Shown here piece after piece: positions 1-64,000 of a stretch of DNA of 64,000 bases (position 1 is the first letter of the stretch; the number at the start of each line of letters is the position of its first letter). The notes under the pieces are model-generated. The model saw only the letters and a list, made by a program, of their open reading frames with translations, ran no database searches and was not told the DNA's origin. The position numbers were made by a program, and so were the translations under genes. Source of the DNA: a virus; the IMG/VR virus record IMGVR_UViG_3300042317_000390, positions 32,001-96,000 of that record; one strand, given 5' to 3'.

Positions 1-214
1 ACTCAAGCGGAATCTCCGTCCAGAGAATAGACATCCAATATGTCTGAAACTCGGGTGCAAATGAGTCAAGACCAGCCCTCCAGCCGAATACCTGCTCATA
101 GATTCTGACGATTAGATAGAATGTGTTTAGAAGCGCAAGGCCAATCCACATTCCACGGAGATCAACGACATCTGACTTTGCTGCGACTGCAGCGGTTGTA
201 GTTACTGTACTCAT
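1..214 (-). CDS. pmoC: Particulate methane monooxygenase subunit C, 5' part (runs off window start)
   Basis: Manual translation from ATG at 214: MSTVTTTAAVAAKSDVVDLRGMWIGLALLNTFYLIVRIYEQVFGWRAGLDSFAPEFQTYWMSILWTEIPLE, which matches the Methylocystis/Methylosinus-type PmoC N-terminus. GGAGAA RBS at 221-226. Not in the ORF track. Confidence 0.97.
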   Translation of the reverse strand, partial: MSTVTTTAAVAAKSDVVDLRGMWIGLALLNTFYLIVRIYEQVFGWRAGLDSFAPEFQTYWMSILWTEIPLE

Positions 215-289
215 ATATTATTCTCCATAGAGAAAAAAATCAAGTGGTCAGTTTCGCCTTTGGTGACGGTGAACCGCCACTCTTGGTGT

Positions 290-320
290 TATTTATACTA
301 TACCTCTATTGAAAAGTCAA
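290..320 (-). promoter_or_regulatory. Overlapping sigma70-like (TTGACT-N17-TATAAA) and T4 late (TATAAATA) promoter for pmoC
   Basis: Minus strand reads TTGACT tttcaatagaggtatag TATAAATA. Confidence 0.75.
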
Positions 321-325
321 CTGGC

Positions 326-547
326 TTAGTTAAGTTTTTTTCCGAAAGTTTCTTTGGCTGTGCAAAGAATATCCATATTTCTTCTGTCAAGAATGAATAT
401 TGGAGTCATATTCGCTGCTCTATATTCTTCTGCAACTTTAAGAACAGTTCTAAGACCGCTCTCTTCGTCTTCTGGAATAAAAGAAGCTGCTGCTATAACA
501 ACGTTTTCTGGAACTTCGACTAAATCTTGTAGGTTTAATTTTTTCAT
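326..547 (-). CDS. Hypothetical protein
   Basis: ORF in a tightly packed minus-strand run. Confidence 0.65.
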   Translation of the reverse strand: MKKLNLQDLVEVPENVVIAAASFIPEDEESGLRTVLKVAEEYRAANMTPIFILDRRNMDILCTAKETFGKKLN

Positions 548-894
548 TTATCTTTCTTATAAAAAGCTGAAAGGTAAGTCTGCATTGCATCAGAGAATAC
601 CTTATATCCAAACATAGTAACCATCATAGTATTCTTATACATAGTATACACTGGATTCTTATCCAGAACATCTTCTTCTTTTTTAACCTTTGGTGGTTTG
701 CTATCTAATAAAGTCTTATCTTCTATCATATCCTCAAAGAATTGTAATTTCATCTTTGATTGATATTCAACGTCATCAACCTTGGGATCATTCTTTAATA
801 GTTTTTTAATCCTTTTGATCAATTTAAGTTGCCTTTTTGTAGCGTGATACTGACATAACAATATATGATCTAGATCGTCCATTTTACATTTCAA
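544..894 (-). CDS. Hypothetical protein
   Basis: ORF with a 4-bp overlap to the next gene. Confidence 0.65.
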   Translation of the reverse strand: MKCKMDDLDHILLCQYHATKRQLKLIKRIKKLLKNDPKVDDVEYQSKMKLQFFEDMIEDKTLLDSKPPKVKKEEDVLDKNPVYTMYKNTMMVTMFGYKVFSDAMQTYLSAFYKKDK

Positions 895-1014
895 AGGTTC
901 CAGGGACTAACCACCATGACACAGCAGCCCAATAAGGCTTATCCAATAATGGATCAATCTCAAAACAGGCAGTAACCATTTCAAAGGACTGCTGTTCGAT
1001 ATAATATTCTACTA

Positions 1015-1320
1015 TCATTTGTCTTTGTCCGTCACATATAATTCATCAAGATTTTCGTATAAAACCTTTTCAAATTCTTCACCTAATCTTTCTTGTTTTT
1101 TAAGAAATTCATTCATTTCATATTCTATATGATCACCATTATGAAATCTAATTCCTAATAAGTGATCGTGCATGGCCATCATAGCATTAGCAAACCAACC
1201 AATCATATATTCTTCATCACGGAAAGCATCACGATCCATATCTTTTGTAGTTTCAATAAAAAACTTGGCCCATGCTTGTGCATCTGGATTTTGATGTATG
1301 CTCATATCATAATCGGTCAT
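1015..1320 (-). CDS. Hypothetical protein (start refined to MTDYDMSIH)
   Basis: ATG at 1320 lies directly after the PRTase stop. Confidence 0.65.
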   Translation of the reverse strand: MTDYDMSIHQNPDAQAWAKFFIETTKDMDRDAFRDEEYMIGWFANAMMAMHDHLLGIRFHNGDHIEYEMNEFLKKQERLGEEFEKVLYENLDELYVTDKDK

Positions 1321-1321
1321 A

Positions 1322-1687
1322 TTAAATAATATCCATAGTAAAGATTGCACGAATATAGTGTTGAGGATCAAATGGAATACGGTTACGAGCAAATACAACG
1401 AAACCTAAATCATTGCCTTCCATAACGTCTTTCATTGACTTGCCTGTAGTATATACGTCATCAACGACTAATCGTAATGGGTGTCCGGGCGTAATATACT
1501 TCTCTAACGATTGAGCCAACTTAACGCCACCACGAGGAATACCGTAAACACTACCAAATCTAGTACGCTCATGTATAATCCTTGATAAACAATTCCAGTC
1601 TTCATCTGTTAATGCGTCACACTCAATTTTCCAATTTAACTCATGTCCAGCGTGGGAAATAAACTTTCCCCTATTGAATAGATTCAT
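1322..1687 (-). CDS. Type I phosphoribosyltransferase-like protein (short, OPRTase-like)
   Basis: GIPRGG loop and PRPP-binding motif LVVDDVYTTGKS. Confidence 0.8.
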   Translation of the reverse strand: MNLFNRGKFISHAGHELNWKIECDALTDEDWNCLSRIIHERTRFGSVYGIPRGGVKLAQSLEKYITPGHPLRLVVDDVYTTGKSMKDVMEGNDLGFVVFARNRIPFDPQHYIRAIFTMDII

Positions 1688-1938
1688 GACTTTTTCCGTT
1701 TTTTATTAAACAAATACCATTGGAGTCTTATGAAACCAATGACTCTGTTTATATAGTCTGTCAGATAAACGTCACGCTTGTTATTGAGTAACCATAGTCT
1801 ATCATAGTCAGCTTGTAGGGCAGAGATTAGATAAGCAGCCTTGCGAGGAACAGACATACATTTAACATGATTGTTCTTCTCAATCCAATCTGCTAACTCA
1901 TGCAGTTGTTTGATTATTTCGTCGTGGTCATTCATCAT
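1684..1938 (-). CDS. Hypothetical protein
   Basis: ORF overlapping its neighbour. Confidence 0.6.
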   Translation of the reverse strand: MMNDHDEIIKQLHELADWIEKNNHVKCMSVPRKAAYLISALQADYDRLWLLNNKRDVYLTDYINRVIGFIRLQWYLFNKKRKKS

Positions 1939-2103
1939 GCACCCCAGTAAATTACTTCTTCTATTTTACGACCCCACAAAAATGCGCCATCATTATATGC
2001 TCGTATTCTGAGAAGAACTTTCAAGTCAGAAGAAAACATGGCGTAGTCAAGAATACCACACTCTTCCATAAGCAGATCAAATGTAGGATTGGCCCATTCT
2101 TCG

Positions 2104-2295
2104 TCAGTCATCTATTCTCTCACCAACTTCATTGACGTGGAAACCAGCACGGACTTCTAATTCATCCTGTGTTTGTTTATAGAACTTGAACACATGATTA
2201 CAATACCATCTGTCCCAGTCTCCACCGTCAAACTTTTGTTCTTTCAAATATTCATCAAACAGTTTGTTATACTCTGCTTGAGTTATTGATTTCAT
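2104..2295 (-). CDS. Hypothetical protein
   Basis: ORF in the minus-strand run. Confidence 0.55.
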   Translation of the reverse strand: MKSITQAEYNKLFDEYLKEQKFDGGDWDRWYCNHVFKFYKQTQDELEVRAGFHVNEVGERIDD

Positions 2296-2822
2296 TTTAG
2301 GATTTCTCTAATCCTTGTATATTGCACATTTGCTGGTTTAAGTGTTCCAAAGTCAATAATCGCCTCAGGTGCAAATGTGCTTGGATCTTCTGTAAATCCA
2401 ACAACAAATCCTTCAACCAAAATCATATCACCAACTTCAAGTTTATCAGGATCAATTTGTAACTGTGCCATTATAATTCTGCCTTCATCATTTATCTTTA
2501 TGACACTTAATGCCCATTCTACCTTCTACCCAATTACCTAACATATTAATCTCAGCATGGGTAGTACCAACAGTGCAAAGTTTGGGTTCAACTTTGGCTT
2601 CTTGGTTTTGACAAACGCTACCCACACACATGAATACAGTTGCTAATACTAAAGTTTTCATCAGAAACCAAACTGTGCCTTGACGATCTTAACGGCGATA
2701 TCAAAAGCTTCGCCTAGAACGACTTCATCAACTTCCACTCCACGCTCACGGAAAACTTCTCCCATAGCGTCAACTGCTTGTGTCTTTGTCTCAGATGTAA
2801 TATCAAACATTATGTTCTCCTT

Positions 2823-2830
2823 TATAAATA
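2823..2830 (+). promoter_or_regulatory. T4-like late promoter
   Basis: TATAAATA upstream of the GGAGG RBS of the spanin genes. Confidence 0.8.
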
Positions 2831-2848
2831 TCCTAAACGGAGGATGAC

Positions 2849-3229
2849 ATGGAAATACTATTATCTCTCATAACTTCAGGATCATTACGTTATATAGTAA
2901 TCCTATTACTCGTAGCCATTGGCGGAACTTATTTCTATGTGTCCTACAAGAACTACGGTGAGTTGCAAAGAGAATTAGCTCAATACCAGTATAATATAAA
3001 ACAGCTTGAGCAATTAGTAAAGGACAGAGAAAATCAGATTCAGAACCTTAATCAGATTAATAAGGATAAGGATGAAGCTGTGGTTCTACTTGAGCAAGAA
3101 AGACGAGATCTTGAAGATAAACTAAAATCTATTGAGAGTGATATTGATATAGAGGTAGGTAAAGGTAACGATAGACCTTCTTCTAACATTCTTAAGGATA
3201 CATTTAGAAAATTAGGAGTTATGAAATGA
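2849..3229 (+). CDS. Inner-membrane spanin (Rz/PseT.3-like)
   Basis: N-terminal TM helix plus periplasmic coiled coil; overlaps a lipoprotein gene; late promoter. Confidence 0.75.
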   Translation: MEILLSLITSGSLRYIVILLLVAIGGTYFYVSYKNYGELQRELAQYQYNIKQLEQLVKDRENQIQNLNQINKDKDEAVVLLEQERRDLEDKLKSIESDIDIEVGKGNDRPSSNILKDTFRKLGVMK

Positions 3230-3516
3230 AGCTGACCTACTTGCTAACCATATGTGCGACCATCTTGCTGACCAGCTGTAATGACCAAAGTCAAGTTATT
3301 ACAAGCTACAGATATATGGTAGTTCATCCGTCAGAAGCAATGTATTATTGCCCTGTTCTTAAAGAATTTCCTAATTGGAAGACTTTAACTGATGCACAAG
3401 TTGCAAAGACAGTAATACAGCTACAGAAGAACAATTTGAACTGCAAGAGTTCAATGCAATCTATTAAATCATTTTTGGATAAGGAAGAAAAAAGGCTCCA
3501 AAGTCAGGAGCCTTAA
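3226..3516 (+). CDS. Outer-membrane spanin lipoprotein (Rz1/PseT.2-like)
   Basis: Lipobox LLTS-C, additional Cys and Pro, ATGA overlap with the i-spanin. Confidence 0.75.
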   Translation: MKLTYLLTICATILLTSCNDQSQVITSYRYMVVHPSEAMYYCPVLKEFPNWKTLTDAQVAKTVIQLQKNNLNCKSSMQSIKSFLDKEEKRLQSQEP

Positions 3517-3519
3517 TCT

Positions 3520-3738
3520 TTAGTTGCCTGCGGCGTCTTTAACTGTTGTAATCTGCGTTAGGAAACGCATAACAGCCATTACTAGACCAGCGGCTAGACC
3601 AGCGGCTGGTACAACTAGATTCTCTGGAACACCCCATCCAGCTAACACTGATGTCCAATCAATACCACCAACCTTTTCGCTGACGATTGGTAGAACTGCC
3701 ATTAGGAAAGCTACGAGATAAGTCTTATAACCGTTCAT
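3520..3738 (-). CDS. Putative holin (small, 2 TM)
   Basis: MNGYKTYLVA N-terminus and two hydrophobic helices; adjacent to the spanins. Confidence 0.55.
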   Translation of the reverse strand: MNGYKTYLVAFLMAVLPIVSEKVGGIDWTSVLAGWGVPENLVVPAAGLAAGLVMAVMRFLTQITTVKDAAGN

Positions 3739-3775
3739 GATAATCTCCTTTCAATGAATTGCCTGTTAGGCTGTA

Positions 3776-3979
3776 TTATTTAGGAGTATCTTCGGTCTGC
3801 TTTGTCATACACTGTGTTTTGAGATTATAACCTATCCAGAACGACCTTTGTCTACGGTCGCACCAGTTTTTACTCTTTAGGAACTTTTCGGGATCAACAC
3901 CATTACGCGCAACGCCTTTACCGATAACAAGTATTCTGGATAGTTCTTCTTTTGGTATTTTATGTCGGCGCTTGGACAC
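3776..3979 (-). CDS. Small basic hypothetical protein
   Basis: GTG start after GGAG, own promoter. Confidence 0.6.
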   Translation of the reverse strand: MSKRRHKIPKEELSRILVIGKGVARNGVDPEKFLKSKNWCDRRQRSFWIGYNLKTQCMTKQTEDTPK

Positions 3980-3994
3980 GTGGATTCTCCGTTA

Positions 3995-4036
3995 TTAGTA
4001 TACACTTATAATATACTAAAAAGTCTGAGAAGTAAA
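3995..4036 (-). promoter_or_regulatory. Early promoter TTTACT-N17-TATTAT with 8-bp dyad
   Basis: -35 at 4031-4036, -10 at 4008-4013; inverted repeat TTAGTATA-N9-TATACTAA. Confidence 0.75.
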
Positions 4037-4037
4037 A

Positions 4038-4352
4038 TTATTCATTTCTCCAAACGAGCGCCTTTTTCTTTTCATCATCAGTTAAGATGTGAGCGATATG
4101 ATGCGCTTCGGTCTTCAGTGTACCCTTCGGTGCTACAGCTTTTATTCTATCAGAAAGATCATTATAGTTTCTTTCCAACAGAGTAACTGTATAATCAAAA
4201 GCACCATCTGATAACTTCGGATCATCTAGTTCATAGTATAAGTAGCAGGAGTATAGAAACATTGTCTCCTGCCACTCTAACATCTTCTGCCAACTAACAG
4301 CTTGACATGTATCGGAATAACCACTATTTTCTGTCTTTACCCAAGTCATCAC
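4038..4352 (-). CDS. Stand-alone NAD-dependent ligase domain Ia-like protein
   Basis: YLYYELDDPKLSDGAFD matches the LigA YY-D-P-SD-YD motif; no adenylation domain. Confidence 0.65.
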   Translation of the reverse strand: MMTWVKTENSGYSDTCQAVSWQKMLEWQETMFLYSCYLYYELDDPKLSDGAFDYTVTLLERNYNDLSDRIKAVAPKGTLKTEAHHIAHILTDDEKKKALVWRNE

Positions 4353-4564
4353 GACCTCTCTATGATGTCCAGTAAACCCTTCAGGAATTCAACCTCAGAT
4401 AAAGCGCCTTTCTGTAATCCCTTATAATAAGGGTCTTTCAGTGGATCTTGCGCTGCATAATTGGTTCTGTTCCGAAGCCTGTCATAAAGAAACTCTTTTA
4501 TTTCCACTAGTGCTGTGTCTGCATTCTTAGTTAAGAACTTATTAGTCATTGTCTCTATCCTCAT
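4349..4564 (-). CDS. Hypothetical protein
   Basis: ORF downstream of an early promoter. Confidence 0.55.
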   Translation of the reverse strand: MRIETMTNKFLTKNADTALVEIKEFLYDRLRNRTNYAAQDPLKDPYYKGLQKGALSEVEFLKGLLDIIERS

Positions 4565-4592
4565 AATTAGTTATTTCATCGTCCACAGAGTA

Positions 4593-4690
4593 ATTATACT
4601 ATTATAATTTTAACAAGTAAAGTGAATTATCTTCTGGGTTACATTATTTTTTAATTTACTTGTTAGGCGCTTTCCTTTAATATAAGAAAA
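4593..4690. promoter_or_regulatory. Divergent early promoters
   Basis: Minus: TTTACT(4616-4621)-N17-TATAAT(4593-4598). Plus: TTTACT(4655-4660)-N17-TAATAT. Confidence 0.7.
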
Positions 4691-4713
4691 TAAGAAAACG
4701 GTGGAGATCACTA

Positions 4714-5373
4714 ATGGTTAAGCTGTCCCGTCCCTCCAAGATGCCTTGCGCTACTTGGTCACTGGAAGCAAGAAAAACTTGCCCAGGTTCGGTTGATCCT
4801 GTAACCAAGGAATCAGTCCCGGTCTGCGAAGGTTGTTACGCCTCTTATGGTTTCTATAAGATGCCTGCCTCCAAGAAAATTCGTATTAACAATCGTAAAG
4901 ATTGGCAGCGCAAAGAATGGGTTAGTGAGATGATCGAAGCGATCAATACTCAGAAACCCGATAAGCAAGGTAAACGATATTTTCGTTGGTTTGACTCCGG
5001 CGACATCTATCATCCTAATCTTGCCGTTAAGATTTTAGAGGTTATGAAAGGAACTCCAAAGGTTAAGCATTGGCTTCCTACTCGTTCCTACAAGATACCT
5101 AAGATCAGAGAAACATTAGAGGAAATGAAACTTCTTCCTAATGTTATGGTTCGTTATTCGTCTGATTCGATAACGGGAGAACACGGTGAGATTCACGGAT
5201 CGGTGGTTATCCCTGATCATGACTTTAAGATCAAGGCAAAGAAGTGCGATGCTTATGAACGAGACGGTAAGTGCGGTGACTGTAGAGCTTGCTGGAGTAA
5301 GAGCGTTAAGTTAATTGCTTACAGCGCTCACGGCGTTAAGATGAAGACAGTCGTTAAAAAACACGCTGCTTAG
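4714..5373 (+). CDS. GP88-family (radical-SAM-like, Cys-rich) phage protein
   Basis: LSRPSKMP, TCPGS..VCEGCYA, FRWFDSGD, HWLPTR, CGDCRACW. Confidence 0.75.
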   Translation: MVKLSRPSKMPCATWSLEARKTCPGSVDPVTKESVPVCEGCYASYGFYKMPASKKIRINNRKDWQRKEWVSEMIEAINTQKPDKQGKRYFRWFDSGDIYHPNLAVKILEVMKGTPKVKHWLPTRSYKIPKIRETLEEMKLLPNVMVRYSSDSITGEHGEIHGSVVIPDHDFKIKAKKCDAYERDGKCGDCRACWSKSVKLIAYSAHGVKMKTVVKKHAA

Positions 5374-5382
5374 GAGTATATA

Positions 5383-5958
5383 ATGAAACCGACATACGAA
5401 GAAGCACTCAAAGGAACTATGCAGTGGCGTGATAACTATAAGGATATTGGCATTCTATTGTCATTCCATGGTTATCGTAATGGTCCTGAGTATCAGAGCG
5501 AAGGAACATGGTGCTATTATCTATTACTAGATGAACGCATGTTCAATCCCAAAGACTGGAAAAAGATGTGGTTTAAACCTCAAGTTACAGATTGGGGGTT
5601 GGACTATAACTATTATGCGTTTCCTGATGTTGACTTTCACGGCGGCATCACGTTCTATGAACAGGGTGAGCAATATGAACGCAAGACAGGTAAGAAGTTT
5701 AAGACGCTCAAGGTAGGATGTGACTACGCTCATCTTTGGGATAGCGAACGTGGTTATCCTGATTATTATGATAGCGTCTTGTTTGATGCTAAACACTCTG
5801 TTACGTGTTTACTTTCTCACTTTCCTAACGTAAAGTGGAAGTGCGGTTATTCTGGTATTTGGGACGACCCAAAGAATTTCTATATTGCTAAGAATGGAAA
5901 ACGAATCCATATTAGCATGGAAGAAAAGATCGAATGGGCAGAATGGAAACGAGCATGA
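5383..5958 (+). CDS. Conserved phage hypothetical protein
   Basis: FHGGITFY..VGCDYAHLWD motif; RBS. Confidence 0.7.
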   Translation: MKPTYEEALKGTMQWRDNYKDIGILLSFHGYRNGPEYQSEGTWCYYLLLDERMFNPKDWKKMWFKPQVTDWGLDYNYYAFPDVDFHGGITFYEQGEQYERKTGKKFKTLKVGCDYAHLWDSERGYPDYYDSVLFDAKHSVTCLLSHFPNVKWKCGYSGIWDDPKNFYIAKNGKRIHISMEEKIEWAEWKRA

Positions 5959-7058
5959 GAAAGTATCATCCCGGCGATAAGGTAACAGTCAGAGCAATTG
6001 TGCGGTATAACTGTATGTCTGGTAGATTGTTAGGGGTTGAGATTATCGGTGAAGGTAATATTGATCATGTGACAGTAGTAATACCTGTCGATCAAATAGT
6101 ATCACACGAGAAGGTGCCGCCAGGACAGCCTTTGGAAAGGGATGCTGCAAGTGCGTCTCGAAGACGAAGCCGACGACACCGCTGCGCTGGCGCTTCTCGC
6201 ACCCGCCGCGCACAATCCAGGAGGAACGCCATGAGCAGCATGCGCAAGCTCGAACGCGATTTCGCTCATGCCGACGCCGCTGCCGTCAACGGCTTGCTCG
6301 CGCAGCTCGGCGACGAAGACGTTATGGCACGGTTCGGCCTTGAGGCGCGGCTCGCCGACCTGCAGGCCGAGATCGCTCGGCTCGACGCCGCCGGCGACGA
6401 GCCTGTCGCGTCGGCCGCCCTGTTCTTCGGCGGTCGTCCTGTACTCGGCCAGCGGGGGATCGAGAGCGAATTCGCCGGCACCGTTATCACCAAATTTCAA
6501 GATATCGTCGCGAAGGTTCTGGCGCGCTGGGTGACACCTCGACCCTCGCCGACCCCGGCGTGGTCGATGCGCTCATCAAGGATCACGCCTCCAGCTGACG
6601 TTTGTCGACGCGCCACCTGCGTCGGCCTTGGCCTTGACAGCCAATATGTTTACCATAATGTTAGTAGGTTTGTAAAAGTATATAAGATGCACACAGCTAA
6701 AATCAAACCGCTATTCAAACCCGGTGATCGTGTTATATGGGATGATACGGCATATAACAAGAAAAGAAAAGCAACTGTTATTGCTTGCTGTGATGATGAG
6801 TATTATACTATTGAAGTGGATAGTAAGTATTCAAAATATAATACATTCAACGTCCATGTAGACAATCTTGATCCCATGCCCAAAGAAGTTAAGATAGCAG
6901 ATAAAGAATATGCTGTCAAGTGTGCTAAATGGTTTAAATCTGCTTACGCAGCGATAACAAAAGCTGGTGGTGTTCCTGAATATGTTATCGACAGTATTCC
7001 GGCTGATGTGTTAGATAATCTTATACGGAACGATCTCCACTTGGAGTATAAGAAGTGA
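5955..7058 (+). CDS. Phage protein with two PGD(K/R)V domains, interrupted in frame by a GC-rich host-like insert
   Basis: AT-rich KYHPGDKV and LFKPGDRV segments flank about 570 bp of GC-rich DNA; the frame stays open. Confidence 0.6.
   Translation: MRKYHPGDKVTVRAIVRYNCMSGRLLGVEIIGEGNIDHVTVVIPVDQIVSHEKVPPGQPLERDAASASRRRSRRHRCAGASRTRRAQSRRNAMSSMRKLERDFAHADAAAVNGLLAQLGDEDVMARFGLEARLADLQAEIARLDAAGDEPVASAALFFGGRPVLGQRGIESEFAGTVITKFQDIVAKVLARWVTPRPSPTPAWSMRSSRITPPADVCRRATCVGLGLDSQYVYHNVSRFVKVYKMHTAKIKPLFKPGDRVIWDDTAYNKKRKATVIACCDDEYYTIEVDSKYSKYNTFNVHVDNLDPMPKEVKIADKEYAVKCAKWFKSAYAAITKAGGVPEYVIDSIPADVLDNLIRNDLHLEYKK
6116..6526 (+). pseudogene. Host-like fragment 1: 3' end of a gene (RQDSLWKGMLQVRLE..GGTP*, resembling the DUF6932 C-terminus) plus the truncated 5' part of its partner (MSSMRKLE..)
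   Basis: GC-rich, AGGAGG RBS at 6219-6224, ATGA stop/start overlap at 6231-6234. Confidence 0.65.
6524..6598 (+). pseudogene. acs: Host-like fragment 2: 3' end of acetyl-CoA synthetase
   Basis: Alternative frame reads ALGDTSTLADPGVVDALIKDHASS*, the conserved Acs C-terminal LGDTSTLADP motif. Confidence 0.8.
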
Positions 7059-7351
7059 CCCTATACTATTATTCTACAGAATATCCTAATGAAAAACAGG
7101 ATATGGATGAGTTCTTTGAGTATATTGCATATGAGTATGAAGACATCAATAGATTGAAATGTGATATAAATTGGTTGACAGAAGATATAGCAAAAGTAAT
7201 GTATTATGGTCATGATGGTTGGGAATGGTGGAAGTATGGTCAAACTCAAACCATCCATTTGTGGGATAGTGATAGAAACTATCTTGGTCATTTTGATGCT
7301 GAATATGAAGTCGAACCTTCTTTCATTACTAGGGATATAGTGAAGCCATGA
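7055..7351 (+). CDS. Hypothetical protein
   Basis: ORF overlapping both neighbours. Confidence 0.65.
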   Translation: MTLYYYSTEYPNEKQDMDEFFEYIAYEYEDINRLKCDINWLTEDIAKVMYYGHDGWEWWKYGQTQTIHLWDSDRNYLGHFDAEYEVEPSFITRDIVKP

Positions 7352-7692
7352 ACTCACAGGAACTCTTGAAGGCGGGATATAAACAGTGTGTTGATCATAT
7401 GGCACCTGAATATGTCAAGGAAACACGCTATTTTTATCAAAAGAAAATATACCGTATAACTGACGGTATATTGTTATATTTTATCAACGTATATGAGTAT
7501 GATTGGCGTCATTTTAATCATAGGAACAAAGACTTTGCTTATGAAGCAAAACTACATTTATATGTTGATGATAAAGCAGACTGTCTACATGTGCATTTTA
7601 ATTGTGATAAGTTTGAGGTAAGAGAACTAGAAGAATATGTCAGTGATCTATATCTACAAATAGGCTGCGTTCCAGACAAACATAATGATTGA
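7348..7692 (+). CDS. Hypothetical protein
   Basis: ORF. Confidence 0.65.
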   Translation: MNSQELLKAGYKQCVDHMAPEYVKETRYFYQKKIYRITDGILLYFINVYEYDWRHFNHRNKDFAYEAKLHLYVDDKADCLHVHFNCDKFEVRELEEYVSDLYLQIGCVPDKHND

Positions 7693-7810
7693 GGTGTATT
7701 ATGCCAGATGATATCATATGACAAATATGATGTCTATGGTTTTTATAAGAGTAGCAAGGTCACTGTGGAATTGGACGATAAATAAGAAAAACATTCCCAA
7801 AGAGCGATTG

Positions 7811-8017
7811 ATGTCAAGTTTATCAGAATCATTACAAAGACGCAAAGAAGTAGCAAAAGAGCGTCTTGCTATATGCATGGATTGCGATAAATACAACCAT
7901 ACTACAACTCAATGTAATGAGTGTGGTTGTATTATGTTGTTAAAAACAATTCTTGCTAGTTCGTCATGTCCTTTGAAAAAGTGGGGAGTTGATAACGAAG
8001 AAAATCATAAGGAATAA
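7811..8017 (+). CDS. DUF6171-like small Cys-rich (metal-binding) protein
   Basis: ERLAICMDC..QCNECGC..K..CPLKKW; near-consensus late promoter GATAAATA at 7777-7784. Confidence 0.7.
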   Translation: MSSLSESLQRRKEVAKERLAICMDCDKYNHTTTQCNECGCIMLLKTILASSSCPLKKWGVDNEENHKE

Positions 8018-8022
8018 CATTT

Positions 8023-8712
8023 ATGGCTACACCAGCTTCCGGTCAAATATCATTTTCGCAGATAGCACAAATTGTTTATAATAATGCCAGCGCTACAGTT
8101 TCTTTTAATGATACTGACGTTAGAAAGTTATTGAATACAACTACTGATCTTAGTACAATATCATTCAGCGTTGCTTATAGCAAACCAGTAGCTAATTCTT
8201 ATTCATATACATCTGCCGGAGATTACACTCTTTTAATTCTACCATATCAGAACATAGACGTTGATGCTCGTGGCGGAGGTCAGGGTGGTAATGGTGGAAC
8301 GGGTTCAGATACTTGTACTGGATGGTGTGGACAATTATGCTTCTTTAACTATTGCTGTAACGGCAGAGGCGGTGCTGCAGGTGATTCAGGTGGTGATAGT
8401 TATTTCAGAGGCGACGGTAAAGATATAACAGCATATGCTGGAACTTCAAGTGGTGCAGGTGGTGGTTATGGTGGATCTGTAACTACAGGCGGCGGTGGAG
8501 CCGGTGGCACTTTGGGTTACGGTTTCGGATGTACTGGTAGCAACGGTAGTGCTGGTAATCCTGGTGGTAGAGTTACAAAGACTTATACAAAAGGTTCCGA
8601 TGGACCAGGATACACTACTTCTATAGCCATAAGAGTTGGTGGTGGTGGAGCCGGTGGATATAACGCCGGTGGAACTGGTGGTTCTGGCGCTGTATATGTA
8701 TCAATAAGATAA
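8023..8712 (+). CDS. Glycine-rich tail-fibre tip adhesin-like protein (gp38-like)
   Basis: N-terminus MATPASGQISFS..SFND.DVR.L, multiple GGxGG polyglycine runs, C-terminal GxSGAVYV. Confidence 0.6.
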   Translation: MATPASGQISFSQIAQIVYNNASATVSFNDTDVRKLLNTTTDLSTISFSVAYSKPVANSYSYTSAGDYTLLILPYQNIDVDARGGGQGGNGGTGSDTCTGWCGQLCFFNYCCNGRGGAAGDSGGDSYFRGDGKDITAYAGTSSGAGGGYGGSVTTGGGGAGGTLGYGFGCTGSNGSAGNPGGRVTKTYTKGSDGPGYTTSIAIRVGGGGAGGYNAGGTGGSGAVYVSIR

Positions 8713-8725
8713 TCGGAGAAATAAT

Positions 8726-9310
8726 ATGTCAGAACAACCATTATATCTTATGATTGATGAAGATGGTAAGCCAGCGTCTCATCCAATTATAGAACAAAAC
8801 CTAAGAGATATATTTGAAAATTTCTATGATAGAGATCCACCTAAAGGGTTTGTTAAGTTCGTAAAGACTCCCATGCCTCAGTTAGGGCCATACGAGAAAT
8901 ATGATTACTTGGAGTATGCTTATAGCCCAGAACTGTCAGAACAGTATAAACAACCAACTTGGCACGAAGTTCATCATATAGCTACAATAGAGAACGATGA
9001 ACGTAAGGATATTATCAAATCGTTTAAGAAACTAAATCCAGATCTTCAAGATTGGGTTTATGATGAAAACCTTAAATCACTAGTTCCACCAATTCCAAAG
9101 CCAGATGATGGTAAAGAATATCTATGGAACACAGACCATAAGGAGTGGATGGAAGCTAAGCCAGAAATGCACTTTGATAAAATGATAGAGGTTGCTAAAG
9201 AATTAGGTTATGATCTAGCAGCAGGTCTACATGGTAAGCCAAAAGGCGTAACTGAAGAAATGGTAAATGAGATCATTGCTCAGATACGAAAAGAAAATGT
9301 AAATGAGTGA
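8726..9310 (+). CDS. Tail-fibre-associated/assembly-like protein
   Basis: PPIPKPDDGKEYLWN..W motif typical of genes next to phage fibre genes. Confidence 0.5.
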   Translation: MSEQPLYLMIDEDGKPASHPIIEQNLRDIFENFYDRDPPKGFVKFVKTPMPQLGPYEKYDYLEYAYSPELSEQYKQPTWHEVHHIATIENDERKDIIKSFKKLNPDLQDWVYDENLKSLVPPIPKPDDGKEYLWNTDHKEWMEAKPEMHFDKMIEVAKELGYDLAAGLHGKPKGVTEEMVNEIIAQIRKENVNE

Positions 9311-9866
9311 AGCGTTCAAGTTATTAGGAACGATTGAGGTTGACTCTTTAGTTGGTAAAGTTAATAAAATCATAGAGAAGGGTTGGGAGAGTTATTGCTA
9401 CGATCCTGGCCCTCCTTGGAATGAAATGAACAAGATACAATCTCTGGATATGATTTTTTTATTCACTTATCCAGAGATAGATAATATAATAATGCAGAAT
9501 ATGATAGTTAATGAAGAGTTACTTGAATTATTCGATGAAGATATAAAGTTAATCAATACAATATACAATAATCACTATCCCAATCAAGAGCCTAAGAGAA
9601 TCACTCTCAGTAACATGAGAGCGCATTCGGTTATTCCCGCTCATATAGATTACAAATATCATTATGAGAACACAACGAGGGTTCATATCCCTATCATTAC
9701 AAACAAAAATGTAGTATTCACTTTTCCTTCCGTTGACAAAACTTTACATATGAAAGCTGGAGAAGTTACTTTGTTTAATAATAATATTTTACATTCAGGC
9801 GTTAACGATTCAGATGAGAATAGAATTCATCTGATAATCGACTATGCCGGGGATGAATACATCTAA
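9303..9866 (+). CDS. Aspartyl/asparaginyl beta-hydroxylase-like 2OG-Fe(II) oxygenase
   Basis: IPAHID..RVHIPIITN..F..HMKAGE..NN..HSGVN..RIHLIID (HxD..H..R). Confidence 0.85.
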   Translation: MSEAFKLLGTIEVDSLVGKVNKIIEKGWESYCYDPGPPWNEMNKIQSLDMIFLFTYPEIDNIIMQNMIVNEELLELFDEDIKLINTIYNNHYPNQEPKRITLSNMRAHSVIPAHIDYKYHYENTTRVHIPIITNKNVVFTFPSVDKTLHMKAGEVTLFNNNILHSGVNDSDENRIHLIIDYAGDEYI

Positions 9867-9873
9867 AAACATC

Positions 9874-9916
9874 TAGCTTTGTTATTCGCTTTCCTTTATT
9901 ATAAAATTATAAAGGA
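9874..9916 (+). promoter_or_regulatory. Early promoter with 8-bp dyad
   Basis: TAGCTT-N17-TATTAT; TCCTTTAT-N9-ATAAAGGA. Confidence 0.7.
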
Positions 9917-9923
9917 GCATCCT

Positions 9924-10196
9924 ATGCGTAATCTCACTATAACCAAGAAGATAAAATGCGAGTTTACTCCTAATCAATGGGAGTTACTCACTAATAAGTT
10001 TGACGATTCTGAACTTCGTCATGTTGTTAATGATCTAAACGAAGGTTTGGAGGTTTTGTTTAACAGCGGCGAGAGTAAAGCATTCACTCTAGGCGTTATG
10101 ATGGGCGAATTAAAAAAGTTTAAGCAGTATGGCGCTTATGACTCAGAGCCTATGTATTTTCTTGAGCGTGTCGTAAACGAAATCTATGGAGAATAA
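9924..10196 (+). CDS. Hypothetical early protein
   Basis: AAGGAG RBS, ATG at 9924. Confidence 0.7.
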   Translation: MRNLTITKKIKCEFTPNQWELLTNKFDDSELRHVVNDLNEGLEVLFNSGESKAFTLGVMMGELKKFKQYGAYDSEPMYFLERVVNEIYGE

Positions 10197-10198
10197 CT

Positions 10199-10747
10199 AT
10201 GCCTAATTGGTGCTGGAATAGCGTAACCTTTACGCATAAAGATCCTGCTATGCTTCAACGCTTCGTTAAAGCGTCAGAGACAGGTATTCTTCAGGAGTTT
10301 GTTCCTTGCCCAGATGAACTCATAGAAGCAAAGGCAGACTTTACACCTAAACCAGATCTTATGGAGAAGTATGGTTATAACGACTGGTATGATTGGCGAT
10401 TAGCCAACTGGGGAACGAAGTGGGACTTTACTTGCGACGCAGAACTTAATGGAGATACTATCTCTACTGGGTTTGATACTGCTTGGGCACCGCCCATCGC
10501 AGCATATCGCACGTTAGAAGAAATGGGTTTCGAGATCGAAGCATACTACCACGAACCAGGTATGGGTTTCGCAGGTAAGTATGAGTTTGGCGAAGAAGAA
10601 TATTGTGAGTATGATTTCTCCGATGATAATTGGAGAGATACGATGTCCGATGATGTTGCAGATATGTTAGAGTCAGAGTATGACTTTTATCTGCAAATGA
10701 AGGCGGAAGAAGAAGCTGAAGAAGCTGAAGCGAAGAAGGAAGATTGA
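10199..10747 (+). CDS. YubB/DUF1281 ferredoxin-like domain protein
   Basis: MPNWC.N, WYDWRLANWGTKWD, FDTAWAPP, YHEPGMGF.G. Confidence 0.8.
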   Translation: MPNWCWNSVTFTHKDPAMLQRFVKASETGILQEFVPCPDELIEAKADFTPKPDLMEKYGYNDWYDWRLANWGTKWDFTCDAELNGDTISTGFDTAWAPPIAAYRTLEEMGFEIEAYYHEPGMGFAGKYEFGEEEYCEYDFSDDNWRDTMSDDVADMLESEYDFYLQMKAEEEAEEAEAKKED

Positions 10748-10748
10748 T

Positions 10749-11033
10749 ATGGATATAGATGAAAAGACAGAAGCTATGCACGTTCTCATGGACAAAGCTT
10801 TTGAAGAGATTAGTAACACGTATCTTAAATTTGGCGAGTCAATGAAACCCTTTTACGAGGATGATCCGTTTCTTCATATCTATGCCACTTACAAGGGCAT
10901 GCAGACTATCTTTGCTAGAACAGAATCTGAAATGAAGAACGCAGTGAAAGAGAAGGTTGGTATTGACTATATCTCTATGTTCGATAAGCAATACGAAGAA
11001 GCCAAAGATGTGGATGGATTGACTCCTCAGTAA
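10749..11033 (+). CDS. Hypothetical protein
   Basis: ORF. Confidence 0.6.
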   Translation: MDIDEKTEAMHVLMDKAFEEISNTYLKFGESMKPFYEDDPFLHIYATYKGMQTIFARTESEMKNAVKEKVGIDYISMFDKQYEEAKDVDGLTPQ

Positions 11034-11057
11034 CAAGATAGGTTAAGGTGGATAGTA

Positions 11058-11086
11058 TTTACTTCCATCTGCCTTAACCTTATTAT
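11058..11086 (+). promoter_or_regulatory. Early promoter
   Basis: TTTACT-N17-TATTAT; the -35 lies in the loop of an AGGTTAAGG/CCTTAACCT inverted repeat. Confidence 0.7.
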
Positions 11087-11111
11087 AAAATCGTCTAATA
11101 GGAGATTGACT

Positions 11112-11537
11112 ATGTCTACACGTTCAGCCATAGGTATTCTTAGTGACGATGGTAGAGTGCTTGCTATCTACTGTCACTGGGATGGTTATCTTTCCCATAA
11201 TGGAAAGATGCTACAGCATCACTATAACTCACTATCCAGAGCCAAGAAGTTATTGAGTTATGGTAATGCTAGTTTTATTGCTCCCGAATTAGGTCGTAAA
11301 CATAACTTCGACAAGGCATCTACGCATCATCCTGACTGGTGCTGTTTCTATGCTCGTGATCGAAACGAGACAGATCAGCAAGCCAAGTCGTTTGATACGA
11401 CTAAAGAGTTTGAAGATCATTACGACTGGTCTGAGTATTATTATCTGTTTACTAACGGTAAATGGGTATACAAACGATCAAGAGACGAGATATATCACGA
11501 TCTAGCAACTGCACTAAATCAAGTAGAAGCAGCTTAG
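11112..11537 (+). CDS. Conserved phage early protein (MSTRS.IG..IYCHWDGY family)
   Basis: Characteristic N-terminal motif. Confidence 0.75.
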   Translation: MSTRSAIGILSDDGRVLAIYCHWDGYLSHNGKMLQHHYNSLSRAKKLLSYGNASFIAPELGRKHNFDKASTHHPDWCCFYARDRNETDQQAKSFDTTKEFEDHYDWSEYYYLFTNGKWVYKRSRDEIYHDLATALNQVEAA

Positions 11538-11550
11538 ATCGGAGAATATC

Positions 11551-12312
11551 ATGACGCATGAAACGGATGAGGCGATTGAACGTCGCCTCAAAGAACGATT
11601 TGACGTTCTAGATCATATGACGGAAGCATCTATATTAGGTAGCGTCCGTTCATTCATAGTATCTGGTGCTCCAGGCTTGGGTAAAAGCTATAGCATCGAA
11701 AAAAAGCTAATGAAATATGATCCTGATAGACTAGCTCATACCATAGTCAAGGGACACGCTAAAGCTGGCGGTATATTTCCTATTCTATATGACTATCGTC
11801 ATGAGGGTCAAGTGGTTGTATTTGACGATGCTGACGGTATATTCGAGGATTCCGTATCTTTGAATATTCTAAAGACAGCTACCGATACAACTTCAACTAG
11901 ACACATTAGTTGGGCATCAAAGACAAAGTTCCTTGATAGCAACGATGAGGTTATACCACGTTCGTTCATCTACGAAGGAACTATTATTTTTCTAACCAAT
12001 CTAGACTTCAACGCCATAATAAGCTATGGTCATAAACTAGCACCACATCTTGAAGCTTTGATGTCTCGTAGTTATTATATTGATATGACTATGCGGACTC
12101 AGCAAGAGTGTTTGGTTAGAATAAGACAGGTAATCAAGGAAGGTTTGCTAGACGATCTGTCCGGTAATGAGATGATTGATGTGGTGACCTTCATTGAGAC
12201 CAACTATGCGACCATGCGCGAGTTATCATTACGTAGTGTAGTCAAGCTTGTTAACTTGCGTAAGAGTTCGCCAGATTGGTATTCAATCGCTAAGATTAGC
12301 TTATGCAAATAG
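11551..12312 (+). CDS. P-loop AAA+ ATPase
   Basis: Walker A GAPGLGKS, Walker B VVFDDAD. Confidence 0.85.
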   Translation: MTHETDEAIERRLKERFDVLDHMTEASILGSVRSFIVSGAPGLGKSYSIEKKLMKYDPDRLAHTIVKGHAKAGGIFPILYDYRHEGQVVVFDDADGIFEDSVSLNILKTATDTTSTRHISWASKTKFLDSNDEVIPRSFIYEGTIIFLTNLDFNAIISYGHKLAPHLEALMSRSYYIDMTMRTQQECLVRIRQVIKEGLLDDLSGNEMIDVVTFIETNYATMRELSLRSVVKLVNLRKSSPDWYSIAKISLCK

Positions 12313-12321
12313 GAGATTGGT

Positions 12322-12759
12322 ATGGATTGTTATATTGTAGATATAGATGGGACGATAGCTAATACCGAGCATCGCATCCATTACATTACTAACGGTCATA
12401 AAGACTGGAAGTCATGGCATGCTAACGCTCATAAAGATGAGCCTATTGATGAAGTAGTTCAGATTCTTGACTTAGCTTCTGCTGCTGGTATTAAGATTGT
12501 TCTATGCACTGCTAGAGACGAAAAGTGTAGAGAAGATACGCTTAAATGGTTAGATGACAATGATATTCCATTCGACGCACTGTATATGCGTAAACAGTGG
12601 GATCGTCGTGACGATGACATCGTTAAGTTTGAATTACTAGAGCAGATCTATGAAGCAGGTTACAATCCTATCTTGGTATTGGAAGATCGTAACCGTGTAG
12701 TTAAGATGTGGCGGTCAGCGGGTCTGCGTTGCCTACAGGTGGCTGACGGCGACTTTTAG
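12322..12759 (+). CDS. HAD-family phosphatase (PseT/PNK 3'-phosphatase-like)
   Basis: DIDGT, TAR, K, EDR..VV.MWR.AGL.CLQV. Confidence 0.85.
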   Translation: MDCYIVDIDGTIANTEHRIHYITNGHKDWKSWHANAHKDEPIDEVVQILDLASAAGIKIVLCTARDEKCREDTLKWLDDNDIPFDALYMRKQWDRRDDDIVKFELLEQIYEAGYNPILVLEDRNRVVKMWRSAGLRCLQVADGDF

Positions 12760-12761
12760 CT

Positions 12762-12803
12762 TTTAATGTTACGGTGTATTAGTTATAATTAAAATATAAC
12801 TAA
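12762..12803 (+). promoter_or_regulatory. Early promoter with 9-bp dyad
   Basis: TTTAAT..TATAAT; TTAGTTATA-N7-TATAACTAA. Confidence 0.7.
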
Positions 12804-12815
12804 AGGAGAGTCGTC

Positions 12816-13040
12816 ATGTTCAACTGGCTTTTTGGTAAGAACTACGAAGTTGAAATCGCTGATCTTAACCGTGTGATTACTAGCTTACAGAAGCAGGTTA
12901 ATAACATGGAGAAGCTGCTCAATGACATTGATGTTCCGAGTGAGGTTGAGACAGCTATCTCCAACGCCGATATTGATAGCTTGGCTGAGAACGCTCTCGA
13001 AGAAGCTATGAATCGTGCTACCATTCGGTTCCGTTACTAA
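12816..13040 (+). CDS. Hypothetical coiled-coil protein
   Basis: ORF with RBS. Confidence 0.65.
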   Translation: MFNWLFGKNYEVEIADLNRVITSLQKQVNNMEKLLNDIDVPSEVETAISNADIDSLAENALEEAMNRATIRFRY

Positions 13041-13052
13041 TAGGAGCCTAAC

Positions 13053-13262
13053 ATGATCTACGATGAGGTTATGACTCAATTAGATAGGTCAACCAGAGAG
13101 ATAGTAGACGGCCAGAGTAAACCATATGCTTATGCTCTTGGTTATACTCAGTCTATGCTTGCTCGTATTATATCCGTGCATGTTCCTAAGTCTAAACATA
13201 AGAAGATTATAGAACAACTGAAAGAAGAAGTGGAAACTATACAACGTGCTACGAGAACTTAA
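13053..13262 (+). CDS. Hypothetical protein
   Basis: ORF with RBS. Confidence 0.65.
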   Translation: MIYDEVMTQLDRSTREIVDGQSKPYAYALGYTQSMLARIISVHVPKSKHKKIIEQLKEEVETIQRATRT

Positions 13263-13484
13263 GTATGCGTGGTGGTTATTACTCCCTATAGCCTCACTCT
13301 ATCTAGCAATCAACTATACTGGAGACTACAATGCTGACGAAAGAGATCATCTTCGAAGATTTCAGAAAACTGAAGACTTCTGAGGAGAAAGTGAACTATC
13401 TTCGCTGGCTTCAGGATCAGAAGACAGGACTACAGATCAACTATGATAAGTTGATTGAGTATTGGTCTAACCAGAAGTAACAGT

Positions 13485-13528
13485 TAGTATGTTACTCTTG
13501 ATTACGTTATTATAATAATATAACGTAA
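13485..13528 (+). promoter_or_regulatory. Early promoter with 9-bp dyad
   Basis: TAGTAT-N17-TATTAT; TTACGTTAT-N9-ATAACGTAA. Confidence 0.75.
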
Positions 13529-13900
13529 GGAGAACATTATGCAACGAGCAATGATTCACGAACGAGACTACGACCAAGCATCATCTGTTGTCGGTTATGA
13601 TATCGACATCAAGTGGCGTGAGGGTCATTTCGTTCTGATTAACTTAACTGACGCTGAGATCGAAGCCATTGCTCGTGCCAGCATCTGGGTGGAGGAATAA
13701 TATGTATCAGTATTATGCTATTCTTCGTGATAACGAGTATATCCTTTCCACTGTTAAGCGTTACGATAAGGACGCAGAGCAGCATATCAATCGTCAGTTG
13801 ATGCTATGGGGTCATCATTATCCTAATAGCAATCTTCGTGTTATTAAACTCAGGAAGCGTGCTGACGCTACCGATAACACTGCTTGGGTGGAGGCTTAAG

Positions 13901-14191
13901 ATGGGCTCTAGTAACTTCTATCACGTTTCGTCTGCTAACGACGCCAAACAGGCGTTCACTAAAGCACGTGACGAAGCACTATACGATCACGGACACTCTG
14001 GCTATTCAGGAACGATAGCAGAGAAAGGTAAATTTGTTATCATCCCAGTCCCACAAGGAACTAATCCATACGACTATGCTAATAAACTAATGGAAGAAGA
14101 TGACCCACGTATCTCTGATAAATGGGGTCCAGCTGGTTGTATTGAGGTAGAGAAGGGTAAGTATCTGTTTTTCGGTTGGGCTTCCAGCTAA
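13901..14191 (+). CDS. Conserved phage hypothetical protein (GHSGYSGTIAEK..KWGPAGC..FFGWASS)
   Basis: Common phage early motif; GGAGG RBS. Confidence 0.75.
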   Translation: MGSSNFYHVSSANDAKQAFTKARDEALYDHGHSGYSGTIAEKGKFVIIPVPQGTNPYDYANKLMEEDDPRISDKWGPAGCIEVEKGKYLFFGWASS

Positions 14192-14269
14192 AAAACAATT
14201 TTACTTTTCTTCTGCTTTAGAGTAGAGTCGTTGGGTAGCTACGAAGGCCATAACAATAGGAGTTCTCCA

Positions 14270-14563
14270 ATGGCTTTGAAGACTAAGGTAAAGTTTGTCG
14301 CTGAAATGGTTCGGGACAATCCTGAGAGCAGCCGTGAGACGATCATCAATAAGATCGCTCGTCATCCGATTGCTTACCGTGGTAAGAAGTTCACGAAGCG
14401 CACTGCGGCTCGTTATTATTGGTATGTTACGACCAAGATGGATCAGACGACCAATAAGAACTCACGCCTGGTTTCGTTGTATTTCCGTAAGAACACTGAC
14501 AAGTATGAGCGTCTTGCTTATGCTATCAATGTCCTCACGAAGGCTGGCATCCTGAACGACTAA
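14270..14563 (+). CDS. Basic, putative DNA-binding early protein (own promoter and terminator)
   Basis: TTTACT-N17-TAGAGT at 14200-14228; K/R-rich; host-like codons. Confidence 0.65.
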   Translation: MALKTKVKFVAEMVRDNPESSRETIINKIARHPIAYRGKKFTKRTAARYYWYVTTKMDQTTNKNSRLVSLYFRKNTDKYERLAYAINVLTKAGILND

Positions 14564-14596
14564 TACAAGGCGTTCATTGTTTCTCCCTGAGACTTG

Positions 14597-14630
14597 ACGG
14601 CTCGACTTAACGGTTGAGCCGTTCTTTTTT
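14597..14630 (+). terminator. Rho-independent terminator
   Basis: ACGGCTCGAC/GTTGAGCCGT stem plus T-tract. Confidence 0.8.
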
Positions 14631-14633
14631 CTC

Positions 14634-14662
14634 TTTAATGTTACTCTTGATTCCTTTATTAT
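14634..14662 (+). promoter_or_regulatory. Early promoter
   Basis: TTTAAT-N17-TATTAT; spacer nearly identical to the 13.5 kb promoter (gttactcttgatt). Confidence 0.75.
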
Positions 14663-14686
14663 TATAATATAGAAAAGGAGAGTGTC

Positions 14687-15094
14687 ATGGGACTAGATAT
14701 GTCGCTTTATGGTGAGATCCATAACTACGGTATTGGTGATGATAAGCCTATGCTTGACGGTTATCCTCTAACAAAGCAAACAGTTGAGCTTTCGTATTGG
14801 CGTAAGCATCCCAACCTTCACGGTTATATCGTAAACACCTTCGCTGGTGGCGAAGATGAGTGTCAGCGTATTGAACTAGTTGATAGTGACCTAGAAAATA
14901 TCATCGAAGCTATCAAAAATGATAAGCTACCGTTCACTGAAGGTTTCTTCTTCGGTCGTTCACCTCAGAAGGGCGAATCAGAATACGAAGAAATGAAAGA
15001 GTATGATCTTGAAGTATTCAGGAAAGCACGTAAGTGGCTTGCTACGCATAACGACAAACAGTTTCGGAGTGTAGTATATCAATCTTCTTGGTAA
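14687..15094 (+). CDS. Conserved phage protein (MGLDM..YWRKH..LHG family)
   Basis: MGLDMSL, YWRKHPNLHGYI, GFFFG, YQSSW. Confidence 0.75.
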   Translation: MGLDMSLYGEIHNYGIGDDKPMLDGYPLTKQTVELSYWRKHPNLHGYIVNTFAGGEDECQRIELVDSDLENIIEAIKNDKLPFTEGFFFGRSPQKGESEYEEMKEYDLEVFRKARKWLATHNDKQFRSVVYQSSW

Positions 15095-15106
15095 TAGGAG
15101 AGCGAC

Positions 15107-15799
15107 ATGGCTTGTCAGGGTGGAACTGTTAGAATGGTTAAGCCCTACCAAATTATTCATCGCGCAGCATTCGTGCGTGGGTTTAAGGAGGTATTGAATG
15201 GCATCCCGATGGACTACGATGTTTATTGTGACGAACGTAGAGATCGTGAGAGCTATGAGCGTGGTCGTCTATTTGGTATGGTATACCGAGGACCATTGAA
15301 AGATGGTAAGATAGTAACATACCAAGCTCAAGTAGCATTGAATGATGCTTTCAATATGGGAGCAGTGATATGACTTTCGATGAAGTTCTCAAGGTCTTGC
15401 GTAATAGTGAGATTGATGATAGAGTGAAATTCACTCATGGCGACATGGCTGGATACTTTGTCAAGAGTTTATATGGTGAGTTTATCTATCATTTTGATGG
15501 TCGGTCATCAGAATATGTAAACTTCTTCCTATCTGACTTTGATCGTGACGATTGGGAGATATTACCCTGATCGAATGTTTCCCTTATAATAAAGAATAAG
15601 GAGAATTATGATGGCTATCAAACGTATCATCGTTGAAGTTGAAGGTGGCGTAGTCCAGACCGTATATGGCGATAAGCTGCCGGACAACATTGAACTCGAC
15701 GTTGTCGTTAGAGACTGGGATAACATCAAAGCTGGTGACCCAGATCCTCTCGCCGAGGAAGAGCAGAAAGAATCTGACTCAATGATTACCTATTGGTAG
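15107..15799 (+). CDS. Three small hypothetical ORFs (15107-15373, 15370-15570, 15608-15799)
   Basis: ORFs with RBSs; promoter with CCTTAT/ATAAGG dyad at 15582-15601. Confidence 0.6.
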
Positions 15800-15808
15800 G
15801 AGACTATT

Positions 15809-16327
15809 ATGAATAAGGACACTATCATCGCCGCTCTCAAGCTTAGTCCTCATACTATTATCTTTAAGAAGATGGATGGGACTATTCGTAAAATGCGTTG
15901 CACTCTTGATCCTTTTAGCGTTAAGGATCAGCCAGAGCAGCGTGTTCCCGAGAATGTTATCGCTTGGGACTTAGACGCCGATGACTGGCGACAGTTCCGT
16001 GCTTCTAACGTCCAGACGATGATCGGAGACTGTAATAGCGTTGATGCGATCAAGAAGGATATACAGTCTCGTGTATACAAGACTTGGATAATGCTTGTTA
16101 ATAAAGAAGCAGATCGGCTATCCAAGGCATACGATGACTTCAATCGTGTTATGACTAGTATGGACGATGATGTTCTCAACTATATCATCTTCTGGAACAA
16201 CGGATTTAGCGGAGCAAGTGAGTGCGACGTAGCGCATATGGCTCGTCGTGAACTAGCGGCTCGTGGTAAACCATATAACGACGAACTATCCAGCGCTCTC
16301 AATGAGCTTCTTGAGGATTATCATTAA
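15809..16327 (+). CDS. WYL_2/SH3-barrel domain protein
   Basis: FKKMDGTIRKMRCTL..WDLDADDWRQFR. Confidence 0.75.
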   Translation: MNKDTIIAALKLSPHTIIFKKMDGTIRKMRCTLDPFSVKDQPEQRVPENVIAWDLDADDWRQFRASNVQTMIGDCNSVDAIKKDIQSRVYKTWIMLVNKEADRLSKAYDDFNRVMTSMDDDVLNYIIFWNNGFSGASECDVAHMARRELAARGKPYNDELSSALNELLEDYH

Positions 16328-16333
16328 TAAAAT

Positions 16334-16381
16334 ATTTACTTTTCACTCTGTATTAGATATAATATAAGAGTAAAAGTAAAT
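16334..16381 (+). promoter_or_regulatory. Early promoter enclosed by a 15-bp inverted repeat
   Basis: TTTACT-N17-TATAAT; arms ATTTACTTTT(C)ACTCT and AGAGTAAAAGTAAAT. Confidence 0.75.
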
Positions 16382-16603
16382 GCTTCACTCCAATCGGAGG
16401 TTATCATGCGTTACGTTATCATGTCTACTTCAGAGATCATCCTGTGGCTTATGTTCTTCTTTGTTATGGGTAGAACATTAGCTGTTTGGGTATCATAGGA
16501 GGTTTAATGCTAGAAGGTGTTATGTATTATATGGCTGTGATTGAATTAATCACCCTAGCGTTAGTCTTTTGGCTCATATACATGTCGAACTTTGGGGTAT
16601 AAT

Positions 16604-16795
16604 ATGGGCTATTATCGTAACGCTACAGCTGAGAGAAGCAAGCGTATGGCTGAGTTATATGATAAGGGTTATACCACCACTGAGATCGCAGAGCGATTTG
16701 GTATAACCAGTGGTCATATAAAGAGGACTATTAACAATTACAAAAGGAAGCTTGAGAATGAAAAAGCTAAAGGATGTGTTCTTCAAGGTCAATGA
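16604..16795 (+). CDS. Small helix-turn-helix protein
   Basis: GYTTTEIAERFGITSGHIKR. Confidence 0.7.
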   Translation: MGYYRNATAERSKRMAELYDKGYTTTEIAERFGITSGHIKRTINNYKRKLENEKAKGCVLQGQ

Positions 16796-16959
16796 TAACG
16801 TCTCCATTTACCGTTATGATAACGGGTTTATGGTAGAGATTGGTGGTCGTGACCTATCGGATGAGTGGATCAACAAGAAGTTCGTGGCTAACACTCTGGA
16901 TGAGGTTATTGAGGTCATCAAGGACTATAATACTCTCCCTCTGGCCGAATAACAACCAT

Positions 16960-16983
16960 GGTGGCTTCGGTCACCCTTTTTTT
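16960..16983 (+). terminator. Terminator with UUCG loop
   Basis: GGTGGC-TTCG-GTCACC plus T-tract. Confidence 0.8.
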
Positions 16984-16986
16984 ATC

Positions 16987-17022
16987 TTTACTGTTAGCTA
17001 TGTTTTCTTTATAATAAGAAAA
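16987..17022 (+). promoter_or_regulatory. Early promoter with the -10 in a dyad loop
   Basis: TTTACT-N17-TATAAT; TTTTCTT-TATAAT-AAGAAAA. Confidence 0.75.
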
Positions 17023-17040
17023 TAGAGAAAGGAGATCGTC

Positions 17041-18184
17041 ATGACTAACTGGAGATATACACTTCATATCAAGGATGCGTTCGTTGATAACGCCGATGAG
17101 CTTAACGAAGAGCAGGTCATTGCGTTAGCACAGACGCTAACAGGTCGCCTTAAAGCATTCGTATCTAAACTCAGTGCTAACGCTGACTTGCGTTATGAGA
17201 TAGAGGACGTAGCTTGGGAAATGTCTAACTGCACTACAGTTGAAGAGATTGACGAGGCTCTATATCTCATGTATGATGTATGCGACGCTAATCGTGTCTG
17301 GGTTAAGTAGGAGACGGTCATGATTAAGACTACCAGAGAGCAGCGACTAGCTATTCATCGTCTATGGTTACGTGCTCGTGATCCTAGCCAGAACTTACCG
17401 ACATCAGCTACATACCGTCAATTTCGTCGTCGCATTCATGCTGGTTACGACTGTATTATGATTAATATATGGGGTATGTGGATCGGTATTGAGAAAGACG
17501 GATACACTCATTCTTAGGAGACTGCTATGACTATGCCTGCCGGTGAATATTATATTGGCGACCTATGTTACGTTATGCATGACGAGTGGGACGAGGTTTG
17601 TGGTTTTATTTGTGATCATGAACGTGGTTCTGCTATCGAAGGCGAGTTCACTCTTAAGGATGGTCGTCGCTTCGCTGTATATAACACTGCCTACGGTGAC
17701 GGTGTATATTATGATCAACACGATAACGATTATGGCGTCGATGCCGGTGTTATCGGTTGTATTCGCACGGCAGATATATCCGAATCAGATAAGGAAAATA
17801 TTCCTGACGGTCACGTTCATCTGTTCGAGAAAGAGTTTCCCACCTATACCGATGGCGGCAAATTGTATTTCGGTGATGTAGTTATTGATACCGACCCTGA
17901 CTATGAGGAGGAATACGATGACGAAGCCTAAGACATATGAGAACCTCTCATCTATCACCAAGATCAAGCGTCGTAATGCGGCTTTAGCTGATCCTAAAGA
18001 AACAACTAGTCGTATCAACAACATCGTCGCTCGTGCTACGTTTAACAATCCTGTTAGTGTATTAGCACTAGGTAAATGCTCTGAGTTTGCTCGTCATTGC
18101 CTCATGCTAGGCGCTTCCGATGACGATGCTATTCAAGCAACTCACAAGTATATTCAACAACTCAACGGCGTTCAGGTAGGCTAA
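17041..18184 (+). CDS. Four small hypothetical early ORFs (17041-17310, 17320-17517, 17527-17931, ~17918-18184)
   Basis: ORFs with GGAG RBSs; 17527 has the common YYIGD.CY..TAYGDG.Y..VDAG.IG motif. Confidence 0.65.
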
Positions 18185-18186
18185 TC

Positions 18187-18906
18187 ATGTTTAAGAACCA
18201 GAAACTGACAGAATCTCAAGTCATAGAGATTATGAAGAATGAAACCGATAGCGTCTCTGAGATAGCAAACCAATATGGCGTTCACCGAGAGACTATTCGC
18301 AAGATATTCAACGGATCGTGTTGGGGTCATCTTAAATATCATATGGCGGGACATGATCGTAATAAAGCGAAACATAGAAAACTAAAAGAACACGAAGTCA
18401 TTGAGATATTACAGAACGTAGATATGAGTTGCGCTCAATTAGCCGCTCGTTATCATGTTCACGAAGATACCATTCGTTGCATTATAAAAGGCACTCGTTG
18501 GAATCGTTTACATCACCTCAAGAATCCAAACAGACCCAATGATTGGACTCGCCGTAAACTAACTGAAGATGTAGTTAGAGCTATCAAGAACTTTGAGGTT
18601 GATGACTTCGATGCTCTTGCTAAGGAATACGGAGTGTCTGTTAGATACCTAAAACAGTTTCGCAATCCAAACTTCCTTTGTGGTTGGAAATACATTCCAG
18701 TCAAGGGATATGAGGATGTGAACAACCTTCCACCCAAAAAGACAAATAAACTAAGCAAGAGCGATGTTATTGCTATCTATACAAACAGAACAACTAAACC
18801 AACTATTCTTGCTAGGAAATATAATGTATGCCCATCAACTATCTATGATATTCTTTCCGGCAAGAAAAGAACAGACATCACGTCTAATATACAACTAGAA
18901 TGTTAG
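18187..18906 (+). CDS. Protein with four tandem HTH repeats (HNH-endonuclease C-terminal type), no nuclease domain
   Basis: Four copies of KL(T/K/S)..V..I..(L/I)A..Y.V...TI..I..G. Confidence 0.75.
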   Translation: MFKNQKLTESQVIEIMKNETDSVSEIANQYGVHRETIRKIFNGSCWGHLKYHMAGHDRNKAKHRKLKEHEVIEILQNVDMSCAQLAARYHVHEDTIRCIIKGTRWNRLHHLKNPNRPNDWTRRKLTEDVVRAIKNFEVDDFDALAKEYGVSVRYLKQFRNPNFLCGWKYIPVKGYEDVNNLPPKKTNKLSKSDVIAIYTNRTTKPTILARKYNVCPSTIYDILSGKKRTDITSNIQLEC

Positions 18907-18930
18907 ACCTGTATTCTTTATTATAATAAA
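18896..18930 (+). promoter_or_regulatory. Early promoter
   Basis: TAGAAT-N17-TATTAT; palindrome TTTATTATAATAAA. Confidence 0.7.
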
Positions 18931-18952
18931 ATCGAAACGGTAGGAGTTTGAG

Positions 18953-21842
18953 ATGATAGACACATTCACGCTCTGGGTAATGTGGTCTGATGACGGCGTC
19001 AATCACAGTGATCACTTTAGTAGTTTATCTCGTGTAGCGTTGAAGCGTTATCTCGATCATTTCCTATCCACTCGTAAAGTCAAGTCTTATGAAGTCTATG
19101 AGTGGTCTGCTAAGACTGGTAATAGGTTGGGCGGACATGGCATGTCGGAGTATACACGATGAAGAACTATACTGCTATGACTGACGAAGAACTAACAGCT
19201 GAATTCTATCGTCTATGGCGTCAAGTCATGTATTATATGGCCGCTGAAGGCAACTGGTCGTCTGAGGCCAAAGAGCGTGGTGAAGCTAAAAAAGAGTATG
19301 CGGACGTTGAAGAAGAAATGCGCAAGCGTGGTCTTTCTGCTGAGACTACATTTTAGGAGAGTAACATGTATGATGACGACACTCAGGACTTCGCTTTCGC
19401 AGCGACTATGATCTTCCTTGCCATCGGAGTGTTACTCTGTGGGCAACTTAACTGAGGGTAGTAACATGTATATCGTATCTTATTATATGGTTGACCGTGC
19501 TTATGGTGGCCCTGAAGAGGGCGGTTGGTGGTTTGACTACGGTATTCCTGAGCCGCAGCTTGATCGGTTCGCTCGTGGTTTCTCAACGGAGGGTGAAGCA
19601 TATGAATACGCTCGTCGTCTCAATCGTCATGTCTCTCCTATTCTCAACGAAGATCGCAGAGAGGTATCGTCAGTCCTTAGTGATGGTATCTATCAGGCGG
19701 AAGTGAGCGAGGGTTATCCTCGTGCATACCCGGAACGCACTCCGCACTACTGCTAAGGAGAGTAACATGGACGACCGTGTTAAAGAGATCGTCTGGGCGG
19801 AAGGTCACTACGCCTACAAGGATTTAGTCAACCTAATTGATAATCCATATGACGGCGTCAACGAAACATTAAAGCGTATATGGTATGACGCTTGGTGGGA
19901 CGCCTTCTATGAGGATCAATAATAACATCTAGAATGTTACTCCTGTATTCTATATTATTAGATTATAGAGAAGGAGACGATCATGTGGAATGTCTACTCT
20001 GAACGAGAAAACGGGCAAATTGTATTAGAAGCTGAAGATTGCGGCTCTGAGGAACTTGCGTGGGATGTCGTGGAGTATATGAATCACACTGAGAATTGTC
20101 CCTATCCTCTATGGGTAGAATTCAAGGGAGTCGTCAATGTGGTATCTTGAAGAGACTCGTGGGCCAATCGTCCTATTATTCAAGACTCACGCTGAAGTAT
20201 TAGCTGCCTATGCTAAGTGCACGCCTGACTTCGATGGCGTCATTCCGTGGGTTATCAAGTTCAGCCCTAATGGAGAACTGCCATGAAAGGTCGTCGCATG
20301 CGTGGCTCTGTAGGTTCCGCTACAGTCTGCACTAACCTATTAGGTATGGATGTAGTTATTGAGTTCGACTATGAGATCACCTGCGAGGCGATCCCTCAGT
20401 CATATGACGAACCATCCTCTCCTATGGAATACGAAACATTCTTTACGGGATTATATGAAGATAAACCTGGCGTCGATTATAAGCCCAAGGATTATCTTGA
20501 GACTCCCGCTTGGCTTGTAACTCTGCTAGATGAATACTTAAGCGAGAGTGACCGAGTTTATGATGAGATCGTGAAAGATTTATCGGAGTATTAATCATGA
20601 CTATTAACATTAGAGGTTCTATCAAATGCGTAAGTGTCGCCTATTTAGAGCGTGATATAGCTGTAGGCGGATTAACATGGGCGGTATATAATAGAATAAC
20701 AGGTCATATCGTGGCTCTCCTTCATTCAGAAGGCATAGCTAGGCGCTTAGCAGTATCAATGAATAGTGCTGATAGCTGCTATACTGACGGCTATGATTGC
20801 TGTGAATTATGGAGAGATAAATGAACGAAGAAGAAAAGAAAGCAGCCAAGATAGCAGCTATGGAATTGCTATTACAGCAGGGCTATATCTCACTGGCTAA
20901 GTTCATCGAACTAATCAGGAACTTGAAGAAATGATCGTATATGTCTGCTACTCCGATGAAGGCGTTCTGCGCGTGTTCTCTGATAAGATTAAAACTGAGG
21001 ACTATGCTGTTCATATGTATGAATTGGGCGGCTATGTTCAGGTGAGAAGAGCAGAGGTGGAGGAATAGTCATGGGAACTAATATCAATGACTATCTCGTA
21101 TATGGTCGTAAGGTCTTATGGGATAACGAGTTCATGGACGCCTATGAGAAAAACTGGGACGATCATATTATAAATGTTATAGCTGACGGTATGAGCGGTG
21201 AGTATATCGTTATTGGCCCTATTATTTGGGAGTCATATAATCATCGTTGGGATGGAGACTCTAATACTTCATTCTCAGATATTGATGTGTTTAATCTGCC
21301 TAAATTAGAAGCTGAATATAAACAAATGTTTCGTGAGGAATATCCTGAGTATAGTCACTGGGTAGATCAACCATTCACTCTTTTTGCCTTTACTCACTAT
21401 TCATAGGAGATATCCATGGAAAGGTTCGACACGGAAAAATTCTATTGTTTAGCCTATAATGGCGATCTAGTTGATATCGGTTATCATGATAGCTGGGAAG
21501 AAGCTAATCGCTATGCGGAAGATGATCTAGCACTACAGCCAATATGGGTATTCGGTGAGGAGTCAGCTAATCAGTGGCGCTCCGTATTAAACCAGTAGAC
21601 TGACGCTCGTGTTTTCTTTATAATAATAAAATCAAATAAGGGGGAGAACAATCATGACCCGCAAGATTTTAATTGAAAAGAACGGTGATTATTACAGAGT
21701 CATCGGCGCTGTATATAATAATGAAGAACTCATCCGTGCTGAGGAAATCGTTGAGTCTCTTGTTCTATGGGATGCTAAGCGAGTATTCTTCCTGCTACTT
21801 CCTCATTGGAAACACGTAGAGACTATTAAGACATATCACTAA
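18953..21842 (+). CDS. Run of about 12 small hypothetical early ORFs
   Basis: Consecutive ORFs with GGAG RBSs (e.g. 18953, 19159, 19467, 19767, 20283, 20597, 21071, 21416, 21654). Confidence 0.6.
19930..19969 (+). promoter_or_regulatory. Early promoter with dyad
   Basis: TAGAAT-N17-TATTAT; TCTATA-N9-TATAGA. Confidence 0.7.
21596..21630 (+). promoter_or_regulatory. Early promoter
   Basis: TAGACT-N17-TATAAT. Confidence 0.7.
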
Positions 21843-21921
21843 TTCCTACAATGAGCTTCGTGCAGTCACAGTAGGCGCATAACAGACTATAGGTCGATGG
21901 CTCGAATATATCTGTTAGATT

Positions 21922-21959
21922 AAAGAAAGTGGATCACCAACGGTTCACTTTCTTTTTTT
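21922..21959 (+). terminator. Rho-independent terminator ending the early run
   Basis: AAAGAAAGTGGA/TTCACTTTCTTT plus T-tract. Confidence 0.75.
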
Positions 21960-21968
21960 ATTTTATCC

Positions 21969-22062
21969 CTACCAACCTCAAGACCAACTCCATGACCAAC
22001 ATCATGACCTACGCGTGGACCAACATCATGACCAACATCATGACCAACATTGCGACCTAATA
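21969..22062. repeat. Eight degenerate 12-bp tandem repeats (consensus TGACCAACATCA)
   Basis: ACC cores at 21971, 21983, 21995, 22007, 22019, 22031, 22043, 22055 (exact 12-bp period). Confidence 0.9.
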
Positions 22063-22360
22063 TGTATACTTAATAGCCCATAATATACTACATGAGGGAA
22101 TAGTATAGATGTATATGGGGAATAACATACATGCTTCGTAGCGTAGTGTATATGCATAGGCGCGTGGATAGGAATAGTGTAGGAATAGTGGATAGCTTCG
22201 CAAGAGTATACAGTGAGATAATTAATGATATTTTAGTGATATTCACGGTGATTTTTAGTGGAATAAAAAATGGCGAAATCTAAATGACTCCGTGGTTGTC
22301 TTTGCGTGGTTCACTGATATTTTCACGAAGACATCCAGAGTTTCACTATGCAATACACGA

Positions 22361-22494
22361 TGCATTTCACTATTAGTTTCAGTGAATTAATCATGTTTGC
22401 ATTCATGGAGAAATCTCATGATTCAATCCATATGTAATGCTCATGAATACAAGCCATGGCGCACAGTGCATTTCACTATTATTCTCAGTGAATT
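22361..22494. repeat. Two 28-bp direct repeats, each with an internal TTCACT-N9-AGTGAA dyad
   Basis: 22361-22388 and 22467-22494, 26/28 identical. Confidence 0.85.
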
Positions 22495-22672
22495 CATAGT
22501 GTGTTATGGTGCAGTCTCAGCTCTCTCTTATATAATAGATTATGCATGGCTCAGTTGAAGCTAGTTTAAAAAGATTCCGAACAACGAAAAAAAGAGTTTA
22601 CTTGGGGCGATGTTAGGACTAATCTCTAACTATCGGCGAAACGGTTCGCTGGTCTTAACTGGAGTAGGTAAT

Positions 22673-23185
22673 ATGGAAAATATCGCTTTTGCCCCCGTGT
22701 CGTTTGCTGACTTCTCTGCGGCTGTTGTTGCGGCTGGTTATACGCCGGTTCAGTATAGCGGCACTGGTTATTATGTTAAGGCGAAAAACGGCATTCGTGT
22801 CGAATTTCAGAACACTAAGGGCGGCCAGTTTGGCGTTGGTTACACTAACCCGGTCAATAAGGTTGCGGCTGTGTTCGATGCGCTCCAGGCTAATCCTGTG
22901 GACGGTCTGGTGTATATAAACCGCATTACCCGTTCTTTTAACTATCGCGCCACGGATGTCGCTGGCTTCTTGAAACTGGTGGACGCTGTCGGTGCCGTAA
23001 AACTGCCCGCTAGTGCCCGTGAAGTCAACGCTGCTACCCCTGTGGCGGCTAAGCCCCAGAAACCCGTCTATAAGGTTGCTGATGCCCGCCGCGTTGATCC
23101 GGCGTCGGATGCAGGCAAGGCCATCGCCAGTGACGCACTCGCTTCCATCGCGCTCATCGAATCCAAGACGAAGAAGCGGGCATAA
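22673..23185 (+). CDS. GC-richer, host-codon-like hypothetical protein with own promoter and terminator
   Basis: TTTACT-N17-TAATCT at 22597-22625, GGAG RBS, Ala/Lys-rich tail. Confidence 0.8.
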   Translation: MENIAFAPVSFADFSAAVVAAGYTPVQYSGTGYYVKAKNGIRVEFQNTKGGQFGVGYTNPVNKVAAVFDALQANPVDGLVYINRITRSFNYRATDVAGFLKLVDAVGAVKLPASAREVNAATPVAAKPQKPVYKVADARRVDPASDAGKAIASDALASIALIESKTKKRA

Positions 23186-23200
23186 CATAGGCTTAACCAT

Positions 23201-23229
23201 AAGGGCGGGGTTCATCCCCGCCTTTTTTT
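23201..23229 (+). terminator. Strong Rho-independent terminator
   Basis: GGCGGGG/CCCCGCC plus T7. Confidence 0.9.
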
Positions 23230-23240
23230 GGCCTTAATGC

Positions 23241-23255
23241 GTTCTCGTTTCGTTC
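23241..23255. promoter_or_regulatory. Alphaproteobacterial LexA-box-like site
   Basis: GTTC-tcgtttc-GTTC (GTTC-N7-GTTC). Confidence 0.5.
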
Positions 23256-23443
23256 TTATGCTTAAGCTGAGCCATTGGTGACCCACCCCCACACATTTAA
23301 GGATTCATGGTGAAGCTCACGGTTCCATCGCCCTTTAGCCACCATGGTTCACAGAGAGTCACTAATTCTCACAGAAACCCATACCCCCTCCCCCCACTTT
23401 TATATACGGAAACGCACTATTTAAATTTTTTTGCGCTAAAATT

Positions 23444-26400
23444 TTACTCCTTATAAACATCACTGTTCGGAGTGCTTTCACCACTGGATTTATTGTTTTG
23501 CGTTTCATCTTTCTTTATTATCTCCAAATTGTGTAAATCTATAATGAGTTGGATCATTTGTAGTTTTTGACGATCTGCACCAAGACCACGCCAGGTCTCA
23601 CTCTTTTCTTTTGCATAAATAAGGCGAATAAGGATTTCTTTTTCCTTATTGATATACTCAATTTGTTTTGATGACAGTTTCATTACCGAGCCTCCACGTT
23701 GAACTTCTTCTTGAGTCTTTCAAACTCTTCACGATCACGCTTTTCTGTCATCTCCCTATAGTATTCTTCTTGTACTATTCTCTTATTATATTCATCATCA
23801 GTTTCTAGACGTTCTGCTTTCAATACGATATGTCTGCCAAAACCATCGAAATCATCTTGAAATTCAAACATAGCATTAGAGCCATATTCTTTTTTCCAAG
23901 AGTCAATTTGATTACTAAAACTCTCAAGAGTTGCATAATCCATATCAACGTAAGTCTCAACAATATCCCATACTTTATTCTTAGACATCTTAGCTCTCCT
24001 ATAGCTTAATATACTCTATATAATTCTCTCTCATAAATACTCTATCTTCTGAGAGCATATGAATAATTGTGCCCATTATATCATATTCACGTTTATATTC
24101 TTTTAACTGACGCAGTTCATAGAGCTTCATATAGAGCTTACCAACAGTTTCCTCTATTTCTATCTCTAGCTGTTCAGCGGATTTCATAGTTCATTCCCAT
24201 AGGTCATAACTCTAATCAGGCGATATCTCTCTGTCTTAGCCTTTTCTTCGGTATCAAATTCCATATTAAGATTAGCCTCCATATTGGATAATACTACAGT
24301 AAAATAGTATTTCTCATTTGTATTATTATAGCAGATTTTCCCTACTAATACAATATAGTCTGTGTTAAGAGCTACACCGCTTTCGGTTTCAAATACGCTC
24401 ATAATGCAAACTCCACAAGCTTTACTATCTTCACAGCTAGTTCATTAAAATTCTTCACATACAGATCTTCACCATACTCATTATGAATAATAGCGTCCTT
24501 GTATATAATATCTTCTATTTTCTCTATGAGATCTTTTCTTTGATTGTTTTTATAATTATCAACATATTCCATACCTTTACGAACGCCTTCCTGTATAGCT
24601 ATCATTCTTAATGCTATACATACATCTGGTCTAATATTGACTATCATCTTTACCCTCCAATAGATTCTTACAGAGTTTCTTCCACCAGTCTCTTTGATTA
24701 TACGCCTTATCATGAGATAGTTCATGATAGTCATTAGCGATATATCGGACTAGCTTCATGTATTTGTTAGCCTCAGTGACTATAGTGTTAGCCATGCCTA
24801 TAGGATTACCGATATCAATCTCCATATCGGGACATAGTGTTGTTAATAGACCTATAGCCTGATAAAGCTCAGAAATTTCTTGTTCCTGAGATTTCATAAT
24901 ATCACTGTTTTGTTTAAACAGTTCCTTACTAGAAGCTACCATAGTCTGTAGTTCTTCGGTGAGAAACTGATATTCTCTTAGATCTTCCTCAAACTTACAA
25001 AGCTTATCACGAAAGTCCTCACGCTCTGCTATACACTCAGCATAATATGTATTGATCTTACTGAGTAGTTCCTCTAGTTCAGCGATACGAGTATCTTTTC
25101 GTTCCTCACGAGCGGACATTGCTGAGATTTCTAGAGCATGAACAAATCGAAGCTCATTAATCTCTATGCGTTGATTCTCATTATATTCCTCTAGTTCCTT
25201 CACTCTATTCTCTAGGAATATAATCTGTGAAGATGCGGGTGTGCCTCTAGTCATTCTTCTTCTCCAAGGCGGCGCGGAACGCTTGCGCTATTTCAGAACG
25301 AGGCATACCGTTTAATCGAAATGCTATCTCGCTGCCTTCGACCAATGCTTTGTCCCGTGCATCTTTCAGCGCCGCTTCAAGCTCCTCAATGCGGGCGGCT
25401 TGCTTCTCTAGCGGCGCTATAACATTTGGCCACGGGCGGTCACCGTAAAGCAGTGCTGCTGTCTCTTGAGCGCAGACATACATGTCAGACATAGCCCAGC
25501 GAGAACCTGTGTATTGATGACGTATTAAAGCGTCCCAGTTCTTTAGCGCTGCTTCCAACGCCGCATTACGGGCGCGTAAAAGAACCCTCGCCCGAATGCG
25601 GCTCTTTGAGTCGCGTTTTTTCATTTCTTCTCTCGCAAGTCGAGGTCTTCTTTAATAAGTGTGCTATAAGACTCTAGAATAGCACACCGCCATCTAAGAT
25701 TCTCATTCTCTTTCATTAGAGACTCATTCCCCTTATTAAGAAGATCCTTGAGTTTCTCAATCTCAGCGTTTAGCTCATTAATATGATTACGGCTGGCTAT
25801 AATGAGATCTCTCACTGCAGTGTGATTAGCTAGTTCTGGGTTGAATAAACCACCCATTACGAGATATTCACTGATTCTCTCAAGTACAGTCATTAGTTAA
25901 TATCCTTCAGAACACTAGGATCAATACAGGTATAGAGATGTTTTGTATGCTTACCTACTCTATAGGTTCTGTCTAGAAGTTCACCACCTGCTTGTTGACA
26001 CTTTAAAGTGCGTTCTTCTAGTGCCTTATCAGCACAATTTACTACATATACCATGAAACCAATAAAAACTAGTGTAAGAACAAGAATTGTCCCCATAAAC
26101 CATTTATCTTCATCATACATTATATTATCTCCTTTAGTCTACCAATTCACTAGACTTACCATAGAACACATTCTTCATTATATGAGCTGCATTTTCACCA
26201 ATAATCATTCTTTTTTCTTCAGGTAAGCTCACTACTTCTTTCTGTAGACTATCAAACCAATCATAGAAACCCACAGTCCAATACTTGTTATAAGGAAGTC
26301 TATATCTGGCGCATTGATGTTTTCGTGGGTAACGCCTTACCTTATGGTGCCACGTTGGGCGGCGACGTGCCTTCTTGCTCATGGATTCTTGCCTTTTCCT

Positions 26401-28093
26401 GATTCCATATTCTACGTTCATCAAAGTTAAGATAATATTCCAACACATGATCTACAGATCTAAGAAACTCATAGTCTGGATCTATTTTCTCTTCTGAGTT
26501 GTCAATCTTGTTGACTCCAGCGTTAAGTCTATAGGCTTCTTTGAGGGAATAGACTACCATAGTGTCTATCTGGTATTCCTCTAGGTTAACAACTACCTTC
26601 ATAGTGAGTCTCCGTGGTTCTCTTATGAAAAATTCCCGCTATTAGACTTGAGGATCTTGATGATCTTCCTGCAGTTATCTGCATTATAAACTGAAGCCCA
26701 ATACTCTTTGTCTTCATATGTGTTAGATGCTTTGTTAATAAAATGGTTTGCCATATCTTCTAGGAACTTGATGGCTTCATCCTTTGTCATCTACCACCTC
26801 TAGTTTATCTTTAATAACTTGCAATTTTACTACTGCTGTTTCCTTAAGATTAACATCAGTAGTTCCCCATTTCATATAATCTCTACCACCATCAACATAA
26901 GCTTCACCATATTCACGAAAGTCATGACGATAACGGGAGTATATAATATCTTCGCCAACTTGTAAAGCATCGAAAGGTTCAGTTGCTGAGATACCATTGG
27001 TGATCATAAAACGAGAACCATCATGATATAAAGCAAAGTAGTTTGAACCTTTCGGATGTGCTTCTTCTGTATAAAAGATAGCAGCTGGGAAGTTAGCCCA
27101 ACCATGCTTACCTTTAATACAAGACTCCATAACGAATGTAGCCTTATACATATTCTCAATTTTAGCGATACCATCAGGCTTTAGAAAGGTACACTCGTTA
27201 TGGATCTTCATTCGTCTATTTCTCCGTAATACCACGCATCCCAGGTGGCACCAATACATCTAATAAACCAATCAGGTCCAAATATGAGAACACCGATGGT
27301 TAGGATCACTCCCAGAAATGCTAATATCAACCGTGCTAGGATATTATATACGATCGTCATGTTAACCTTTCAGATACAAGTCACTAACTAGTTGGATTTT
27401 CATTTCTTCTTCCTTAATGGAGTCCTGTTCCAGAAAAGTTCAGAAGCTGGAATAAGAATATAACTGTAACCTCTCATACCCTTGGTTCTATGAAAACTCC
27501 TAATGAATTTCATATGCACCCATCGTCTTTCAAAGTGTGGTCTGTGCCAATATGTATTAGTTTCCCAATACATTTCATCAGCTAACTTGTTTGGGATTAG
27601 TAAATCCCGCATCATTTCGAAACCTTTCTGCAATCCATTTCACTAAAGTTAGGTAAATGTATCCACTCATAACCAGCGGAGATACAATCCTTCTGTCTCA
27701 TTGTAAACAGATAATTAGAGTATGATATTCCTGCCGTGATTGCACATGTAATTGTTACGGCACAAACACATAGAAACATAAAGAACTTATCGTCAACACT
27801 CATCTTAACTTCTCCGACAATCCTTGAATGATCTTATCACCATAGTCTATTTTGTTACGAATCCTCTCAAGATCACTAGTGCATCCACCGTAGTGTTCCA
27901 ACAGAAGATAAAAGGCATCTAGGGTCTGTGAATTCTTAGCAAACTCTTCTTCCCAGTGGTCTGGTATCTCTTTACCAACAAATTTCTTCTGATCGTTTCT
28001 ATAAGACCAGTAACATAGCTCATAACCCTCAAGAATCAGAGAAATCATAAGCGCATCAACAGCTTCGTATGTCAGATCTAACTTAACGCTCAT
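23444..28093 (-). CDS. Minus-strand run of about 15 small hypothetical ORFs, several coiled-coil
   Basis: Overlapping stop/start ORFs at 23444, 23683, 23999, 24184, 24399, 24631, 25247, 25621, 25893, 26134, 26342, 26777, 27400, 27612, 27800. Confidence 0.6.
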
Positions 28094-28157
28094 TTGTGTC
28101 TCCTATTCTTCTCTTATTATATACGAAAAAATAATTAAAGAAAGTGAAAAATAGTTC

Positions 28158-28186
28158 TTTACTTCATCGAATTGTAGTAGTATAAT
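28158..28186 (+). promoter_or_regulatory. Early/sigma70-like promoter at the divergence point
   Basis: TTTACT-N17-TATAAT. Confidence 0.7.
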
Positions 28187-28422
28187 ACTCCTGTGGTTCA
28201 TGAACATAGTGAAAACATCAATGACACATCACCAACTCACTAGTAAACAAGTATTGAGTCTTCTCACCAATGGTTCGTTCAAGGACAATGAGGCTCATGT
28301 AGATGGATACAAGATAGTTATAGACAACTCACGAATAAAAGTCTATAGTAATCTTAAAGGTAAACAGACCTTCAACGAGTTTTATATCAGTGAAATCATC
28401 TACTTTGATGGAGACGATCTAG

Positions 28423-28695
28423 ATGTCTAAGATAATCTACAAATATAAGATCACAGAATCCGAAGATGTTCAAGTTGAAATGCCGAAAGGCGCACAAATC
28501 CTACATGCGGATATCATGAGTAATGGTATGCATGTATGGGCTTTGGTAAATCCAAAGCATAAACTAAAGAAAAGAACATTTAGAGTAGTTGCCACCGGTC
28601 AAGAAATCTCCGATTATGATAAAAAACACTATCACTATATAAAGACAATGATTGACGGTATCTTCGTCTGGCATCTTTACGAACTAATAGAATAA
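28423..28695 (+). CDS. Conserved phage hypothetical protein (MPKGAQIL..VWALV.P..TGQ)
   Basis: Motif common in phages. Confidence 0.65.
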   Translation: MSKIIYKYKITESEDVQVEMPKGAQILHADIMSNGMHVWALVNPKHKLKKRTFRVVATGQEISDYDKKHYHYIKTMIDGIFVWHLYELIE

Positions 28696-29024
28696 AGGAG
28701 AAGGGAATATGGAGTCATTTCCATATTTTTTCATTTTGTTAGCACAAGTAGTGGGCATATTTGTGCTAATACTGATGCTTTTCAGCATCTTTTTCGGTGA
28801 AAAGTGAAAAATCCTCCAAAAAACACTAAGTAGGAGAGGAAATCATGGAAAAAACCACAGAAAATGACGAAAAAGAGCGAAAAGATCGTGAATTTATACT
28901 CATGATGGCTGAAGAAGTGTGGTTAAAGGTCAAAGGTTATCCTATACCTGACTGTTATTCTGAAAAAGACAGAATAGAAATATTCGCAAGGTATTGGCAC
29001 AGGGCATTAGAAAAGGAACAATAA

Positions 29025-29321
29025 ATGGCAAAGTTCAGATTTAGAAGTTTTGAGATTGAAGCTTGGTTGTTTGAAGGCACTTTAGACGGTGCACCTACAT
29101 GGGTTTTGGATAAGGGCGTTACAGCAGAGAATAATAATCTCTATATTCCAAGAACTAGCACAAATCAAGAGATTCCTGCTGGTTGGTGGGTATTCCTTGC
29201 TAGTGATACTCTATATGGTATGGATCCAGAAGACTTCGATAGACAGTATGAAGCTGTAGAATCATCTGCAGTTGTATCAGATACTGCTCCAAAGCCTAAG
29301 ACAAAGAAGACTAAAGCGTAA
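29025..29321 (+). CDS. Hypothetical protein
   Basis: ORF with AAGGA RBS. Confidence 0.65.
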   Translation: MAKFRFRSFEIEAWLFEGTLDGAPTWVLDKGVTAENNNLYIPRTSTNQEIPAGWWVFLASDTLYGMDPEDFDRQYEAVESSAVVSDTAPKPKTKKTKA

Positions 29322-29403
29322 TTCTACTAACATCCCTGGGTGAGTTAAAAATACAACTTTATTTTCTAATTGACTTTTAGTATCTTAGATTCGTTCGGCT
29401 TGT

Positions 29404-29477
29404 TCAGGGATAGTTCAGCGGTAGAACATCGGACTTTGACTCCGATAACCTTGGTTCGAATCCAAGTCCCTGATCCA
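29404..29477 (+). tRNA. tRNA-Gln(TTG)
   Basis: Acceptor TCAGGGA/TCCCTGA, anticodon arm TCGGA-CTTTGAC-TCCGA, TTCGAAT T-loop, encoded CCA. Confidence 0.95.
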
Positions 29478-29589
29478 ACTAAGGTGCGGCAATGACTGTG
29501 GATTTATTCTACTTCCTAAGTAATCTTATGTTTTCGGTTCTCAATCTCTGGTTTGCGGTTAGAGGACCATATCACCGTTTCTCTGCTCT

Positions 29590-31668
29590 TTGTTTCGGCA
29601 TCTGCAGTGGAGCAACTATCGTTACTCTTTACACCATGGTGACGAAATGAAGACCGCTAAGAAACAACAGATTTCTCAGGCTAATTTATACGAATTCAAG
29701 CCAAGCGATGATATTTCGGTAGAAGATATCAAAGAACTATCTGATGTAGTTCGTGTTGGCGTTACAGGTAGAGTCCTAGAACTTCTATCACCGAATCTAC
29801 GAAAACATTTTATGGAAGTTAAAGATGGACAAATGGGAAAAGCTGAAAACACTGATTGATGCTGATTTATCGTATACCGTTCATTATTCTAGCGATAAGA
29901 ATTATGAACACTCTCAGCTTATCAGAGTAAAAGAGTGGATGGGACAATTAGAGAAAGGAGAACCCCAAAAGGGTTTTCTTTTCACTGATATACCAGAGTT
30001 CGATAAGTCTACTTGGAATCGTATGCTAACAGAACTACAGGGGTTATCATGATCGATGTTGAAATGTATAGAAATGCAATCTTAGCAGTATTATTCGTAG
30101 GAGCGTTCAATCCTAGAATTGCTTTTGCCATTTTAGCCTTCTTGTTTGCTGCGCATCACTGGCCTTTATTTTGATACAATATTTACCATTAATCCTCGTT
30201 TGTAATTCTTTATCTTCTCCTGCTTCTTGTAATGAGAATAATAAAGATATTACAGTCACCAGAGGCAAACCTCAACTTACTCCTATGGGCTGTTTGATCG
30301 ATGGACAAACCACCGCTGCTCAATTAGCTTTTTCTCCGAAAATAGGCGATACTTATTACGTAAAGATTCGTTGCCTAGCAAAGGAAATCAAGGAGTTAAA
30401 TAGATGACGGCACAGATTATATCTTTCCCAATCAGGCATACTATTGAGGTATCTAATAACAACTTGGCCGTTGCCAATAGTAGCGTTAGATATACTAGAT
30501 TGAGAGGGGTAAACGTAAAGGAACCAGAGACTAGAGAGGAATATCTAGAGATTTGTAAGTCATTTCTAGATCCTCACGACTATCAAGATATTCTCTGTGG
30601 TATTCTAGATAAAGAACATTATGATTGTCTAGAAGCTCAGTATAAAAGGGTCGTAGACTCATATTATGAATTTCCGAGATAATAAAGAGTTCTATCTTGG
30701 GTGGTTGTTCATTATCGCCGTTATCTGTATAGAGACGGCTGATAATGTTTATATTGTTCCCAAGATGAAGGCATCAACGTTACAGTCCAGCGTTGATTGC
30801 CATGATGATCAAAATAAATGTTGGATTATGAGGCGGCATAAGTAATAAAATGAAAAACACCAGAAGGAAGTTTTATGATGCTGGACGCAAGCATTTTTCA
30901 GGCATTCGAAAAGATGCCGCTGCCTCAGTTAGAGTTTCTAGATGACTCTAATCTTTTATTAAACTGTGTATTCGCTGGTCTTCTTGGAGGATCAGTTGGT
31001 GTGTTGTTATATGTTATCATAACTGAAATTGTAAGATATTTAAACGATTGAAGGTATCATGAAACCTCAAGAAATATTCAACACCGTAGCCAAGCATCTA
31101 TTTAAGCAAGGCAAGAGATCTGTAGACGAACGTTTCTGCAGATATCACAACAATGATGGTTTGAAGTGTGCCGTTGGTATTCTAGTTTCTGAGGAAGAAT
31201 ATTTCCCAGAAATGGATATGGGTAATAAGACTATCAAGACTTTACTTCAACACCACGAAGATAAGTTTCCAACTTGGATGAAAGAGAATCTTGGACTGGT
31301 TCAAGCACTACAATCAGTTCATGACAAGCAGAATAACTGGGAATCGTCTGATAACATGTATAATGCTCTAGTAGAAGTTGCTAGTGCATATGATGTTTCG
31401 CCAGATATTCTAGAAGAAATTGACTTTGAAGAGGAAGAGGTCAACTATGGGAAATGATTGGCAATACACTAATCAATTTTTCGAAGAAGGTAAGAATCAT
31501 TATTATGAGGGAGGACAAATAAAAGATTGTCCTTATAATTATCTACACGTTGATCAAAACGATGATAAGTTAGTACAAGTTGAACATTACAGACAAGCTG
31601 AATGGCTTTCTGGTTTCAGATGTGCTCATAACTTACATACATCTTCTTTAAACGTCAAGGCTGTTTGA
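29590..31668 (+). CDS. Run of small hypothetical ORFs
   Basis: ORFs at ~29647, 29825, 30171, 30404, 31059, ~31447. Confidence 0.55.
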
Positions 31669-31742
31669 TTTAAAAAAATACTTTACTTTTATAAAAAAGA
31701 AAGTATAATCTCCCTATCGTTAACTTAACGTAGGTGAAAGTT

Positions 31743-32699
31743 ATGGCGCACTTGATTGAAGAGATTAACGGCAAAGCCCAAATGGCTTACGCCGGTGACG
31801 TTCCTTGGCACGGTCTTGGTGTTAAGGTTCCCGCAGATTTAACTCCAGAACAGATGCTCGAAGCAGCTGGATTAAACTGGGGTGTCTATAAGGTTCCAGC
31901 TTTCGCAAAGGTTAACGGCGTAAACGTTGACGTTAATCGTTCTGCGCTCGTTCGTGATCTGGACGATAAGGTTCTAGACGTTGTATCCAATGACTGGAAT
32001 CCAGTTCTAAACGCAGAAGCCTTTGAATTCTTCAACGAGTTCGTTATGGCTGGTGATATGGAAATGCACACAGCTGGTTCTCTTAAAGGCGGTCAGATCG
32101 TCTGGGGATTAGCTAAGATTAAGGATTCGTTTGAACTCTTCAAAGGAGATCAGATTGATTCTTATCTGCTGTTTACAAACTTCCACAAGTATGGCTTTAG
32201 TACAGACGTTCGTTTCACTCCGATTCGAGTTGTCTGCAATAACACCTTAACTCTATCTTTATCATCTACCGTTGAACGTATGGTAAAGATTTCTCACCGT
32301 AAGCAGTTCGTAGCGGCTGACGTTAAGGATATGCTTGGTATCGCTACGGATAAGCTTCAAAAGTATAAGGAAATGGCGGCTTTCCTTGGTTCTAAGAAGG
32401 CTAAGCAAGAAAGCGTCGTTGAATACTTTGAGAGAATCTTTCCTCTTACCACAACTAAAGAGGATAACAAAGAACTCTCAAGAAACGCTAAGATTGCTTT
32501 GGATGTTCTGCATACTCAGCCTGGATCTGAATACGCAGAGGGTAGCTGGTGGCAACCTTTCAACGCCGTTACCTTCATGACCGATCACGTTATTGGTCGT
32601 AATGCCGATAATCGTTTAGCGTCATCTTGGTATGGTCAAAACAAGAATCTAAAGACCAAGGCTCTTGAATTAGCAGTAGAAATGGCAGACGCTGCCTAA
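31743..32699 (+). CDS. DUF932 / TIGR03299-family phage protein
   Basis: MAH..PWHGLG..AGLNW..TAGSLKGG..TPIRVVCNNTL; promoter at 31682, terminator at 32707-32736. Confidence 0.85.
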   Translation: MAHLIEEINGKAQMAYAGDVPWHGLGVKVPADLTPEQMLEAAGLNWGVYKVPAFAKVNGVNVDVNRSALVRDLDDKVLDVVSNDWNPVLNAEAFEFFNEFVMAGDMEMHTAGSLKGGQIVWGLAKIKDSFELFKGDQIDSYLLFTNFHKYGFSTDVRFTPIRVVCNNTLTLSLSSTVERMVKISHRKQFVAADVKDMLGIATDKLQKYKEMAAFLGSKKAKQESVVEYFERIFPLTTTKEDNKELSRNAKIALDVLHTQPGSEYAEGSWWQPFNAVTFMTDHVIGRNADNRLASSWYGQNKNLKTKALELAVEMADAA

Positions 32700-32809
32700 T
32701 AAAAATAAGGGGGTGGTTAAATTCCACCCCTTTTTTCTATGTTTTTTAGTATTCATACTTTACTTTGTAGAAATCTAAGTTATACTGGGAGTTATATTCG
32801 GAGGATATA

Positions 32810-33919
32810 ATGGCACGCGGAACGAAAAAGAAAATCTCAACCCGCTCAGAAGAATACATTATCAATAAAAAGCATTTAGGCGAAGAACCAACGTTCACCA
32901 AACCTTTAACTAGGATTGATTACGCCAATGCTTTGAATTGGTATAACTACATGTGTAACTCTAGCGATGCTAGAGAATACATTACAACTTATCTAAAGAA
33001 CATAGGAAGACCAGAGGATGCTAAGAGACTTAAAGCAGTCAGCGATACTTGGATTCCTAATACTGTTGCTTGGGTGTGTAGACTTATTACACGTGGTTAC
33101 GTGCTCCCTGTTGAACCTAGCGGATTTATTGACGGAAGAATACGAGAGACATTAGATAGAGCCACTGAGGTTAAAGAAGATACTGATACTCCTAAGATTT
33201 CCATTCAAGATAGAATGAAAGAGAAATCTCGTGAGATCATAGGCGAGATAGAAGAAATGATTGATGGTCATTTCGAGAATAACGATGAGTTCTCTCTTTA
33301 CAACTGGTTACAGACCAACAATATACCAGCAGCTTATGCTTCTTCTATTGTATCCAAGTTCAATCCTATCCTTATAGAATTGATCGAAGCCTTTAAAGGT
33401 ACAGACGATCAACTCAAAGAAGGTTATAGGAGATATAAGAAAAGCGAACTTGAGAAGCTTATCTATTTTTATAATGGAATATGCGAAGACGCTGAAAGAT
33501 ATGCGAATGTTTCGAAGAAAGTTAAAGCCACACGTAAGCCCAGAACGGTTAGTGTGGAAAAGAAAATTAAGAACCTTAAATGGCAAAAAGAAGATGCAAC
33601 TTACAAGATTGCGTCGATCCTTCCTGAGAAAATTATCAATAGCCAAGAGTTATGGACGTTTAATACCAAATACAAGACGATCACGGTCTTACGCGCACAA
33701 GATAGGGGCGGTCTACAGGTTAAGGGCACGTCGATTACAAACTTTGATCCACAGAATTCATATACCAGAGGAACTGGTAGGAAAACTGAAGATACCGTTA
33801 GGCGGGTATTGGATGGAGGGAAGATCGTCTTGCGTAAGATTATGGACGAACTCAAGACAGAAAAAGCTTTGGCATACCGTATTAATGAAAACACGATCTT
33901 ACTGAGAGTTACAACATAA
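32810..33919 (+). CDS. Conserved T4-like phage hypothetical protein
   Basis: ALNWYNY..IQDRM..LWTFNTKY..VKGTSI..RINENTILL. Confidence 0.75.
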   Translation: MARGTKKKISTRSEEYIINKKHLGEEPTFTKPLTRIDYANALNWYNYMCNSSDAREYITTYLKNIGRPEDAKRLKAVSDTWIPNTVAWVCRLITRGYVLPVEPSGFIDGRIRETLDRATEVKEDTDTPKISIQDRMKEKSREIIGEIEEMIDGHFENNDEFSLYNWLQTNNIPAAYASSIVSKFNPILIELIEAFKGTDDQLKEGYRRYKKSELEKLIYFYNGICEDAERYANVSKKVKATRKPRTVSVEKKIKNLKWQKEDATYKIASILPEKIINSQELWTFNTKYKTITVLRAQDRGGLQVKGTSITNFDPQNSYTRGTGRKTEDTVRRVLDGGKIVLRKIMDELKTEKALAYRINENTILLRVTT

Positions 33920-35857
33920 TGCTAGATTATCTAATAAAAATAATTATAGGGTTATCAGTCTTTATTTTAGGATTGACAGTCTATGCGGCTATCAAAGAAG
34001 GAGAACTGAAAGACGCCTTCGATCAAGTGTGTAGAGATTCAGGTGGAGTCCCACTAAGAGCTACATATCACTATGATCCAAAGGAAAATAAAATACATTA
34101 CGTTTGTTTAAAATACACTTCGATTATGAACGTTGAATAAAGGATATATAATGAATAAACTATTTACTACATGCGCATTAGCATCGATGATGTTTATCGG
34201 ATATAATATTGCTAATGCATCAGAGACAACGGAACTTAAGTGCTATCCTAATGATGTATTCATGAAGCTTATCGATGAAAAGGCTCTGGTAACTCTTTAC
34301 AACGGAGAAAAGAACGGTAAGATTAATGAAGTTATGATGACCAAGGATCGTCACCTATATATTGTAGAATACGATAGGGCAGCAGACGGTAACGCTCTAC
34401 AAGCAAAGCAATATTGCGTAATTGGTATTCTAAACGATGTGACATTTAACGATTCAGCTATTGAGTTTCTCTCAAAGCTACTTGACAAGTATAAAGGACA
34501 AAAGACATGAGTATTCTAGGACCAGATGGCGCAATACCTTATAATAGTTTTACTACTGGTGGATTAGTTAAGAAGAATCCAATTAATGATATTCGTATGG
34601 TTATGTTTCCTAAGATGGTAGTACATCCAGAAACTAAGCAGATGGTAATGGTTCCAATGCAAGATCTTCAGTATAAGCGTGAAGGATCTGAAGAATGGTT
34701 CTCAGTGGGTATCCATGAGACTGAGAAGCACGAGTTTAATCCCGAAGACAAGACAGAGGTCACTAATGAAAATTGAGTTTAGTCGGTATTCATCAGACGC
34801 CTTAGATGAAATTCTTAACGCTCTTATCATTGAAGATTGGCAAAATGTTAGGGATGAAGTCAAGCGTCTTAAGAAGAGTTTGAAAAATAAAGACTCAAAT
34901 TCAAGTTACAAAAATGTGTTAGAAGAAGATCTGAAGTTCAATAAAAAGGTCAAGAAGGCATACGAAACTATTCTGCGTTATTGTCTTCCTTATGAACGAG
35001 CGAAGGAATTGTTAGGAGAAGAGAAGTGCAAGGAAAATGGTCAGTAGTTGGTTCCGCTTGGAACGAAGAATCGGAAGTTATGGTAAAGTATATTTGGGAA
35101 AAGACTGGCGTTGAGCCAAAATACTTTGCTCTATATTCAACCATGATGGCGTTTATTCGTCACGCTGGAATTGATGAGAACCATCCTATTGCGTTTCGTA
35201 ACGGACACTTGATTGGTAATATCGAAAATGTCAGGAGGGTAATATGAGAAAAGTATATCTTGGTATCGCACTGGTGTTTCTTAGTTTGGGTTTGTCTGGT
35301 TGCTTGGTGGCGACCATCGGTGAGTGCATTGTACGGGATTCAACTAACCGTCCCTGTAACTGAACCAGTTATAGAAGACTTTGAAAACGAATTGGATACG
35401 CAATGAAAGAATTAACTGATTCTAAAGCAATAGATATTGCTACTTTAGTAAAATATGTTGTTTGGAGCAAAGATAAGGTAGCTGGAGGAGTAAGTCAAGA
35501 AAACGCAATGCACGCTTTATCTAGACTTATTGATTATCCTATTGACTTAATGAACAAAATAGCAGCAAAAGAATGAAGAAATTATTGGTAATTTTTTCAT
35601 TCGTTCCTTCTTTAGCGTTCGCATCAGAAGATGTCGTATGTGAAAAGAAAGTAATGGATAGTCATATAGTCCACTGTAAATCAAAAAAGGTGATCGACGT
35701 TTCGTTGGTCAGCATTAATGGCGGTCAGTGTAATGCTCCTTCGTTTCACTGGCATGGTTCAGGAGGATTTTCAATCCCAGGCACCAAAGAATGTAGTTAC
35801 GTTGGAGCAGTCACTTTATCGATTAATGGACACACAAAAACATTTGCTCCTTTATAA
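33919..35857 (+). CDS. Run of small ORFs, several with signal peptides or TM anchors (33919, 34151, 34507, ~34767, 35026, 35573)
   Basis: ORF track plus hydrophobic N-termini. Confidence 0.55.
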
Positions 35858-35860
35858 ATA
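35853..35860 (+). promoter_or_regulatory. T4 late promoter for tmRNA
   Basis: TATAAATA just upstream of the tmRNA acceptor piece. Confidence 0.75.
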
Positions 35861-35865
35861 AGTTT

Positions 35866-36179
35866 GCCGAGGTCGTTGAGAGACGAAATATAGGTTTCTT
35901 GGACGTGGGGGCAGTTCCCACCGCCTCCACCATAGATACATAGATCGGAAGTGGATGAAAAAGGATACACACACCCGATTATGCAGTTGCCTTTTACCTG
36001 CAACTATGTATCTTTGATGGGGGCGATTCAGGTTCGACAGGATTCAGTAAGGTCGTAAGGAGATCGAAGGCGAAACGTAGATGCAAACGATAACGACGCA
36101 TCTTTTGGAGTTTATGCTCTAGTAGCATAATCCATTGGGCTGGCGACTTGCCTAGAAACAGAAAAGTCTGCTTTTTTTT
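35866..36179 (+). ncRNA. ssrA: Circularly permuted two-piece tmRNA
   Basis: Acceptor piece ends GTGGG-GGCAGTT-CCCAC-CGCCTCC-ACCA (35932). Coding piece starts GGGGGCG (36019), giving G3-U70. Tag frame 36083-36130 reads ANDNDASFGVYALVA*, followed by a pseudoknot and T-tract. Confidence 0.93.
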
Positions 36180-36194
36180 ATTTAAAGGATTGGT

Positions 36195-36566
36195 ATGGCT
36201 AATTGTATTGATTGTGGCGTTAAACTTACATCAAAAAACGCACATAAGAAAAAACAAGATTCTAAAGCTTTTGAATCGCGTTGTAAATCATGTACCAATA
36301 AAAAACGACATCAAGCTATTACTAAATTAAAACTGAAAGCCATTGATTATCTTGGTGGTAAGTGTAGTAATTGTGGGTATGATAAGTTTTATGGTGCTTT
36401 AGATTTTCATCATGTTAATCCATCAGAAAAAGAACATAGTTGGGGAACTTTGAGGAATCGTAATTGGGAATATATAAAAGAAGAATTGGATAAATGTATT
36501 TGTCTTTGTTCTAACTGTCATAGAGAATTACATCATCAATTACATCTAAATGGAACTAACGATTAA
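36195..36566 (+). CDS. Free-standing HNH endonuclease
   Basis: CSNCGY..LDFHH..CICLCSNCHRELH plus N-terminal CxxC pairs. Confidence 0.85.
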   Translation: MANCIDCGVKLTSKNAHKKKQDSKAFESRCKSCTNKKRHQAITKLKLKAIDYLGGKCSNCGYDKFYGALDFHHVNPSEKEHSWGTLRNRNWEYIKEELDKCICLCSNCHRELHHQLHLNGTND

Positions 36567-36607
36567 CAGGTTTACTTTTTTCTCTATCGTAGTAGATTAT
36601 ATCTAAC

Positions 36608-36684
36608 GATTCCGTAGCTCAGCTGGATAGAGCAACTGCCTTCTAAGCAGTAGGTCATTGGTTCGAATCCAATCGGAATCGCCA
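36608..36684 (+). tRNA. tRNA-Arg(TCT)
   Basis: GATTCCG/CGGAATC acceptor, ACTGC-CTTCTAA-GCAGT anticodon arm, CCA. Confidence 0.95.
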
Positions 36685-36849
36685 TATAAATATAAAAACC
36701 TATCATATTTGGGGAGAACAAAATGTCAAGACATAATCATTGGCTTTGGAATAGTTCTTTCATCAATCAACTACATCAATCATTGTTAAAACTAACATCT
36801 TGGCTCTGGCGCAAGCAGAATCATAATCACTGATATTGGAGTATATATT

Positions 36850-37056
36850 ATGGCGCTTTATCATGGGCACAAAGAATATGGTGCTGTTTATTATCTTACA
36901 ATAATCGCAATCTGGCTCGTATTTGCTGTTGGTTGGGTTATGAATATTATTTCAATTTGGAACACGATGGATAATCCCTTAACGGCCAAGTTCATTCTTC
37001 GCTGTATCGGTGTTTTCGTTGGTCCAGTTGGCGCTATTCTAGGGTATCTTTCATGA
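36850..37056 (+). CDS. Small membrane protein
   Basis: GWVMNI..RCIGVFV.PVGAILGY, two TM segments. Confidence 0.65.
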   Translation: MALYHGHKEYGAVYYLTIIAIWLVFAVGWVMNIISIWNTMDNPLTAKFILRCIGVFVGPVGAILGYLS

Positions 37057-37454
37057 ATAAACTATTAGTCGTTGCTGCTATTTTATTTTCTACTTCTGCT
37101 CTAGCTGATTTTGATATTGTAATCTCAAAACGTAAACAGACTATGAGCGTTTATGACGGTGGAGAGCTTATGGACGTATGGCCAGTCTCTACTGCTCGTA
37201 GAGGTTATTATACCCCTACTGGAACTTTCCATCCTTATGCCTATCAACCCATGCACTACTCAAAGAAATACGACAATGCGCCGATGCCCAATTCTATCTT
37301 TTTTAGCGGTGGTTATGCAATTCACGCTACTCCTCATGTTGGTGCTTTGGGTAGACCCGCTTCTCACGGCTGCGTTCGCCTTTCTCCAAGCAATGCTTCT
37401 ACTCTTTATAATATGACCAAAGGTGAATACACAACAATCACAATTAAGGAATAA
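37053..37454 (+). CDS. L,D-transpeptidase (YkuD family), exported
   Basis: Signal peptide; WPVSTA..TPTG..PMP..F..GYAIH..ASHGCVRL. Confidence 0.9.
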   Translation: MNKLLVVAAILFSTSALADFDIVISKRKQTMSVYDGGELMDVWPVSTARRGYYTPTGTFHPYAYQPMHYSKKYDNAPMPNSIFFSGGYAIHATPHVGALGRPASHGCVRLSPSNASTLYNMTKGEYTTITIKE

Positions 37455-37616
37455 TTCTATGCAATCTAAAGAGTCTTATTCATATTCACATGCCAGCACT
37501 GTAATGTGGTCATTACAACAGGAATTGAATAGAAACAAGGCTCTTAGAACTAATGATTTGCACATACAGGAATATCTTGAAAGAAGAATTAAGGAATTGA
37601 AGGAATATGAAAAACA

Positions 37617-37835
37617 ATGTTTAAAAATTCAAGCTTCGTAGAAGAGATAGAATCTCTCTGCAAAGACAAAAACATAGAATATATTGATGCTGTTGTGTTT
37701 TGGTGCCAGAAGAACAATCTTGAGATTGAAACAGCTGCATACTGGATCAAGAAAGACCCAGTGATGAAATCCAAGATTCAGCTTGAGGCTGAAAATTTAA
37801 ATGTTTTGAAGCGGGGCGCACGCCTTCCAATATAA
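37617..37835 (+). CDS. 33: Late transcription coactivator gp33
   Basis: F.EEIE..YIDAVV..C..N.LEIE..K.KIQLEAE.LN.L; synteny with 59 and 32. Confidence 0.85.
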   Translation: MFKNSSFVEEIESLCKDKNIEYIDAVVFWCQKNNLEIETAAYWIKKDPVMKSKIQLEAENLNVLKRGARLPI

Positions 37836-37866
37836 ATAAATGGTTAAACCATTGTTGGAGGCCAAT

Positions 37867-38373
37867 ATGCTTTTAAAAACAATTGGCAAGCCAGCACATG
37901 TACCGAATACCGTGATAAAAAAGGCAGTGGTTTTCTACGCAAAATATTTGTTAGGCGCTGGAAAGTTATATGAAAACATACAATTAACTGTGATTTTTGA
38001 AAAGTTTGCAGAAAACGACAATGATTACGGTTACTGTGACTGGGTTGACGATAACCATTGCAGCAGAGTATTCAATATAACCATTGACAGATCTCTCAGC
38101 AAGAAAGAAACACTTTTAGCCTTGGCGCATGAGATGGTGCATCTCAAGCAGTATGCCAAAGGCGAGTTGAAAGATATATTCAGACCCATGAGAATGGTGA
38201 AATGGCATGGTGACAGGTATCTACATGAGAAAATGGACTATTGGGAGCAGCCTTGGGAAATAGAGGCTTATGGTCGTGAGAAGGGATTATACTTCAAATT
38301 CCTTAATTATTTGAAAACTGGTGAATGTGAGATTATTAAATGTCCTCCTTTGAAGTCTATAAAGATTACATAG
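37867..38373 (+). CDS. SprT-like zinc metallopeptidase
   Basis: LAHEMVHLKQY..PWEIEAY; late promoter TATAAATA at 37831. Confidence 0.8.
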   Translation: MLLKTIGKPAHVPNTVIKKAVVFYAKYLLGAGKLYENIQLTVIFEKFAENDNDYGYCDWVDDNHCSRVFNITIDRSLSKKETLLALAHEMVHLKQYAKGELKDIFRPMRMVKWHGDRYLHEKMDYWEQPWEIEAYGREKGLYFKFLNYLKTGECEIIKCPPLKSIKIT

Positions 38374-38918
38374 CTCTTAAAAACCATTTCACTAAGAAAG
38401 AATATGACTACATAAAGTATAATGGTAAGACTGGTGTAAAGGCAGCGTCGTTTGCCAAACGCAAGGATAAAATCTTCTTTGACAAACTTGCGAAAAATCA
38501 GGATTACCATGAGTTTCTTATTGCTAATCTTAGTGACAATCCGAAGCTTTGGATTCGTGATCTTGCATATTCAGATGATGCTCAACTAAAGTTTCAGACT
38601 TGGAAGAAACGTAACCAATCTCTTTCATATATCTTTAAACAAGAAACCAACGAACATCTTTGTAAACCGTTCAATTACAACTTTGTTTGTAAGGATGGTG
38701 AGCATCCTATTCTCTTGAAACTATATCTGAGAAATGCTATATGTTTAGAGACTTTCTGTGTAATTTTAGATTTAACAGAATCTATTCCGTTCTTTGATAG
38801 GAAAATGGAATACGATCCAGTGTGGGAGGAAATCAGTCTAAAGGCAAAGAAATACATTCCGTTCATAAAATATGATAAAGATAAATTCCGTAAAATATTA
38901 CTAGACTTTTACGGCTAA
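38340..38918 (+). CDS. 59: Helicase loader gp59
   Basis: YIALKNHF..YDY.KY.GK..F.KRKD..FF.KL; synteny. Confidence 0.88.
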   Translation: MSSFEVYKDYIALKNHFTKKEYDYIKYNGKTGVKAASFAKRKDKIFFDKLAKNQDYHEFLIANLSDNPKLWIRDLAYSDDAQLKFQTWKKRNQSLSYIFKQETNEHLCKPFNYNFVCKDGEHPILLKLYLRNAICLETFCVILDLTESIPFFDRKMEYDPVWEEISLKAKKYIPFIKYDKDKFRKILLDFYG

Positions 38919-38989
38919 TTGAAGTAGTATAAATATATCGGGTGATACAAATGCCCGTTATACAAACATACGATCATACGGAGATTAAT

Positions 38990-39880
38990 ATGGTAGATTT
39001 TGCTAAACTAAAAGCCTCTTCTGGTAAGAAGTCCCTAGAGTCCCTCACTCAAGAACTCACTAAAGTTTCTGGTAACGAATCAAACAACAAAGACGACGAG
39101 CGTTTTTGGCAACCAACTGCTGATAAGGCAGGTAATGGTTATGCTGTTATTCGTTTCCTCCCCGCCCCTGGCGAAGAAGACGTTCCATTCATTCGTCTAT
39201 TTGAGCATGGTTTCAAGGGTCCAGGCGGTTGGTATATTGAGAACTCACTAACCACTCTTGGTAAGAACGATCCTGTTTCTGACTACAATACTAAGCTTTG
39301 GAATAGCGGTATTGAGTCTAACAAGGAAATCGCTCGTAAGCAGAAGCGCAAGCTTAACTTCATTTCCAATATCTACGTAGTCCATGATTCTGGTAATCCA
39401 GACAAGGAAGGCAAAGTCTATCTCTTCAAGTATGGAAAGAAGATCTTTGATAAGCTAAAGGAAGCTATGGAGCCTCAGTTTGAGGACGAAGAGGCAGTCA
39501 ATCCTTTCGATCTTTGGTCAGGTGCTAACTTCAAGCTAAAGATTCGTCAGGTGGAAGGTTATCGTAATTACGATAAGTCTGAGTTTGATAAGGCTGGCCC
39601 TCTGTTCGATGACGACAAGAAGCTAGAGGCAGTATGGAAGCAGGAGTATTCTCTACAAGAGTTTCTTGCGCCATCTAATTTTAAGTCTTACGAGGAATTA
39701 GAAGCCCGTTTATCCAAGGTTCTAGGCTCTCCTAGCGCCCCTAAAGCTTCTAAGGTAGAGGATAGCCTAGACGAAGATAGAGCGCCCTCCTTTAAGGCTA
39801 CTCACGCTCCTAGCTATTCTGGAGACGATGATGATAATGCAGAACTAGAAGAGTTTTTCAATAAACTAAAGGACAAGTAA
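38990..39880 (+). CDS. 32: Single-stranded DNA-binding protein gp32
   Basis: DERFW..DKAGNGYAVIRFLP..WYIENSLTT..KYGKKIFDK, acidic tail; TATAAATA at 38928. Confidence 0.96.
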   Translation: MVDFAKLKASSGKKSLESLTQELTKVSGNESNNKDDERFWQPTADKAGNGYAVIRFLPAPGEEDVPFIRLFEHGFKGPGGWYIENSLTTLGKNDPVSDYNTKLWNSGIESNKEIARKQKRKLNFISNIYVVHDSGNPDKEGKVYLFKYGKKIFDKLKEAMEPQFEDEEAVNPFDLWSGANFKLKIRQVEGYRNYDKSEFDKAGPLFDDDKKLEAVWKQEYSLQEFLAPSNFKSYEELEARLSKVLGSPSAPKASKVEDSLDEDRAPSFKATHAPSYSGDDDDNAELEEFFNKLKDK

Positions 39881-39883
39881 AAT

Positions 39884-39906
39884 TAGGGGGCATTAGCCCC
39901 CTTTTT
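39884..39906. terminator. Terminator between convergent gp32 and tape measure genes
   Basis: AGGGGGC/GCCCCCT plus T-tract. Confidence 0.8.
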
Positions 39907-41876
39907 TATGCACCCATGTGCTTTTTAATTTTCTTAGCTTCTTCCCAGTGATTGCCACCGATTAAAGATGCCCAATCTGGCCAACTAACATCAGCTGGAT
40001 GATTATAATTATATCCAGCCATATCTCCGATATATCCAGATTGACCGCCGTTGACTTGAATGTTATTTTGAGCAGGAGTTTCGTTAAATAAACTCTCTTG
40101 GAATGTTTCTTGATTAGCAGCAGATTGAACAGCAGTTTGTTTAACTATCTGACTATTCATTTCTGGTAAAGAAGTTCCACCTATTAATTGACCTGGACCA
40201 ATAGAAGGCATTAAGGCAGCTTGAGGCATAGGTGCGTTCATATTACCTAAAGCACTAGTTAGCATAGGTAAGAACGATCCTACTATTCCACCAAGACCAC
40301 CTGGCATAAAACTATTTAAAGCTCCTAATCCAATTTGCATAGGTAGATTAGATCCAGCAGGTTCCATTGGTCTAGAAATAGCAGTAGAACCAGATTCTGT
40401 TCTTTCAGCACTAGCAGAAGGCGGTGGAACAGTTTGTACTGTTGTCATTGGCGTTGAGCCGGGAGTTAACGTGGATTTATTATATGCTTCGCTATGTGCT
40501 TGATCGGGTGATGCTCCCATCAAACCACCGATAGCAGACGCACCACCTCTAATACCTTTACCGCCTATTTGAGCATGAATATGATTATCGTGATCTTTAA
40601 CTCTCCAAAGAACAGTATAACCAGCAGCTTGTAATTGTTTAGCTAACTTATCAAACTTTGGACCCCATACAGGATCTCTTGCTTCTACTATATTACCAGG
40701 AGCGTTAATATCCATAGCCATACCATCGTTATGCGCAGATCCAGGATGATGTTGCTCTGGATGAACGCCTCCGAAAGCTGGGTGCTCAGAAACTCTAATT
40801 CCCATACCTTGAAGAGCTTTTCCTAAAGCGACTAGATCGCCAGATGGTAAAGGAGAAGCGCCTTCCATTCTTTCTGAATCTTTACCAGAAGGAGTTACAG
40901 CAGCTGGTGTAGCATCAGATCTTGGAGTAGTAGCAGAAGCTGATTCTGATGGATTAGTAGAGGAACCAGCACTATACGATCTTTCAAATTTTGAAAGATA
41001 AGAACTTGGTGTTATATTATTTCTTTGTGCTTCTGCGGATATAGTATGTTTAGGACCAAGAAAGTGAGTTAATACGGCGTTTCTCAATCCTTCCTTTTTA
41101 ATTAGTTTTTGGAAGTAGTCATTAAATACCGCATCTTGAATTTCTGGTGGAGCATCTACTGCTCTTTTAAATTGAGTTCCAATACCAGCGCCAGCAGCTG
41201 CGCTTTGCCAAGTTGAGTCAATAAATTGATAAGCACCAGAAGCAGAACTGCCTGGGTTTTGTGCTTTATAACCGCCGCTACCTTTCGATTCAATCGATTT
41301 AATAGCATCGGCTGCGGCTTTCATATTAACGTTTTCTGGTCCAGACCCCCAATTAAAACTACTAGTATTAGAATCACCGCCGAGCATAGATGCGCCGCCT
41401 ACCACAGCACCGGCACCGATACCCATTTTAGTTAATTCCCAAAGACCGCTAGAAAGAGTACCAACACCAGAGGTAATTGCACCAAGTAATCCCTTTTCAC
41501 CTAGAGATTCTTTCATGTTCTCGTTTAGAGATTCGGTGCTATCGTTAAGGATAACGATGTTCTTTCCCATATCTCTAATAGAACCTAGAATGTTAGTTTC
41601 TACAGAGATAAGATCCTGCATGTAGACACCAAGTCTATCAATCTTTGACGACATTTCTTGAGTTTCAGATGCTACATCGTTTATAGAGTTTTCTAAATCA
41701 ACTACATCTTGTCTTTGGCTTTTAAATACAGTATAAATGTCTTTTACGACTCTACTGATATTAGCGTTTGACTGCATAGCAGCCTGACGGAATTCACCCA
41801 CGACTTGAGAAATTGAGAACTCCATAGAGTTTCTCATTTGATTTAGAATATAACTTAACTCTTCTGTGTCAGCCAT
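39906..41876 (-). CDS. Tape-measure/baseplate hub gp29-like protein with transglycosylase and Zn-peptidase-like domains
   Basis: N-terminal helical region; IES..SASGAYQFIDSTW; SAHNDGMAMD..HDNHIH; follows gp26/gp51. Confidence 0.7.
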   Translation of the reverse strand: MADTEELSYILNQMRNSMEFSISQVVGEFRQAAMQSNANISRVVKDIYTVFKSQRQDVVDLENSINDVASETQEMSSKIDRLGVYMQDLISVETNILGSIRDMGKNIVILNDSTESLNENMKESLGEKGLLGAITSGVGTLSSGLWELTKMGIGAGAVVGGASMLGGDSNTSSFNWGSGPENVNMKAAADAIKSIESKGSGGYKAQNPGSSASGAYQFIDSTWQSAAAGAGIGTQFKRAVDAPPEIQDAVFNDYFQKLIKKEGLRNAVLTHFLGPKHTISAEAQRNNITPSSYLSKFERSYSAGSSTNPSESASATTPRSDATPAAVTPSGKDSERMEGASPLPSGDLVALGKALQGMGIRVSEHPAFGGVHPEQHHPGSAHNDGMAMDINAPGNIVEARDPVWGPKFDKLAKQLQAAGYTVLWRVKDHDNHIHAQIGGKGIRGGASAIGGLMGASPDQAHSEAYNKSTLTPGSTPMTTVQTVPPPSASAERTESGSTAISRPMEPAGSNLPMQIGLGALNSFMPGGLGGIVGSFLPMLTSALGNMNAPMPQAALMPSIGPGQLIGGTSLPEMNSQIVKQTAVQSAANQETFQESLFNETPAQNNIQVNGGQSGYIGDMAGYNYNHPADVSWPDWASLIGGNHWEEAKKIKKHMGA

Positions 41877-41887
41877 GGTTTACCTTC

Positions 41888-42064
41888 TTATTTTTGTTTC
41901 TTGGCTTCTTCTACTTCCTTCAAATAATCAACTAACATCTGTACATAAATGTCTCTTTCGAATGGTATTAGCGCTTCAACTTCACTTATGGAATATTTAT
42001 GATGCTGAACCATTGAAAATATCGTTGAATAATAGTTAGACAACGATGTATGACTCAGCGCCAA
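41888..42064 (-). CDS. 51: gp51-like hub assembly protein (probably made by -1 frameshift from gp26)
   Basis: LALSHTSLSNYYSTIFSMVQHHKYSISEVEALIPFERDIYVQML; missed by the ORF track. Confidence 0.85.
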   Translation of the reverse strand: MALSHTSLSNYYSTIFSMVQHHKYSISEVEALIPFERDIYVQMLVDYLKEVEEAKKQK

Positions 42065-42765
42065 GTAAAAAAATCATTTAACGAATTCAGAACGATCTTT
42101 CGTTCATTACCCAAAGAATTTTCATATGTGATAACGTATTCCATTTTAGGAACATTTAATAGAAACTTTTGAATCTGTTCGAATGCCTTGATATTAAGGT
42201 TTTCTATAAAATCATTAAGTTCTTGCTTCTTATAATCTTTACACTGATATACTTCATCTTCATAATAGATCGAATCAATACATCGAACGATTAATTCAAA
42301 CATATAATCCTTCTCTAAGGATAAGAAGTCTTTATCATCATATAGAGCAGCAGTTGGGTATTTCATAATGATTCCAGATTTTCCAGATAACTTGATGTTG
42401 TTATCGACATTCTCTGGATATACCATTTTAACATCATCTAGATTGATATCAAAATCATACTTCTTCTGATCTTCGTTATCTTTATATGTTACCTTGATCA
42501 CGTTATCTACCGATAAAGATCTCAGCTTCAAGAAGATGTATTCTAAATCAAATAGTGCCAGCTTATTAACATCTAAAGTTTTATCAAGAGAGCAGTTGTT
42601 GATAATCTGTTTAATAGCTGCTAGAATATCAGCAGTATTCTCGCTCTCTTTTGACATAAGCAACAGTTTTTCTTCTTTAACTAAAAATGGTCTAAATTGA
42701 AATTCCTTTTTCATCGATGGTATTTCAATTCTGTACATTGGATAGTCAATTTTCGGTAAAGCCAT
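42055..42765 (-). CDS. 26: Baseplate hub assembly chaperone gp26
   Basis: MALPKI..FRPFLVKEEK.LL..FDLEYIFLKLR..S..L.DFF. Confidence 0.9.
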   Translation of the reverse strand: MALPKIDYPMYRIEIPSMKKEFQFRPFLVKEEKLLLMSKESENTADILAAIKQIINNCSLDKTLDVNKLALFDLEYIFLKLRSLSVDNVIKVTYKDNEDQKKYDFDINLDDVKMVYPENVDNNIKLSGKSGIIMKYPTAALYDDKDFLSLEKDYMFELIVRCIDSIYYEDEVYQCKDYKKQELNDFIENLNIKAFEQIQKFLLNVPKMEYVITYENSLGNERKIVLNSLNDFFTWR

Positions 42766-42781
42766 ATTAAAACTCCATTAA

Positions 42782-43441
42782 TTAAGAACTTACAGTTTCC
42801 CTTTGTGTTCCTGTAAACATATTAGTTGGTTGTGGTCTAATAGTCTGCATACTTGAACCTTCGATAGAATACTCAGTGAATGCAATAGATACGTTGATCT
42901 TCATTAGATTGGTTGTATCAGCCCAAGATAAAGGAACTTCTCTAAGAGCCGTTGGAAAGGCTTCGAACAGATTTATCTTTTGAATGATATTACCAAACTG
43001 ATCGCAAATCATAATAACAATGGTTGAAGAGAATTGGTCTTTATATTCAGCTGTGTAGTTTGGAGCTTGGCCGTTAACACCATTATACTGAAATACTGCT
43101 CTTGTCCACTGATACCAATATTGCCAAAACTCGCAATAATGATCGCCTAGAATAGAGATGTTAATCTCTTGGAACTGTGCCGCTATAGGTTGCTTCTGGG
43201 TTGGACCAATACCGTATCTGTTAATATCAGCGGTCGATAATGAGATGCCAGGCGCTCTGACTTGATCGATACGGAAGCTCATATTTTGAGCTATGGAAGC
43301 AGTTGCTGTAGGATTGCCTTGATTGCTTAAATATGCGTTCGCAAGAACTGGTGGCGTTTGTACCATGACAACGAATGAGTTGTTATCAAGATAACCAAAG
43401 TCCCTGATATTTGTTGCGAATCTGTTTATATTAAAAGCCAT
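42782..43441 (-). CDS. 54: Tail tube initiator gp54-like protein
   Basis: Tube-fold motifs (PG..T..YG..L.EAFP..LSW); synteny. Confidence 0.7.
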   Translation of the reverse strand: MAFNINRFATNIRDFGYLDNNSFVVMVQTPPVLANAYLSNQGNPTATASIAQNMSFRIDQVRAPGISLSTADINRYGIGPTQKQPIAAQFQEINISILGDHYCEFWQYWYQWTRAVFQYNGVNGQAPNYTAEYKDQFSSTIVIMICDQFGNIIQKINLFEAFPTALREVPLSWADTTNLMKINVSIAFTEYSIEGSSMQTIRPQPTNMFTGTQRETVSS

Positions 43442-43449
43442 TTTGATTC

Positions 43450-43962
43450 CTATGGGTATTTGTTTACTTTGCTATTAATTTCCCATCTTGCCAACGGTAA
43501 CATAATAACCTTATCCCATTGACTTGGGTGAATAAGGAAGAATGAGCTTCTAACATGACCATAAAGGTATCTTTTTATACAAGCCTGATATTTATAGAAA
43601 TAATTACCATATTCTTTCAATACCATATATGATAAATTTTCTAACTTTGTTGTTGAATTATATTTGTCATTATTAAGTAGTAGGTTTTTCAATGAATCAA
43701 GAAGTTTCTTTCTTGCCAATGGTGTGAGATAATGCATGTTTAGACCTAGAAAACCGTCATCGTAAAATTCCATAGGAAATACTAGAGGGCAAGTGTCCCA
43801 TATTGGCAACTTGTCTTTGGTCTTTGGATCGTAGATGTAAAGGTACATACTACCAACTGAAGGTCTGACTCGTTTTTGATATGTATTTCTTCTGTCTTTG
43901 GTAACTTCATCCAAAGTGTCATTAAACCACTCAACAGACTCTTGATTTTCTTTACTGGCCAT
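43450..43962 (-). CDS. 2: DNA end protector gp2
   Basis: YDPKTKDKLP.WD.CPLV..GFLGLN.HYL..KRYL..HVRS. Confidence 0.9.
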   Translation of the reverse strand: MASKENQESVEWFNDTLDEVTKDRRNTYQKRVRPSVGSMYLYIYDPKTKDKLPIWDTCPLVFPMEFYDDGFLGLNMHYLTPLARKKLLDSLKNLLLNNDKYNSTTKLENLSYMVLKEYGNYFYKYQACIKRYLYGHVRSSFFLIHPSQWDKVIMLPLARWEINSKVNKYP

Positions 43963-44412
43963 TTAAAACTTTAATCCGAGTTCGTGTTCTGTCATGATAA
44001 TAAATTCATAACCTCTATCTTTGCAGTATTCTCTGGCTGCTTTCCACTTTGCAGAGTTTACACCCCAGCGCATGACTTCTTTGATGTATTTATTAGATTT
44101 CTTCTTACTTTCTTGAATCACTGGTGGTTTTGTTTGACTGGCAGGTTTGACTTCAATTAAAATAGTCTTAGTCTTGTTATCAACTGTGTTTATTCTTGCA
44201 GTGAAATCAACAAAATATCTGTGGACTCTGTTGTCTACAGGCGAACGATATGGAATTATGGTTTCCTCTGAGGACCACCATATTACGTTAGGATCTGCAT
44301 CGAAACGATTCATAACCAATAATTCCCATCTTGAACGGTAAATTATGTTAGTAGGATCGCCTTTATACTTACTAGGATTTTTTGGTTTAAAAATCCCTTT
44401 ATAGGTAGCCAT
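43963..44412 (-). CDS. 4: Head completion nuclease gp4
   Basis: P.NP.KY.GD..I.YRS.WE..W.SEE..HRYFVDF..EVKP..N.AKW.AA. Confidence 0.93.
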   Translation of the reverse strand: MATYKGIFKPKNPSKYKGDPTNIIYRSRWELLVMNRFDADPNVIWWSSEETIIPYRSPVDNRVHRYFVDFTARINTVDNKTKTILIEVKPASQTKPPVIQESKKKSNKYIKEVMRWGVNSAKWKAAREYCKDRGYEFIIMTEHELGLKF

Positions 44413-44425
44413 TGTTTGTAATCGG

Positions 44426-44453
44426 AATAAATATAATGAAAAAAGTATTTATA
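44426..44453. promoter_or_regulatory. Face-to-face late promoters of the divergent tail operons
   Basis: AATAAATA (+, 44426) and TATAAATA (-, 44446-44453). Confidence 0.65.
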
Positions 44454-44462
44454 GGGGATTCT

Positions 44463-45188
44463 ATGCCAAACTTTCCACAACCACCTGGAAGATATAACAA
44501 AGACAATAATGCCTTTCCAAATGATTTGGTTCAAGGCACAAGACAGTTTTACACCAGAATTGGGTTTGGTTTGTATGACTTCTCTTTATCGGGCGGCGCT
44601 GGTGCATTATCACTAGGTGGGTCTATAAAGCTCCCAATGCCAAAAAGAATCAACGATATTGAGAACATTATATGGGAAGAGTGGTCTGCTACACAGGCAG
44701 CACAAGGTGCCGCAGAAGGCGTTGTAACTAGAACTTTGGGTCAAGTATTTGGAACATCATTAACAGCAGGTATTACAGCTGCTGCTCCAATGGCTGGTAT
44801 CGCTTCTGGTAGAGCTTTGAATCCTTTCCAATACATGATGTTCAAAAGACCAGGATTCAAGGAACACACATTAGAGTGGGTATTATCACCAAACACTCAA
44901 TCTGAATCTGATTCTTTACAAAGAATTATTAAACAGTGCAAGAGGGCTGCTCTTCCAACAAGAGAAAGCACATTCTTGATGAAATACCCACAAATAGCTT
45001 TAGTTAGTTTCGTCCCAAATCAATATTTGTTTACCTTAAAACCTTGTGCTATCACTTCTGTACAAGTTAACTTTACAGGTTCTGGTGGTCCATCTTTCTT
45101 CAAGAGCGGTGCGCCTACTGTGGTAACTCTATCTCTTAACTTAAAAGAAATCCAGCTTTGGGAATCAACAGACCCAGACCTAATGTAA
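44463..45188 (+). CDS. 48: Baseplate tail tube cap gp48
   Basis: I.LPMP..NP..MF..P.F..P....ES..I..P..YP..V.L.L.EI. Confidence 0.8.
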   Translation: MPNFPQPPGRYNKDNNAFPNDLVQGTRQFYTRIGFGLYDFSLSGGAGALSLGGSIKLPMPKRINDIENIIWEEWSATQAAQGAAEGVVTRTLGQVFGTSLTAGITAAAPMAGIASGRALNPFQYMMFKRPGFKEHTLEWVLSPNTQSESDSLQRIIKQCKRAALPTRESTFLMKYPQIALVSFVPNQYLFTLKPCAITSVQVNFTGSGGPSFFKSGAPTVVTLSLNLKEIQLWESTDPDLM

Positions 45189-45200
45189 CGGATAAAGTTT

Positions 45201-46106
45201 ATGGCACAAAGATATTTCGACAAGTTTCCATTAATAACATATAGTAACAATCAAGTTGTTGATATTACTAAGCGTGTTGCTATGCTCGACAAGGTTTCAG
45301 AGAATCCTTATGTTTTCTACCCATATGAAATTACATCAAACGAGAGAGCAGATCAGCTAAGCGCTAGATATTATGAGGATCAATATAAGAGTTGGATAAT
45401 ATATCTTGTTAATAATATCGTAGATCCATATTACGAATGGTACATGAGCGAAAGAGAATTTACAGATTTTCTAGTTAAGAAATATGGCAGCTTCTATGAC
45501 GCTCAAACCAAGATTAAGTATTATAGAAATAATTGGATTGGTCAAGATAATATAGACGTTAGTACATTTAACGCCATGTCTGCTGGTATGCAGAAATATT
45601 GGGAACCGACTCTAGGGACAAATAATAGAATTAATGGTTATACCAGAAAGAAAAATGATTGGACTCTAACTACTAACAAGATTATAACATATGGCGCTAA
45701 TACTACAACATTTTCTGTTTACACTGATAAAGGTTTAGGCTTCAAGGTCGATGAGATCTGTGATATTGTATTCGATGATTATAATTCGGGTAAAGGACAG
45801 TTTGTTGCGTCTAGTAATAGTGAAATATTAATACAGCATGTTAGTGGGAGTTATTATACTAGCAACTCAGTGTCTATTACTTCTAACAGCTATATCTATG
45901 GTACAGAAAGTAAGGTTAATACTAAATTCATCAGCGTATCAACCGCTGCTAATAATATACCAGACGATGAAGTTGTATACTGGAGTCCTATTACGTATTT
46001 TGAATACGAAACTGAAAGAAATGAATATAACAAGACTGTTAGAATCTTGGATAGTGACTATAAACAGAATATGGTAGAAAGTCTTAAACAGAAGATTAAG
46101 GAATAA
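45201..46106 (+). CDS. 53: Baseplate wedge gp53
   Basis: YF.KFP.I.Y..ERADQLS..YY..WII..N.I.DPY.EW..YE.E.NE..R. Confidence 0.88.
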   Translation: MAQRYFDKFPLITYSNNQVVDITKRVAMLDKVSENPYVFYPYEITSNERADQLSARYYEDQYKSWIIYLVNNIVDPYYEWYMSEREFTDFLVKKYGSFYDAQTKIKYYRNNWIGQDNIDVSTFNAMSAGMQKYWEPTLGTNNRINGYTRKKNDWTLTTNKIITYGANTTTFSVYTDKGLGFKVDEICDIVFDDYNSGKGQFVASSNSEILIQHVSGSYYTSNSVSITSNSYIYGTESKVNTKFISVSTAANNIPDDEVVYWSPITYFEYETERNEYNKTVRILDSDYKQNMVESLKQKIKE

Positions 46107-46107
46107 A

Positions 46108-47367
46108 ATGCCTGCTGGTGATATAAAAATAACTTCAATTAAAGTTGGTAATATGGATCTAACCAGCACTGATAAAGTGTCTTTGGCTGGATTTAATGTT
46201 TATGAGGACATTCTCAACCCATATGGTCCAGTCGCTGAGATTAGAGTTGTAGATCCATCAGACGCTCTAGGTCAAAACAAAGTTAGCGGATCTTATGACC
46301 AAGATGTTGAGATCAAGTTCTCAGGAGATGATAACATCGGAAGTCTTGGTGGAGGTGGATCTACTCTTAAATTGAAGATGTATCAGAATAAGAACTTAAA
46401 CGACCAGTCTGTAACCAATACAGGTTCTGGTCATCATAAGCAATATGATATTCGTGCTGTATCTCCAGAGTTATTAAACGCACAAGGTAATCACGTCGAA
46501 AAGAGTTTTAATGGAAAGACTGGTGATGTTGTAAAGCACATTCTTGAAAAAGGATTTAAGACCAAGAGACAAATTGAGATAGCAAGTACAAAACAAAGAC
46601 GTATTGTTATTCCAAAGATGCATCCATTAGATGCTATTAAGAAGATGAACGGAGAACACGTTTCAGAAAAGTATGAGTCATCTTGCTTTGCTTTATTCCA
46701 ACAGGCAGATCAAGGCGGTGAGCATAAATATGTGTTCAAGACGTTTGAAGAGTTATTCGAGAAACAGCCTGTTGTTAAGTTAAAACAAACAACAAATCTT
46801 AACTTCAGTAGCGCTAATCAACAGGAAAGACAAAATTCTATTATTTGGTTCAAGCCATCCGATTCATTCTTTACAGGTTCTAGAGCTTTAAGTAAATCAA
46901 GTGAACATACTATAGACCTTACAACCCATAAAGTTGTTGCGACTAATACGAATAAAAGTAACAAGTTTAAGTTCGCAGACGATAGTAAGATTTACGAGCA
47001 AGCACCATCTTATGCTAATTCTGTTCCTATTAGATATATTCATGATAAGGTTAACAATAAGGATAAGCATCAGACATCAGAAGCAAAAACTAAAAGAGCT
47101 GACTTTCTAGCTCAATTAGCACAGACATCTGCCGAATTAGAAGTTTATTACAATCCTAAGATCACATTAGGTTCGGTTATTGAATTACAGATTCCAAAGA
47201 AAGCTAACGATAATACTGAAGAAGGTGAGAAGCAGTGGAATGGTAAGTGCTTAGTCGTTGCTATCAGAACAAAATATAGAGTGGCTAAAGAGCCACCAAA
47301 TTGCACCATGATATTACGAGTCGTGAAGGGTAATTCGTATAAAGAAGGCGGTGGAGGTAATGGATAA
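46108..47367 (+). CDS. Baseplate hub gp27-like protein
   Basis: YEDIL..IP.MHP..G.VIEL.IP..G..LV..IR; position before gp5. Confidence 0.7.
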   Translation: MPAGDIKITSIKVGNMDLTSTDKVSLAGFNVYEDILNPYGPVAEIRVVDPSDALGQNKVSGSYDQDVEIKFSGDDNIGSLGGGGSTLKLKMYQNKNLNDQSVTNTGSGHHKQYDIRAVSPELLNAQGNHVEKSFNGKTGDVVKHILEKGFKTKRQIEIASTKQRRIVIPKMHPLDAIKKMNGEHVSEKYESSCFALFQQADQGGEHKYVFKTFEELFEKQPVVKLKQTTNLNFSSANQQERQNSIIWFKPSDSFFTGSRALSKSSEHTIDLTTHKVVATNTNKSNKFKFADDSKIYEQAPSYANSVPIRYIHDKVNNKDKHQTSEAKTKRADFLAQLAQTSAELEVYYNPKITLGSVIELQIPKKANDNTEEGEKQWNGKCLVVAIRTKYRVAKEPPNCTMILRVVKGNSYKEGGGGNG

Positions 47368-47777
47368 TGTTTGAGATTGGAGAGGTTAGAAACTTTGAAG
47401 ACGATCCAACCAAATCAGGTCGTGTAAAAGTTAGAATTTATAATAACCATAACGACGAACAAGGAGTAAAGGACGATGATCTTCCTTGGGCTATGGTCGT
47501 TCATCCTATTACTTCTCCTGCTACTGGTAGAATGGGTATTTCGCCATCTGGGCTTAAAGTTGGATCCAGAGTTCTAGTTACATATTTACCACATGATACT
47601 GCTAAACAATATCCAATTGTATTAGGCTCTCTTGCTCGTGGTGATATGCCAGAAGGTAACGATGATAGTAATGGTGGCGTTGGAACAGATACTCAAGACG
47701 CTCAGAAGAATTCAGGTGGTAAGATTAGAAAGCCAGGAATTGATAATCCAGCTTATACGAAGAAGGACAATAATTAA
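47367..47777 (+). CDS. gp5 N-terminal OB-fold as a separate ORF
   Basis: DP..GRVKVRI..H..LPWA..P..GS.V..Q.P.VLG. Confidence 0.85.
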   Translation: MFEIGEVRNFEDDPTKSGRVKVRIYNNHNDEQGVKDDDLPWAMVVHPITSPATGRMGISPSGLKVGSRVLVTYLPHDTAKQYPIVLGSLARGDMPEGNDDSNGGVGTDTQDAQKNSGGKIRKPGIDNPAYTKKDNN

Positions 47778-49261
47778 TGGCTAAAAGCGCTTTCGATCAA
47801 GGTAAAAGAGTAAGTCCTAATAATCAGACGATGGGCGGTAAAGCACCAAAGAAAGATCCAAAATATGCTGATCCACCAGCAGTTAAACCAGATGATTCTA
47901 AAAAGTTAACAGACGTTAGAGATAAGTTTGCTCCTAATGCCGATAAAGCAACTTCTGCTTCGGCTGATAAAGGTCAAACTGATCTTCCTTCTATTATGCA
48001 GATGGTAGATCCACAAGGTAACGCTCAGCAGTTTCCACAGATGTATCAGCAAGCCATGATGATGATTAGTATTCTTGGTATGGGCAGTGGAATGGGCGGT
48101 GGCGGCGGAGGTGGAGGTAACTTCGGTTCTGGCGTAGTTCCGTTTGTCCCATCAGGCATCATTAATGTTCTTGAAGATTCCTTTACTGGTGCTTTAGCCA
48201 TCTTAGTTAGAAGATATGGATTTGAAAGAGTTATTGAAATCCTAGTTATGATATTAAGCAACGGCGGAATTGATAAGATTGATAGCGGTTATAGAAACTT
48301 AGTGTTAAATTCTGTTGCCAATCTAATTAAGGTTGCTCTATATTATGGTCCAGATAATATTCCAGTATCGGTTTATAACGAAGCAATCTTCGGAGCAAAG
48401 ATACCAAACGCAGTTAATTTAATTACAGATGTTCCAGGCGATTGGGTCGAACAGTTTTATACGATAGAAGATGATCCATATCCCGGTTACAGAGAGTTTA
48501 AGCATATGCTACCAAGCTTAAATTCTACAGCTTATGAAAGAATGTGGGTAAAGAGAGAAGTAAAATCATACGTTTATGAATCTGCGCAAGAAGCAATCTA
48601 TTCATACTCTGAAACATCTATTGCTACTTTATTGGATCCATATTTTAAACCAGAAACCATTTATATATTAACGGCTTCTATATTAAATACTATTTTGATT
48701 GATGAGAGTTATAATGTTGAAACGAATACGTTAAATACTACTATGGGTAGTGGTGCAGCAAACCAAAACCAAGGCGGCGGTGGTGGCGGTGGTGGTAATC
48801 TAATGGGTATGATGGGAGGACAACTTCAACAGCTTATGGGATTAATTCAAGGAGAACAGTTACCACAATCTGTATTAAATCAGGGTGAAGTTGGAAAAGT
48901 TCTTCAGCAATATACTAAAGATATGGCACTCAATAATCAAATCTTTGAATTAGGTAAAGGTGCTTTAGGCGGTGGTACGGGAGGTGCTTTAGGTTCTCTT
49001 GGTAATATGGGAGGTCTTTCTAATATTATGGGAGGCTTCGGTTCTGGAGGTGGTGGTATCGGAGGCATATTGGGTAGTCTTGGTGGCGGTAGCTTATTGG
49101 GTAGTTTTGGTGGCTTCGGTGGAAACTCAGGAGGCGGCGGTGGTGGAGCAGGTAGCGGATTCCCTGGTGCTTCTGGTGGAGGTAGTTATTCTGGTGGCGG
49201 TATTAGTTCTGGTGGCTTGAAGAATGTTTCGCAATTATTGAAATTATTAGGAATAAGTTAA
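47777..49261 (+). CDS. Gly/Met-rich protein occupying the gp5 middle-domain position
   Basis: TAATG coupling on both sides; long polyglycine and GxxG tracts. Confidence 0.75.
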   Translation: MAKSAFDQGKRVSPNNQTMGGKAPKKDPKYADPPAVKPDDSKKLTDVRDKFAPNADKATSASADKGQTDLPSIMQMVDPQGNAQQFPQMYQQAMMMISILGMGSGMGGGGGGGGNFGSGVVPFVPSGIINVLEDSFTGALAILVRRYGFERVIEILVMILSNGGIDKIDSGYRNLVLNSVANLIKVALYYGPDNIPVSVYNEAIFGAKIPNAVNLITDVPGDWVEQFYTIEDDPYPGYREFKHMLPSLNSTAYERMWVKREVKSYVYESAQEAIYSYSETSIATLLDPYFKPETIYILTASILNTILIDESYNVETNTLNTTMGSGAANQNQGGGGGGGGNLMGMMGGQLQQLMGLIQGEQLPQSVLNQGEVGKVLQQYTKDMALNNQIFELGKGALGGGTGGALGSLGNMGGLSNIMGGFGSGGGGIGGILGSLGGGSLLGSFGGFGGNSGGGGGGAGSGFPGASGGGSYSGGGISSGGLKNVSQLLKLLGIS

Positions 49262-50103
49262 TGGCTGGAAAGAAACATAATAAGAAATTACCAAAGGATG
49301 CGGTAAGCGAACAGGACATAGAACCAAAATACGGTTATGTACACGGAGAGTGGGATGCTCTTGGTGGTCATCATATGACTTATGCTAATCCAGATGAACC
49401 TAAAAAGTTCTTCACTGAAAGATTAAAAGCCAGCGGTAGTTATGAGACCACACAACAAGACGATAACGATAAAGAGATTCATACTTCTATGTTTCCAGGT
49501 CAACATAGGGGTTATTATGCTGGAGGAAAGTCTACTCATACAGATGCTCACTTAGATATTAATGCTGAGAAGACTGGTAGATTAGAAGTCGGCGCTGACT
49601 TTGGACACGCTATTAAAAAGAATTATATCAGAGGCACAGGTGGTAAAGAAGTTAAGATTAAGGGCAATGAAGCTCATGTGACATCTCAAGCTTCTGGTGG
49701 TGTTTCCAGTGAAGGTTATAGCCAGACCAAGAGACAGAAGTTTGGCGGTGATCTATTCCAGCACGTAGAACAGAATCACGTTATTATGGGAGAAGGCGTA
49801 CAAGCATCCGTATTTAAAAAAGACGTATCGATGTACGCTGGACAGAACTATGATGTTTATGTAAAAGAAAAAGGAAAAATAGAAACCACCAGTACGTTCT
49901 TGTTACAGACTGGTAACGATGCATCGGTTAATTCTGCTGCTAAGGTTTTGATTACGGCATCAGATGTAGCGAATGTTAAGGCACAAGAAATAAACTTAAA
50001 GGCTGATAGTAAGATCACTCTAACAGTTGGTGGATCTAGTATTACGATTGAAAGTGGAACGATCACAATTAAGGGTTCACAAATTAAGTTCGAACAAGGA
50101 TAA
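49261..50103 (+). CDS. gp5 C-terminal beta-helix spike
   Basis: KYGYVH..GH..SGSYE and C-terminal ITLTVGGSSITI..ITIKG (gp5/VgrG-like). Confidence 0.8.
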   Translation: MAGKKHNKKLPKDAVSEQDIEPKYGYVHGEWDALGGHHMTYANPDEPKKFFTERLKASGSYETTQQDDNDKEIHTSMFPGQHRGYYAGGKSTHTDAHLDINAEKTGRLEVGADFGHAIKKNYIRGTGGKEVKIKGNEAHVTSQASGGVSSEGYSQTKRQKFGGDLFQHVEQNHVIMGEGVQASVFKKDVSMYAGQNYDVYVKEKGKIETTSTFLLQTGNDASVNSAAKVLITASDVANVKAQEINLKADSKITLTVGGSSITIESGTITIKGSQIKFEQG

Positions 50104-50107
50104 GTGA

Positions 50108-50389
50108 ATGCAAGCACATAGACACGGCGATCAAAGATCTTGTGGCGCTACAACGATTGCCACTCAAAGTTTTGTTACCATTGATGGAAAAGCTTGGGCA
50201 GTAGAAGGCGATCAGAATACGCACGGTGCTGGTGGATTAATCGCAAGTAAAACCTATCTTAAGATTGGTGGTAAGAGTGTGATTGTAGTAACAGATAACG
50301 CCAACCAAGATAATTTATGTCCGTCGCTTGGGGGAGAACACTGTAACCCCAAAGCATCTTCAGGCAGTAGTTTAGTAGACGTAGGATAA
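50108..50389 (+). CDS. PAAR-like spike tip (gp5.4)
   Basis: HRHGD.R.CG..H..G..HC.P..GS..V.VG. Confidence 0.8.
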   Translation: MQAHRHGDQRSCGATTIATQSFVTIDGKAWAVEGDQNTHGAGGLIASKTYLKIGGKSVIVVTDNANQDNLCPSLGGEHCNPKASSGSSLVDVG

Positions 50390-50390
50390 A

Positions 50391-50819
50391 ATGGCAATTA
50401 CAAGAGCAGACGCCCTAACAGGCACAAATAAACAGAAAGATTTCTTTTCTGATTTCACATCTAGCTTTGCTAAAACTCCTTTTGGTAATCAGTTAGCAAG
50501 GGTTACAAATGAGCAGTCAGTAAATCAATCTCTCAGAAATCTTATTAAAACTAATCTTGGTGAAAGACTATTTCAGCCATTGATTGGGTCTGATGTCTAT
50601 AATGCTTTGTTTGAACATAATACAGCAGAAAACGCTCATGAGATTGAATTATTGATCGAAAACACTATAAAAAACAATGAACCAAGAGCAAATCTAATAA
50701 AAACGACTGTAAGTATTGATCCTTCTGATGAAAATGCACTTGATATTACAATTCTTTATACTTTAATAAATAACCCAGAACCAATTACTCTTACCGTCCT
50801 ATTAAAAAGAGTCCGATAA
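50391..50819 (+). CDS. 25: Baseplate wedge gp25
   Basis: V.QSLRNLI.T..GER.FQP.IGS..LFE..EPRA. Confidence 0.92.
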   Translation: MAITRADALTGTNKQKDFFSDFTSSFAKTPFGNQLARVTNEQSVNQSLRNLIKTNLGERLFQPLIGSDVYNALFEHNTAENAHEIELLIENTIKNNEPRANLIKTTVSIDPSDENALDITILYTLINNPEPITLTVLLKRVR

Positions 50820-52642
50820 TGGCAAACAGCTCATTAGTTTTAAGTTCCCTTGATTTTGACACTCTCAAAGGCAACTTCAAAGAATACTTAAAATCACAAT
50901 CAGTTTTCAAAGACTACAATTTCGATGGGTCTAATATCAGCGTCCTGTTAGATGTCATGGCGTATAACTCATATTTGAATTCTTTCTATTTGAATATGGT
51001 TGCGTCAGAAATGTTTTTGGATTCAGCCCAAAAATACAATTCTGTCATTTCACACGCTAAAGAGTTAAACTATACCCCAAGAAGCTCTCATGCGTCTGTT
51101 GCTAATGTCTCTTTTACGGTATCAACTACAGGTATTGGCGCTAACAAGATTACAATTCCAAAGGGAACAAAATTCTCCGGTGTTAATTCTAATGGAACAT
51201 ATAATTTCGTAACCGATCAAACTACAACGTATGTGTCTAGTAATAATTATTACGTTATTGATAACCTTCAAATCAATCAAGGTATATATTTTCAAGATTC
51301 GTTTATAGTTGATTATAACATTGAAGATCAAAGATTCATTTTAACGAACGATGGCATTGATACATCATCTATTACTGTAACTATTTCTGATAGTTCAGGT
51401 GCAAATTCTGTTTCTTATTCTAAGGCTGACAGTTTATTCGGTCTTACAAGCACATCAACCGTTTTCTTTCTACAAGCCGTAGATGGTGGTAGATATCAAA
51501 TTGTTTTCGGTGACGGATTGTTTGGTAGAAAACCAGATAATCTTTCTTCTATAACTGTTAGTTATATTGTCACAGAGGGAACTGATGGTAACGGGGTAGA
51601 TAATTTCAGCATAACTGATAACTTAGGCGTCATCAACGGCGGTAGTGCTACTGTATCTGACATTAATGTTATAACAGCTTCAACCATCGGTGCTAATCAG
51701 GAATCTATTGAATCTATTAGATTCGCTGCTCCTAGAAAATATGCATCACAACAAAGAGCCGTTACTTCGGACGACTATGCATCTCTTGTTGTTAGTGAGT
51801 TCGGTGGACAGATCGATGACGTTATCATCTATGGTGGTCAAGAATTGGAGCCAAAGGAATATGGTAGAGTTGTTGTTTGTATTAAACCTTCATCTTCCAC
51901 TATCGCTCCTGATTATCTAAAAAATCAGATTAAGACGTATTTGAACGATTATATTGTATTACCAAACAGAGTTAAGATTTCAGATCCAGAATATTTCTAT
52001 ATCAAAGTTGATACGGTGGTTCAATATAATTCAAAATTAACTACAAAATATGCCAATGAAATACAAAGCAGTGTTTTGGATGAAATTCTAGCATTCAGTA
52101 AAGCTCATATTGAAAAATTCGGCAATGATTTTAGATATAGTAAGTTTGTAACTCATATTGATGAGACTGACACTAGTATCACCAGTAATGATACAAATAT
52201 CAAGATCGTTAAGAAAATTTCACCAAAATTAAACTTTCAAACATCTTACGATATTCGCTTTAATAATAAACCAGAACAAGAAGGCGTATATAATGGCATA
52301 GCGTATCCAGACGAAAGAGTGTTCACAAGTACAGCGTTTGATTATGTGGATTCATCTGATGTTATTTGGTCTAACTGCTATTTGGAAGACGATGCTATCG
52401 GCAATATCATTTTATATACGTATATAAATGGCGTTAAATACGTAGTAAACTCTGCAATAGGCACAATTGATTATGTAACAGGTCGTGTTATTATAACCAA
52501 CTTGAAAACATCGTCGTATATTAATTCGATAGCGTTGGAATTATCAACACAAAATAAAGATATTATTTCAACTAAGAATATGATCCTATTAATTGAGGCT
52601 GAAGATGTATCCATAGAAGTTATAGAGACGGTAGTAAATTAA
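50819..52642 (+). CDS. 6: Baseplate wedge gp6
   Basis: LDFD.LK..F.DY.FDGS..LLDV.AYN..E.FLDSA..FGDG..Q.RAVT.DDY. Confidence 0.93.
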   Translation: MANSSLVLSSLDFDTLKGNFKEYLKSQSVFKDYNFDGSNISVLLDVMAYNSYLNSFYLNMVASEMFLDSAQKYNSVISHAKELNYTPRSSHASVANVSFTVSTTGIGANKITIPKGTKFSGVNSNGTYNFVTDQTTTYVSSNNYYVIDNLQINQGIYFQDSFIVDYNIEDQRFILTNDGIDTSSITVTISDSSGANSVSYSKADSLFGLTSTSTVFFLQAVDGGRYQIVFGDGLFGRKPDNLSSITVSYIVTEGTDGNGVDNFSITDNLGVINGGSATVSDINVITASTIGANQESIESIRFAAPRKYASQQRAVTSDDYASLVVSEFGGQIDDVIIYGGQELEPKEYGRVVVCIKPSSSTIAPDYLKNQIKTYLNDYIVLPNRVKISDPEYFYIKVDTVVQYNSKLTTKYANEIQSSVLDEILAFSKAHIEKFGNDFRYSKFVTHIDETDTSITSNDTNIKIVKKISPKLNFQTSYDIRFNNKPEQEGVYNGIAYPDERVFTSTAFDYVDSSDVIWSNCYLEDDAIGNIILYTYINGVKYVVNSAIGTIDYVTGRVIITNLKTSSYINSIALELSTQNKDIISTKNMILLIEAEDVSIEVIETVVN

Positions 52643-52643
52643 G

Positions 52644-55553
52644 ATGGATTCTTATACAGAAAAGTTCATTTCTAATTTTATTGAAAGTCAGTTTCCTCAG
52701 TTCTACCAAGAGGAAGGTGAAACATTTATTCTATTCGTTAAAGCATATTACGAATGGATGGAATCCAGTGGTGATATTTCAGGAGACGCTCATGGCGGAC
52801 CAATTAGAGAATCACGTGAATTATTAGAATATAGAGATATTGATACTACAGTCGAAAAGTTTCTTGAATATTTTCAGAAGAAATATCTATATGGTATCCC
52901 ATTCAATGTTATCGTAAATAAAAGATTTCTATTAAAACACATTATCGACGTTTATAGTTCAAAGGGAACTATTCAGTGTTATAAACTTCTATTCAAGATG
53001 ATTTATAACGAAGACGTTGAAGTTTATCTCCCAGGCAGAGATGTTCTTAGAGTATCTGATGGTATTTGGATTGAACCAAGGTATTTGGAAGTATCTTTAA
53101 CTACCAATCTCTTGGATCTTATTGGTAAAAATATTATAGGTAGTGCATCTAAGACGACAGCTCTAGTTGAGTATATTAATACCGAATACGTCAATAACGA
53201 TGCTATTCAAAAAGTCTATATTTCTAATATATCACCAAAAGGCGGTGAGTTCGTAGTTGGTGAAAGAATCATAGATCAGCGTTACATATCTAATACAGAG
53301 ATTGCATCAGCTTCTCCGCTTATTCTTGGTTCTTTGGATAGTCTAGATGTTTTCAACAGTGGCGTTGACTTCCAAGTTGGTGATATTCTTAAGGTAGCAA
53401 GAAGAGATCCAGGCACTGGCGAACAGATGGCGTTCGGCGTTGATGCTTATGTTATGGTTAAATCTCTTTTTCGTGGTTATGGATCTCTAAACTTCACAAT
53501 TCTAAACGGTGGCTTTGGTTTTATGGCCAATGCTTCAGTGTTTATTTACAAGAACGTATTAGATACTACCGGTAGAGGCGCAGACTTTAACATTAAGCTT
53601 GCTGATACTCAAAATCTAGTATATAATACAGATCCTCTAGTTGGTTATTTGGATCTAACTCTAGATGCTACTGCATATGGATTTCCAAGTAACACTTCTG
53701 CTAATTTATCATCAACATTATCTGACGCTCTTGCGTTTTCGAATGGTCTTTTTGGAAGAATTGCAACTCTAACCAACGTTCAAGCTGGTAATGGATATAT
53801 TGCTCCCGCCAACGTTTTCGTTAGATCAACAATAACGTCTATCAACATACCAGGAAGAGTTACCTATTTTAGAGCAGATGATATTTTAAGTGCGTTTACA
53901 TCTACAATATATGCTAACACTACATCGGTTAACAACACAAGTCATGCTTTATTAATAGCAAACGCAAATACAAATTACGATGTAAACGATTTAGTATTAT
54001 ATCGTGTTCCAACTGGTAATGTTGCTATAACGAATCTTAACCCAAATACATTTTATTACGTTAAGACGACAAATACAACATCTGTGACTTTGAGTAAGAC
54101 GTTAGGTGGTAACGTTATTCAAATTTCAGCTAATACCAATGCTAGTGCCGAAACTCATTATCTACTAAACGATATTGTATATCCAACCACACCATCAGTT
54201 AATGGTTATTCGGTTAATGTTTATGCTAATACAACCAGCGTTAACAACGCAACATATGATATTAAGAGCGCCAGCGCTAATACATATCTAAAGGCAGACG
54301 ATTGGATTTATTACGAAGTCCCATCAGGAAATACTCCAATTGTTGGTCTAACTGGTAATAACATCTATTACATTTATGCCTCTAATAGTTCAGCATTTAG
54401 TCTTACTACAGAACCAGGTGGATCTCAGATTTTAATTACTGAGCCAATAACAACAGCCGGTGAGACGCATACATTCAAGACCACAAGATTTAAGAAGTAT
54501 TTCGCTAATGATGATATTGTTTACCTAACAGCCAATAACTCCAATACAGATACAACTGAATTAGCAGTCATTAGACAAGTTGTTGATGATACTAAGATCG
54601 TTTTATATGGCTATCCTAATAACACGTGCACTGATAGTTCTGTATATGGCGTTGCTCCCGTTATCATGCCAGCACAGTTCGCTATTACTGAAACTGTTAT
54701 GAAGCGTCTAGATAAGACGATTAATGGTATTAACGATAGAATTTTAGCTCTGAACTCAAGCGGTAACAATATTGTCGAGACAGTTAGGGCTATTAATTCT
54801 GGTAAAGCTTACGTTGAAGGCGAGACGGTTCACGCATATAGATATGGTATTCTAAACGTCCCAACTATTGCTAATTCTGGTATTGGTTATGCTAATGGTG
54901 ATACTCTTATTTTCTCTGGTGGTCTTACATCATCACCAGCAAGAGGATCAATTCTAACTAATTCATTGGGCCACATAACTTCAATCAATACAACTGCTGG
55001 CGCTTGGTATGCAGGTTCTGGATATAACTCAGTTCCTTCTGTTACAGTTAGATCTACAAACAGTTTAGCTTATGGCGCAGTTCTTTCAACAAGTATCATC
55101 GAATACGACACTGCTAGTGAGATTAGAGGTATTGTTAGAAAAACGGGTATCGGTAGAGGGTTTGGTTATTGGGGTGTAAATGACAGTGAGTTAAACTCAG
55201 ATAAGCGCATTCAGGATAGTTACTACTATCAAGATTATTCATATGAACTAAAGTCTTCTCTTGCATTAGATAAATATAAAGATATTTTATACACCACATT
55301 CCACCCATCTGGGGCTGAAATGTTTGGTAAATTTGAGCTACAGCCTTCTGTCTTACAAAGTCCAATTACTCTGGTTGAAAGTGGGCCAGCATCTTTCTAC
55401 AATTATACGACCTCGGATAGTACATATGTTACTGTTGATAGTGTAAATATATTAGTAAGTGATTATATTTACGCAAATACATGGTTGACCGTTGATTCAA
55501 CGACTATAAATACAAGTAATGCAACATTAACAGTAGATAGAATAGGCTCTTAA
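52644..55553 (+). CDS. 7: Baseplate wedge gp7-like protein
   Basis: FVKAYYEWME..Y.SKGT..LF..IQDSYYYQDYSY..HPSG..FG. Confidence 0.85.
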   Translation: MDSYTEKFISNFIESQFPQFYQEEGETFILFVKAYYEWMESSGDISGDAHGGPIRESRELLEYRDIDTTVEKFLEYFQKKYLYGIPFNVIVNKRFLLKHIIDVYSSKGTIQCYKLLFKMIYNEDVEVYLPGRDVLRVSDGIWIEPRYLEVSLTTNLLDLIGKNIIGSASKTTALVEYINTEYVNNDAIQKVYISNISPKGGEFVVGERIIDQRYISNTEIASASPLILGSLDSLDVFNSGVDFQVGDILKVARRDPGTGEQMAFGVDAYVMVKSLFRGYGSLNFTILNGGFGFMANASVFIYKNVLDTTGRGADFNIKLADTQNLVYNTDPLVGYLDLTLDATAYGFPSNTSANLSSTLSDALAFSNGLFGRIATLTNVQAGNGYIAPANVFVRSTITSINIPGRVTYFRADDILSAFTSTIYANTTSVNNTSHALLIANANTNYDVNDLVLYRVPTGNVAITNLNPNTFYYVKTTNTTSVTLSKTLGGNVIQISANTNASAETHYLLNDIVYPTTPSVNGYSVNVYANTTSVNNATYDIKSASANTYLKADDWIYYEVPSGNTPIVGLTGNNIYYIYASNSSAFSLTTEPGGSQILITEPITTAGETHTFKTTRFKKYFANDDIVYLTANNSNTDTTELAVIRQVVDDTKIVLYGYPNNTCTDSSVYGVAPVIMPAQFAITETVMKRLDKTINGINDRILALNSSGNNIVETVRAINSGKAYVEGETVHAYRYGILNVPTIANSGIGYANGDTLIFSGGLTSSPARGSILTNSLGHITSINTTAGAWYAGSGYNSVPSVTVRSTNSLAYGAVLSTSIIEYDTASEIRGIVRKTGIGRGFGYWGVNDSELNSDKRIQDSYYYQDYSYELKSSLALDKYKDILYTTFHPSGAEMFGKFELQPSVLQSPITLVESGPASFYNYTTSDSTYVTVDSVNILVSDYIYANTWLTVDSTTINTSNATLTVDRIGS

Positions 55554-55575
55554 CCGTTAAAATAGGGGATATAAG

Positions 55576-56055
55576 GTGGCTACTCAACAAATCACAATTA
55601 ACGTAGGAACTCCAAATGGTGGCGATGGCGATCCATTAAGAGACGCCATGGTTTCTGTAAATCAGAACTTTTCAAATCTATTCAGCACAGCTATCGTTAA
55701 TACAAACATCACAGTTGGTAACACGTCTGTAAATACTGTTATCAACTCTTCTTCGGTTTCAATTCAGTCCAATAATGGTTTGATTGTTGGCACTAGCACA
55801 AACGGCGCTAATGGCTATACATATCTACCAAATGGGTTTAAGATGAATTGGGGATGGATTTCAGCTAACAGCACTGATGGTAATGCTACGTTCACATCAG
55901 CTTTTACCACCAATGCTTATGTTGTAACGGCTACAAGTAACTCAACAGTAGACACATATCAGGCAGCTGTTGTAGGCACTAACAATACGGTAGCTCGGAT
56001 TAGAACAGCTAATGTTACATCTACAAATGTTTATTGGACAGCCATAGGGTATTAA
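55576..56055 (+). CDS. Small baseplate/fibre protein (gp9/10-like N-terminus)
   Basis: INVGT.N.GDGDPLR.A...VN.NF plus GYTYLPNG...WG..YW.AIGY; late promoter at 55505. Confidence 0.7.
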   Translation: MATQQITINVGTPNGGDGDPLRDAMVSVNQNFSNLFSTAIVNTNITVGNTSVNTVINSSSVSIQSNNGLIVGTSTNGANGYTYLPNGFKMNWGWISANSTDGNATFTSAFTTNAYVVTATSNSTVDTYQAAVVGTNNTVARIRTANVTSTNVYWTAIGY

Positions 56056-56060
56056 GAATA

Positions 56061-57590
56061 ATGGGTTTACTGTTACCATCTTATAAAAAAGCAATAATCG
56101 ATGAGTTGTTAGATAACGTATCTTCAAATACGTCATACTATTATGCTTTTGCAGCAAACCCAACACCTCATAACGGTATTATTCCAACTATCTCAAACGA
56201 TGATCAATTAGCCCTTTTTACTAACGATTGGGAAATGATTTTCGGTAAGAGATTATATCCTTCTAATTTTGCACCACTGATTAAAAACAATCAGTGGACT
56301 ATTAATTCTATATATGATAGATATGATAATACTGATAAAAATCTACTAGCAAATAATAATTATTATGTGATCTCTCCTCCAGAATATACCGGTGGTAGTT
56401 ATAACATTTATAAGTGCCTAGATAACGCTAATGGTGCTCCATCTACTATTAGACCAACAACGATTCAATCTTCAACTTTCCAAACTTCGGATGGATATAA
56501 GTGGAGATATTTGACTTCTATCACATACAAGCAGTATGTTACTTTCTCCACTGTTGATTATTGCCCTGTTTACGCTAATGCAGTTACAACTCTATATTCT
56601 AACACATATGCTGGTGTAGAAGTTGTCATGATTTCTAATTCAGGATCTGGATATTCGGCTTATCATAATGGTATCGTTAGATCTGCTAACTCAACGGTCA
56701 TTCAGATTGAAAATTCTGCCAGCGATCAGAACGATCTTTATAAAGGCTCTGCGATTTACGTCTACAATACAATAACGACAACTTCTCAGATTTTCCAAAT
56801 TTCAAGTTATGTTTCTAACAGCGTTGGTAACTGGGTTTACCTTTCAACTGAAGCTAATACAACAAGTATACTTCCAAATGCTACCCAATATAAGATTTCA
56901 CCAAGAGTTGTTTTTGATACTGACGGGTATAGACAACCAGTTGCTTATAGCGTTGTAGATTCTACATCTAATACTATATCTGATATCGTTGTTCTTGATG
57001 TTGGTGAAGATATTTCTAGAGCTTCTATTTCGTTGGATACAAATTCAGGTTCTGGTGCTAATCTTTATGCGATTACTCCCCCACCCGGAGGTCATGGATA
57101 TGATATTCTATCCGAATTAAACGTCCAAGGTATCTCAATTCAATTTACATTCTCTAATAACGAAAACTCAACGATTCCAACAGAAGCCAAGTATAATAAA
57201 GTTGGTATAGTCAAGAATCCACGCATTTTACTTGCTAATACTGATAGAGGTGGTCAATATACTGCTAACACATATAATCAGTTATTAGAAGCTACAGTTT
57301 CTTCGCCTATTGTTTTCACTGTTGGTGATACTGTTACTGGAGAATCCAGTAATGCAGTCGGAAGAGTTGCCTTTTCTAATACCACAGTCCTGTATTTGAC
57401 AGGAGATAAATATTTCATCGATGGTGAAACCGTAACATCTAGCGATGGCACACAAAGCGTAGATATTACAATAACTAACTTAGGCGATGTATACGCAAAG
57501 AATTTAAGACCAATATATATTGAAAACTTGAATAATGTTACAAGGTCTAATACGACAGCAGAATCATTTAAGTTGATAATTCAAGTTTAA
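56061..57590 (+). CDS. 8: Baseplate wedge gp8-like protein
   Basis: IYKCLDN..ST..P..DGYKWRYL..PPGGHG.D..EL. Confidence 0.85.
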   Translation: MGLLLPSYKKAIIDELLDNVSSNTSYYYAFAANPTPHNGIIPTISNDDQLALFTNDWEMIFGKRLYPSNFAPLIKNNQWTINSIYDRYDNTDKNLLANNNYYVISPPEYTGGSYNIYKCLDNANGAPSTIRPTTIQSSTFQTSDGYKWRYLTSITYKQYVTFSTVDYCPVYANAVTTLYSNTYAGVEVVMISNSGSGYSAYHNGIVRSANSTVIQIENSASDQNDLYKGSAIYVYNTITTTSQIFQISSYVSNSVGNWVYLSTEANTTSILPNATQYKISPRVVFDTDGYRQPVAYSVVDSTSNTISDIVVLDVGEDISRASISLDTNSGSGANLYAITPPPGGHGYDILSELNVQGISIQFTFSNNENSTIPTEAKYNKVGIVKNPRILLANTDRGGQYTANTYNQLLEATVSSPIVFTVGDTVTGESSNAVGRVAFSNTTVLYLTGDKYFIDGETVTSSDGTQSVDITITNLGDVYAKNLRPIYIENLNNVTRSNTTAESFKLIIQV

Positions 57591-57605
57591 AAATAGGGAC
57601 AGGAA

Positions 57606-60600
57606 ATGCCTTTTAAAACAGACTTCAATGTGGCTCCATATTTTGATGATTATAACGAGTTAAAGAATTATCATCGAATTATGTTCAGACCCTCTGTTGC
57701 GGTTCAAGCCAGAGAGTTAACACAATCACAAACAATTTTACAAAACCAGATCGAAAGATTTGGTAATTGGGCTTTTAAAAGCGGTGATATTGTTGAAGGT
57801 TGTATTATTACTGATATTCCTGTTTTACCATACGTTAGATTAGCAGACTTCGCTTCAAATGGTTCCGCTAATAGTGTTGCTTTAAACGTTGTTGATTTAA
57901 TCAATACTGTAGCCACTAGCGTAACTAGCAATCTAAAAGCTCAGGTTCTATTCGCCAATGCTGGATTCTCTACAAGCTATCCAGATAATAATATTCTCTA
58001 TCTAAAATATTTAAATACAGGCACAGGTGGAGAAGCATTATATTCTAATAGTGACCTATTAACATTTGAGCAAGTAACTACCTCTGGTAATGTTGCGATT
58101 GCTAACGTTTATACTTTCGCTAATACCACACCAGGTCAGAACACCACTGGCAATTCTCATGGTATTTCGGTTTCTGATGGAATTATCTTCATCAATGGTG
58201 CTTTCGTAAGAGTATCAAACTCAACATTTGGTCTTGTTAATAATTTCGGAACATATGCTGGTAATAATGTTGTTGCTTTCGATCTAAACGAAACTATTGT
58301 TACAGAAAACCAAGATACTTCACTATTAGATAACGCTCTTGGATATACTAACGAAAATGCACCAGGCGCTCATCGTCTAAAATGCGTTCCAACACTAATT
58401 TCCATAGACCCATCAGAAATCACTGGTAATAATACAATTAACCCTATCGCCATTTACAATTTTGGCGCATTGGTTAAGAAAGATACTCAGAATAAACTTT
58501 ATTCTACAATCGGTGATATTGTTGCTACCAGAACTTACGAAGAATCTGGTAACTATGTTGTTAATCCATTCGCAGTTGATACTATCAGCCTTCCACCCAC
58601 TGGTGGAGCAATTAGCTTCAATTCAAATAACGTATTTGGTAGAATCAATCCCGGTTCTGGTTATGCTCAAGGTTATAGAGTCAACTTAGATGCTACCACA
58701 TATATTAATATGCGTCGTGGTATCGATACAAAGACGAACCTAACGCAGCAGATTACATTTAATTACGGTGGTTACTTCATATTAAACGAAGTTGCCGGTA
58801 GCTTTGATTTCACTAAAGCACAGACTGTAACTCTATATGATACACCACAACAGGCTGTAACTACCAGAACATATTGCAATGTATCACCAACTGGCAATGC
58901 TATCGGTACAGCATCCGTTAGATGTTTCAATTACGCTGGTGGTGTATTAGGTTTAGCAGATACTTCATATTCTTTACACGTCTTTAATATTAAACTCAAT
59001 ACCGGTTATAATATTAATCAGATTAAATCTGTTTATTATGGAACAGGCACAAAGGCAGTCGGTGACGTTGTTTCGAATGGCATCGTTGGTTCTGCTTCCA
59101 AAGAACAATTGTATAGCTTTGGTCTAGGTGGAATAAAGACCGTAGAATATACAAGCACAAACTATGTTTATAGAAAGTTAATCACTGGTCAGAGCATGAA
59201 TACCAGTGGTGTTATTTCTGTAACTTTACCAACGTCTGCCCAAGGTGGTATTGACGAGTTACCATATAGCGCTTCTTTAGTTCCTTTGACAGATCTACAA
59301 GCATCTAACTTTATGTTAATATGCGCAGCAGACGTTGATAGTTCTAATAACCCAGCCGGTGGTACTGCTAGTATTTCTTCTACATCAACCACGGTAACTG
59401 GTAGCTCTACAACGTTTACGACGAAATTCTTCCCTGGTGATAATATTAAAGTTGGCGCTAATTATAGAAAAGTTGTTAGCGTATCGAATAATACGGTCAT
59501 GACCGTTGACGCTGTATGGCCATCCAGTCTATCTGGTCAAACATATAAAAAGAGCTACATTAAGGGTCAAATTCTACCAATCACACAGTATGGTGATAAT
59601 GTTACCTCTACAATTTTAATCAATGATTCAACAACATTCACTATTAATTCTGGACAAATCCCAAGCACTACGTTATCGGTTGATGTTATATTAAACGTTC
59701 TTAGAACTCAGGTAAAGCCTGCAACTAAGGACATTTATAAAGATCGATTCGTTAAGATTAAAGTTGCTAATAGCGTAGGCGGTCCAAATGGTCCATGGTG
59801 CCTTGGTGTTGGTGACGTTCATAAGATTTCGAAGATTTACTCTTCAACTGATGGCTCTTTCAGCACGTCCAACATTGACGCAACTGCGGATTTCATTTTA
59901 GACACAGGACAGAAAGATACCCACTACGATTACGGATATATCTATTCAAGATATGGTTCTTTAGATCCAAATACTTGTTTATTAGTACAAATGGATTATT
60001 TCAACGCTAATACTCAGCAGGGTATTGGATTCTTTACAGTTGATTCTTATCCAGTTGATGATGCTAATACAGCAAATACTAATGCTATTCAGACTAAAGA
60101 TATTCCTCTCTATGTCGATGAGGCTGGAACTAAGAGATATTTAAGAGATTATATCGATTATAGAACTCCAGCTAATAACACGGCTAATAATACTGGAACG
60201 TGTAATACAGCTAATGTTACACAGCTTACCGCTGCTCTTTCTTATGCTACAGTTAATCCATCTGCTACTCTAACTTTCAAGTATGATTCAACTTATGGAT
60301 TAGACGTTCCATCTTATGGTGAGAACTTCGAAGCAAACTATACCTATTATCTACCAAGAAAAGATTTGATCTATATTACGGCTGATAATAAGGTTAAGGT
60401 TAAGGAAGGTCTATCTTCAGCTAATCCTCAGAAGCCACTATATCCTGAGAACGCTATGGCGGTTGCTGTTCTTAACGTTCCTCCATATCCATCCTTATCT
60501 TCTGATGAAACCGATGGAATGAGAGCATTAAACGCATCAGCTAAAAATCTAATTAGAGATACCAACACCGCAATTTCATCAACGATTGTAACAAATCGTC

Positions 60601-61616
60601 GTTATACGATGAGAGACGTTGGTAAGCTAGACCAAAGAATTACCAATCTTGAATATTACACGCAGCTTTCTTTACTAGAGAAAAAGGCAACAGATCTAAC
60701 TGTTACAGATGCTAACGGCCTAGATCGTTTCAAGAATGGTATTTTCGTAGATCCATTCAGCAACTTCTCTCTATCTGATGTATCTAACCCAGAATTCAAT
60801 ATTGCTATCGATGCCCAGAAGGGTGTTGCTAGACCTGCTATCGTAAGAGAAGTTGTAAAAATTAAATTCAATGATGGTAGTACAACTGCTGTTACAAATA
60901 GCTCTGGAACTTTCTATGTTGACTATGTTAATAACGTCCAAAAAACGGGTCGTTCTATCACACTACCATACGATGAGATTTCATTCTTAAGACAACCTTA
61001 TGCAACTAAATATAGAAGTTCTGCTCTCGTAGCATTTGCTTGGAATGGAACTGTTATTCTGATCCCATCTTATGATAATCACGGCGACACTATCAATACT
61101 GGTTCTATGAATATTGTTATTGACAACGCTACACCATGGAGAGATTTCGCCCAAAGCCCATTCGGTCAGACGTGGGGTGATTGGAGAACATCAGTTTCTT
61201 CCGTTAGTAATAGCGTTATCCATCAGGTTACAAGAGACGTTAATCTTGGTTACGTCGCTGGTGGTACAAATGCAGGCGCAGTTGCCGCTAACATTTGGAC
61301 GTATCTTGGTCAGGCTGGTTATAACCCAACCGATTTCACTATCGGCAACCAGAATATCCAATGGACAGGATCTGATATTAGACTAAAACGTGAGATTAGA
61401 TTCTTGAAGAAACTGGTTAACGGAATTAATCTATATATCTTTAAGTATATCTGGAGTGACATTCTATACGTTGGCGTTATGGCTCAGGAAGTACAAAGAG
61501 TCATACCAGAAGCAGTTAGAGCAAATCAAAACGGATTGCTTTCTGTTAGTTATCCAGCTATTGGAATTAAGTTTGAGACATATGAAGATTGGAAAACCAA
61601 TAATTCTATGATTTAA
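57606..61616 (+). CDS. VrlC/DUF4815 virion protein, N-terminal part, ending in a peptidase S74 intramolecular chaperone
   Basis: PYFDDY..FRPS.AVQARELTQ.Q..RTYEESGNY..RYTMRD.G.L..RI.NLEYY..DRFKNG.FVD.F; C-terminal SDIRLK..G.MAQEV..PEAV (from 61371). Confidence 0.9.
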   Translation: MPFKTDFNVAPYFDDYNELKNYHRIMFRPSVAVQARELTQSQTILQNQIERFGNWAFKSGDIVEGCIITDIPVLPYVRLADFASNGSANSVALNVVDLINTVATSVTSNLKAQVLFANAGFSTSYPDNNILYLKYLNTGTGGEALYSNSDLLTFEQVTTSGNVAIANVYTFANTTPGQNTTGNSHGISVSDGIIFINGAFVRVSNSTFGLVNNFGTYAGNNVVAFDLNETIVTENQDTSLLDNALGYTNENAPGAHRLKCVPTLISIDPSEITGNNTINPIAIYNFGALVKKDTQNKLYSTIGDIVATRTYEESGNYVVNPFAVDTISLPPTGGAISFNSNNVFGRINPGSGYAQGYRVNLDATTYINMRRGIDTKTNLTQQITFNYGGYFILNEVAGSFDFTKAQTVTLYDTPQQAVTTRTYCNVSPTGNAIGTASVRCFNYAGGVLGLADTSYSLHVFNIKLNTGYNINQIKSVYYGTGTKAVGDVVSNGIVGSASKEQLYSFGLGGIKTVEYTSTNYVYRKLITGQSMNTSGVISVTLPTSAQGGIDELPYSASLVPLTDLQASNFMLICAADVDSSNNPAGGTASISSTSTTVTGSSTTFTTKFFPGDNIKVGANYRKVVSVSNNTVMTVDAVWPSSLSGQTYKKSYIKGQILPITQYGDNVTSTILINDSTTFTINSGQIPSTTLSVDVILNVLRTQVKPATKDIYKDRFVKIKVANSVGGPNGPWCLGVGDVHKISKIYSSTDGSFSTSNIDATADFILDTGQKDTHYDYGYIYSRYGSLDPNTCLLVQMDYFNANTQQGIGFFTVDSYPVDDANTANTNAIQTKDIPLYVDEAGTKRYLRDYIDYRTPANNTANNTGTCNTANVTQLTAALSYATVNPSATLTFKYDSTYGLDVPSYGENFEANYTYYLPRKDLIYITADNKVKVKEGLSSANPQKPLYPENAMAVAVLNVPPYPSLSSDETDGMRALNASAKNLIRDTNTAISSTIVTNRRYTMRDVGKLDQRITNLEYYTQLSLLEKKATDLTVTDANGLDRFKNGIFVDPFSNFSLSDVSNPEFNIAIDAQKGVARPAIVREVVKIKFNDGSTTAVTNSSGTFYVDYVNNVQKTGRSITLPYDEISFLRQPYATKYRSSALVAFAWNGTVILIPSYDNHGDTINTGSMNIVIDNATPWRDFAQSPFGQTWGDWRTSVSSVSNSVIHQVTRDVNLGYVAGGTNAGAVAANIWTYLGQAGYNPTDFTIGNQNIQWTGSDIRLKREIRFLKKLVNGINLYIFKYIWSDILYVGVMAQEVQRVIPEAVRANQNGLLSVSYPAIGIKFETYEDWKTNNSMI

Positions 61617-61627
61617 CGGAGATTAAA

Positions 61628-64000
61628 TTGGCAAGTTTATCTACAAATACTACAACTACGGTAACAACAACTACATCTGATAGATCTGGTTTTCAGTTAC
61701 AGGTAGACTCTCAGGCCAATACCATTTCGGTTGGTGATTACGTTACTGACGTTTCTATTCAGCCTTATATTGCTCCTAGAATTATTTCTTTTCTTGCTTA
61801 TAATATGCGTCCTAATCACAGAATGCATATCTTCTTTGATAGCATTAACGTTGACGATTTTTGCGCTCCAGCGGTCAGAACTGTATCTAACACCTATAAC
61901 ACAGCTATCACCAACACTTCTGATTATAATAGCATACCTAGAAACGGTAACTGGGGAACGGCTATTTACAGTGATGTTAACGGTGTAGTTGCAGGTCAGT
62001 TTGCTATTCCAGAAGCTACATTCAGAACTGGCGACAGAAACCTACAAATTTCAGACGTTGATAGCTTATCTTTAGGTAATACGGCTTTTACAACAATTTG
62101 TTCCGGTAGATTTACAGCATCAAATCTAAGCGTTTCAAAACGAGCTATCACACTAACGACAGTAAATCCACAACTTTCTTATCAACCCATTGAAGAAAGA
62201 GTTGTTACTACAAATACTAGTGTTACCGTTCAATCTATTCCTGATATTCTAAACGTAACAGCTTTCTATGAACCTATCGCTCAGTCCTTGACGATTAATA
62301 CATATGATGGTCAAGCTGGTATTTACGCTACAGCTCTAGATATTTACTTTAAACAGAAATCTCAAATTTCTACTAACGGCGTAACTGTTTATCTTTGCGA
62401 AGTTGATAACGGCTATCCAAATGGTAATGCCATTCTTCCATTCTCAACGGTTCACTTAAATAGCAGCCAGATTTCTGCCAGCAACGATGCAACTGTTCCT
62501 ACTACTTTCCGTTTTGAATCTCCAGTGTTCTTAGCTAACGGAAAACAATATGCTTTTATCGTTAAACCAGATGCCAATGACCCAGACTATTATGTTTATA
62601 GTGCTAATTTAGGTGACATTGATATCACAACTGGCGCACAGGTATTCAGTCAGCCAACAATAGGCACTGCGTTCTACGGCGCTACTATGAATCAGTGGAC
62701 TGCTCTACAGACAGAATATATTAAGTTTGAACTGAAGAGAGCAAGCTTTAATCAGAACTCAGGTAACGCATATTTCAATAATATTGATACAGATTTTATT
62801 GAAATATATAATCTATCTTATGTTAATACATCAGCTGGTGTATTGCCAGGCGATTATGTATTCGATTGCGACCAGAATAACTTTAATATTGTAGCTAACA
62901 CTACAGGATTTAATAATAGCACTGATGTTATTAAGATCACTAACGCTAATACATACATTAAATTATACGATAGAGTATACTATAGCGTTCCAGCGGCAAA
63001 TACTCCTATTGCCCCACTAACTGGCAATTCTTATTACTATGTAAGTTTCGTAAACACATCATCGGTTGCGCTTTCTTCTACGGTTGGTGGTGCTAATATT
63101 GATATTACCGATACTAGAACAACAGCTACAGCCGAAACACACGTTATTAAATCGTTGAAGGCTAATACTAGCATCTACGGTTCATTGAATTATTTTGATA
63201 CCGTTAAGAGCTTATTGTACGTAGATGATACAACTGGTAACTTTAAAGAAAATTCAAATATCCAGATTCATAGATTTGCTAATTCAACGGCTATCTCAAG
63301 CGTTGGACCTAGCCATAATACCATGGTTGGTTTCGCAAACTCTTCAACTTTACATAACGTCGTATTAGACGCATTAGTTCCTCAGTTTGCATATATTACT
63401 CCAGCCGGAACTACCTTATCCTTTAATTATAAGGGAATGGCTAATACATACGCTGACTATTCTTCTGATGTAGAACAACCAATCATACCTGGGTATGAAG
63501 TAGAGTTTTTAGATAAACAGAGAATGGTAGCTAGTAGAACTAACGAAATTACATCTGGTGGTAGTAAGAAGTCTATGCAGATTCGTGCTAATCTAACCAC
63601 GGATTCTGAATATATTTCTCCCTTGATTGATACTGTTAGAAATCAAGAACTCGTTATTGGTAACGATGTTGACCCAGTATCGTTCAGTTACGAAGAACTC
63701 TTAAATAATGGCACATCAAAGTCAAAGTATATTTCACAGATTGTAACTTTGGCTACAGGTCAAGACGCTCAGGATATTAATATATCTCTAACGGCATTTA
63801 GACCACCAGGATCTGATATCAAGGTTTGGGTTAAGTTCCTAAATGGCGATGATACTGATCCTATGTCTTCAAAAACTTGGACTCCTTTAATTAATCAAAA
63901 CGATTCTTTCTATAGCGATCCAAGTAACCCATCAAACTTCAGCGAGTTCGTGTATACAGTCCCAGCAGCTTTTGGTATGATCCCAGTCGTTGGTACTATA
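61628..64000 (+). CDS. VrlC/DUF4815 C-terminal part (runs off window end)
   Basis: TTG start after GGAG; GDYVTDVSIQPYI..RPN...FFD..EPIAQS..LDIYF..NGYP..F.F.SPV.L; missed by the ORF track. Confidence 0.85.
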   Translation, partial: MASLSTNTTTTVTTTTSDRSGFQLQVDSQANTISVGDYVTDVSIQPYIAPRIISFLAYNMRPNHRMHIFFDSINVDDFCAPAVRTVSNTYNTAITNTSDYNSIPRNGNWGTAIYSDVNGVVAGQFAIPEATFRTGDRNLQISDVDSLSLGNTAFTTICSGRFTASNLSVSKRAITLTTVNPQLSYQPIEERVVTTNTSVTVQSIPDILNVTAFYEPIAQSLTINTYDGQAGIYATALDIYFKQKSQISTNGVTVYLCEVDNGYPNGNAILPFSTVHLNSSQISASNDATVPTTFRFESPVFLANGKQYAFIVKPDANDPDYYVYSANLGDIDITTGAQVFSQPTIGTAFYGATMNQWTALQTEYIKFELKRASFNQNSGNAYFNNIDTDFIEIYNLSYVNTSAGVLPGDYVFDCDQNNFNIVANTTGFNNSTDVIKITNANTYIKLYDRVYYSVPAANTPIAPLTGNSYYYVSFVNTSSVALSSTVGGANIDITDTRTTATAETHVIKSLKANTSIYGSLNYFDTVKSLLYVDDTTGNFKENSNIQIHRFANSTAISSVGPSHNTMVGFANSSTLHNVVLDALVPQFAYITPAGTTLSFNYKGMANTYADYSSDVEQPIIPGYEVEFLDKQRMVASRTNEITSGGSKKSMQIRANLTTDSEYISPLIDTVRNQELVIGNDVDPVSFSYEELLNNGTSKSKYISQIVTLATGQDAQDINISLTAFRPPGSDIKVWVKFLNGDDTDPMSSKTWTPLINQNDSFYSDPSNPSNFSEFVYTVPAAFGMIPVVGTI

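Follow-up and report, generated by a model that had tools for sequence, protein, structure and literature searches.

Inverted repeats at the -10 region of early promoters in an uncultured T4-type myovirus as a probable local version of PeSL cassettes

Introduction

The window, a stretch of 64,000 nt analysed here, belongs to an uncultured T4-type myovirus of 168.6 kb and carries between its small early genes a series of promoters whose -10 region coincides with inverted repeats of changing sequence. This arrangement raises the question whether the repeats represent a structural code in the DNA, as proposed by a sequence-only reading of the window, or belong to a type of element already described. 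The inverted repeats at the -10 are real, and probably constitute a local version of the described T4-type PeSLs (promoter-early stem-loop cassettes) and not a new DNA-structure code.

Results

The promoter family is real, with at least 14 copies between small early genes. At least 14 cassettes in the span match T(T/A)(T/G)A(A/C)T-N16-18-TAT(A/T)AT with an SD and start codon downstream (Table 1), while sigma-70-like sites within 3500-23400 number 92 compared with 53.2 +/- 7.5 in shuffles, which bears out the shared family of more than 12 promoters noticed in the sequence-only reading. Each cassette is a compact module of ~55-75 bp that extends from the stop codon of a small early gene to the SD/ATG of the next and combines a strong host-type promoter with a short stem-loop-forming sequence. 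Identity among cassettes amounts to 40-69% (background 26%), with a repeat of 34 nt at 91%.

All neighbouring genes within 4.7-22 kb are located on the + strand, a multi-HTH protein being encoded nearby at 18187-18906. The cassettes sit in a hyperplastic region, the small genes of which are reshuffled across 14 related contigs with only the ATPase+PNKP gene pair syntenic; at p12784, homology with the relatives ends at the cassette, just past the PNKP-phosphatase stop codon. Homologous genes in relatives are often without any cassette, and the relatives identified are not close enough to compare orthologous promoters.

Table 1. Promoter cassettes and associated inverted repeats (positions in the window; axis in bp from the first T of the -10; folding energies in kcal/mol)
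Feature	Position	Strand	Elements	Predicted folding
Cassette m4013	3977..4036	-	-35 TTTACT (4036-4031), -10 TATTAT (4013-4008), SD GGAG, GTG start 3979
m4013 dyad	3995-4019	-	TTAGTATA-N9-TATACTAA, axis +6	RNA -6.8, z -2.6
Cassette p4678	4655..4716	+	TTTACT-N17-TAATAT, spacer CTTTCCTT; without strong -10 dyad; diverges from minus-strand promoter at 4621-4593
Cassette p9897	9874..9926	+	TAGCTT-N17-TATTAT (9897-9902), ATG 9924
p9897 dyad	9892-9916	+	TCCTTTAT-N9-ATAAAGGA, axis +7; AAGGA of SD inside right arm	RNA -7.3, z -4.2
Cassette p11081	11041..11114	+	TTTACT-N17-TATTAT; strong stem GGTTAAGGTGGAT.../...CATCTGCCTTAACC around -35, no -10 dyad	read-through fold -21.1
Cassette p12784	12762..12818	+	TTTAAT-N16-TATAAT (12784-12789), ATG 12816
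p12784 dyad	12779-12803	+	TTAGTTATA-N7-TATAACTAA, axis +7; ends 1 nt before AGGAG	RNA -5.7, z -4.5
Cassette p13508	13476..13541	+	TAGTAT-N17-TATTAT (13508-13513), ATG 13539; dyad AGTAACA-N7-TGTTACT brackets -35
p13508 dyad	13502-13528	+	TTACGTTAT-N9-ATAACGTAA, axis +7, adjoins GGAG	RNA -7.1, z -3.4
Classical layout	14596..14689	+	GC-rich terminator 14596-14623, then TTTAAT-N17-TATTAT (-10 14657-14662); trivial inner palindromes only, plus TCCTTT...AAAGGA
Cassette 15585	15560..15613	+	-10 TATAAT 15585-15590, weak -35
15585 dyad	15582-15601	+	CCTTAT-N8-ATAAGG, axis +6.5; right arm overlaps SD	RNA -5.2, z -3.0
46-nt hairpin	16335..16380	+	TTTACTTTTCACTCT...AGAGTAAAAGTAAA, whole promoter enclosed; -35 in left arm, -10 (16358-16363) in loop	RNA -16.8, z -5.5; DNA -10.5
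Terminator, then promoter	16960..17043	+	terminator 16960-16975; TTTACT-N17-TATAAT (-10 17010-17015)
17010 dyad	17003-17022	+	TTTTCTT-TATAAT-AAGAAAA, -10 in loop	RNA -5.5, z -4.9
17010 alternative dyad		+	TTTCTTTAT-N9-ATAGAGAAA, axis +7, one T.G pair
Cassette p18919	18882..18955	+	GTCTAA-N15-TTAGAC around -35 (TAGAAT); -10 TATTAT (18919-18924) within palindrome TTTATTATAATAAA
Cassette p19953	19923..19985	+	TAACAT-N5-ATGTTA around -35; TAGAAT-N17-TATTAT (-10 19953-19958); spacer CTCCT could pair with AGGAG SD
p19953 dyad	19949-19969	+	TCTATA-N9-TATAGA, axis +6	dyad alone z -0.9, not significant
Cassette p21619	21596..21656	+	TAGACT-N17-TATAAT; imperfect dyad only
Weak candidate, doubtful promoter (by eye only)	22586..22640	+	TTTACT-N17-TAATCT; 5-bp dyad GTTAG-N9-CTAAC
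tRNA-Arg promoter	36571..36610	+	TTTACT-N16-TAGATT
tRNA-Arg promoter bulged dyad	36586-36610	+	ATCGT(AG)TAGAT/ATCTAACGAT; last 3 nt are first 3 nt of tRNA (36608-36684)	RNA -5.3, z -1.3, not significant

At all ten sites cited in the sequence-only reading the inverted repeats have the arms and positions it gave. Over the family, stems are found upstream of the -35 (terminators at 14596, 16960 and 21922), around the -35 (5 of 30 promoters, 1.1 expected), enclosing the whole promoter (16335-16380) and over the -10. The preferred axis in this phage lies ~+6.5 bp from the first T of the -10, so that the short 5' leader of the cassette itself forms the right arm, and the left arm is, as had been claimed, upstream of the expected +1. 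The proposed fixed geometry applies to roughly half of the family members, with axes of +6 to +7 at 9897, 12784, 13508, 15585, 19953 and 4013 plus one alternative at 17010 (promoter 15585 being anchored 2 nt off in this axis listing as well as in the read-through-fold, SD-accessibility, SD-stem, strand-asymmetry and cassette-identity analyses), but not to the remaining members, the axes of which are 0, +2.5 or +4.5. Likewise, the arms do differ between promoters, and one operator consequently cannot account for the set, as had been argued; their variability was nevertheless partly overstated, as a single sequence, TTA(G/CG)T(T)ATA, underlies three of the best arms in variant forms. The four highest-scoring -10 dyads (score >=8) all belong to internal promoters without a GC-rich terminator upstream.

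Dyad statistics were based on 30 promoters picked by hexamers, spacing and downstream gene start only, blind to dyads. With an axis of +3..+9, dyads of score >=6 occur in 8 of the 30, while most other axis windows give 0-2 and +20..+26 gives 5. A flank-shuffle null that keeps composition and the -10 predicts 2.1 (p<0.0005) and, at score >=8, 0.21 for the 3 observed (p=0.001); the comparison with composition-matched shuffles suggested in the sequence-only reading thus gave an excess and not equality. Over partner-swapped chimeras, which keep position-specific composition, the excess is marginal (p 0.02-0.07), with 8 versus 4.4 at score >=6 (p~0.05) and 3 versus 0.62 at score >=8 (p=0.024), and ~40% of the excess over composition is traced to the family consensus itself. 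The TAT of the -10 faces a conserved T-A-T-A start box at +11..+14, 5 nt downstream, and the pyrimidine (T/C)-rich spacer is opposite the purine (A/G)-rich leader/RBS; the inner arms consist of two naturally complementary boxes, this TAT and the TATA at the predicted start site, and the outer 2-5 pairs match free spacer positions ~-18..-13 with the first 4-9 transcribed bases ending at the SD. Covariation in the 13-member family alignment is modest: the axis +7 stem is paired in 72% of cells versus 66% in column shuffles (3/500) and 44-58% in slid-stem controls, and double-sided changes number 8 versus 3.2 in shuffles (1/500). For the dyads at 19949 and 36586, predicted folding is not stronger than in shuffles.

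Folded as RNA, the stems are weak (-3.5 to -7.3 kcal/mol) and without a U-tract. The corresponding single-stranded DNA hairpins reach -1.3 to -5.7 kcal/mol with loops of 7-9 nt and AT-rich arms of 6-9 bp, which makes pre-melting by a cruciform unlikely. Predicted accessibility of the SD is 0.72 for own transcripts versus 0.28 for read-through (0.42 versus 0.03 at p9897); in read-through with shuffled or swapped upstream sequence it is predicted at 0.39 and 0.32, respectively, and masking of the SD does not appear clearly sequence-specific. Promoter genes compared with other early genes show a trend only (predicted accessibility 0.26 versus 0.39, p=0.07), while SD-abutting stems are present at 7/20 promoter-associated starts versus 8/93 others (Fisher p=0.005). 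Sense and antisense folding showed no asymmetry after composition control (z -1.14 versus -1.11), and hence nothing in it indicates a structure read as RNA.

With the same pipeline, the early promoters of T4 (NC_000866) gave covarying dyads in 5/29 cases against 0.5 expected from the partner-swap null, with arms of 6-13 bp, the -10 in the loop and an axis of ~+1 (-1..+3). In RB49, stems peak in the spacer (axis ~-9) and two overlap the -10 (axis +0.5). Only the exact axis, ~+6.5, is particular to the phage here.

Discussion

On balance, the cassettes are probably of the PeSL type, belonging to a divergent freshwater T4-like phage, with a stem that would act on the single strands produced by passage through the cassette, most plausibly RNA reading through from upstream promoters. 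Such RNA would contain both arms and could fold beside or over the RBS, while RNA begun at the cassette's own promoter would have the right arm only and stay open. Cassettes might in this way be insulated from each other by attenuation and/or less translation of read-through RNA, and their conserved sequence would give homology for the exchange of small genes. The PeSL assignment is favoured by the presence of the dyads, their excess over flank shuffles, axis specificity, covariation, cassette identity, the mix of stem positions, the dyads of RB49 and T4, the hyperplastic region and the homology break at a cassette; the difference in predicted SD accessibility, the SD-abutting stems and the location of the strongest dyads at terminator-less internal promoters point to read-through RNA in addition. 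It is weakened by the marginal partner-swap excess, the derivation of three arms from one sequence, weak stems, non-specific SD masking and the lack of strand asymmetry.

Much of the same evidence is compatible with functionless by-products of an intrinsically symmetric promoter consensus (TATWAT, TATA start box, pyrimidine spacer, purine leader), the arms of which could have been lengthened without selection by paralogous cassette spread and by templated correction of quasi-palindromes during replication, a process known from T4 genetics. The partner-swapped null by itself yields more than half of the dyads, most of the pairing survives column shuffling, the T-A-T-A at +11..+14 is a conserved element, the three best arms differ by indels within a single sequence, two dyads fold like shuffles and relatives' genes often do without a cassette. 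The excess of double-sided changes and of dyads with score >=8 speaks against such an origin, as do the strongly selected covarying dyads of T4 with arms up to 13 bp, which lower the likelihood of an exclusively neutral origin across the whole lineage; we regard it as a possibility of clearly lower probability. The DNA-level explanation of the sequence-only reading, in which the promoter is pre-melted or gated by a hairpin or cruciform at the -10/start region or such a structure is targeted by structure-specific recombination, is very unlikely, as the DNA hairpins are weak and large-looped, the cost of extrusion would be far above the return from two of them, the consensus accounts for much of the symmetry and the geometry varies within the family and among T4-type phages. 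The symmetry is nevertheless strand-neutral and the arms extend over about the stretch that is melted in the open complex, and superhelix-driven cruciforms at the -10 can reportedly, according to Horwitz and Loeb in 1988, regulate a synthetic E. coli promoter. PeSL crossovers, moreover, map inside or beside the stem-loop (PMC2839356).

An operator for a dimeric phage regulator at the promoter subset 4013, 12784 and 13508 would explain three similar arm pairs with outer ends 25-27 bp apart, and the multi-HTH protein gene is nearby; with just three sites in 168 kb and further paired copies not found, half-site spacing that shifts via indels inside the arms and unrelated arms in other family members, this is very improbable. 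Scarcely credible is the symmetric bidirectional initiation also considered in the sequence-only reading, in which a shared -10 fires on both strands. Although several loops hold TATAAT-like hexamers on both strands and divergent initiation from symmetric -10 elements has reportedly been described in bacteria (by Warman and colleagues in 2021), the 4.7-22 kb region offers no opposite-strand genes to serve, the other strand showed by eye no -35-like element at a suitable distance, and the outer arms would be superfluous for such symmetry.

Comparison with known systems

The hairpin promoters of the N4 virion RNA polymerase have stems of 5-7 bp, 3-nt loops and a conserved sequence, and are used on a single-stranded template by a dedicated virion polymerase. 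They share with the cassettes the tie between promoter and hairpin-forming inverted repeat, but the ordinary -35/-10 hexamers, 7-9-nt loops and variable arms found here do not sustain the parallel drawn in the sequence-only reading. Closer are the T4 genes e, soc, 49 and I-TevI with RBS-sequestering hairpins and the promoter inside the 5' arm (PMC3014915), where the 5' arm is missing from the promoter's own transcript, which stays open, and longer transcripts from upstream carry both arms near or over the RBS. These are, however, late promoters with experimentally tested, stable stems that clearly bury the SD/AUG, whereas the cassettes have early promoters with weak stems mostly only abutting the SD, and specific masking is statistically unsupported.

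The T4 early promoters (Pe) belong to the same promoter class, TTTAC(A/T)-N17-TATAAT, and have covarying, sequence-variable inverted repeats at a preferred place relative to the -10, with longer arms, the -10 in the loop and a much stronger partner-swap excess; a review of T4 transcription (PMC2988021) leaves these dyads unmentioned. The likeness to PeSL cassettes (PMC2839356; Comeau, Arbiol and Krisch 2014, PMC4122927), and to gene shuffling, was aptly drawn beforehand. Stems of RB49 PeSLs are GC-rich, of the form G(n)-loop-C(n), with termination shown, and the weak, AT-rich stems without a U-tract are unlike them; terminator activity, mini-circles and indel association are traits of the described PeSLs and only putative for the cassettes here. 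Shared are the succession of stop codon, AT-rich stretch, sigma-70-like promoter and SD/ATG, an embedded stem-loop that differs in sequence from copy to copy, clustering among small ORFan genes in hyperplastic regions and copies alike enough for homologous exchange. Contrary to the view that PeSLs lack such a geometry, -10 overlap is among their positions, and T4 dyads hold the -10 in the loop. Arbiol et al. 2010 (PMC2839356) distinguish five stem-loop positions, with the -35/-10 spacer and overlap with the -10 box as the commonest, and the stem mix of this phage fits most of these positional subclasses.

The early region and its promoter cassettes

The source record (G000) comprises 168,653 bp, of which positions 32001-96000 of C1 form the window, and its baseplate wedge proteins, which match PHROG 219 (E 3e-163), assign the phage to the T4-type myoviruses. 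The best match of its gp6 among annotated phages is that of Caulobacter phage Cr30 (37% identity), and no nucleotide-level match was found. Between 4.7 and 22 kb of the window extends a series of small plus-strand genes, most of them without a family match, in a genome region of approximately 61% A+T, and an AGGAG Shine-Dalgarno (SD) sequence is found at nearly all early genes of the record. A Pfam search of the whole of G000 for RegB, AsiA and MotA gave no matches, but the control genomes were equally silent, so that this does not amount to absence; after this search, a hypothesis of RegB cleavage at GGAG with a hairpin left to protect the 3' end was abandoned. ARAGORN places a permuted tmRNA at 35840-36221 (tag ANDNDASFGVYALVA), a tRNA-Gln at 29404-29477 and a tRNA-Arg at 36608-36684, the last with a family promoter 8-10 nt upstream.

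The promoter family has the consensus T(T/A)(T/G)A(A/C)T-N16-18-TAT(A/T)AT, positioned 5' of an SD and a start codon, and the span analysed contains 14 or more such promoters; promoter-like sites number 92 as compared with 53.2 +/- 7.5 in shuffles, an approximately 1.7-fold excess. Members of a core subfamily additionally carry GTTAC 3' of the -35, TGTATT or TTGATT in the spacer and T-A-T-A at +11 to +14 from the first T of the -10, followed by an A/G-rich leader, AGGAG and ATG. Upstream of the -35, at -32 to -28, the A+T content of 30 promoters rises to approximately 75-80% over the regional 61%, a modest signal. The cassettes, modules between two small early genes that hold a promoter, a short stem-loop sequence and the SD/ATG, share 40-69% ungapped identity over 66 nt against a background of 26 +/- 5.5%, and two of them have a 34-nt match at 91%. 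Amid these cassettes, the gene at 18187-18906 encodes a 239-aa protein composed of several helix-turn-helix units, with HTH_28, HTH_23, CENP-B_N, Mor-like and sigma-70 region 4-like matches, which is a candidate regulator of early transcription. A second promoter subfamily is marked by conservation of a box further downstream, TATAAT(N)ACTC(C)TGTGG, and by the short palindrome AGTA-TAAT-TACT or AGTAT-A-ATACT.

Stems are also located outside the -10. Dyads that bracket the -35, with the centre (axis) 18 to 24 bp before the first T of the -10, reach a score of at least 6 in 5/30 promoters versus 1.1 from partner swaps, chimeras in which the left and right halves come from different promoters, and explain the conserved GTTAC 3' of the -35. 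Downstream of a hairpin that encloses an entire promoter lie two GGAGG-led mini-ORFs of 30 aa (16406-16498) and 38 aa (16486-16602), which resemble small hydrophobic peptides.

Positions of promoter-associated features (window coordinates unless another sequence is named)
Feature	Position	Strand	Detail
Cassette -10	15585-15590
Second promoter subfamily	4593-4621	-
Second promoter subfamily	28158-28186	+
Second promoter subfamily	136130-136158 (genome)	-
GC-rich terminators 5' of promoter	14596, 16960, 21922
-35-bracketing dyad	13476-13496		AGTAACA-N7-TGTTACT
-35-bracketing dyad	19923-19939		TAACAT-N5-ATGTTA
-35-bracketing dyad	18882-18908		GTCTAA-N15-TTAGAC
-35-bracketing dyad	38888-38914		CCGTAAAA-N11-TTTTACGG
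Stem enclosing -35	11041-11079		13 bp
Hairpin around entire promoter	16335-16380		46 nt; RNA -16.8 kcal/mol
T4 dyad promoters (-10)	~65775, 57966, 20588, 7191, 70335, 69943, 62773 (NC_000866)

Relatives and cassette-level exchange

The PNKP-phosphatase at 12322-12759 has homologues with 79-89% identity in fourteen freshwater metagenome contigs (L124-L137). The gene pair of a P-loop ATPase and this PNKP-phosphatase domain protein (11551-12759) is the only syntenic anchor across the 14 contigs, in which homologues of the small genes differ in order and orientation and often lack a cassette. Homology 3' of the PNKP gene, the TAG stop codon of which is immediately 5' of the -35 at 12762, ends at the stop codon and cassette, in relatives that share only approximately 80% protein identity. 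The promoters of these relatives are of the TTGACT type, and their small dyads lie either within the spacer or around an axis of about +6 (bp after the first T of the -10), for example GGTATA-N6-TATACC, while viral-contig relatives recovered via the ATPase (44-49% identity) have canonical TTGACA promoters and no orthologous cassettes. A 15-base family motif used as a probe of viral contigs gave at least 119 single matches and was discarded as unspecific. As far as comparative sequence can tell, the region fits a hyperplastic one with cassette-level exchange, with a divergence from the relatives too great to prove that exchange happens at the cassettes.

Inverted repeats over the -10

The sequence-only reading had proposed that inverted repeats of fixed geometry over the -10 and start region constitute a DNA-structure code, and the arms it described were found at 10/10 of the sites cited. 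Frequency was assessed on 30 promoters selected genome-wide by hexamers, spacing and downstream gene start only, scoring the best gapless stem at each possible axis. With the axis at +3 to +9, 8/30 promoters score at least 6, as compared with 0-2 in most other axis windows. Against shuffled flanks that retain composition and -10, the expectation is 2.1 (p<0.0005), and for scores of at least 8 three dyads are found versus 0.21 (p=0.001). This excess over composition-matched flanks, the check that had been suggested together with the original observation, leaves the observation standing. The left arm occupies approximately -18 to -10 in promoter numbering, while the right arm extends from the predicted transcription start, approximately 12 nt past the first T of the -10, and ends 0-4 nt short of the SD or overlaps it; the RNA of the cassette's own promoter would therefore carry the right arm only. 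The four strongest -10 dyads all belong to internal promoters that lack a GC-rich terminator on their 5' side.

A serious rival is that the dyads are a neutral by-product of the promoter consensus. Partner-swapped chimeras already give 4.4 dyads with a score of at least 6 versus the eight observed (p=0.05) and 0.62 versus three with a score of at least 8 (p=0.024), which renders the promoter-specific excess marginal. The reason for the high count in the chimeras is that the consensus boxes are themselves complementary: by column counts, the TAT of the -10 is opposite the conserved TATA 5 nt downstream, itself self-complementary, and a T/C-rich spacer is opposite the A/G-rich leader. Dyads at strong AT-rich promoters are thus partly automatic from the consensus, a caution for annotation. 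On the other side, in a 13-member alignment (A1) 72% of the cells of the axis +7 stem pair versus 66% in column shuffles (reached in 3/500) and 44-58% in slid-register controls, and double-sided changes amount to 8 versus 3.2 expected (1/500), so that covariation is real but modest atop a consensus already two-thirds palindromic. Three of the best arms, those at 3995, 12779 and 13502, differ from one another by indels within TTA(G/CG)T(T)ATA, each compensated on both sides; an operator reading of similar arms was rejected, as it concerns only three sites. Taken together, the cassettes exceed shuffled sequence in predicted structure (p=0.02), but for the dyads at 19949 and 36586 folding does not surpass that of shuffles. 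The inverted repeats are real, although they are not as strong or as uniform as had been claimed.

RNA level or DNA level

Read as a DNA cruciform code, the dyads would have to extrude from the duplex, but as DNA hairpins they reach only -1.3 to -5.7 kcal/mol with loops of 7-9 nt; such weak hairpins with long loops make extrusion, and with it the structural code originally proposed, unlikely. As RNA the same dyads fold with -3.5 to -7.3 kcal/mol and lack a U-tract, which makes them poor intrinsic terminators; as terminators or attenuators of upstream transcription they would be predicted to cause weak attenuation at most. Raw folding favours the sense over the antisense strand (p=0.01), but this asymmetry is due to composition and disappears after composition control (z -1.14 versus -1.11). 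G.U and A.C mismatches in the stems are equally frequent (10 versus 10), and the sequence alone does not tell whether the stems act as RNA or as DNA.

The most likely reading of the sequence is that the stems act on read-through RNA and/or supply homology for gene exchange. In this lineage the stem may have shifted to where the right arm coincides exactly with the leader of 8-10 nt of the cassette itself; RNA arriving from upstream would then fold at the ribosome binding site (RBS) and be poorly translated or attenuated, while RNA started at the cassette's own promoter would stay open. Predicted SD accessibility is 0.72 in the own transcripts versus 0.28 in read-through RNA, a masking that does not go beyond the controls with shuffled (0.39) or swapped (0.32) upstream sequence. 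In read-through RNA, promoter-associated genes are slightly more masked than the remaining early genes, with an SD accessibility of 0.26 versus 0.39 (p=0.07), and stems abut the SD at 7/20 promoter-associated starts versus 8/93 others (p=0.005), an enrichment due in part to compact geometry. That every internal early promoter would be a built-in switch, under a genome-wide rule to translate only from one's own promoter, is an extension of the read-through reading that we regard as rather improbable. If true, it would generalize the mechanism of T4 gene e and I-TevI and give stem-loops of this kind a function beyond termination.

Comparison with known promoter stem-loops

The dyad-bearing cassettes belong to a published kind, the promoter-early stem-loop (PeSL) cassettes of T4-type phages. 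Shared with PeSL are an early promoter of sigma-70-like type in which approximately 17 bp separate the -35 from the -10, placement between a stop codon and the next SD/ATG, a stem-loop inside the cassette, including one overlapping the -10, an AT-rich stretch 5' of the -35 (here of modest signal), copies conserved over tens of bp, and clustering with small ORFan genes in regions that are hyperplastic. While the stem-loops of PST/T4 were described just upstream of the promoter (Comeau et al., 2014; PMC4122927), the account of Arbiol et al. (2010; PMC2839356) is broader and distinguishes five stem-loop positions, among them one that overlaps the -10. Cassettes of this kind, presumed to be a driver of modular gene shuffling among T4-type phages, extend to an uncultured lineage from freshwater that is very distant (gp6 with ~37% identity to the nearest annotated phage).

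N4 hairpin promoters, the parallel drawn in the sequence-only reading, have a short stem, a 3-nt loop and a conserved sequence and serve the virion RNA polymerase; the cassettes, with loops of 7-9 nt, variable arms and canonical -35/-10 hexamers, do not resemble them. In the T4 genes e, soc, 49 and I-TevI, the promoter is embedded in the 5' arm of a hairpin that masks the RBS (PMC3014915), and the own transcript of e, soc and I-TevI lacks this arm, as it would here by geometry from the predicted start. The stem of the T4 regB promoter extends to the SD.

With the same pipeline, RB49 shows GGGGATC...GATCCCC spacer stems, 7/22 at axis -12 to -6, and two -10-overlapping stems, GGGGATAT-agcata-ATATCCCC and GGGTGTAT-atcata-ATACACCC, at axis ~+0.5, while none of its 22 promoters has a stem at +3 to +9. 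T4 early promoters (29 in the first 76 kb of NC_000866) carry covarying arms of 6-13 bp, different in sequence in each, with the -10 in the loop; at axis -1 to +3 a score of at least 6 is reached by 5/29 versus 0.5 from partner swaps (tenfold) and a score of at least 8 by three versus 0.11. A review of T4 transcription makes no mention of dyads across the early -10 (PMC2988021). A register specific to the lineage, with a preferred axis of ~-9 in RB49, ~+1 in T4 and ~+6.5 in this phage, together with the clear covariation in T4, turns stem function into a testable question; the candidate roles are attenuation, control of the RBS in read-through RNA, and recombination. Particular to this phage are its AT-rich weak stems and the register that places the right arm on the cassette's own short leader.

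What the first reader, a model, noticed from the sequence alone, without database searches (positions are those of the whole stretch)
6116..6686. Two-locus mosaic of host-like DNA stitched in frame into a phage gene
Seen: GC jumps abruptly (47/60 at 6361-6420 versus 17/60 at 6781-6840). The insert joins two unrelated pieces. The first is an operon junction: a gene end ..WKGMLQV..*, AGGAGG, an ATGA overlap and about 98 codons of the next gene. The second follows a GCG(C) microhomology at ~6524: the acetyl-CoA synthetase 3' end (LGDTSTLADPGVVD..*) and downstream DNA containing TTGACA..CATAAT. The whole insert keeps the phage ORF open between its two PGD(K/R)V domains. Inference: a snapshot of illegitimate end-joining capture of host fragments, the kind of event that could seed genes like pmoC. 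It may also supply a promoter for the downstream half-gene (ATG 6687) and should fingerprint a recent host.
Basis: partly seen in the sequence, partly recalled or inferred. Interest (0 to 1): 0.8.

Follow-up and report, generated by a model that had tools for sequence, protein, structure and literature searches.

The report
Bacterial DNA patch fusing two phage genes
A methane-oxidiser phage carries a real ~0.5 kb patch made of two unlinked bacterial DNA fragments that replaced ~0.3 kb of phage DNA and fused two small phage genes, a clean but not unprecedented example of microhomology-mediated capture of bacterial DNA.

Summary
Window 6116-6642 is a GC island (150-bp GC up to 0.74; genome 0.385, z 6.8) built from two unlinked alphaproteobacterial pieces. 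Piece 1 is the junction of a DUF6932 gene and a ~315-aa gene (6116-6525). Piece 2 is the last 23 codons of acetyl-CoA synthetase plus 44 nt downstream (6526-6642). It is not an assembly chimera: the identical fusion gene is on at least 16 contigs from several samples and assemblers.

The interpretation needs correction. This is not an insertion into one phage gene. Intact relatives show that ~522 bp of bacterial DNA replaced ~314 bp of phage DNA, fusing the 5' half of a 104-aa gene to the 3' 138 codons of a 195-aa gene. The ATG at 6687 is an internal Met, and 6643-6686 is ancestral phage coding sequence. Junctions carry 5-6 nt microhomologies (GCCGC, GGCGC). Differences from the nearest donors sit at third positions of the bacterial frames, so the capture is recent and the donor unsampled. 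The proposed promoter fails (14-nt spacer). Host fingerprinting is weak, because piece 1 comes from a mobile island beside a Type I Bub operon.

This is a known kind of event, with a precedent in pmoC phages. An anti-defence decoy role for the captured fragment is not excluded (about 12%).

The parts
5383..5958 (+). Conserved 191-aa phage gene upstream; its stop overlaps the next start (ATGA)
   Evidence: 80-82% nt identity to L025, L028 and L121
5955..6120 (+). 5' half (about 55 codons) of a 104/105-aa phage gene; start of the fused ORF
   Evidence: 90.6% nt identity to L121 3997-4166; 89% aa identity to the intact 104-aa protein P0129
6116..6120 (.). Left junction: 5-nt microhomology GCCGC shared by the phage parent and donor 1
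   Evidence: Phage homology runs to 6120; donor 1 homology starts at 6116
6116..6234 (+). Last 38 codons and stop (TGA 6232-6234) of a bacterial DUF6932 gene; the phage ORF reads it in another frame
   Evidence: Tail RQDSLWKGMLQVRLEDEADDTAALALLAPAAHNPGGTP* differs from L029 at one residue. The full donor protein matches PF22014 at 5e-29
6219..6224 (+). Donor ribosome-binding site AGGAGG, 6 nt before the donor ATG
   Evidence: Sequence; conserved in donors
6231..6525 (+). First 98 codons of a bacterial ~315-aa protein of unknown function (phrog_18731); same frame as the phage ORF
   Evidence: 97% aa and 91.5% nt identity to L029; phrog_18731 at 4.8e-14
6520..6525 (.). Middle junction: (T)GGCGC microhomology between donor 1 and the acs piece
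6526..6598 (+). Last 23 codons and stop (TGA 6596-6598) of an acetyl-CoA synthetase gene; out of frame with the phage ORF
6599..6642 (+). GC-rich DNA downstream of acs; contains TTGACA at 6634-6639; right edge of the bacterial patch (uncertain by about 10 nt)
   Evidence: no donor found
6643..7058 (+). 3' 138 codons of a 192/195-aa phage gene, including the internal Met at 6687 and the invariant C-terminal domain
   Evidence: 90-92% nt identity to L121 4481-4905 and L025 5165-5579; protein alignment A1
5955..7058 (+). Fused open reading frame (367 aa from the ATG at 5955; 275 aa from the donor ATG at 6231)
   Evidence: The 275-aa call is P0002, found on at least 16 contigs; alternative calls are P0130 and P0131

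Best explanation
A Methylocystis-type pmoC phage (168.6 kb, GC 38.5%) suffered a break or template switch in a hypervariable block of small early genes. About 314 bp were lost: the 3' half of a 104-aa gene and the first ~54 codons of the adjacent 195-aa gene. The gap was bridged by ~522 bp copied or ligated from two unlinked pieces of high-GC alphaproteobacterial DNA present in the infected cell. Piece 1 is the junction of a DUF6932 / ~315-aa gene pair from a mobile island next to a Type I Bub operon. Piece 2 is the 3' end of acetyl-CoA synthetase. Each joint used 5-6 nt of microhomology. This fits microhomology-mediated end joining of host DNA fragments or serial template switching during recombination-dependent replication. 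The product happens to be one continuous ORF with an internal bacterial RBS and ATG. The event is recent and fixed in a circulating phage lineage. It is most likely a tolerated by-product of repair rather than an adaptation. Shown: the foreign origin, the two loci, the empty site in relatives, the microhomologies, the independent assemblies and the recency. Inferred: the repair mechanism, the neutrality, and the infected cell as the donor.
For: Composition: the strongest GC island in the genome.

Donor homology and edges: piece 1 runs 6116-6525. Piece 2 is a true acs 3' end.

The pieces are unlinked in the two genomes that hold both: each piece matched a different locus, on differently named contigs.

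Empty site: intact 104-aa and 192-195-aa genes in relatives. In L121 the 104-aa gene (4001..4315) is followed directly by the 195-aa gene (4318..4905). Window 5951-6120 matches L121 3997-4166, and window 6643-7058 matches L121 4481-4905.

Microhomologies: GCCGC at the left junction and (T)GGCGC at the middle one.

Not a chimera: the 275-aa fusion is on at least 16 contigs (43 index blocks) from JGI, NCBI, ENA and Logan. L018 and L019 are identical to the window over 6.8 kb. L020 has 22 SNPs in its flanks and none in the patch.

Recency and an unsampled donor:
- Against L029, gene 2 has 22 synonymous and 3 nonsynonymous codon differences.
- The DUF6932 tail has 11 synonymous and 1 nonsynonymous in its own frame. 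Read in the phage ORF frame, 10 of the 12 are nonsynonymous.
- 16 of 19 phage-branch changes lie at donor third positions (p 7e-6).
- The patch GC is still 0.64-0.69.

Host: pmoC is 96% aa identical to Methylocystis pmoC, and the window holds an alphaproteobacteria-type tmRNA.

Precedent: part of a bacterial acyl-CoA dehydrogenase gene in pmoC phages LM_1/7/8 (PMC7674155).
Against: No read-level check was possible.

No donor matches either piece at 100%. The best for piece 1 is 91.5% nt. For piece 2, matches stop within the conserved coding part and never reach its last codons or the 44 nt downstream. So the donor organism, the right-hand junction and any microhomology there remain open.

The continuous in-phase ORF is a ~3.5% outcome for random joins. 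The fragment also keeps its RBS and its predicted partner interface. Some selection on the product therefore cannot be dismissed.

The closest empty-site relative is only ~90% identical, so the exact size of the deletion is model-dependent: 314 bp against L121, 666 bp against L025.
Confidence: 0.72

Rival explanations
1. Functional anti-defence decoy. The captured fragment (native RBS, ATG and first 98 residues of the ~315-aa protein) is translated, alone or as the 275/367-aa fusion. It binds the DUF6932 partner of a host two-gene system and neutralises it, so the capture was selected.
For: The fragment keeps AGGAGG-N6-ATG and an open frame.

The truncation at residue 98 falls at the end of the N-terminal helical region, before a disordered linker at 103-127.

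The complex model supports binding of the phage-borne fragment to DUF6932. The score is 0.72 against a best control of 0.01. The mark was reached by 58 of 80 solved complexes and 2 of 110 mismatched pairs. The runs share at least 76% of their contacts, and the partner pLDDT is about 64. The interface uses fragment residues 11-43.

The donor pair always lies in defence-island-like contexts beside a Type I Bub operon, MmeI and T5orf172. DUF6932 hits PADLOC candidate PDC-M63A weakly, at 2e-10.

The in-phase open ORF is a ~3.5% chance outcome.
Against: The substitution pattern needs no selection in the phage, because the untranslated-frame tail shows the same pattern.

Neither the pair nor Bub has a demonstrated defence function; the Bub authors found no phage protection.

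The fragment is followed by 39 out-of-frame codons of bacterial DNA.

The pair is rare in the probable host genus: 3 of 78 genomes, at 73% nt.

All phage copies are identical, so no selection test is possible. The complex score is a model's confidence, not a measurement.
Confidence: 0.12
2. One-step capture from a pre-assembled mosaic. The two bacterial pieces were already joined in a degenerate mobile element or prophage in the host, or in a co-infecting phage, and were acquired together.
For: The ~315-aa family is in PHROGs (phrog_18731). Donor loci sit among integrases and recombinases. Chen et al. suggest recombination during coinfection for the bacterial fragment in LM_1/7/8. No separate donor of piece 2 was found.
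Against: The only protein in the 5.8-billion-cluster database that matched the fragment at 100% was the phage's own fusion, and its cluster holds no other forms. The middle joint truncates both genes and shows the same microhomology signature as the phage-bacterium joint. acs is a core chromosomal gene.
Confidence: 0.1
3. Assembly chimera: host reads were mis-joined into a phage contig.
For: Abrupt composition change; metagenomic origin; no read data available here.
Against: The identical junction-spanning gene is on at least 16 contigs (43 index blocks) from different samples and assemblers, including Logan per-run assemblies and JGI assemblies. A strain variant with 22 flank SNPs carries the same patch. 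All joints lie in one continuous frame with precise microhomologies.
Confidence: 0.02
4. Regulatory gain. The patch was kept because it supplies a promoter (TTGACA..CATAAT) or a strong RBS that restores expression of the conserved C-terminal domain of the 195-aa gene and the translationally coupled downstream genes.
For: The C-terminal ~45 residues of the 195-aa family are invariant among relatives. The donor RBS and ATG are in phase with it. The downstream gene starts with GTG overlapping the stop at 7055-7058.
Against: The TTGACA-CATAAT spacer is 14 nt and the sigma-70 scan does not call it. CATAAT is ancestral coding sequence, also present in L025 and L121. The upstream phage ORF from 5955 already reads through in phase.
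Confidence: 0.04

Closest known systems
Illegitimate (microhomology-mediated) recombination as the source of phage genome mosaicism and host-DNA acquisition (discussed in PMC2327257 and PMC8136500)
   Same: Foreign DNA joined at very short sequence identities, in a hypervariable block of small genes; the novel joints ignore gene boundaries; related phages show the uninterrupted site.
   Different: Here the filler has two unlinked bacterial fragments in tandem. It is combined with a deletion that fuses two phage genes, and all three joints can be located to within a few bases.
Partial bacterial acyl-CoA dehydrogenase gene in pmoC phages LM_1/LM_7/LM_8 (Chen et al. 2020, PMC7674155)
   Same: Same phage group and size class (about 160-175 kb, alphaproteobacterial methanotroph hosts). 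A fragment of a bacterial metabolic gene sits inside the phage genome and is used as a host clue.
   Different: Different locus and different genes. That paper describes a shared 2-kb region attributed to recombination during coinfection and gives no junction analysis. I did not compare the sequences.
Morons and auxiliary metabolic genes (for example the phage's own pmoC)
   Same: Host-derived DNA in a phage genome with atypical composition.
   Different: Morons and AMGs are complete, expressed genes. The patch holds only gene fragments (38, 98 and 23 codons) and still has bacterial GC.
Phage escape by capture of host antitoxin sequence (phage phiTE acquiring toxI repeats from ToxIN; recalled from memory, Blower et al. 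2012, not checked here)
   Same: This would be the analogue if the decoy reading is true: a lytic phage recombines with a host defence locus and expresses the neutralising part.
   Different: No defence function is known for the DUF6932 / ~315-aa pair. No phenotype or expression data exist, and binding is only predicted.
Templated or filler insertions at repaired double-strand breaks (MMEJ, MMBIR/FoSTeS-type template switching; general knowledge)
   Same: A deletion plus insertion of segments from distant loci, each joint with a few bases of microhomology.
   Different: These are described mainly in eukaryotes and bacteria. Which enzymes act in this phage-host pair is unknown and was not tested.

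Membership tests
Host-DNA capture by illegitimate recombination in a phage | Segment with foreign composition relative to the genome | tested here: met
   150-bp GC up to 0.74 against a genome mean of 0.385, z 6.8; the strongest island in 168.6 kb
Host-DNA capture by illegitimate recombination in a phage | Segment is homologous to cellular genes, with divergence that follows the cellular reading frames | tested here: met
   91.5% nt and 97% aa identity to L029. 22 synonymous to 3 nonsynonymous in gene 2, and 11 to 1 in the DUF6932 tail, in the bacterial frames. acs tail
Host-DNA capture by illegitimate recombination in a phage | Related phages have the site without the segment | tested here: met
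   L121, L025 and L028 carry intact 104/105-aa and 185-195-aa genes and no bacterial DNA
Host-DNA capture by illegitimate recombination in a phage | Joints at microhomology, not at long homology or a recombinase site | tested here: met
   Left joint GCCGC, middle joint (T)GGCGC. The right joint could not be resolved because the donor is unknown
Host-DNA capture by illegitimate recombination in a phage | Physical continuity: reads spanning the joints at even coverage | not testable with these tools
   No reads available. Surrogate: identical joints in at least 16 contigs from several samples and assemblers
Moron / auxiliary metabolic gene | A complete foreign gene capable of expression on its own | tested here: not met
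   Only 38, 98 and 23 codons of three genes are present
Sigma-70 promoter supplied by the insert | TTGACA-like and TATAAT-like hexamers 16-18 nt apart | tested here: not met
   TTGACA at 6634-6639 and CATAAT at 6654-6659 are 14 nt apart. The scan does not call them, and CATAAT is ancestral phage coding sequence
Phage anti-defence decoy derived from a host defence or TA locus | Source locus is a defence or toxin-antitoxin system | tested here: inconclusive
   DUF6932 hits PADLOC candidate PDC-M63A at 2e-10; the partner has no hit. The pair is always beside a Type I Bub operon and other defence-island genes. The defence role of Bub is itself unproven
Phage anti-defence decoy derived from a host defence or TA locus | Captured part retains the partner-binding surface | tested here: inconclusive
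   In silico only. Score 0.72 against a best control of 0.01; the mark was reached by 58 of 80 solved and 2 of 110 mismatched pairs; at least 76% of contacts shared between runs; partner pLDDT about 64; interface residues 11-43
Phage anti-defence decoy derived from a host defence or TA locus | The fragment is expressed and protects the phage | not testable with these tools
   Needs transcript or peptide data and a phenotype assay

The most novel reading that the evidence does not exclude
The phage has captured, with its native ribosome-binding site, exactly the N-terminal partner-binding module of a protein from an uncharacterised two-gene system (DUF6932 plus a ~315-aa protein) that travels with Type I Bub operons. 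It expresses this module as a dominant-negative decoy that disarms the system. That would be a natural snapshot of how anti-defence genes arise from host defence fragments by microhomology-mediated repair.
Probability: 0.12. Interest if true: 0.75.

Novelty: new member of a known kind. Interest (0 to 1): 0.4.

Why it matters
This is a well-resolved natural example of how a lytic, low-GC phage picks up bacterial DNA:
- two unlinked fragments;
- two of the three joints mapped to the base with their microhomologies, and the third placed within about 10 nt;
- the ancestral site reconstructed from relatives;
- the capture shown to be recent by an internal frame control.

It documents the raw material from which phage accessory genes such as pmoC could arise. 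It also shows that such patches can persist across samples. For annotation, the 275/367/374-aa 'protein' is a chimera and should not seed a family. If the decoy reading were true, it would point to a new defence-like system next to Bub operons and to a route by which anti-defence genes are born.

Tried and rejected
- INPHARED blastn with 4700-8100: no match.
- IMG/VR search with the C-terminal half: nothing. The 191-aa gene gave only distant relatives.
- Piece 2 donor searches all failed. A back-translated acs tail (19 residues) against species genomes gave 0 hits. An 11-residue tail against JGI metagenomes gave one unrelated acs at 75%, and against species genomes 0 hits. BLAST against 301 genomes of the Methylocystis family matched at most the first 63 nt of the 120-nt query, within the conserved coding part.
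- Piece 1 in 78 Methylocystis species genomes: 3 hits at 73% nt, so it is not a useful host fingerprint.
- The first left-junction analysis with L025 left 5 nt (aaggt) unassigned. The closer relative L121 showed they are phage sequence.
- Function of the ~315-aa donor protein: no significant Pfam match (only a sub-threshold DUF1192 hit), no PDB sequence relative, the Atlas gives only 'hypothetical protein' clusters, and Foldseek against the PDB gives nothing below E 1e-3. DUF6932 has no PDB relative and no paper in the library.
- GC-to-AT bias on the phage branch (15:1 against 29:11) is not significant (p 0.15), so I do not claim amelioration.
- Two other moderately GC-rich ORFs (22610-23185 and 25247-25624) have no Pfam match and were not pursued.
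- An assembly chimera was considered and rejected.

Full report
**What is there**

The window is bases 32001-96000 of a 168,653-bp IMG/VR virus record that CheckV rates complete. Its GC is 0.385. It carries a stand-alone pmoC just upstream of the window, 96% identical in protein to Methylocystis pmoC. It also carries an alphaproteobacteria-type two-piece tmRNA. It belongs to the ~160-175 kb pmoC phages of alphaproteobacterial methanotrophs described by Chen et al. 2020 (PMC7674155).

At 6101-6600 the GC rises to 0.64-0.69, against ~0.35-0.40 in the flanks. A genome-wide scan shows this is the strongest island in the genome: maximum 150-bp GC 0.74, z 6.8. The next island reaches 0.64.

**The two bacterial pieces**

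Piece 1 (6116-6525) aligns with the junction of two overlapping bacterial genes.
- The first is a DUF6932 protein of about 193 aa (PF22014, 5e-29). The window has its last 38 codons and its stop.
- Then come AGGAGG, an ATGA overlap, and the first 98 codons of a ~315-aa protein of unknown function.
- The closest donors are unnamed metagenome contigs: L029 at 91.5% nt and 97% aa, and L021-L023 at 87-89% nt. Named genomes are more distant: Mesorhizobium at 79% nt and Methylocystis at 73% nt.

In every donor context the pair lies next to a Type I Bub operon. The operon comprises a Ubl-E2 fusion, a JAB-E1 fusion and BubE, with HTH/M78 regulators. It sits among integrases, MmeI-like and T5orf172 genes. 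The operon naming follows bioRxiv 10.1101/2024.11.21.623953. The ~315-aa family also matches phrog_18731. Piece 1 is therefore accessory, mobile DNA.

Piece 2 (6526-6598) reads LGDTSTLADPGVVDALIKDHASS* in a third frame. It aligns with the true 3' ends of acetyl-CoA synthetase genes. The 44 nt that follow (6599-6642) are GC-rich and have no match. In the genomes that hold both, the two pieces matched different loci, on differently named contigs.

**It is real**

The gene call from the donor ATG (6231) to 7058 is the 275-aa protein P0002. It is recorded on at least 16 contigs, in 43 index blocks, from JGI, NCBI, ENA and Logan.
- Two contigs from other samples are identical to the window over 6.8 kb.
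- A third has 22 SNPs at 3254-5079 and none in the patch.

Independent samples and assemblers giving the same three joints excludes an assembly chimera for practical purposes. Reads could not be examined.

**What the event was**

Relatives show otherwise. The C-terminal 123 residues have homologs of 176-196 aa. In the alignment, phage homology resumes at ..YVYHN(V/A)SRFVKVYKMHTAK, so the Met at 6687 is internal and 6643-6686 is ancestral coding sequence. The first 53 residues of the window ORF are 89% identical to the start of an intact 104-aa protein.

In the closest relative found (L121), the gene order is 190-aa gene, 104-aa gene (4001..4315), then 195-aa gene (4318..4905). Window 5951-6120 matches L121 3997-4166 at 90.6%, and window 6643-7058 matches L121 4481-4905 at 90.4%.

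So ~522 bp of bacterial DNA replaced ~314 bp of phage DNA. That fused two adjacent genes which lie in different frames in L121. A more distant relative (L025) has an extra 110-aa gene in the interval. The whole block varies in gene content between relatives.

**Joints**

- Left: phage homology runs to 6120 and donor 1 homology starts at 6116, which gives a 5-nt overlap, GCCGC.
- Middle: donor 1 runs through 6525. acs genes of this family read ..GGCGC.. (Gly-Ala) just before LGDTS, which gives a (T)GGCGC overlap.
- Right: phage sequence is certain from 6643. The donor is unknown, so the joint is placed only within about 10 nt.

This pattern fits microhomology-mediated joining of bacterial DNA fragments, or serial template switching. 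I cannot tell these two apart.

**Age and donor**

Against L029, gene 2 differs at 25 codons, 22 of them synonymous, and 21 of the 25 base differences are at third positions.

The DUF6932 tail serves as a control, because the phage ORF reads it in another frame. It shows 11 synonymous and 1 nonsynonymous difference in its own bacterial frame. In the phage frame, 10 of those 12 are nonsynonymous.

Of 19 changes unique to the phage copy, 16 lie at third positions of the bacterial frames (p 7e-6).

The divergence therefore arose under bacterial coding constraint. The true donor is an unsampled relative, and little has changed since capture. The GC has not drifted. A GC-to-AT excess on the phage branch is not significant (p 0.15).

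**Claims that fail**

TTGACA (6634-6639) and CATAAT (6654-6659) are 14 nt apart. The scan does not call them, and CATAAT is conserved phage coding sequence.

As a host fingerprint the patch is weak. It is clearly alphaproteobacterial, which agrees with pmoC and the tmRNA. But piece 1 is found in 3 of 78 Methylocystis species genomes at only 73% nt. The acs tail is absent from 185,579 species genomes and, apart from one unrelated acs gene (75% nt), from the JGI metagenomes.

**Is the open frame meaningful?**

Only one of the three frames of the patch is stop-free, and it is the frame that links both phage parts. Random 405+117-bp joins of comparable bacterial DNA give a stop-free chosen frame in 10.5% of trials. 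Adding the requirement that the right-hand gene is in phase brings this to 3.5%. That is mildly unusual and post hoc. Survivorship against polar effects on the translationally coupled downstream genes would explain it.

**The decoy reading**

An AlphaFold model of the donor protein (pTM 0.69) has three parts: an N-terminal helical region (1-101), a disordered linker (103-127) and a confident C-terminal domain. The capture stops at residue 98.

A complex prediction of DUF6932 with the phage-borne fragment passed:
- score 0.72 against a best control of 0.01;
- the mark was reached by 58 of 80 solved complexes and 2 of 110 mismatched pairs;
- the runs share at least 76% of their contacts, and the partner pLDDT is about 64;
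- the interface lies on fragment residues 11-43.

This supports an interacting pair and shows the interface is retained. It does not show binding, expression or benefit. No function is known for the pair. I give this reading about 12%.

**Verdict**

This is a genuine, recent, two-fragment bacterial filler at a deletion that fused two phage genes. It is a well-resolved instance of a known process, with a published precedent in the same phage group.

The scan had noted this stretch before (e1-5739274, e1-5739275). Those notes agree on the capture and on the decoy idea.

Noticed in passing
window 35839-36172 (+): The phage carries an alphaproteobacteria-type permuted (two-piece) tmRNA: Rfam RF01849 at 76.8 bits and RF04321 at 86.3 bits. 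ARAGORN gives the tag peptide ANDNDASFGVYALVA. A tRNA-Arg(tct) lies at 36608-36684 and a tRNA-Gln at 29404-29477.
   Followed up: partly
window 1-193 and upstream (G000:C1:31477-32193, - strand): Intact stand-alone pmoC (PF04896, 358 bits), 96% aa identical to Methylocystis pmoC. Some 'Methylocystis MAG' hits lie on short contigs and may be binned phage.
   Followed up: partly
window 3254-5079 compared with L020: A strain variant (JGI 3300034111) has 22 SNPs clustered within 1.8 kb, over small minus-strand genes and the GP88-family gene, and none in the next 5 kb. This suggests a local recombination patch rather than even divergence.
   Followed up: no
window 5958-7350 compared with L025, L028 and L121: The block of small genes between the 191-aa and 114-aa genes varies in content between related phages. 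Extra 76-, 110-, 90-, 104- and 111-aa genes are present or absent, so it is a hyperplastic region where indels are tolerated.
   Followed up: partly
L021, L029, L030, L031 and L002 (bacterial donor loci): A conserved pair (DUF6932 plus an uncharacterised ~315-aa protein, with an ATGA overlap) is always adjacent to a Type I Bub operon with HTH/M78 regulators. The two proteins are predicted to bind. This may be an undescribed accessory module of Bub islands.
   Followed up: partly
window 22610-23185 (+) and 25247-25624 (-): Two Ala-rich ORFs (191 and 125 aa) lie in moderately GC-rich spots (GC 0.55-0.57). They have no Pfam match and could be older acquisitions or just compositionally biased proteins.
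   Followed up: partly
window 6628-6644 (+): A weak terminator-like hairpin, TTGGCCTTGACAGCCAA followed by a T-rich tail, lies at the right edge of the patch. It has a 5-bp stem, lies inside the fused ORF, and is probably fortuitous.
   Followed up: no

Follow-up and report, generated by a model that had tools for sequence, protein, structure and literature searches.

The locus studied here raises the question of why a baseplate protein, VrlC, is encoded by two genes, of which the first ends in a self-cleaving S74 domain, and whether that domain was the cause of the break. VrlC has been described as one of the core structural genes and as connected with double-layered baseplates (PMC7029224, PMC4621102). 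The window (the whole stretch of DNA that was analysed, 64,000 nucleotides long) belongs to a record that represents a 168.6-kb virus genome, and the locus lies among the baseplate genes of a T4-like myovirus. In our account, the gene would have undergone a one-time fission, and S74 would have joined the new C-terminus later, with a role in trimer formation followed by self-cleavage and by non-covalent reassembly of the two products. We give this account as a whole a probability of roughly 0.7.

The features of the locus are collected in Table 1. Immediately before ORF1 is a gp8-like wedge gene, so that the surroundings of the locus are those of a baseplate block. ORF2 is read in a different frame from ORF1, and its TTG codon lies 11 nt beyond the ORF1 stop. 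In the whole record ORF2 encodes 989 aa (L083:4629-7598), so that its end would correspond to window coordinate 64597. The late-promoter-like sequence TATAAATA was not found between ORF1 and ORF2 on the + strand of the window; the closest occurrence on that strand is at 55505.

Table 1. Features of the VrlC locus, in window coordinates.
Feature	Position	Strand	Remarks
gp8-like baseplate wedge subunit, upstream neighbour	56034..57590	+	phrog_438 'baseplate wedge subunit', E 2.5e-53
ORF1, VrlC/DUF4815 N-fragment precursor	57606..61616	+	1336 aa including tail and S74
WGDW motif, residues 1190-1193	61173..61184	+	last conserved N-fragment core block before hinge
Tail mini-domain, residues 1196-1255, split-clade-specific	61191..61370	+	tail clustering, AF2 model
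Short-type Peptidase_S74 domain, residues 1256-1336	61371..61613	+	Pfam PF13884
Stop, ribosome-binding site and spacer	61614..61627	+	TAA 61614-61616, GGAG Shine-Dalgarno 61618-61621, 6-nt spacer
ORF2, VrlC C-fragment	61628..64000, past window edge	+	TTG start; phrog_358, PDB 9euf residues 792-948

The relationship of the two ORFs to VrlC was assayed with profiles and with known proteins. ORF1 matched Pfam PF16075 (DUF4815) at 179.3 bits, against a gathering cut-off of 30 (E 1.4e-52). ORF2 found no match in Pfam and instead matched phrog_358, a PHROG profile of 2056 positions, which aligns with ORF1 over positions 1-1156 and with ORF2 over positions 1163-2021. Since this one profile spans both without interruption, ORF1 and ORF2 correspond to the two halves of what is elsewhere a single chain. 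Both also matched one PDB chain, the phage 812 baseplate protein with DUF4815 (9euf). In Pelagibacter phage HTVC008M and Rhizobium phage RHph_I1_18, tblastn matches fell within one frame and one CDS each. The single-chain VrlC proteins of T4-like phages (these two, Sinorhizobium phage phiM12 and cyanophages; phrog_358) share homology with ORF1 and ORF2 in the same order, and their genes likewise stand beside gp8 in the baseplate block. Unlike the locus in the window, they form a continuous chain, in which WGDW is followed, up to a poly-Thr stretch, by a Ser/Thr-rich loop of 15-45 aa with no mini-domain, stop or S74. Alignments of ORF1 to its relatives stop at WGDW; across 79 relatives W1193 is invariant and G1191 nearly so.

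Thirteen contigs on record encode the identical ORF1 protein, and the combination of DUF4815 with S74 recurs in 15 clusters (90% identity) from several sources, which together exclude an assembly artefact. The existence of split VrlC genes with an S74-ended first gene is confirmed. We found no paper on split VrlC genes, some of them S74-bearing.

Splitting was then compared among relatives in IMG/VR, where VrlC loci number more than 590. All 37 of the closest loci that could be judged, a set that includes the window itself, were split at the same hinge (44-63% identity), and loci at 32-38% identity were nearly all single chains. In each of 38 split loci (36 from the clade plus L073 and L076), a purine-rich site (GGAG, AGGAGA or close) precedes the second gene, which mostly begins with TTG-GCA, and some of the spacers contain several in-frame stops or TATAAATA. 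With a ribosome-binding site and a start of their own, and with such stops or TATAAATA in the spacer, the split halves are true separate genes. The second gene is in frame in about half of the split loci; readthrough was ruled out by the several stops and by the second gene's own ribosome-binding site. Two apparent splits in cultured phages were set aside as not comparable. That of phiM12 is actually one 1802-aa CDS with spurious opposite-strand ORFs on top, and that of IME-SM1 lies in a different place, with overlapping ORFs that probably reflect a frameshift.

The C-terminal part of ORF1 was recognized as Peptidase_S74 by Pfam, with 32.4 bits over residues 1256-1305 and 36.8 bits for the C-terminal piece alone (cut-off 22). 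The motif G-SDIRLK begins at 61368; the codons of Ser1256 (61371-61373) and Lys1261 (61386-61388) give the two residues a spacing of five at the domain start (S-D-x-R-L-K), and the predicted cut falls between Gly1255 and Ser1256. S, D and K do not vary across 46 short-type S74 domains or across all 16 distinct S74 domains from VrlC. The VrlC domains are 47-57% identical across deep branches, with intact catalytic residues. The domain ends at the stop codon and thus forms the extreme C-terminus of its carrier. It is terminal in other short-S74 carriers too, the Ser lying 70-109 residues from the protein end in 127 of 135.

A profile built from seven sequences matched the MyRF ICA (7dc3, E 2.6e-4) and phage S16 gp37 (6f45, E 6.5e-4) in the PDB; phmmer with the single S74 piece gave no match among PDB sequences. 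The AF2 model of the domain has a mean pLDDT of 85. As a monomer it resembled solved domains weakly, with Z scores of 3.4 for the MyRF ICA (VIA), 2.6 for 3gw6 and 2.4 for 3gud, and the MyRF ICA was also the top Foldseek match, again weak (E 0.4). Solved S74 chaperone domains are intertwined trimers, whereas the ORF1 model is a monomer. The complex prediction for three copies of residues 1010-1336 scored 0.00, with the partner's own fold uncertain, and favours neither side. A fibre-like gene of the same genome was considered as the donor of the domain and ruled out (32% identity, long type). Among GenBank phages, none carried the tail and S74 on a VrlC gene, and all S74 matches were in fibre or structural genes.

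These results bear out part of the preliminary description, which had named the gene as VrlC/DUF4815, placed the break in a variable loop after WGDW, and seen both an S74 end with its Ser and Lys on the first product and a new TTG ORF in another frame. It had also described the two parts as continuous in single-chain homologues; this holds for the more distant homologues.

Between WGDW and S74 lies a small domain of about 60 residues. Its order is a Ser/Thr-rich strand, an LGY turn, a helix and an I-G-N-type strand that ends in ..QWTG; in the AF2 model (pLDDT 42-76) the helix covers residues 1223-1236. When tails were clustered by similarity, 97 of 108 fell into one cluster. Eight distinct S74-less tails end within 0-1 residue of the S74 Ser column, one of them (P0016) in ..EFRG. 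In one relative (L032) a 'GSD' is retained but the residues after it are unrelated, apparently a remnant of S74 loss. S74 is attached to two different tail subtypes, indicating that the C-terminal cassette recombines, and alternative C-terminal extensions occupy the place of S74 in other relatives. Foldseek with a 436-aa model gave weak matches to the phage 812 tripod (E 1.9e-3).

We propose the following course of events. A single fission, in the phage from which a large clade of uncultured T4-like phages descends, would have broken the chain in the variable Ser/Thr-rich hinge after WGDW, so that the VrlC tripod would be made from two separately translated genes. The break would have created both a new C-terminus, capped by the mini-domain, and a TTG start behind a strong ribosome-binding site. 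A short-type S74 may then have joined this C-terminus in some lineages, including that of the present phage. By analogy with characterised S74 domains, it would most likely nucleate or check trimer formation by the N-fragment and then cleave itself off at Gly1255/Ser1256, with Ser1256 and Lys1261 as the catalytic dyad. This would leave a mature N-fragment that ends in ..QWTG, the natural end point of the S74-less relatives, and that would assemble with the C-fragment non-covalently into the tripod. The phage 812 DUF4815 tripod protein, gp119, is a homotrimer around a three-fold axis (PMC13433997), which fits a trimer-dependent chaperone on the VrlC N-fragment.

Two other views of the domain's function were weighed. 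S74 might be a degenerate short version that is retained as a permanent trimerisation or docking knob on the N-fragment. Indeed, at 81 aa it is shorter than characterised chaperone domains (about 110-150 aa), it has none of the long C-terminal helices seen in the genome's fibre-type S74, and its fold likeness to solved domains is weak. However, the invariance of the dyad would be hard to explain without catalysis, the S74-less relatives stop where the cut is predicted, as though both kinds of phage arrived at an equivalent mature product, and short-type S74 forms a large, conserved family whose members are almost always terminal. We consider permanent retention unlikely. An equally low probability attaches to S74 being a neutral passenger, spread by recombination among co-infecting phages and accepted by any free C-terminus. 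The patchy distribution described below, the two tail subtypes, the evident viability of S74-less sisters and the use of the same place by other extensions would suit a passenger, but the identity and intact catalytic residues of S74 across deep branches, and its retention in 11 of the 15 rows of one clade, speak against it.

The order of events was addressed with a tree of the VrlC core. The split clade comprises 107 rows (second gene seen for 38, the others judged by length) and forms one branch, with a support of 97 in FastTree and 96 in IQ-TREE. S74 is present in 18 of these rows and absent from 89, and the three earliest branches (L030, L023 and P0055) are all S74-less. On this tree the distribution of S74 needs at least 8 changes, and a tree that groups all S74 carriers in one clade is rejected by the AU test (lnL difference 847, p-AU 2.5e-6). 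The core tree may not record the history of the C-terminal cassette, because the cassette recombines; in the tree of S74 itself (87 columns), one acquisition and several are not separable. Sankoff parsimony required 8 changes with an S74-less ancestor and 10 with an S74-bearing one, a small margin for a split that came first. With a threefold cost of gains relative to losses, the scores were 14 and 15, respectively.

These data also bear on the idea, put forward in the preliminary description, that S74 landed inside a single-chain VrlC and forced the two-chain architecture; the S74-less split relatives would then be later losses. S74 is restricted to split forms (6 of 49 split loci versus 0 of 98 single-chain loci), losses do occur (the 'GSD' relic, and P0036, an S74-less row nested among S74 carriers), an S74-bearing ancestor is only two steps dearer, and an in-frame Hint domain in two single-chain relatives indicates that in this family cleaving modules do become inserted within the body of the gene. 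Against this stand the S74-less state of the earliest branches and of most of the clade, and the split of L073 and L076, which arose independently at the same hinge without S74. Moreover, no intermediate was found: a single-chain VrlC with an internal S74 turned up neither among proteins of 734-5000 aa nor in the 98 single-chain loci, and a search of little weight for fused VrlC forms longer than 2338 aa also returned none. An internal S74 would remain on the downstream part after cleavage, and nothing seen resembles that. In the second split clade, described below, the split appears to precede the module too. Insertion of S74 as the cause of the split is thus very unlikely. Fission probably came first and S74 later, and S74 was probably not the cause of the split; on the most probable view, S74 was added secondarily, in the C-terminal place usual for it, and was repeatedly gained, lost or exchanged. 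By the preliminary description's own standard, homologues that are routinely two genes with S74 would refute its idea; they are indeed routinely two genes, but mostly without S74.

A frameshift, readthrough or ribosome bypassing could in principle join ORF1 and ORF2 during translation and give a single chain with S74 inside it. The short distance between the ORFs is the sole support for such a fusion, which is, as judged from the nucleotides, already refuted, since ORF2 is in a different frame, which has a closing TAA at 61601-61603, a slippery heptamer is absent from 61604-61613, the GGAG is ideally spaced from the TTG, and the spacers of relatives (0-57 nt) contain several stops and in some cases the late-promoter-like TATAAATA.

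The preliminary description had named Hint as an alternative occupant of the loop. Hint-family Pfam models gave no match in ORF1, at E up to 1 for residues 1199-1336 or 0.01 for the whole protein, and such domains were found in other VrlC lineages instead. In a second split clade (L132), N-fragments bear a Hint domain and are nested among Hint-less split forms, which suggests the same order there, with the split before the module. Two single-chain relatives (L097 and L072) carry an in-frame Hint at another hinge. On visual inspection the C-terminal domains of L110 and L112 resemble Hint, with a Cys at the start and ..SHN close to the end, but they had no Pfam support. Hint (bacterial intein-like) domains are self-cleaving like S74, but with a different chemistry, a Cys thioester and Asn cyclisation; they are not known to have a role in trimerisation. 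The reactive terminus suggested in the preliminary description found no support for S74, and would be conceivable only for the Hint-ended relatives of the other clade. More tentatively, the tripods may have at least two hinges at which breaks are tolerated or favoured, reached by fission, by an in-frame Hint or by fission plus a removable C-terminal module, which is S74 in the clade of the present phage and Hint in another. That unrelated self-removing domains were repeatedly recruited to the newly made C-terminus would then mean that the N-fragment requires a transient cap or assembly checkpoint ahead of its meeting with the C-fragment. We regard this generalization as possible but doubtful; if true, double-layered baseplates would pass through an assembly step that has not been described before.

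Fibres and spikes are the known carriers of S74 chaperone domains. The domains of the K1F endosialidase (3gw6), GA-1 gp12 (3gud), T5 pb1 and S16 gp37 (6f45) belong to the same Pfam family as that of ORF1, and share the Ser-x4-Lys at the domain start and the extreme C-terminal place on a trimeric virion protein. ORF1 differs in that the carrier is a fragment of a baseplate tripod and not a fibre or spike, and in that the domain, with its predicted cleavage and chaperone action, is short. The MyRF ICA, the best profile and structure match, lies within its precursor, where cleavage makes two chains and separates two functional halves. This is the arrangement that the preliminary description had pictured, whereas in the window a stop and a restart make the two chains and S74 is terminal.

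The gp119 of Staphylococcus phage 812 (9euf/9eui) and its homologue in Listeria phage A511 belong to the DUF4815 family like ORF1 and ORF2. However, gp119 is one chain of 1152 aa, about half the combined size of ORF1 and ORF2, with no self-cleaving domain, and its similarity to them is limited to two segments. The gp119 tripod undergoes large domain movements upon contraction (PMC13433997), and there are hints that the chain breaks in VrlC may serve conformational changes of this kind. The independent fissions at the same hinge, the Hint clade and the Hint at the other hinge offer structural biologists defined cut sites in the tripod. S74-bearing phages and their S74-less sisters form natural pairs for testing what the chaperone contributes to trimer assembly. 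For annotation, VrlC should be read as two genes in many uncultured T4-like phages, and the TTG start of the second ORF is real.

The VrlC (DUF4815) baseplate protein of this phage is encoded by two genes, ORF1 for the N-fragment and ORF2 for the C-fragment. The source record is an IMG/VR virus genome of 168,653 bp, rated complete, whose bases 32001-96000 form the window. ORF1 gave a Pfam DUF4815 match of 179 bits, and its residues 1256-1305 matched Peptidase_S74 at 32.4 bits against a cut-off of 22 (36.8 bits with the C-terminal piece alone). Along the 2056 positions of the PHROG profile phrog_358, ORF1 covered 1-1156 and ORF2 1163-2020, and both matched a single PDB chain of 1152 aa, which is the DUF4815 protein from the baseplate of phage 812. 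ORF calls, Pfam and PHROG thus confirmed in every detail the preliminary description of a VrlC gene with an S74 end, a stop and a TTG restart in another frame. The junction consists of TAA, GGAG and a six-base spacer. Just upstream of its start, the ORF2 frame is shut by a TAA at 61601-61603, and no slippery site was found in this frame near the junction; therefore the two products are translated separately. Within the last 200 residues of the C-fragment, ORF2 residues 787-877 (L083:6987-7260 in the locus of the window's own record, past the window end) resemble the N-terminal part of the tail-fibre families phrog_1980 and phrog_17834. This end lies outside the phrog_358 profile.

Coordinates of the two VrlC genes and of related features in the same record and in other IMG/VR loci (L handles)
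Feature	Location	Strand	Length	Remarks
ORF1	57606..61616	+	1336 aa	
ORF2	TTG start 61628, extends past window end	+	989 aa in whole record	frame other than ORF1
Fibre-like protein with long-type S74	G000:C1:116991-118265 (whole record); L084:2992-4266		424 aa	genome's only other S74
Hint-ended N-fragment	L132:7349-7987			second split clade; also L163-L167, L170-L172
In-frame Hint in single-chain VrlC	L097:8249-8746			second hinge, about 190 residues into C-half
In-frame Hint in single-chain VrlC	L072:9086-9619			second hinge, about 190 residues into C-half

According to the preliminary description, the sequence is continuous in single-chain homologues, and cultured relatives bear this out: tblastn against deposited phages located both VrlC parts within a single reading frame of a single CDS, with no S74 on VrlC in these phages, which include Rhizobium RHph_I1_18, Pelagibacter HTVC008M and Mosig, Methylophilales Melnitz, Sinorhizobium phiM12 and cyanophages. 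The nearest proteins to ORF1 in a large protein collection were almost all 1210-1410 aa long; 15 clusters combined DUF4815 with S74, and approximately 65 had DUF4815 alone, ending soon after WGDW, the last conserved block of the N-fragment core. The junction was inspected in 80 IMG/VR loci. All 36 readable loci at 44-63% identity were split at the window's hinge (the variable loop after WGDW), and only 5 of them carried S74. Loci at 32-38% identity were nearly all single-chain. The exceptions, L073 (6504-6660) and L076, are contigs from different samples that are split at the same hinge though nested among single-chain forms; their 34-aa tail is a different one, their second gene starts with ATG, and they lack S74. 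They represent an independent fission inside the single-chain clade.

The two-gene arrangement of VrlC is genetically conserved. A purine-rich site (GGAG, AGGAGA or a close variant) preceded the second gene in each of these 38 split loci, where the start was mostly TTG-GCA. The second gene always begins with a poly-Thr stretch, which in single chains comes after a Ser/Thr-rich loop of 15-45 aa behind WGDW. Spacers between the two genes measured 0-57 nt in the 38 loci, several with additional in-frame stops. Some contained TATAAATA, the T4 late-promoter consensus, as in loci L004-L009, including L008 (spacers of 36-39 nt); to judge from this motif, the C-fragment gene may have its own promoter there. 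No TATAAATA was found between ORF1 and ORF2 of the window.

Past the loop, 97 of 108 first genes shared a mini-domain of approximately 55-60 aa, in which a Thr-rich strand and an LGY turn are followed by a helix and an I-G-N-L-type strand. Where present, S74 directly abuts the last strand. Eight distinct S74-less tails ended 0-1 residue from the S74 Ser column, and the ..EFRG end of the relative P0016 aligns with ..QWTG of the window, followed there by S-D-I-R-L-K. Other S74-less tails had different extensions, 5-15 residues in length or more. The extension after the mini-domain is hypervariable, with at least five types. Gly-rich, Trp/Phe-rich uncharged N-fragment ends (for example, ..AWVIG..GWW or ..GGGWMSFGGGIGF) were seen in the relatives' proteins P0037, P0050, P0062, P0072 and P0080 and in loci L177, L185 and L193.

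The order of fission and S74 acquisition was assessed on trees from the VrlC core alone, omitting the tail (FastTree, 144 rows; IQ-TREE, 61 rows). Split forms made up one clade (support 97 and 96, respectively) whose sister is the single-chain P0082, the remaining single chains falling outside. S74 occurred in 18 of the 107 split-clade rows, in five or six separate places, requiring at least 8 changes. The preliminary description proposed that S74 landed inside the gene and forced two chains. This was not supported: the earliest split-clade branches (L030, L023 and P0055) are without S74, parsimony required 8 changes from an S74-less ancestor versus 10 from an S74-bearing one, and a search for single-chain VrlC with an internal S74, covering proteins up to 5000 aa and 98 single-chain loci, yielded none. 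With gains costing three times losses, the scores were 14 and 15, respectively. A tree forcing S74 carriers together was rejected by the AU test (lnL difference 847, p 2.5e-6). On account of the tree, parsimony, the AU test and the lack of internal-S74 single chains, the best-supported order, held with moderate confidence, is fission first and S74 later. S74 losses do happen, as in P0036, nested among S74 carriers, and in L032 (6603 region, tail ..KHGSDAPVV..). The latter is S74-less, yet retains 'GSD' where its sisters' S74 begins, followed by unrelated residues; this 'GSD' looks like a relic of the lost domain. S74 also follows two distinct tail subtypes, suggesting exchange of the C-terminal cassette. 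The S74 tree (87 columns) was too weak to tell one acquisition and spread from several acquisitions.

The window's S74 measures 81 aa from Ser to stop and is of a short type that forms a large family, with 3069 representatives retrieved at E values up to 1e-3. The Ser lay 70-109 residues from the protein end in 127 of 135 measurable top hits, so the domain is terminal in these carriers too. In the S-D-x-R-L-K start, S, D and K were invariant in 46 short-type domains and all VrlC copies. A small S74 profile matched the MyRF ICA domain (7dc3, E 2.6e-4) and phage S16 gp37 (6f45, E 6.5e-4). AF2 modelled the domain with confidence (pLDDT 85); the monomer model showed only weak likeness to the solved intertwined chaperone trimers (MyRF, Z 3.4; 3gw6, Z 2.6; 3gud, Z 2.4). 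The S74 of the fibre-like protein was ruled out as donor because it belongs to the long type and shares only 32% identity with the window's domain. Short-type carriers are highly diverse and include caspase-like (Peptidase_C14) proteins ending in the same S74 type, which occurs twice in some small proteins (P0085-P0090; P0092, P0094, P0100).

In endosialidase, the T5 and S16 fibres and GA-1 gp12, the S74 domains form trimers and drive upstream trimer folding, then cleave before their Ser via a Ser-Lys dyad. In phage 812, the DUF4815 protein forms a homotrimeric tripod (PMC13433997). In the mechanism we propose, the ORF1 product would trimerise with the assistance of S74, which would then be released at Gly1255/Ser1256, and the mature N-fragment, ending where S74-less relatives end, would join the ORF2 product. 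Our literature search found no paper linking VrlC or tripod proteins with S74 or inteins. The chaperone is of a known kind, though its carrier is new, and the protein whose gene underwent fission is likewise known. The finding would matter more if recurrent self-removing caps prove functional.

Sampling of more distant VrlC loci revealed a second clade, distinct from the first, that is split near the window's hinge and has the single-chain L180 and L181 as sisters. In 8 loci of this clade, representing three sequence types, a Hint domain ends the N-fragment. They branch within a set of Hint-less split forms that have Gly/aromatic-rich tails. The L132 Hint matched Hom_end_hint at 44.4 bits against a cut-off of 32.1 and Vint at 28.4 bits against a cut-off of 27; it has a Cys at its start, a T-x-x-H block and ..VVHNK at its end, followed by a stop. 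Thus S74, Hint or nothing, the three occupants envisaged for the loop of homologues, were all found, in different lineages. The in-frame Hint of L097 scored 38.2 bits, above cut-off, and the relative L066 is without the insert. Since a Lys follows ..HN in L097 and L072, there is no splicing nucleophile; from these residues, splicing looks impossible and cleavage possible. Gene fission at the second hinge was found in L110, L112 and L127. The N-fragments of L110 and L112 have a PKD domain and a further C-terminal domain of approximately 170 aa, and that of L127 ends in a Tyr/Gly/Asn-rich tail.
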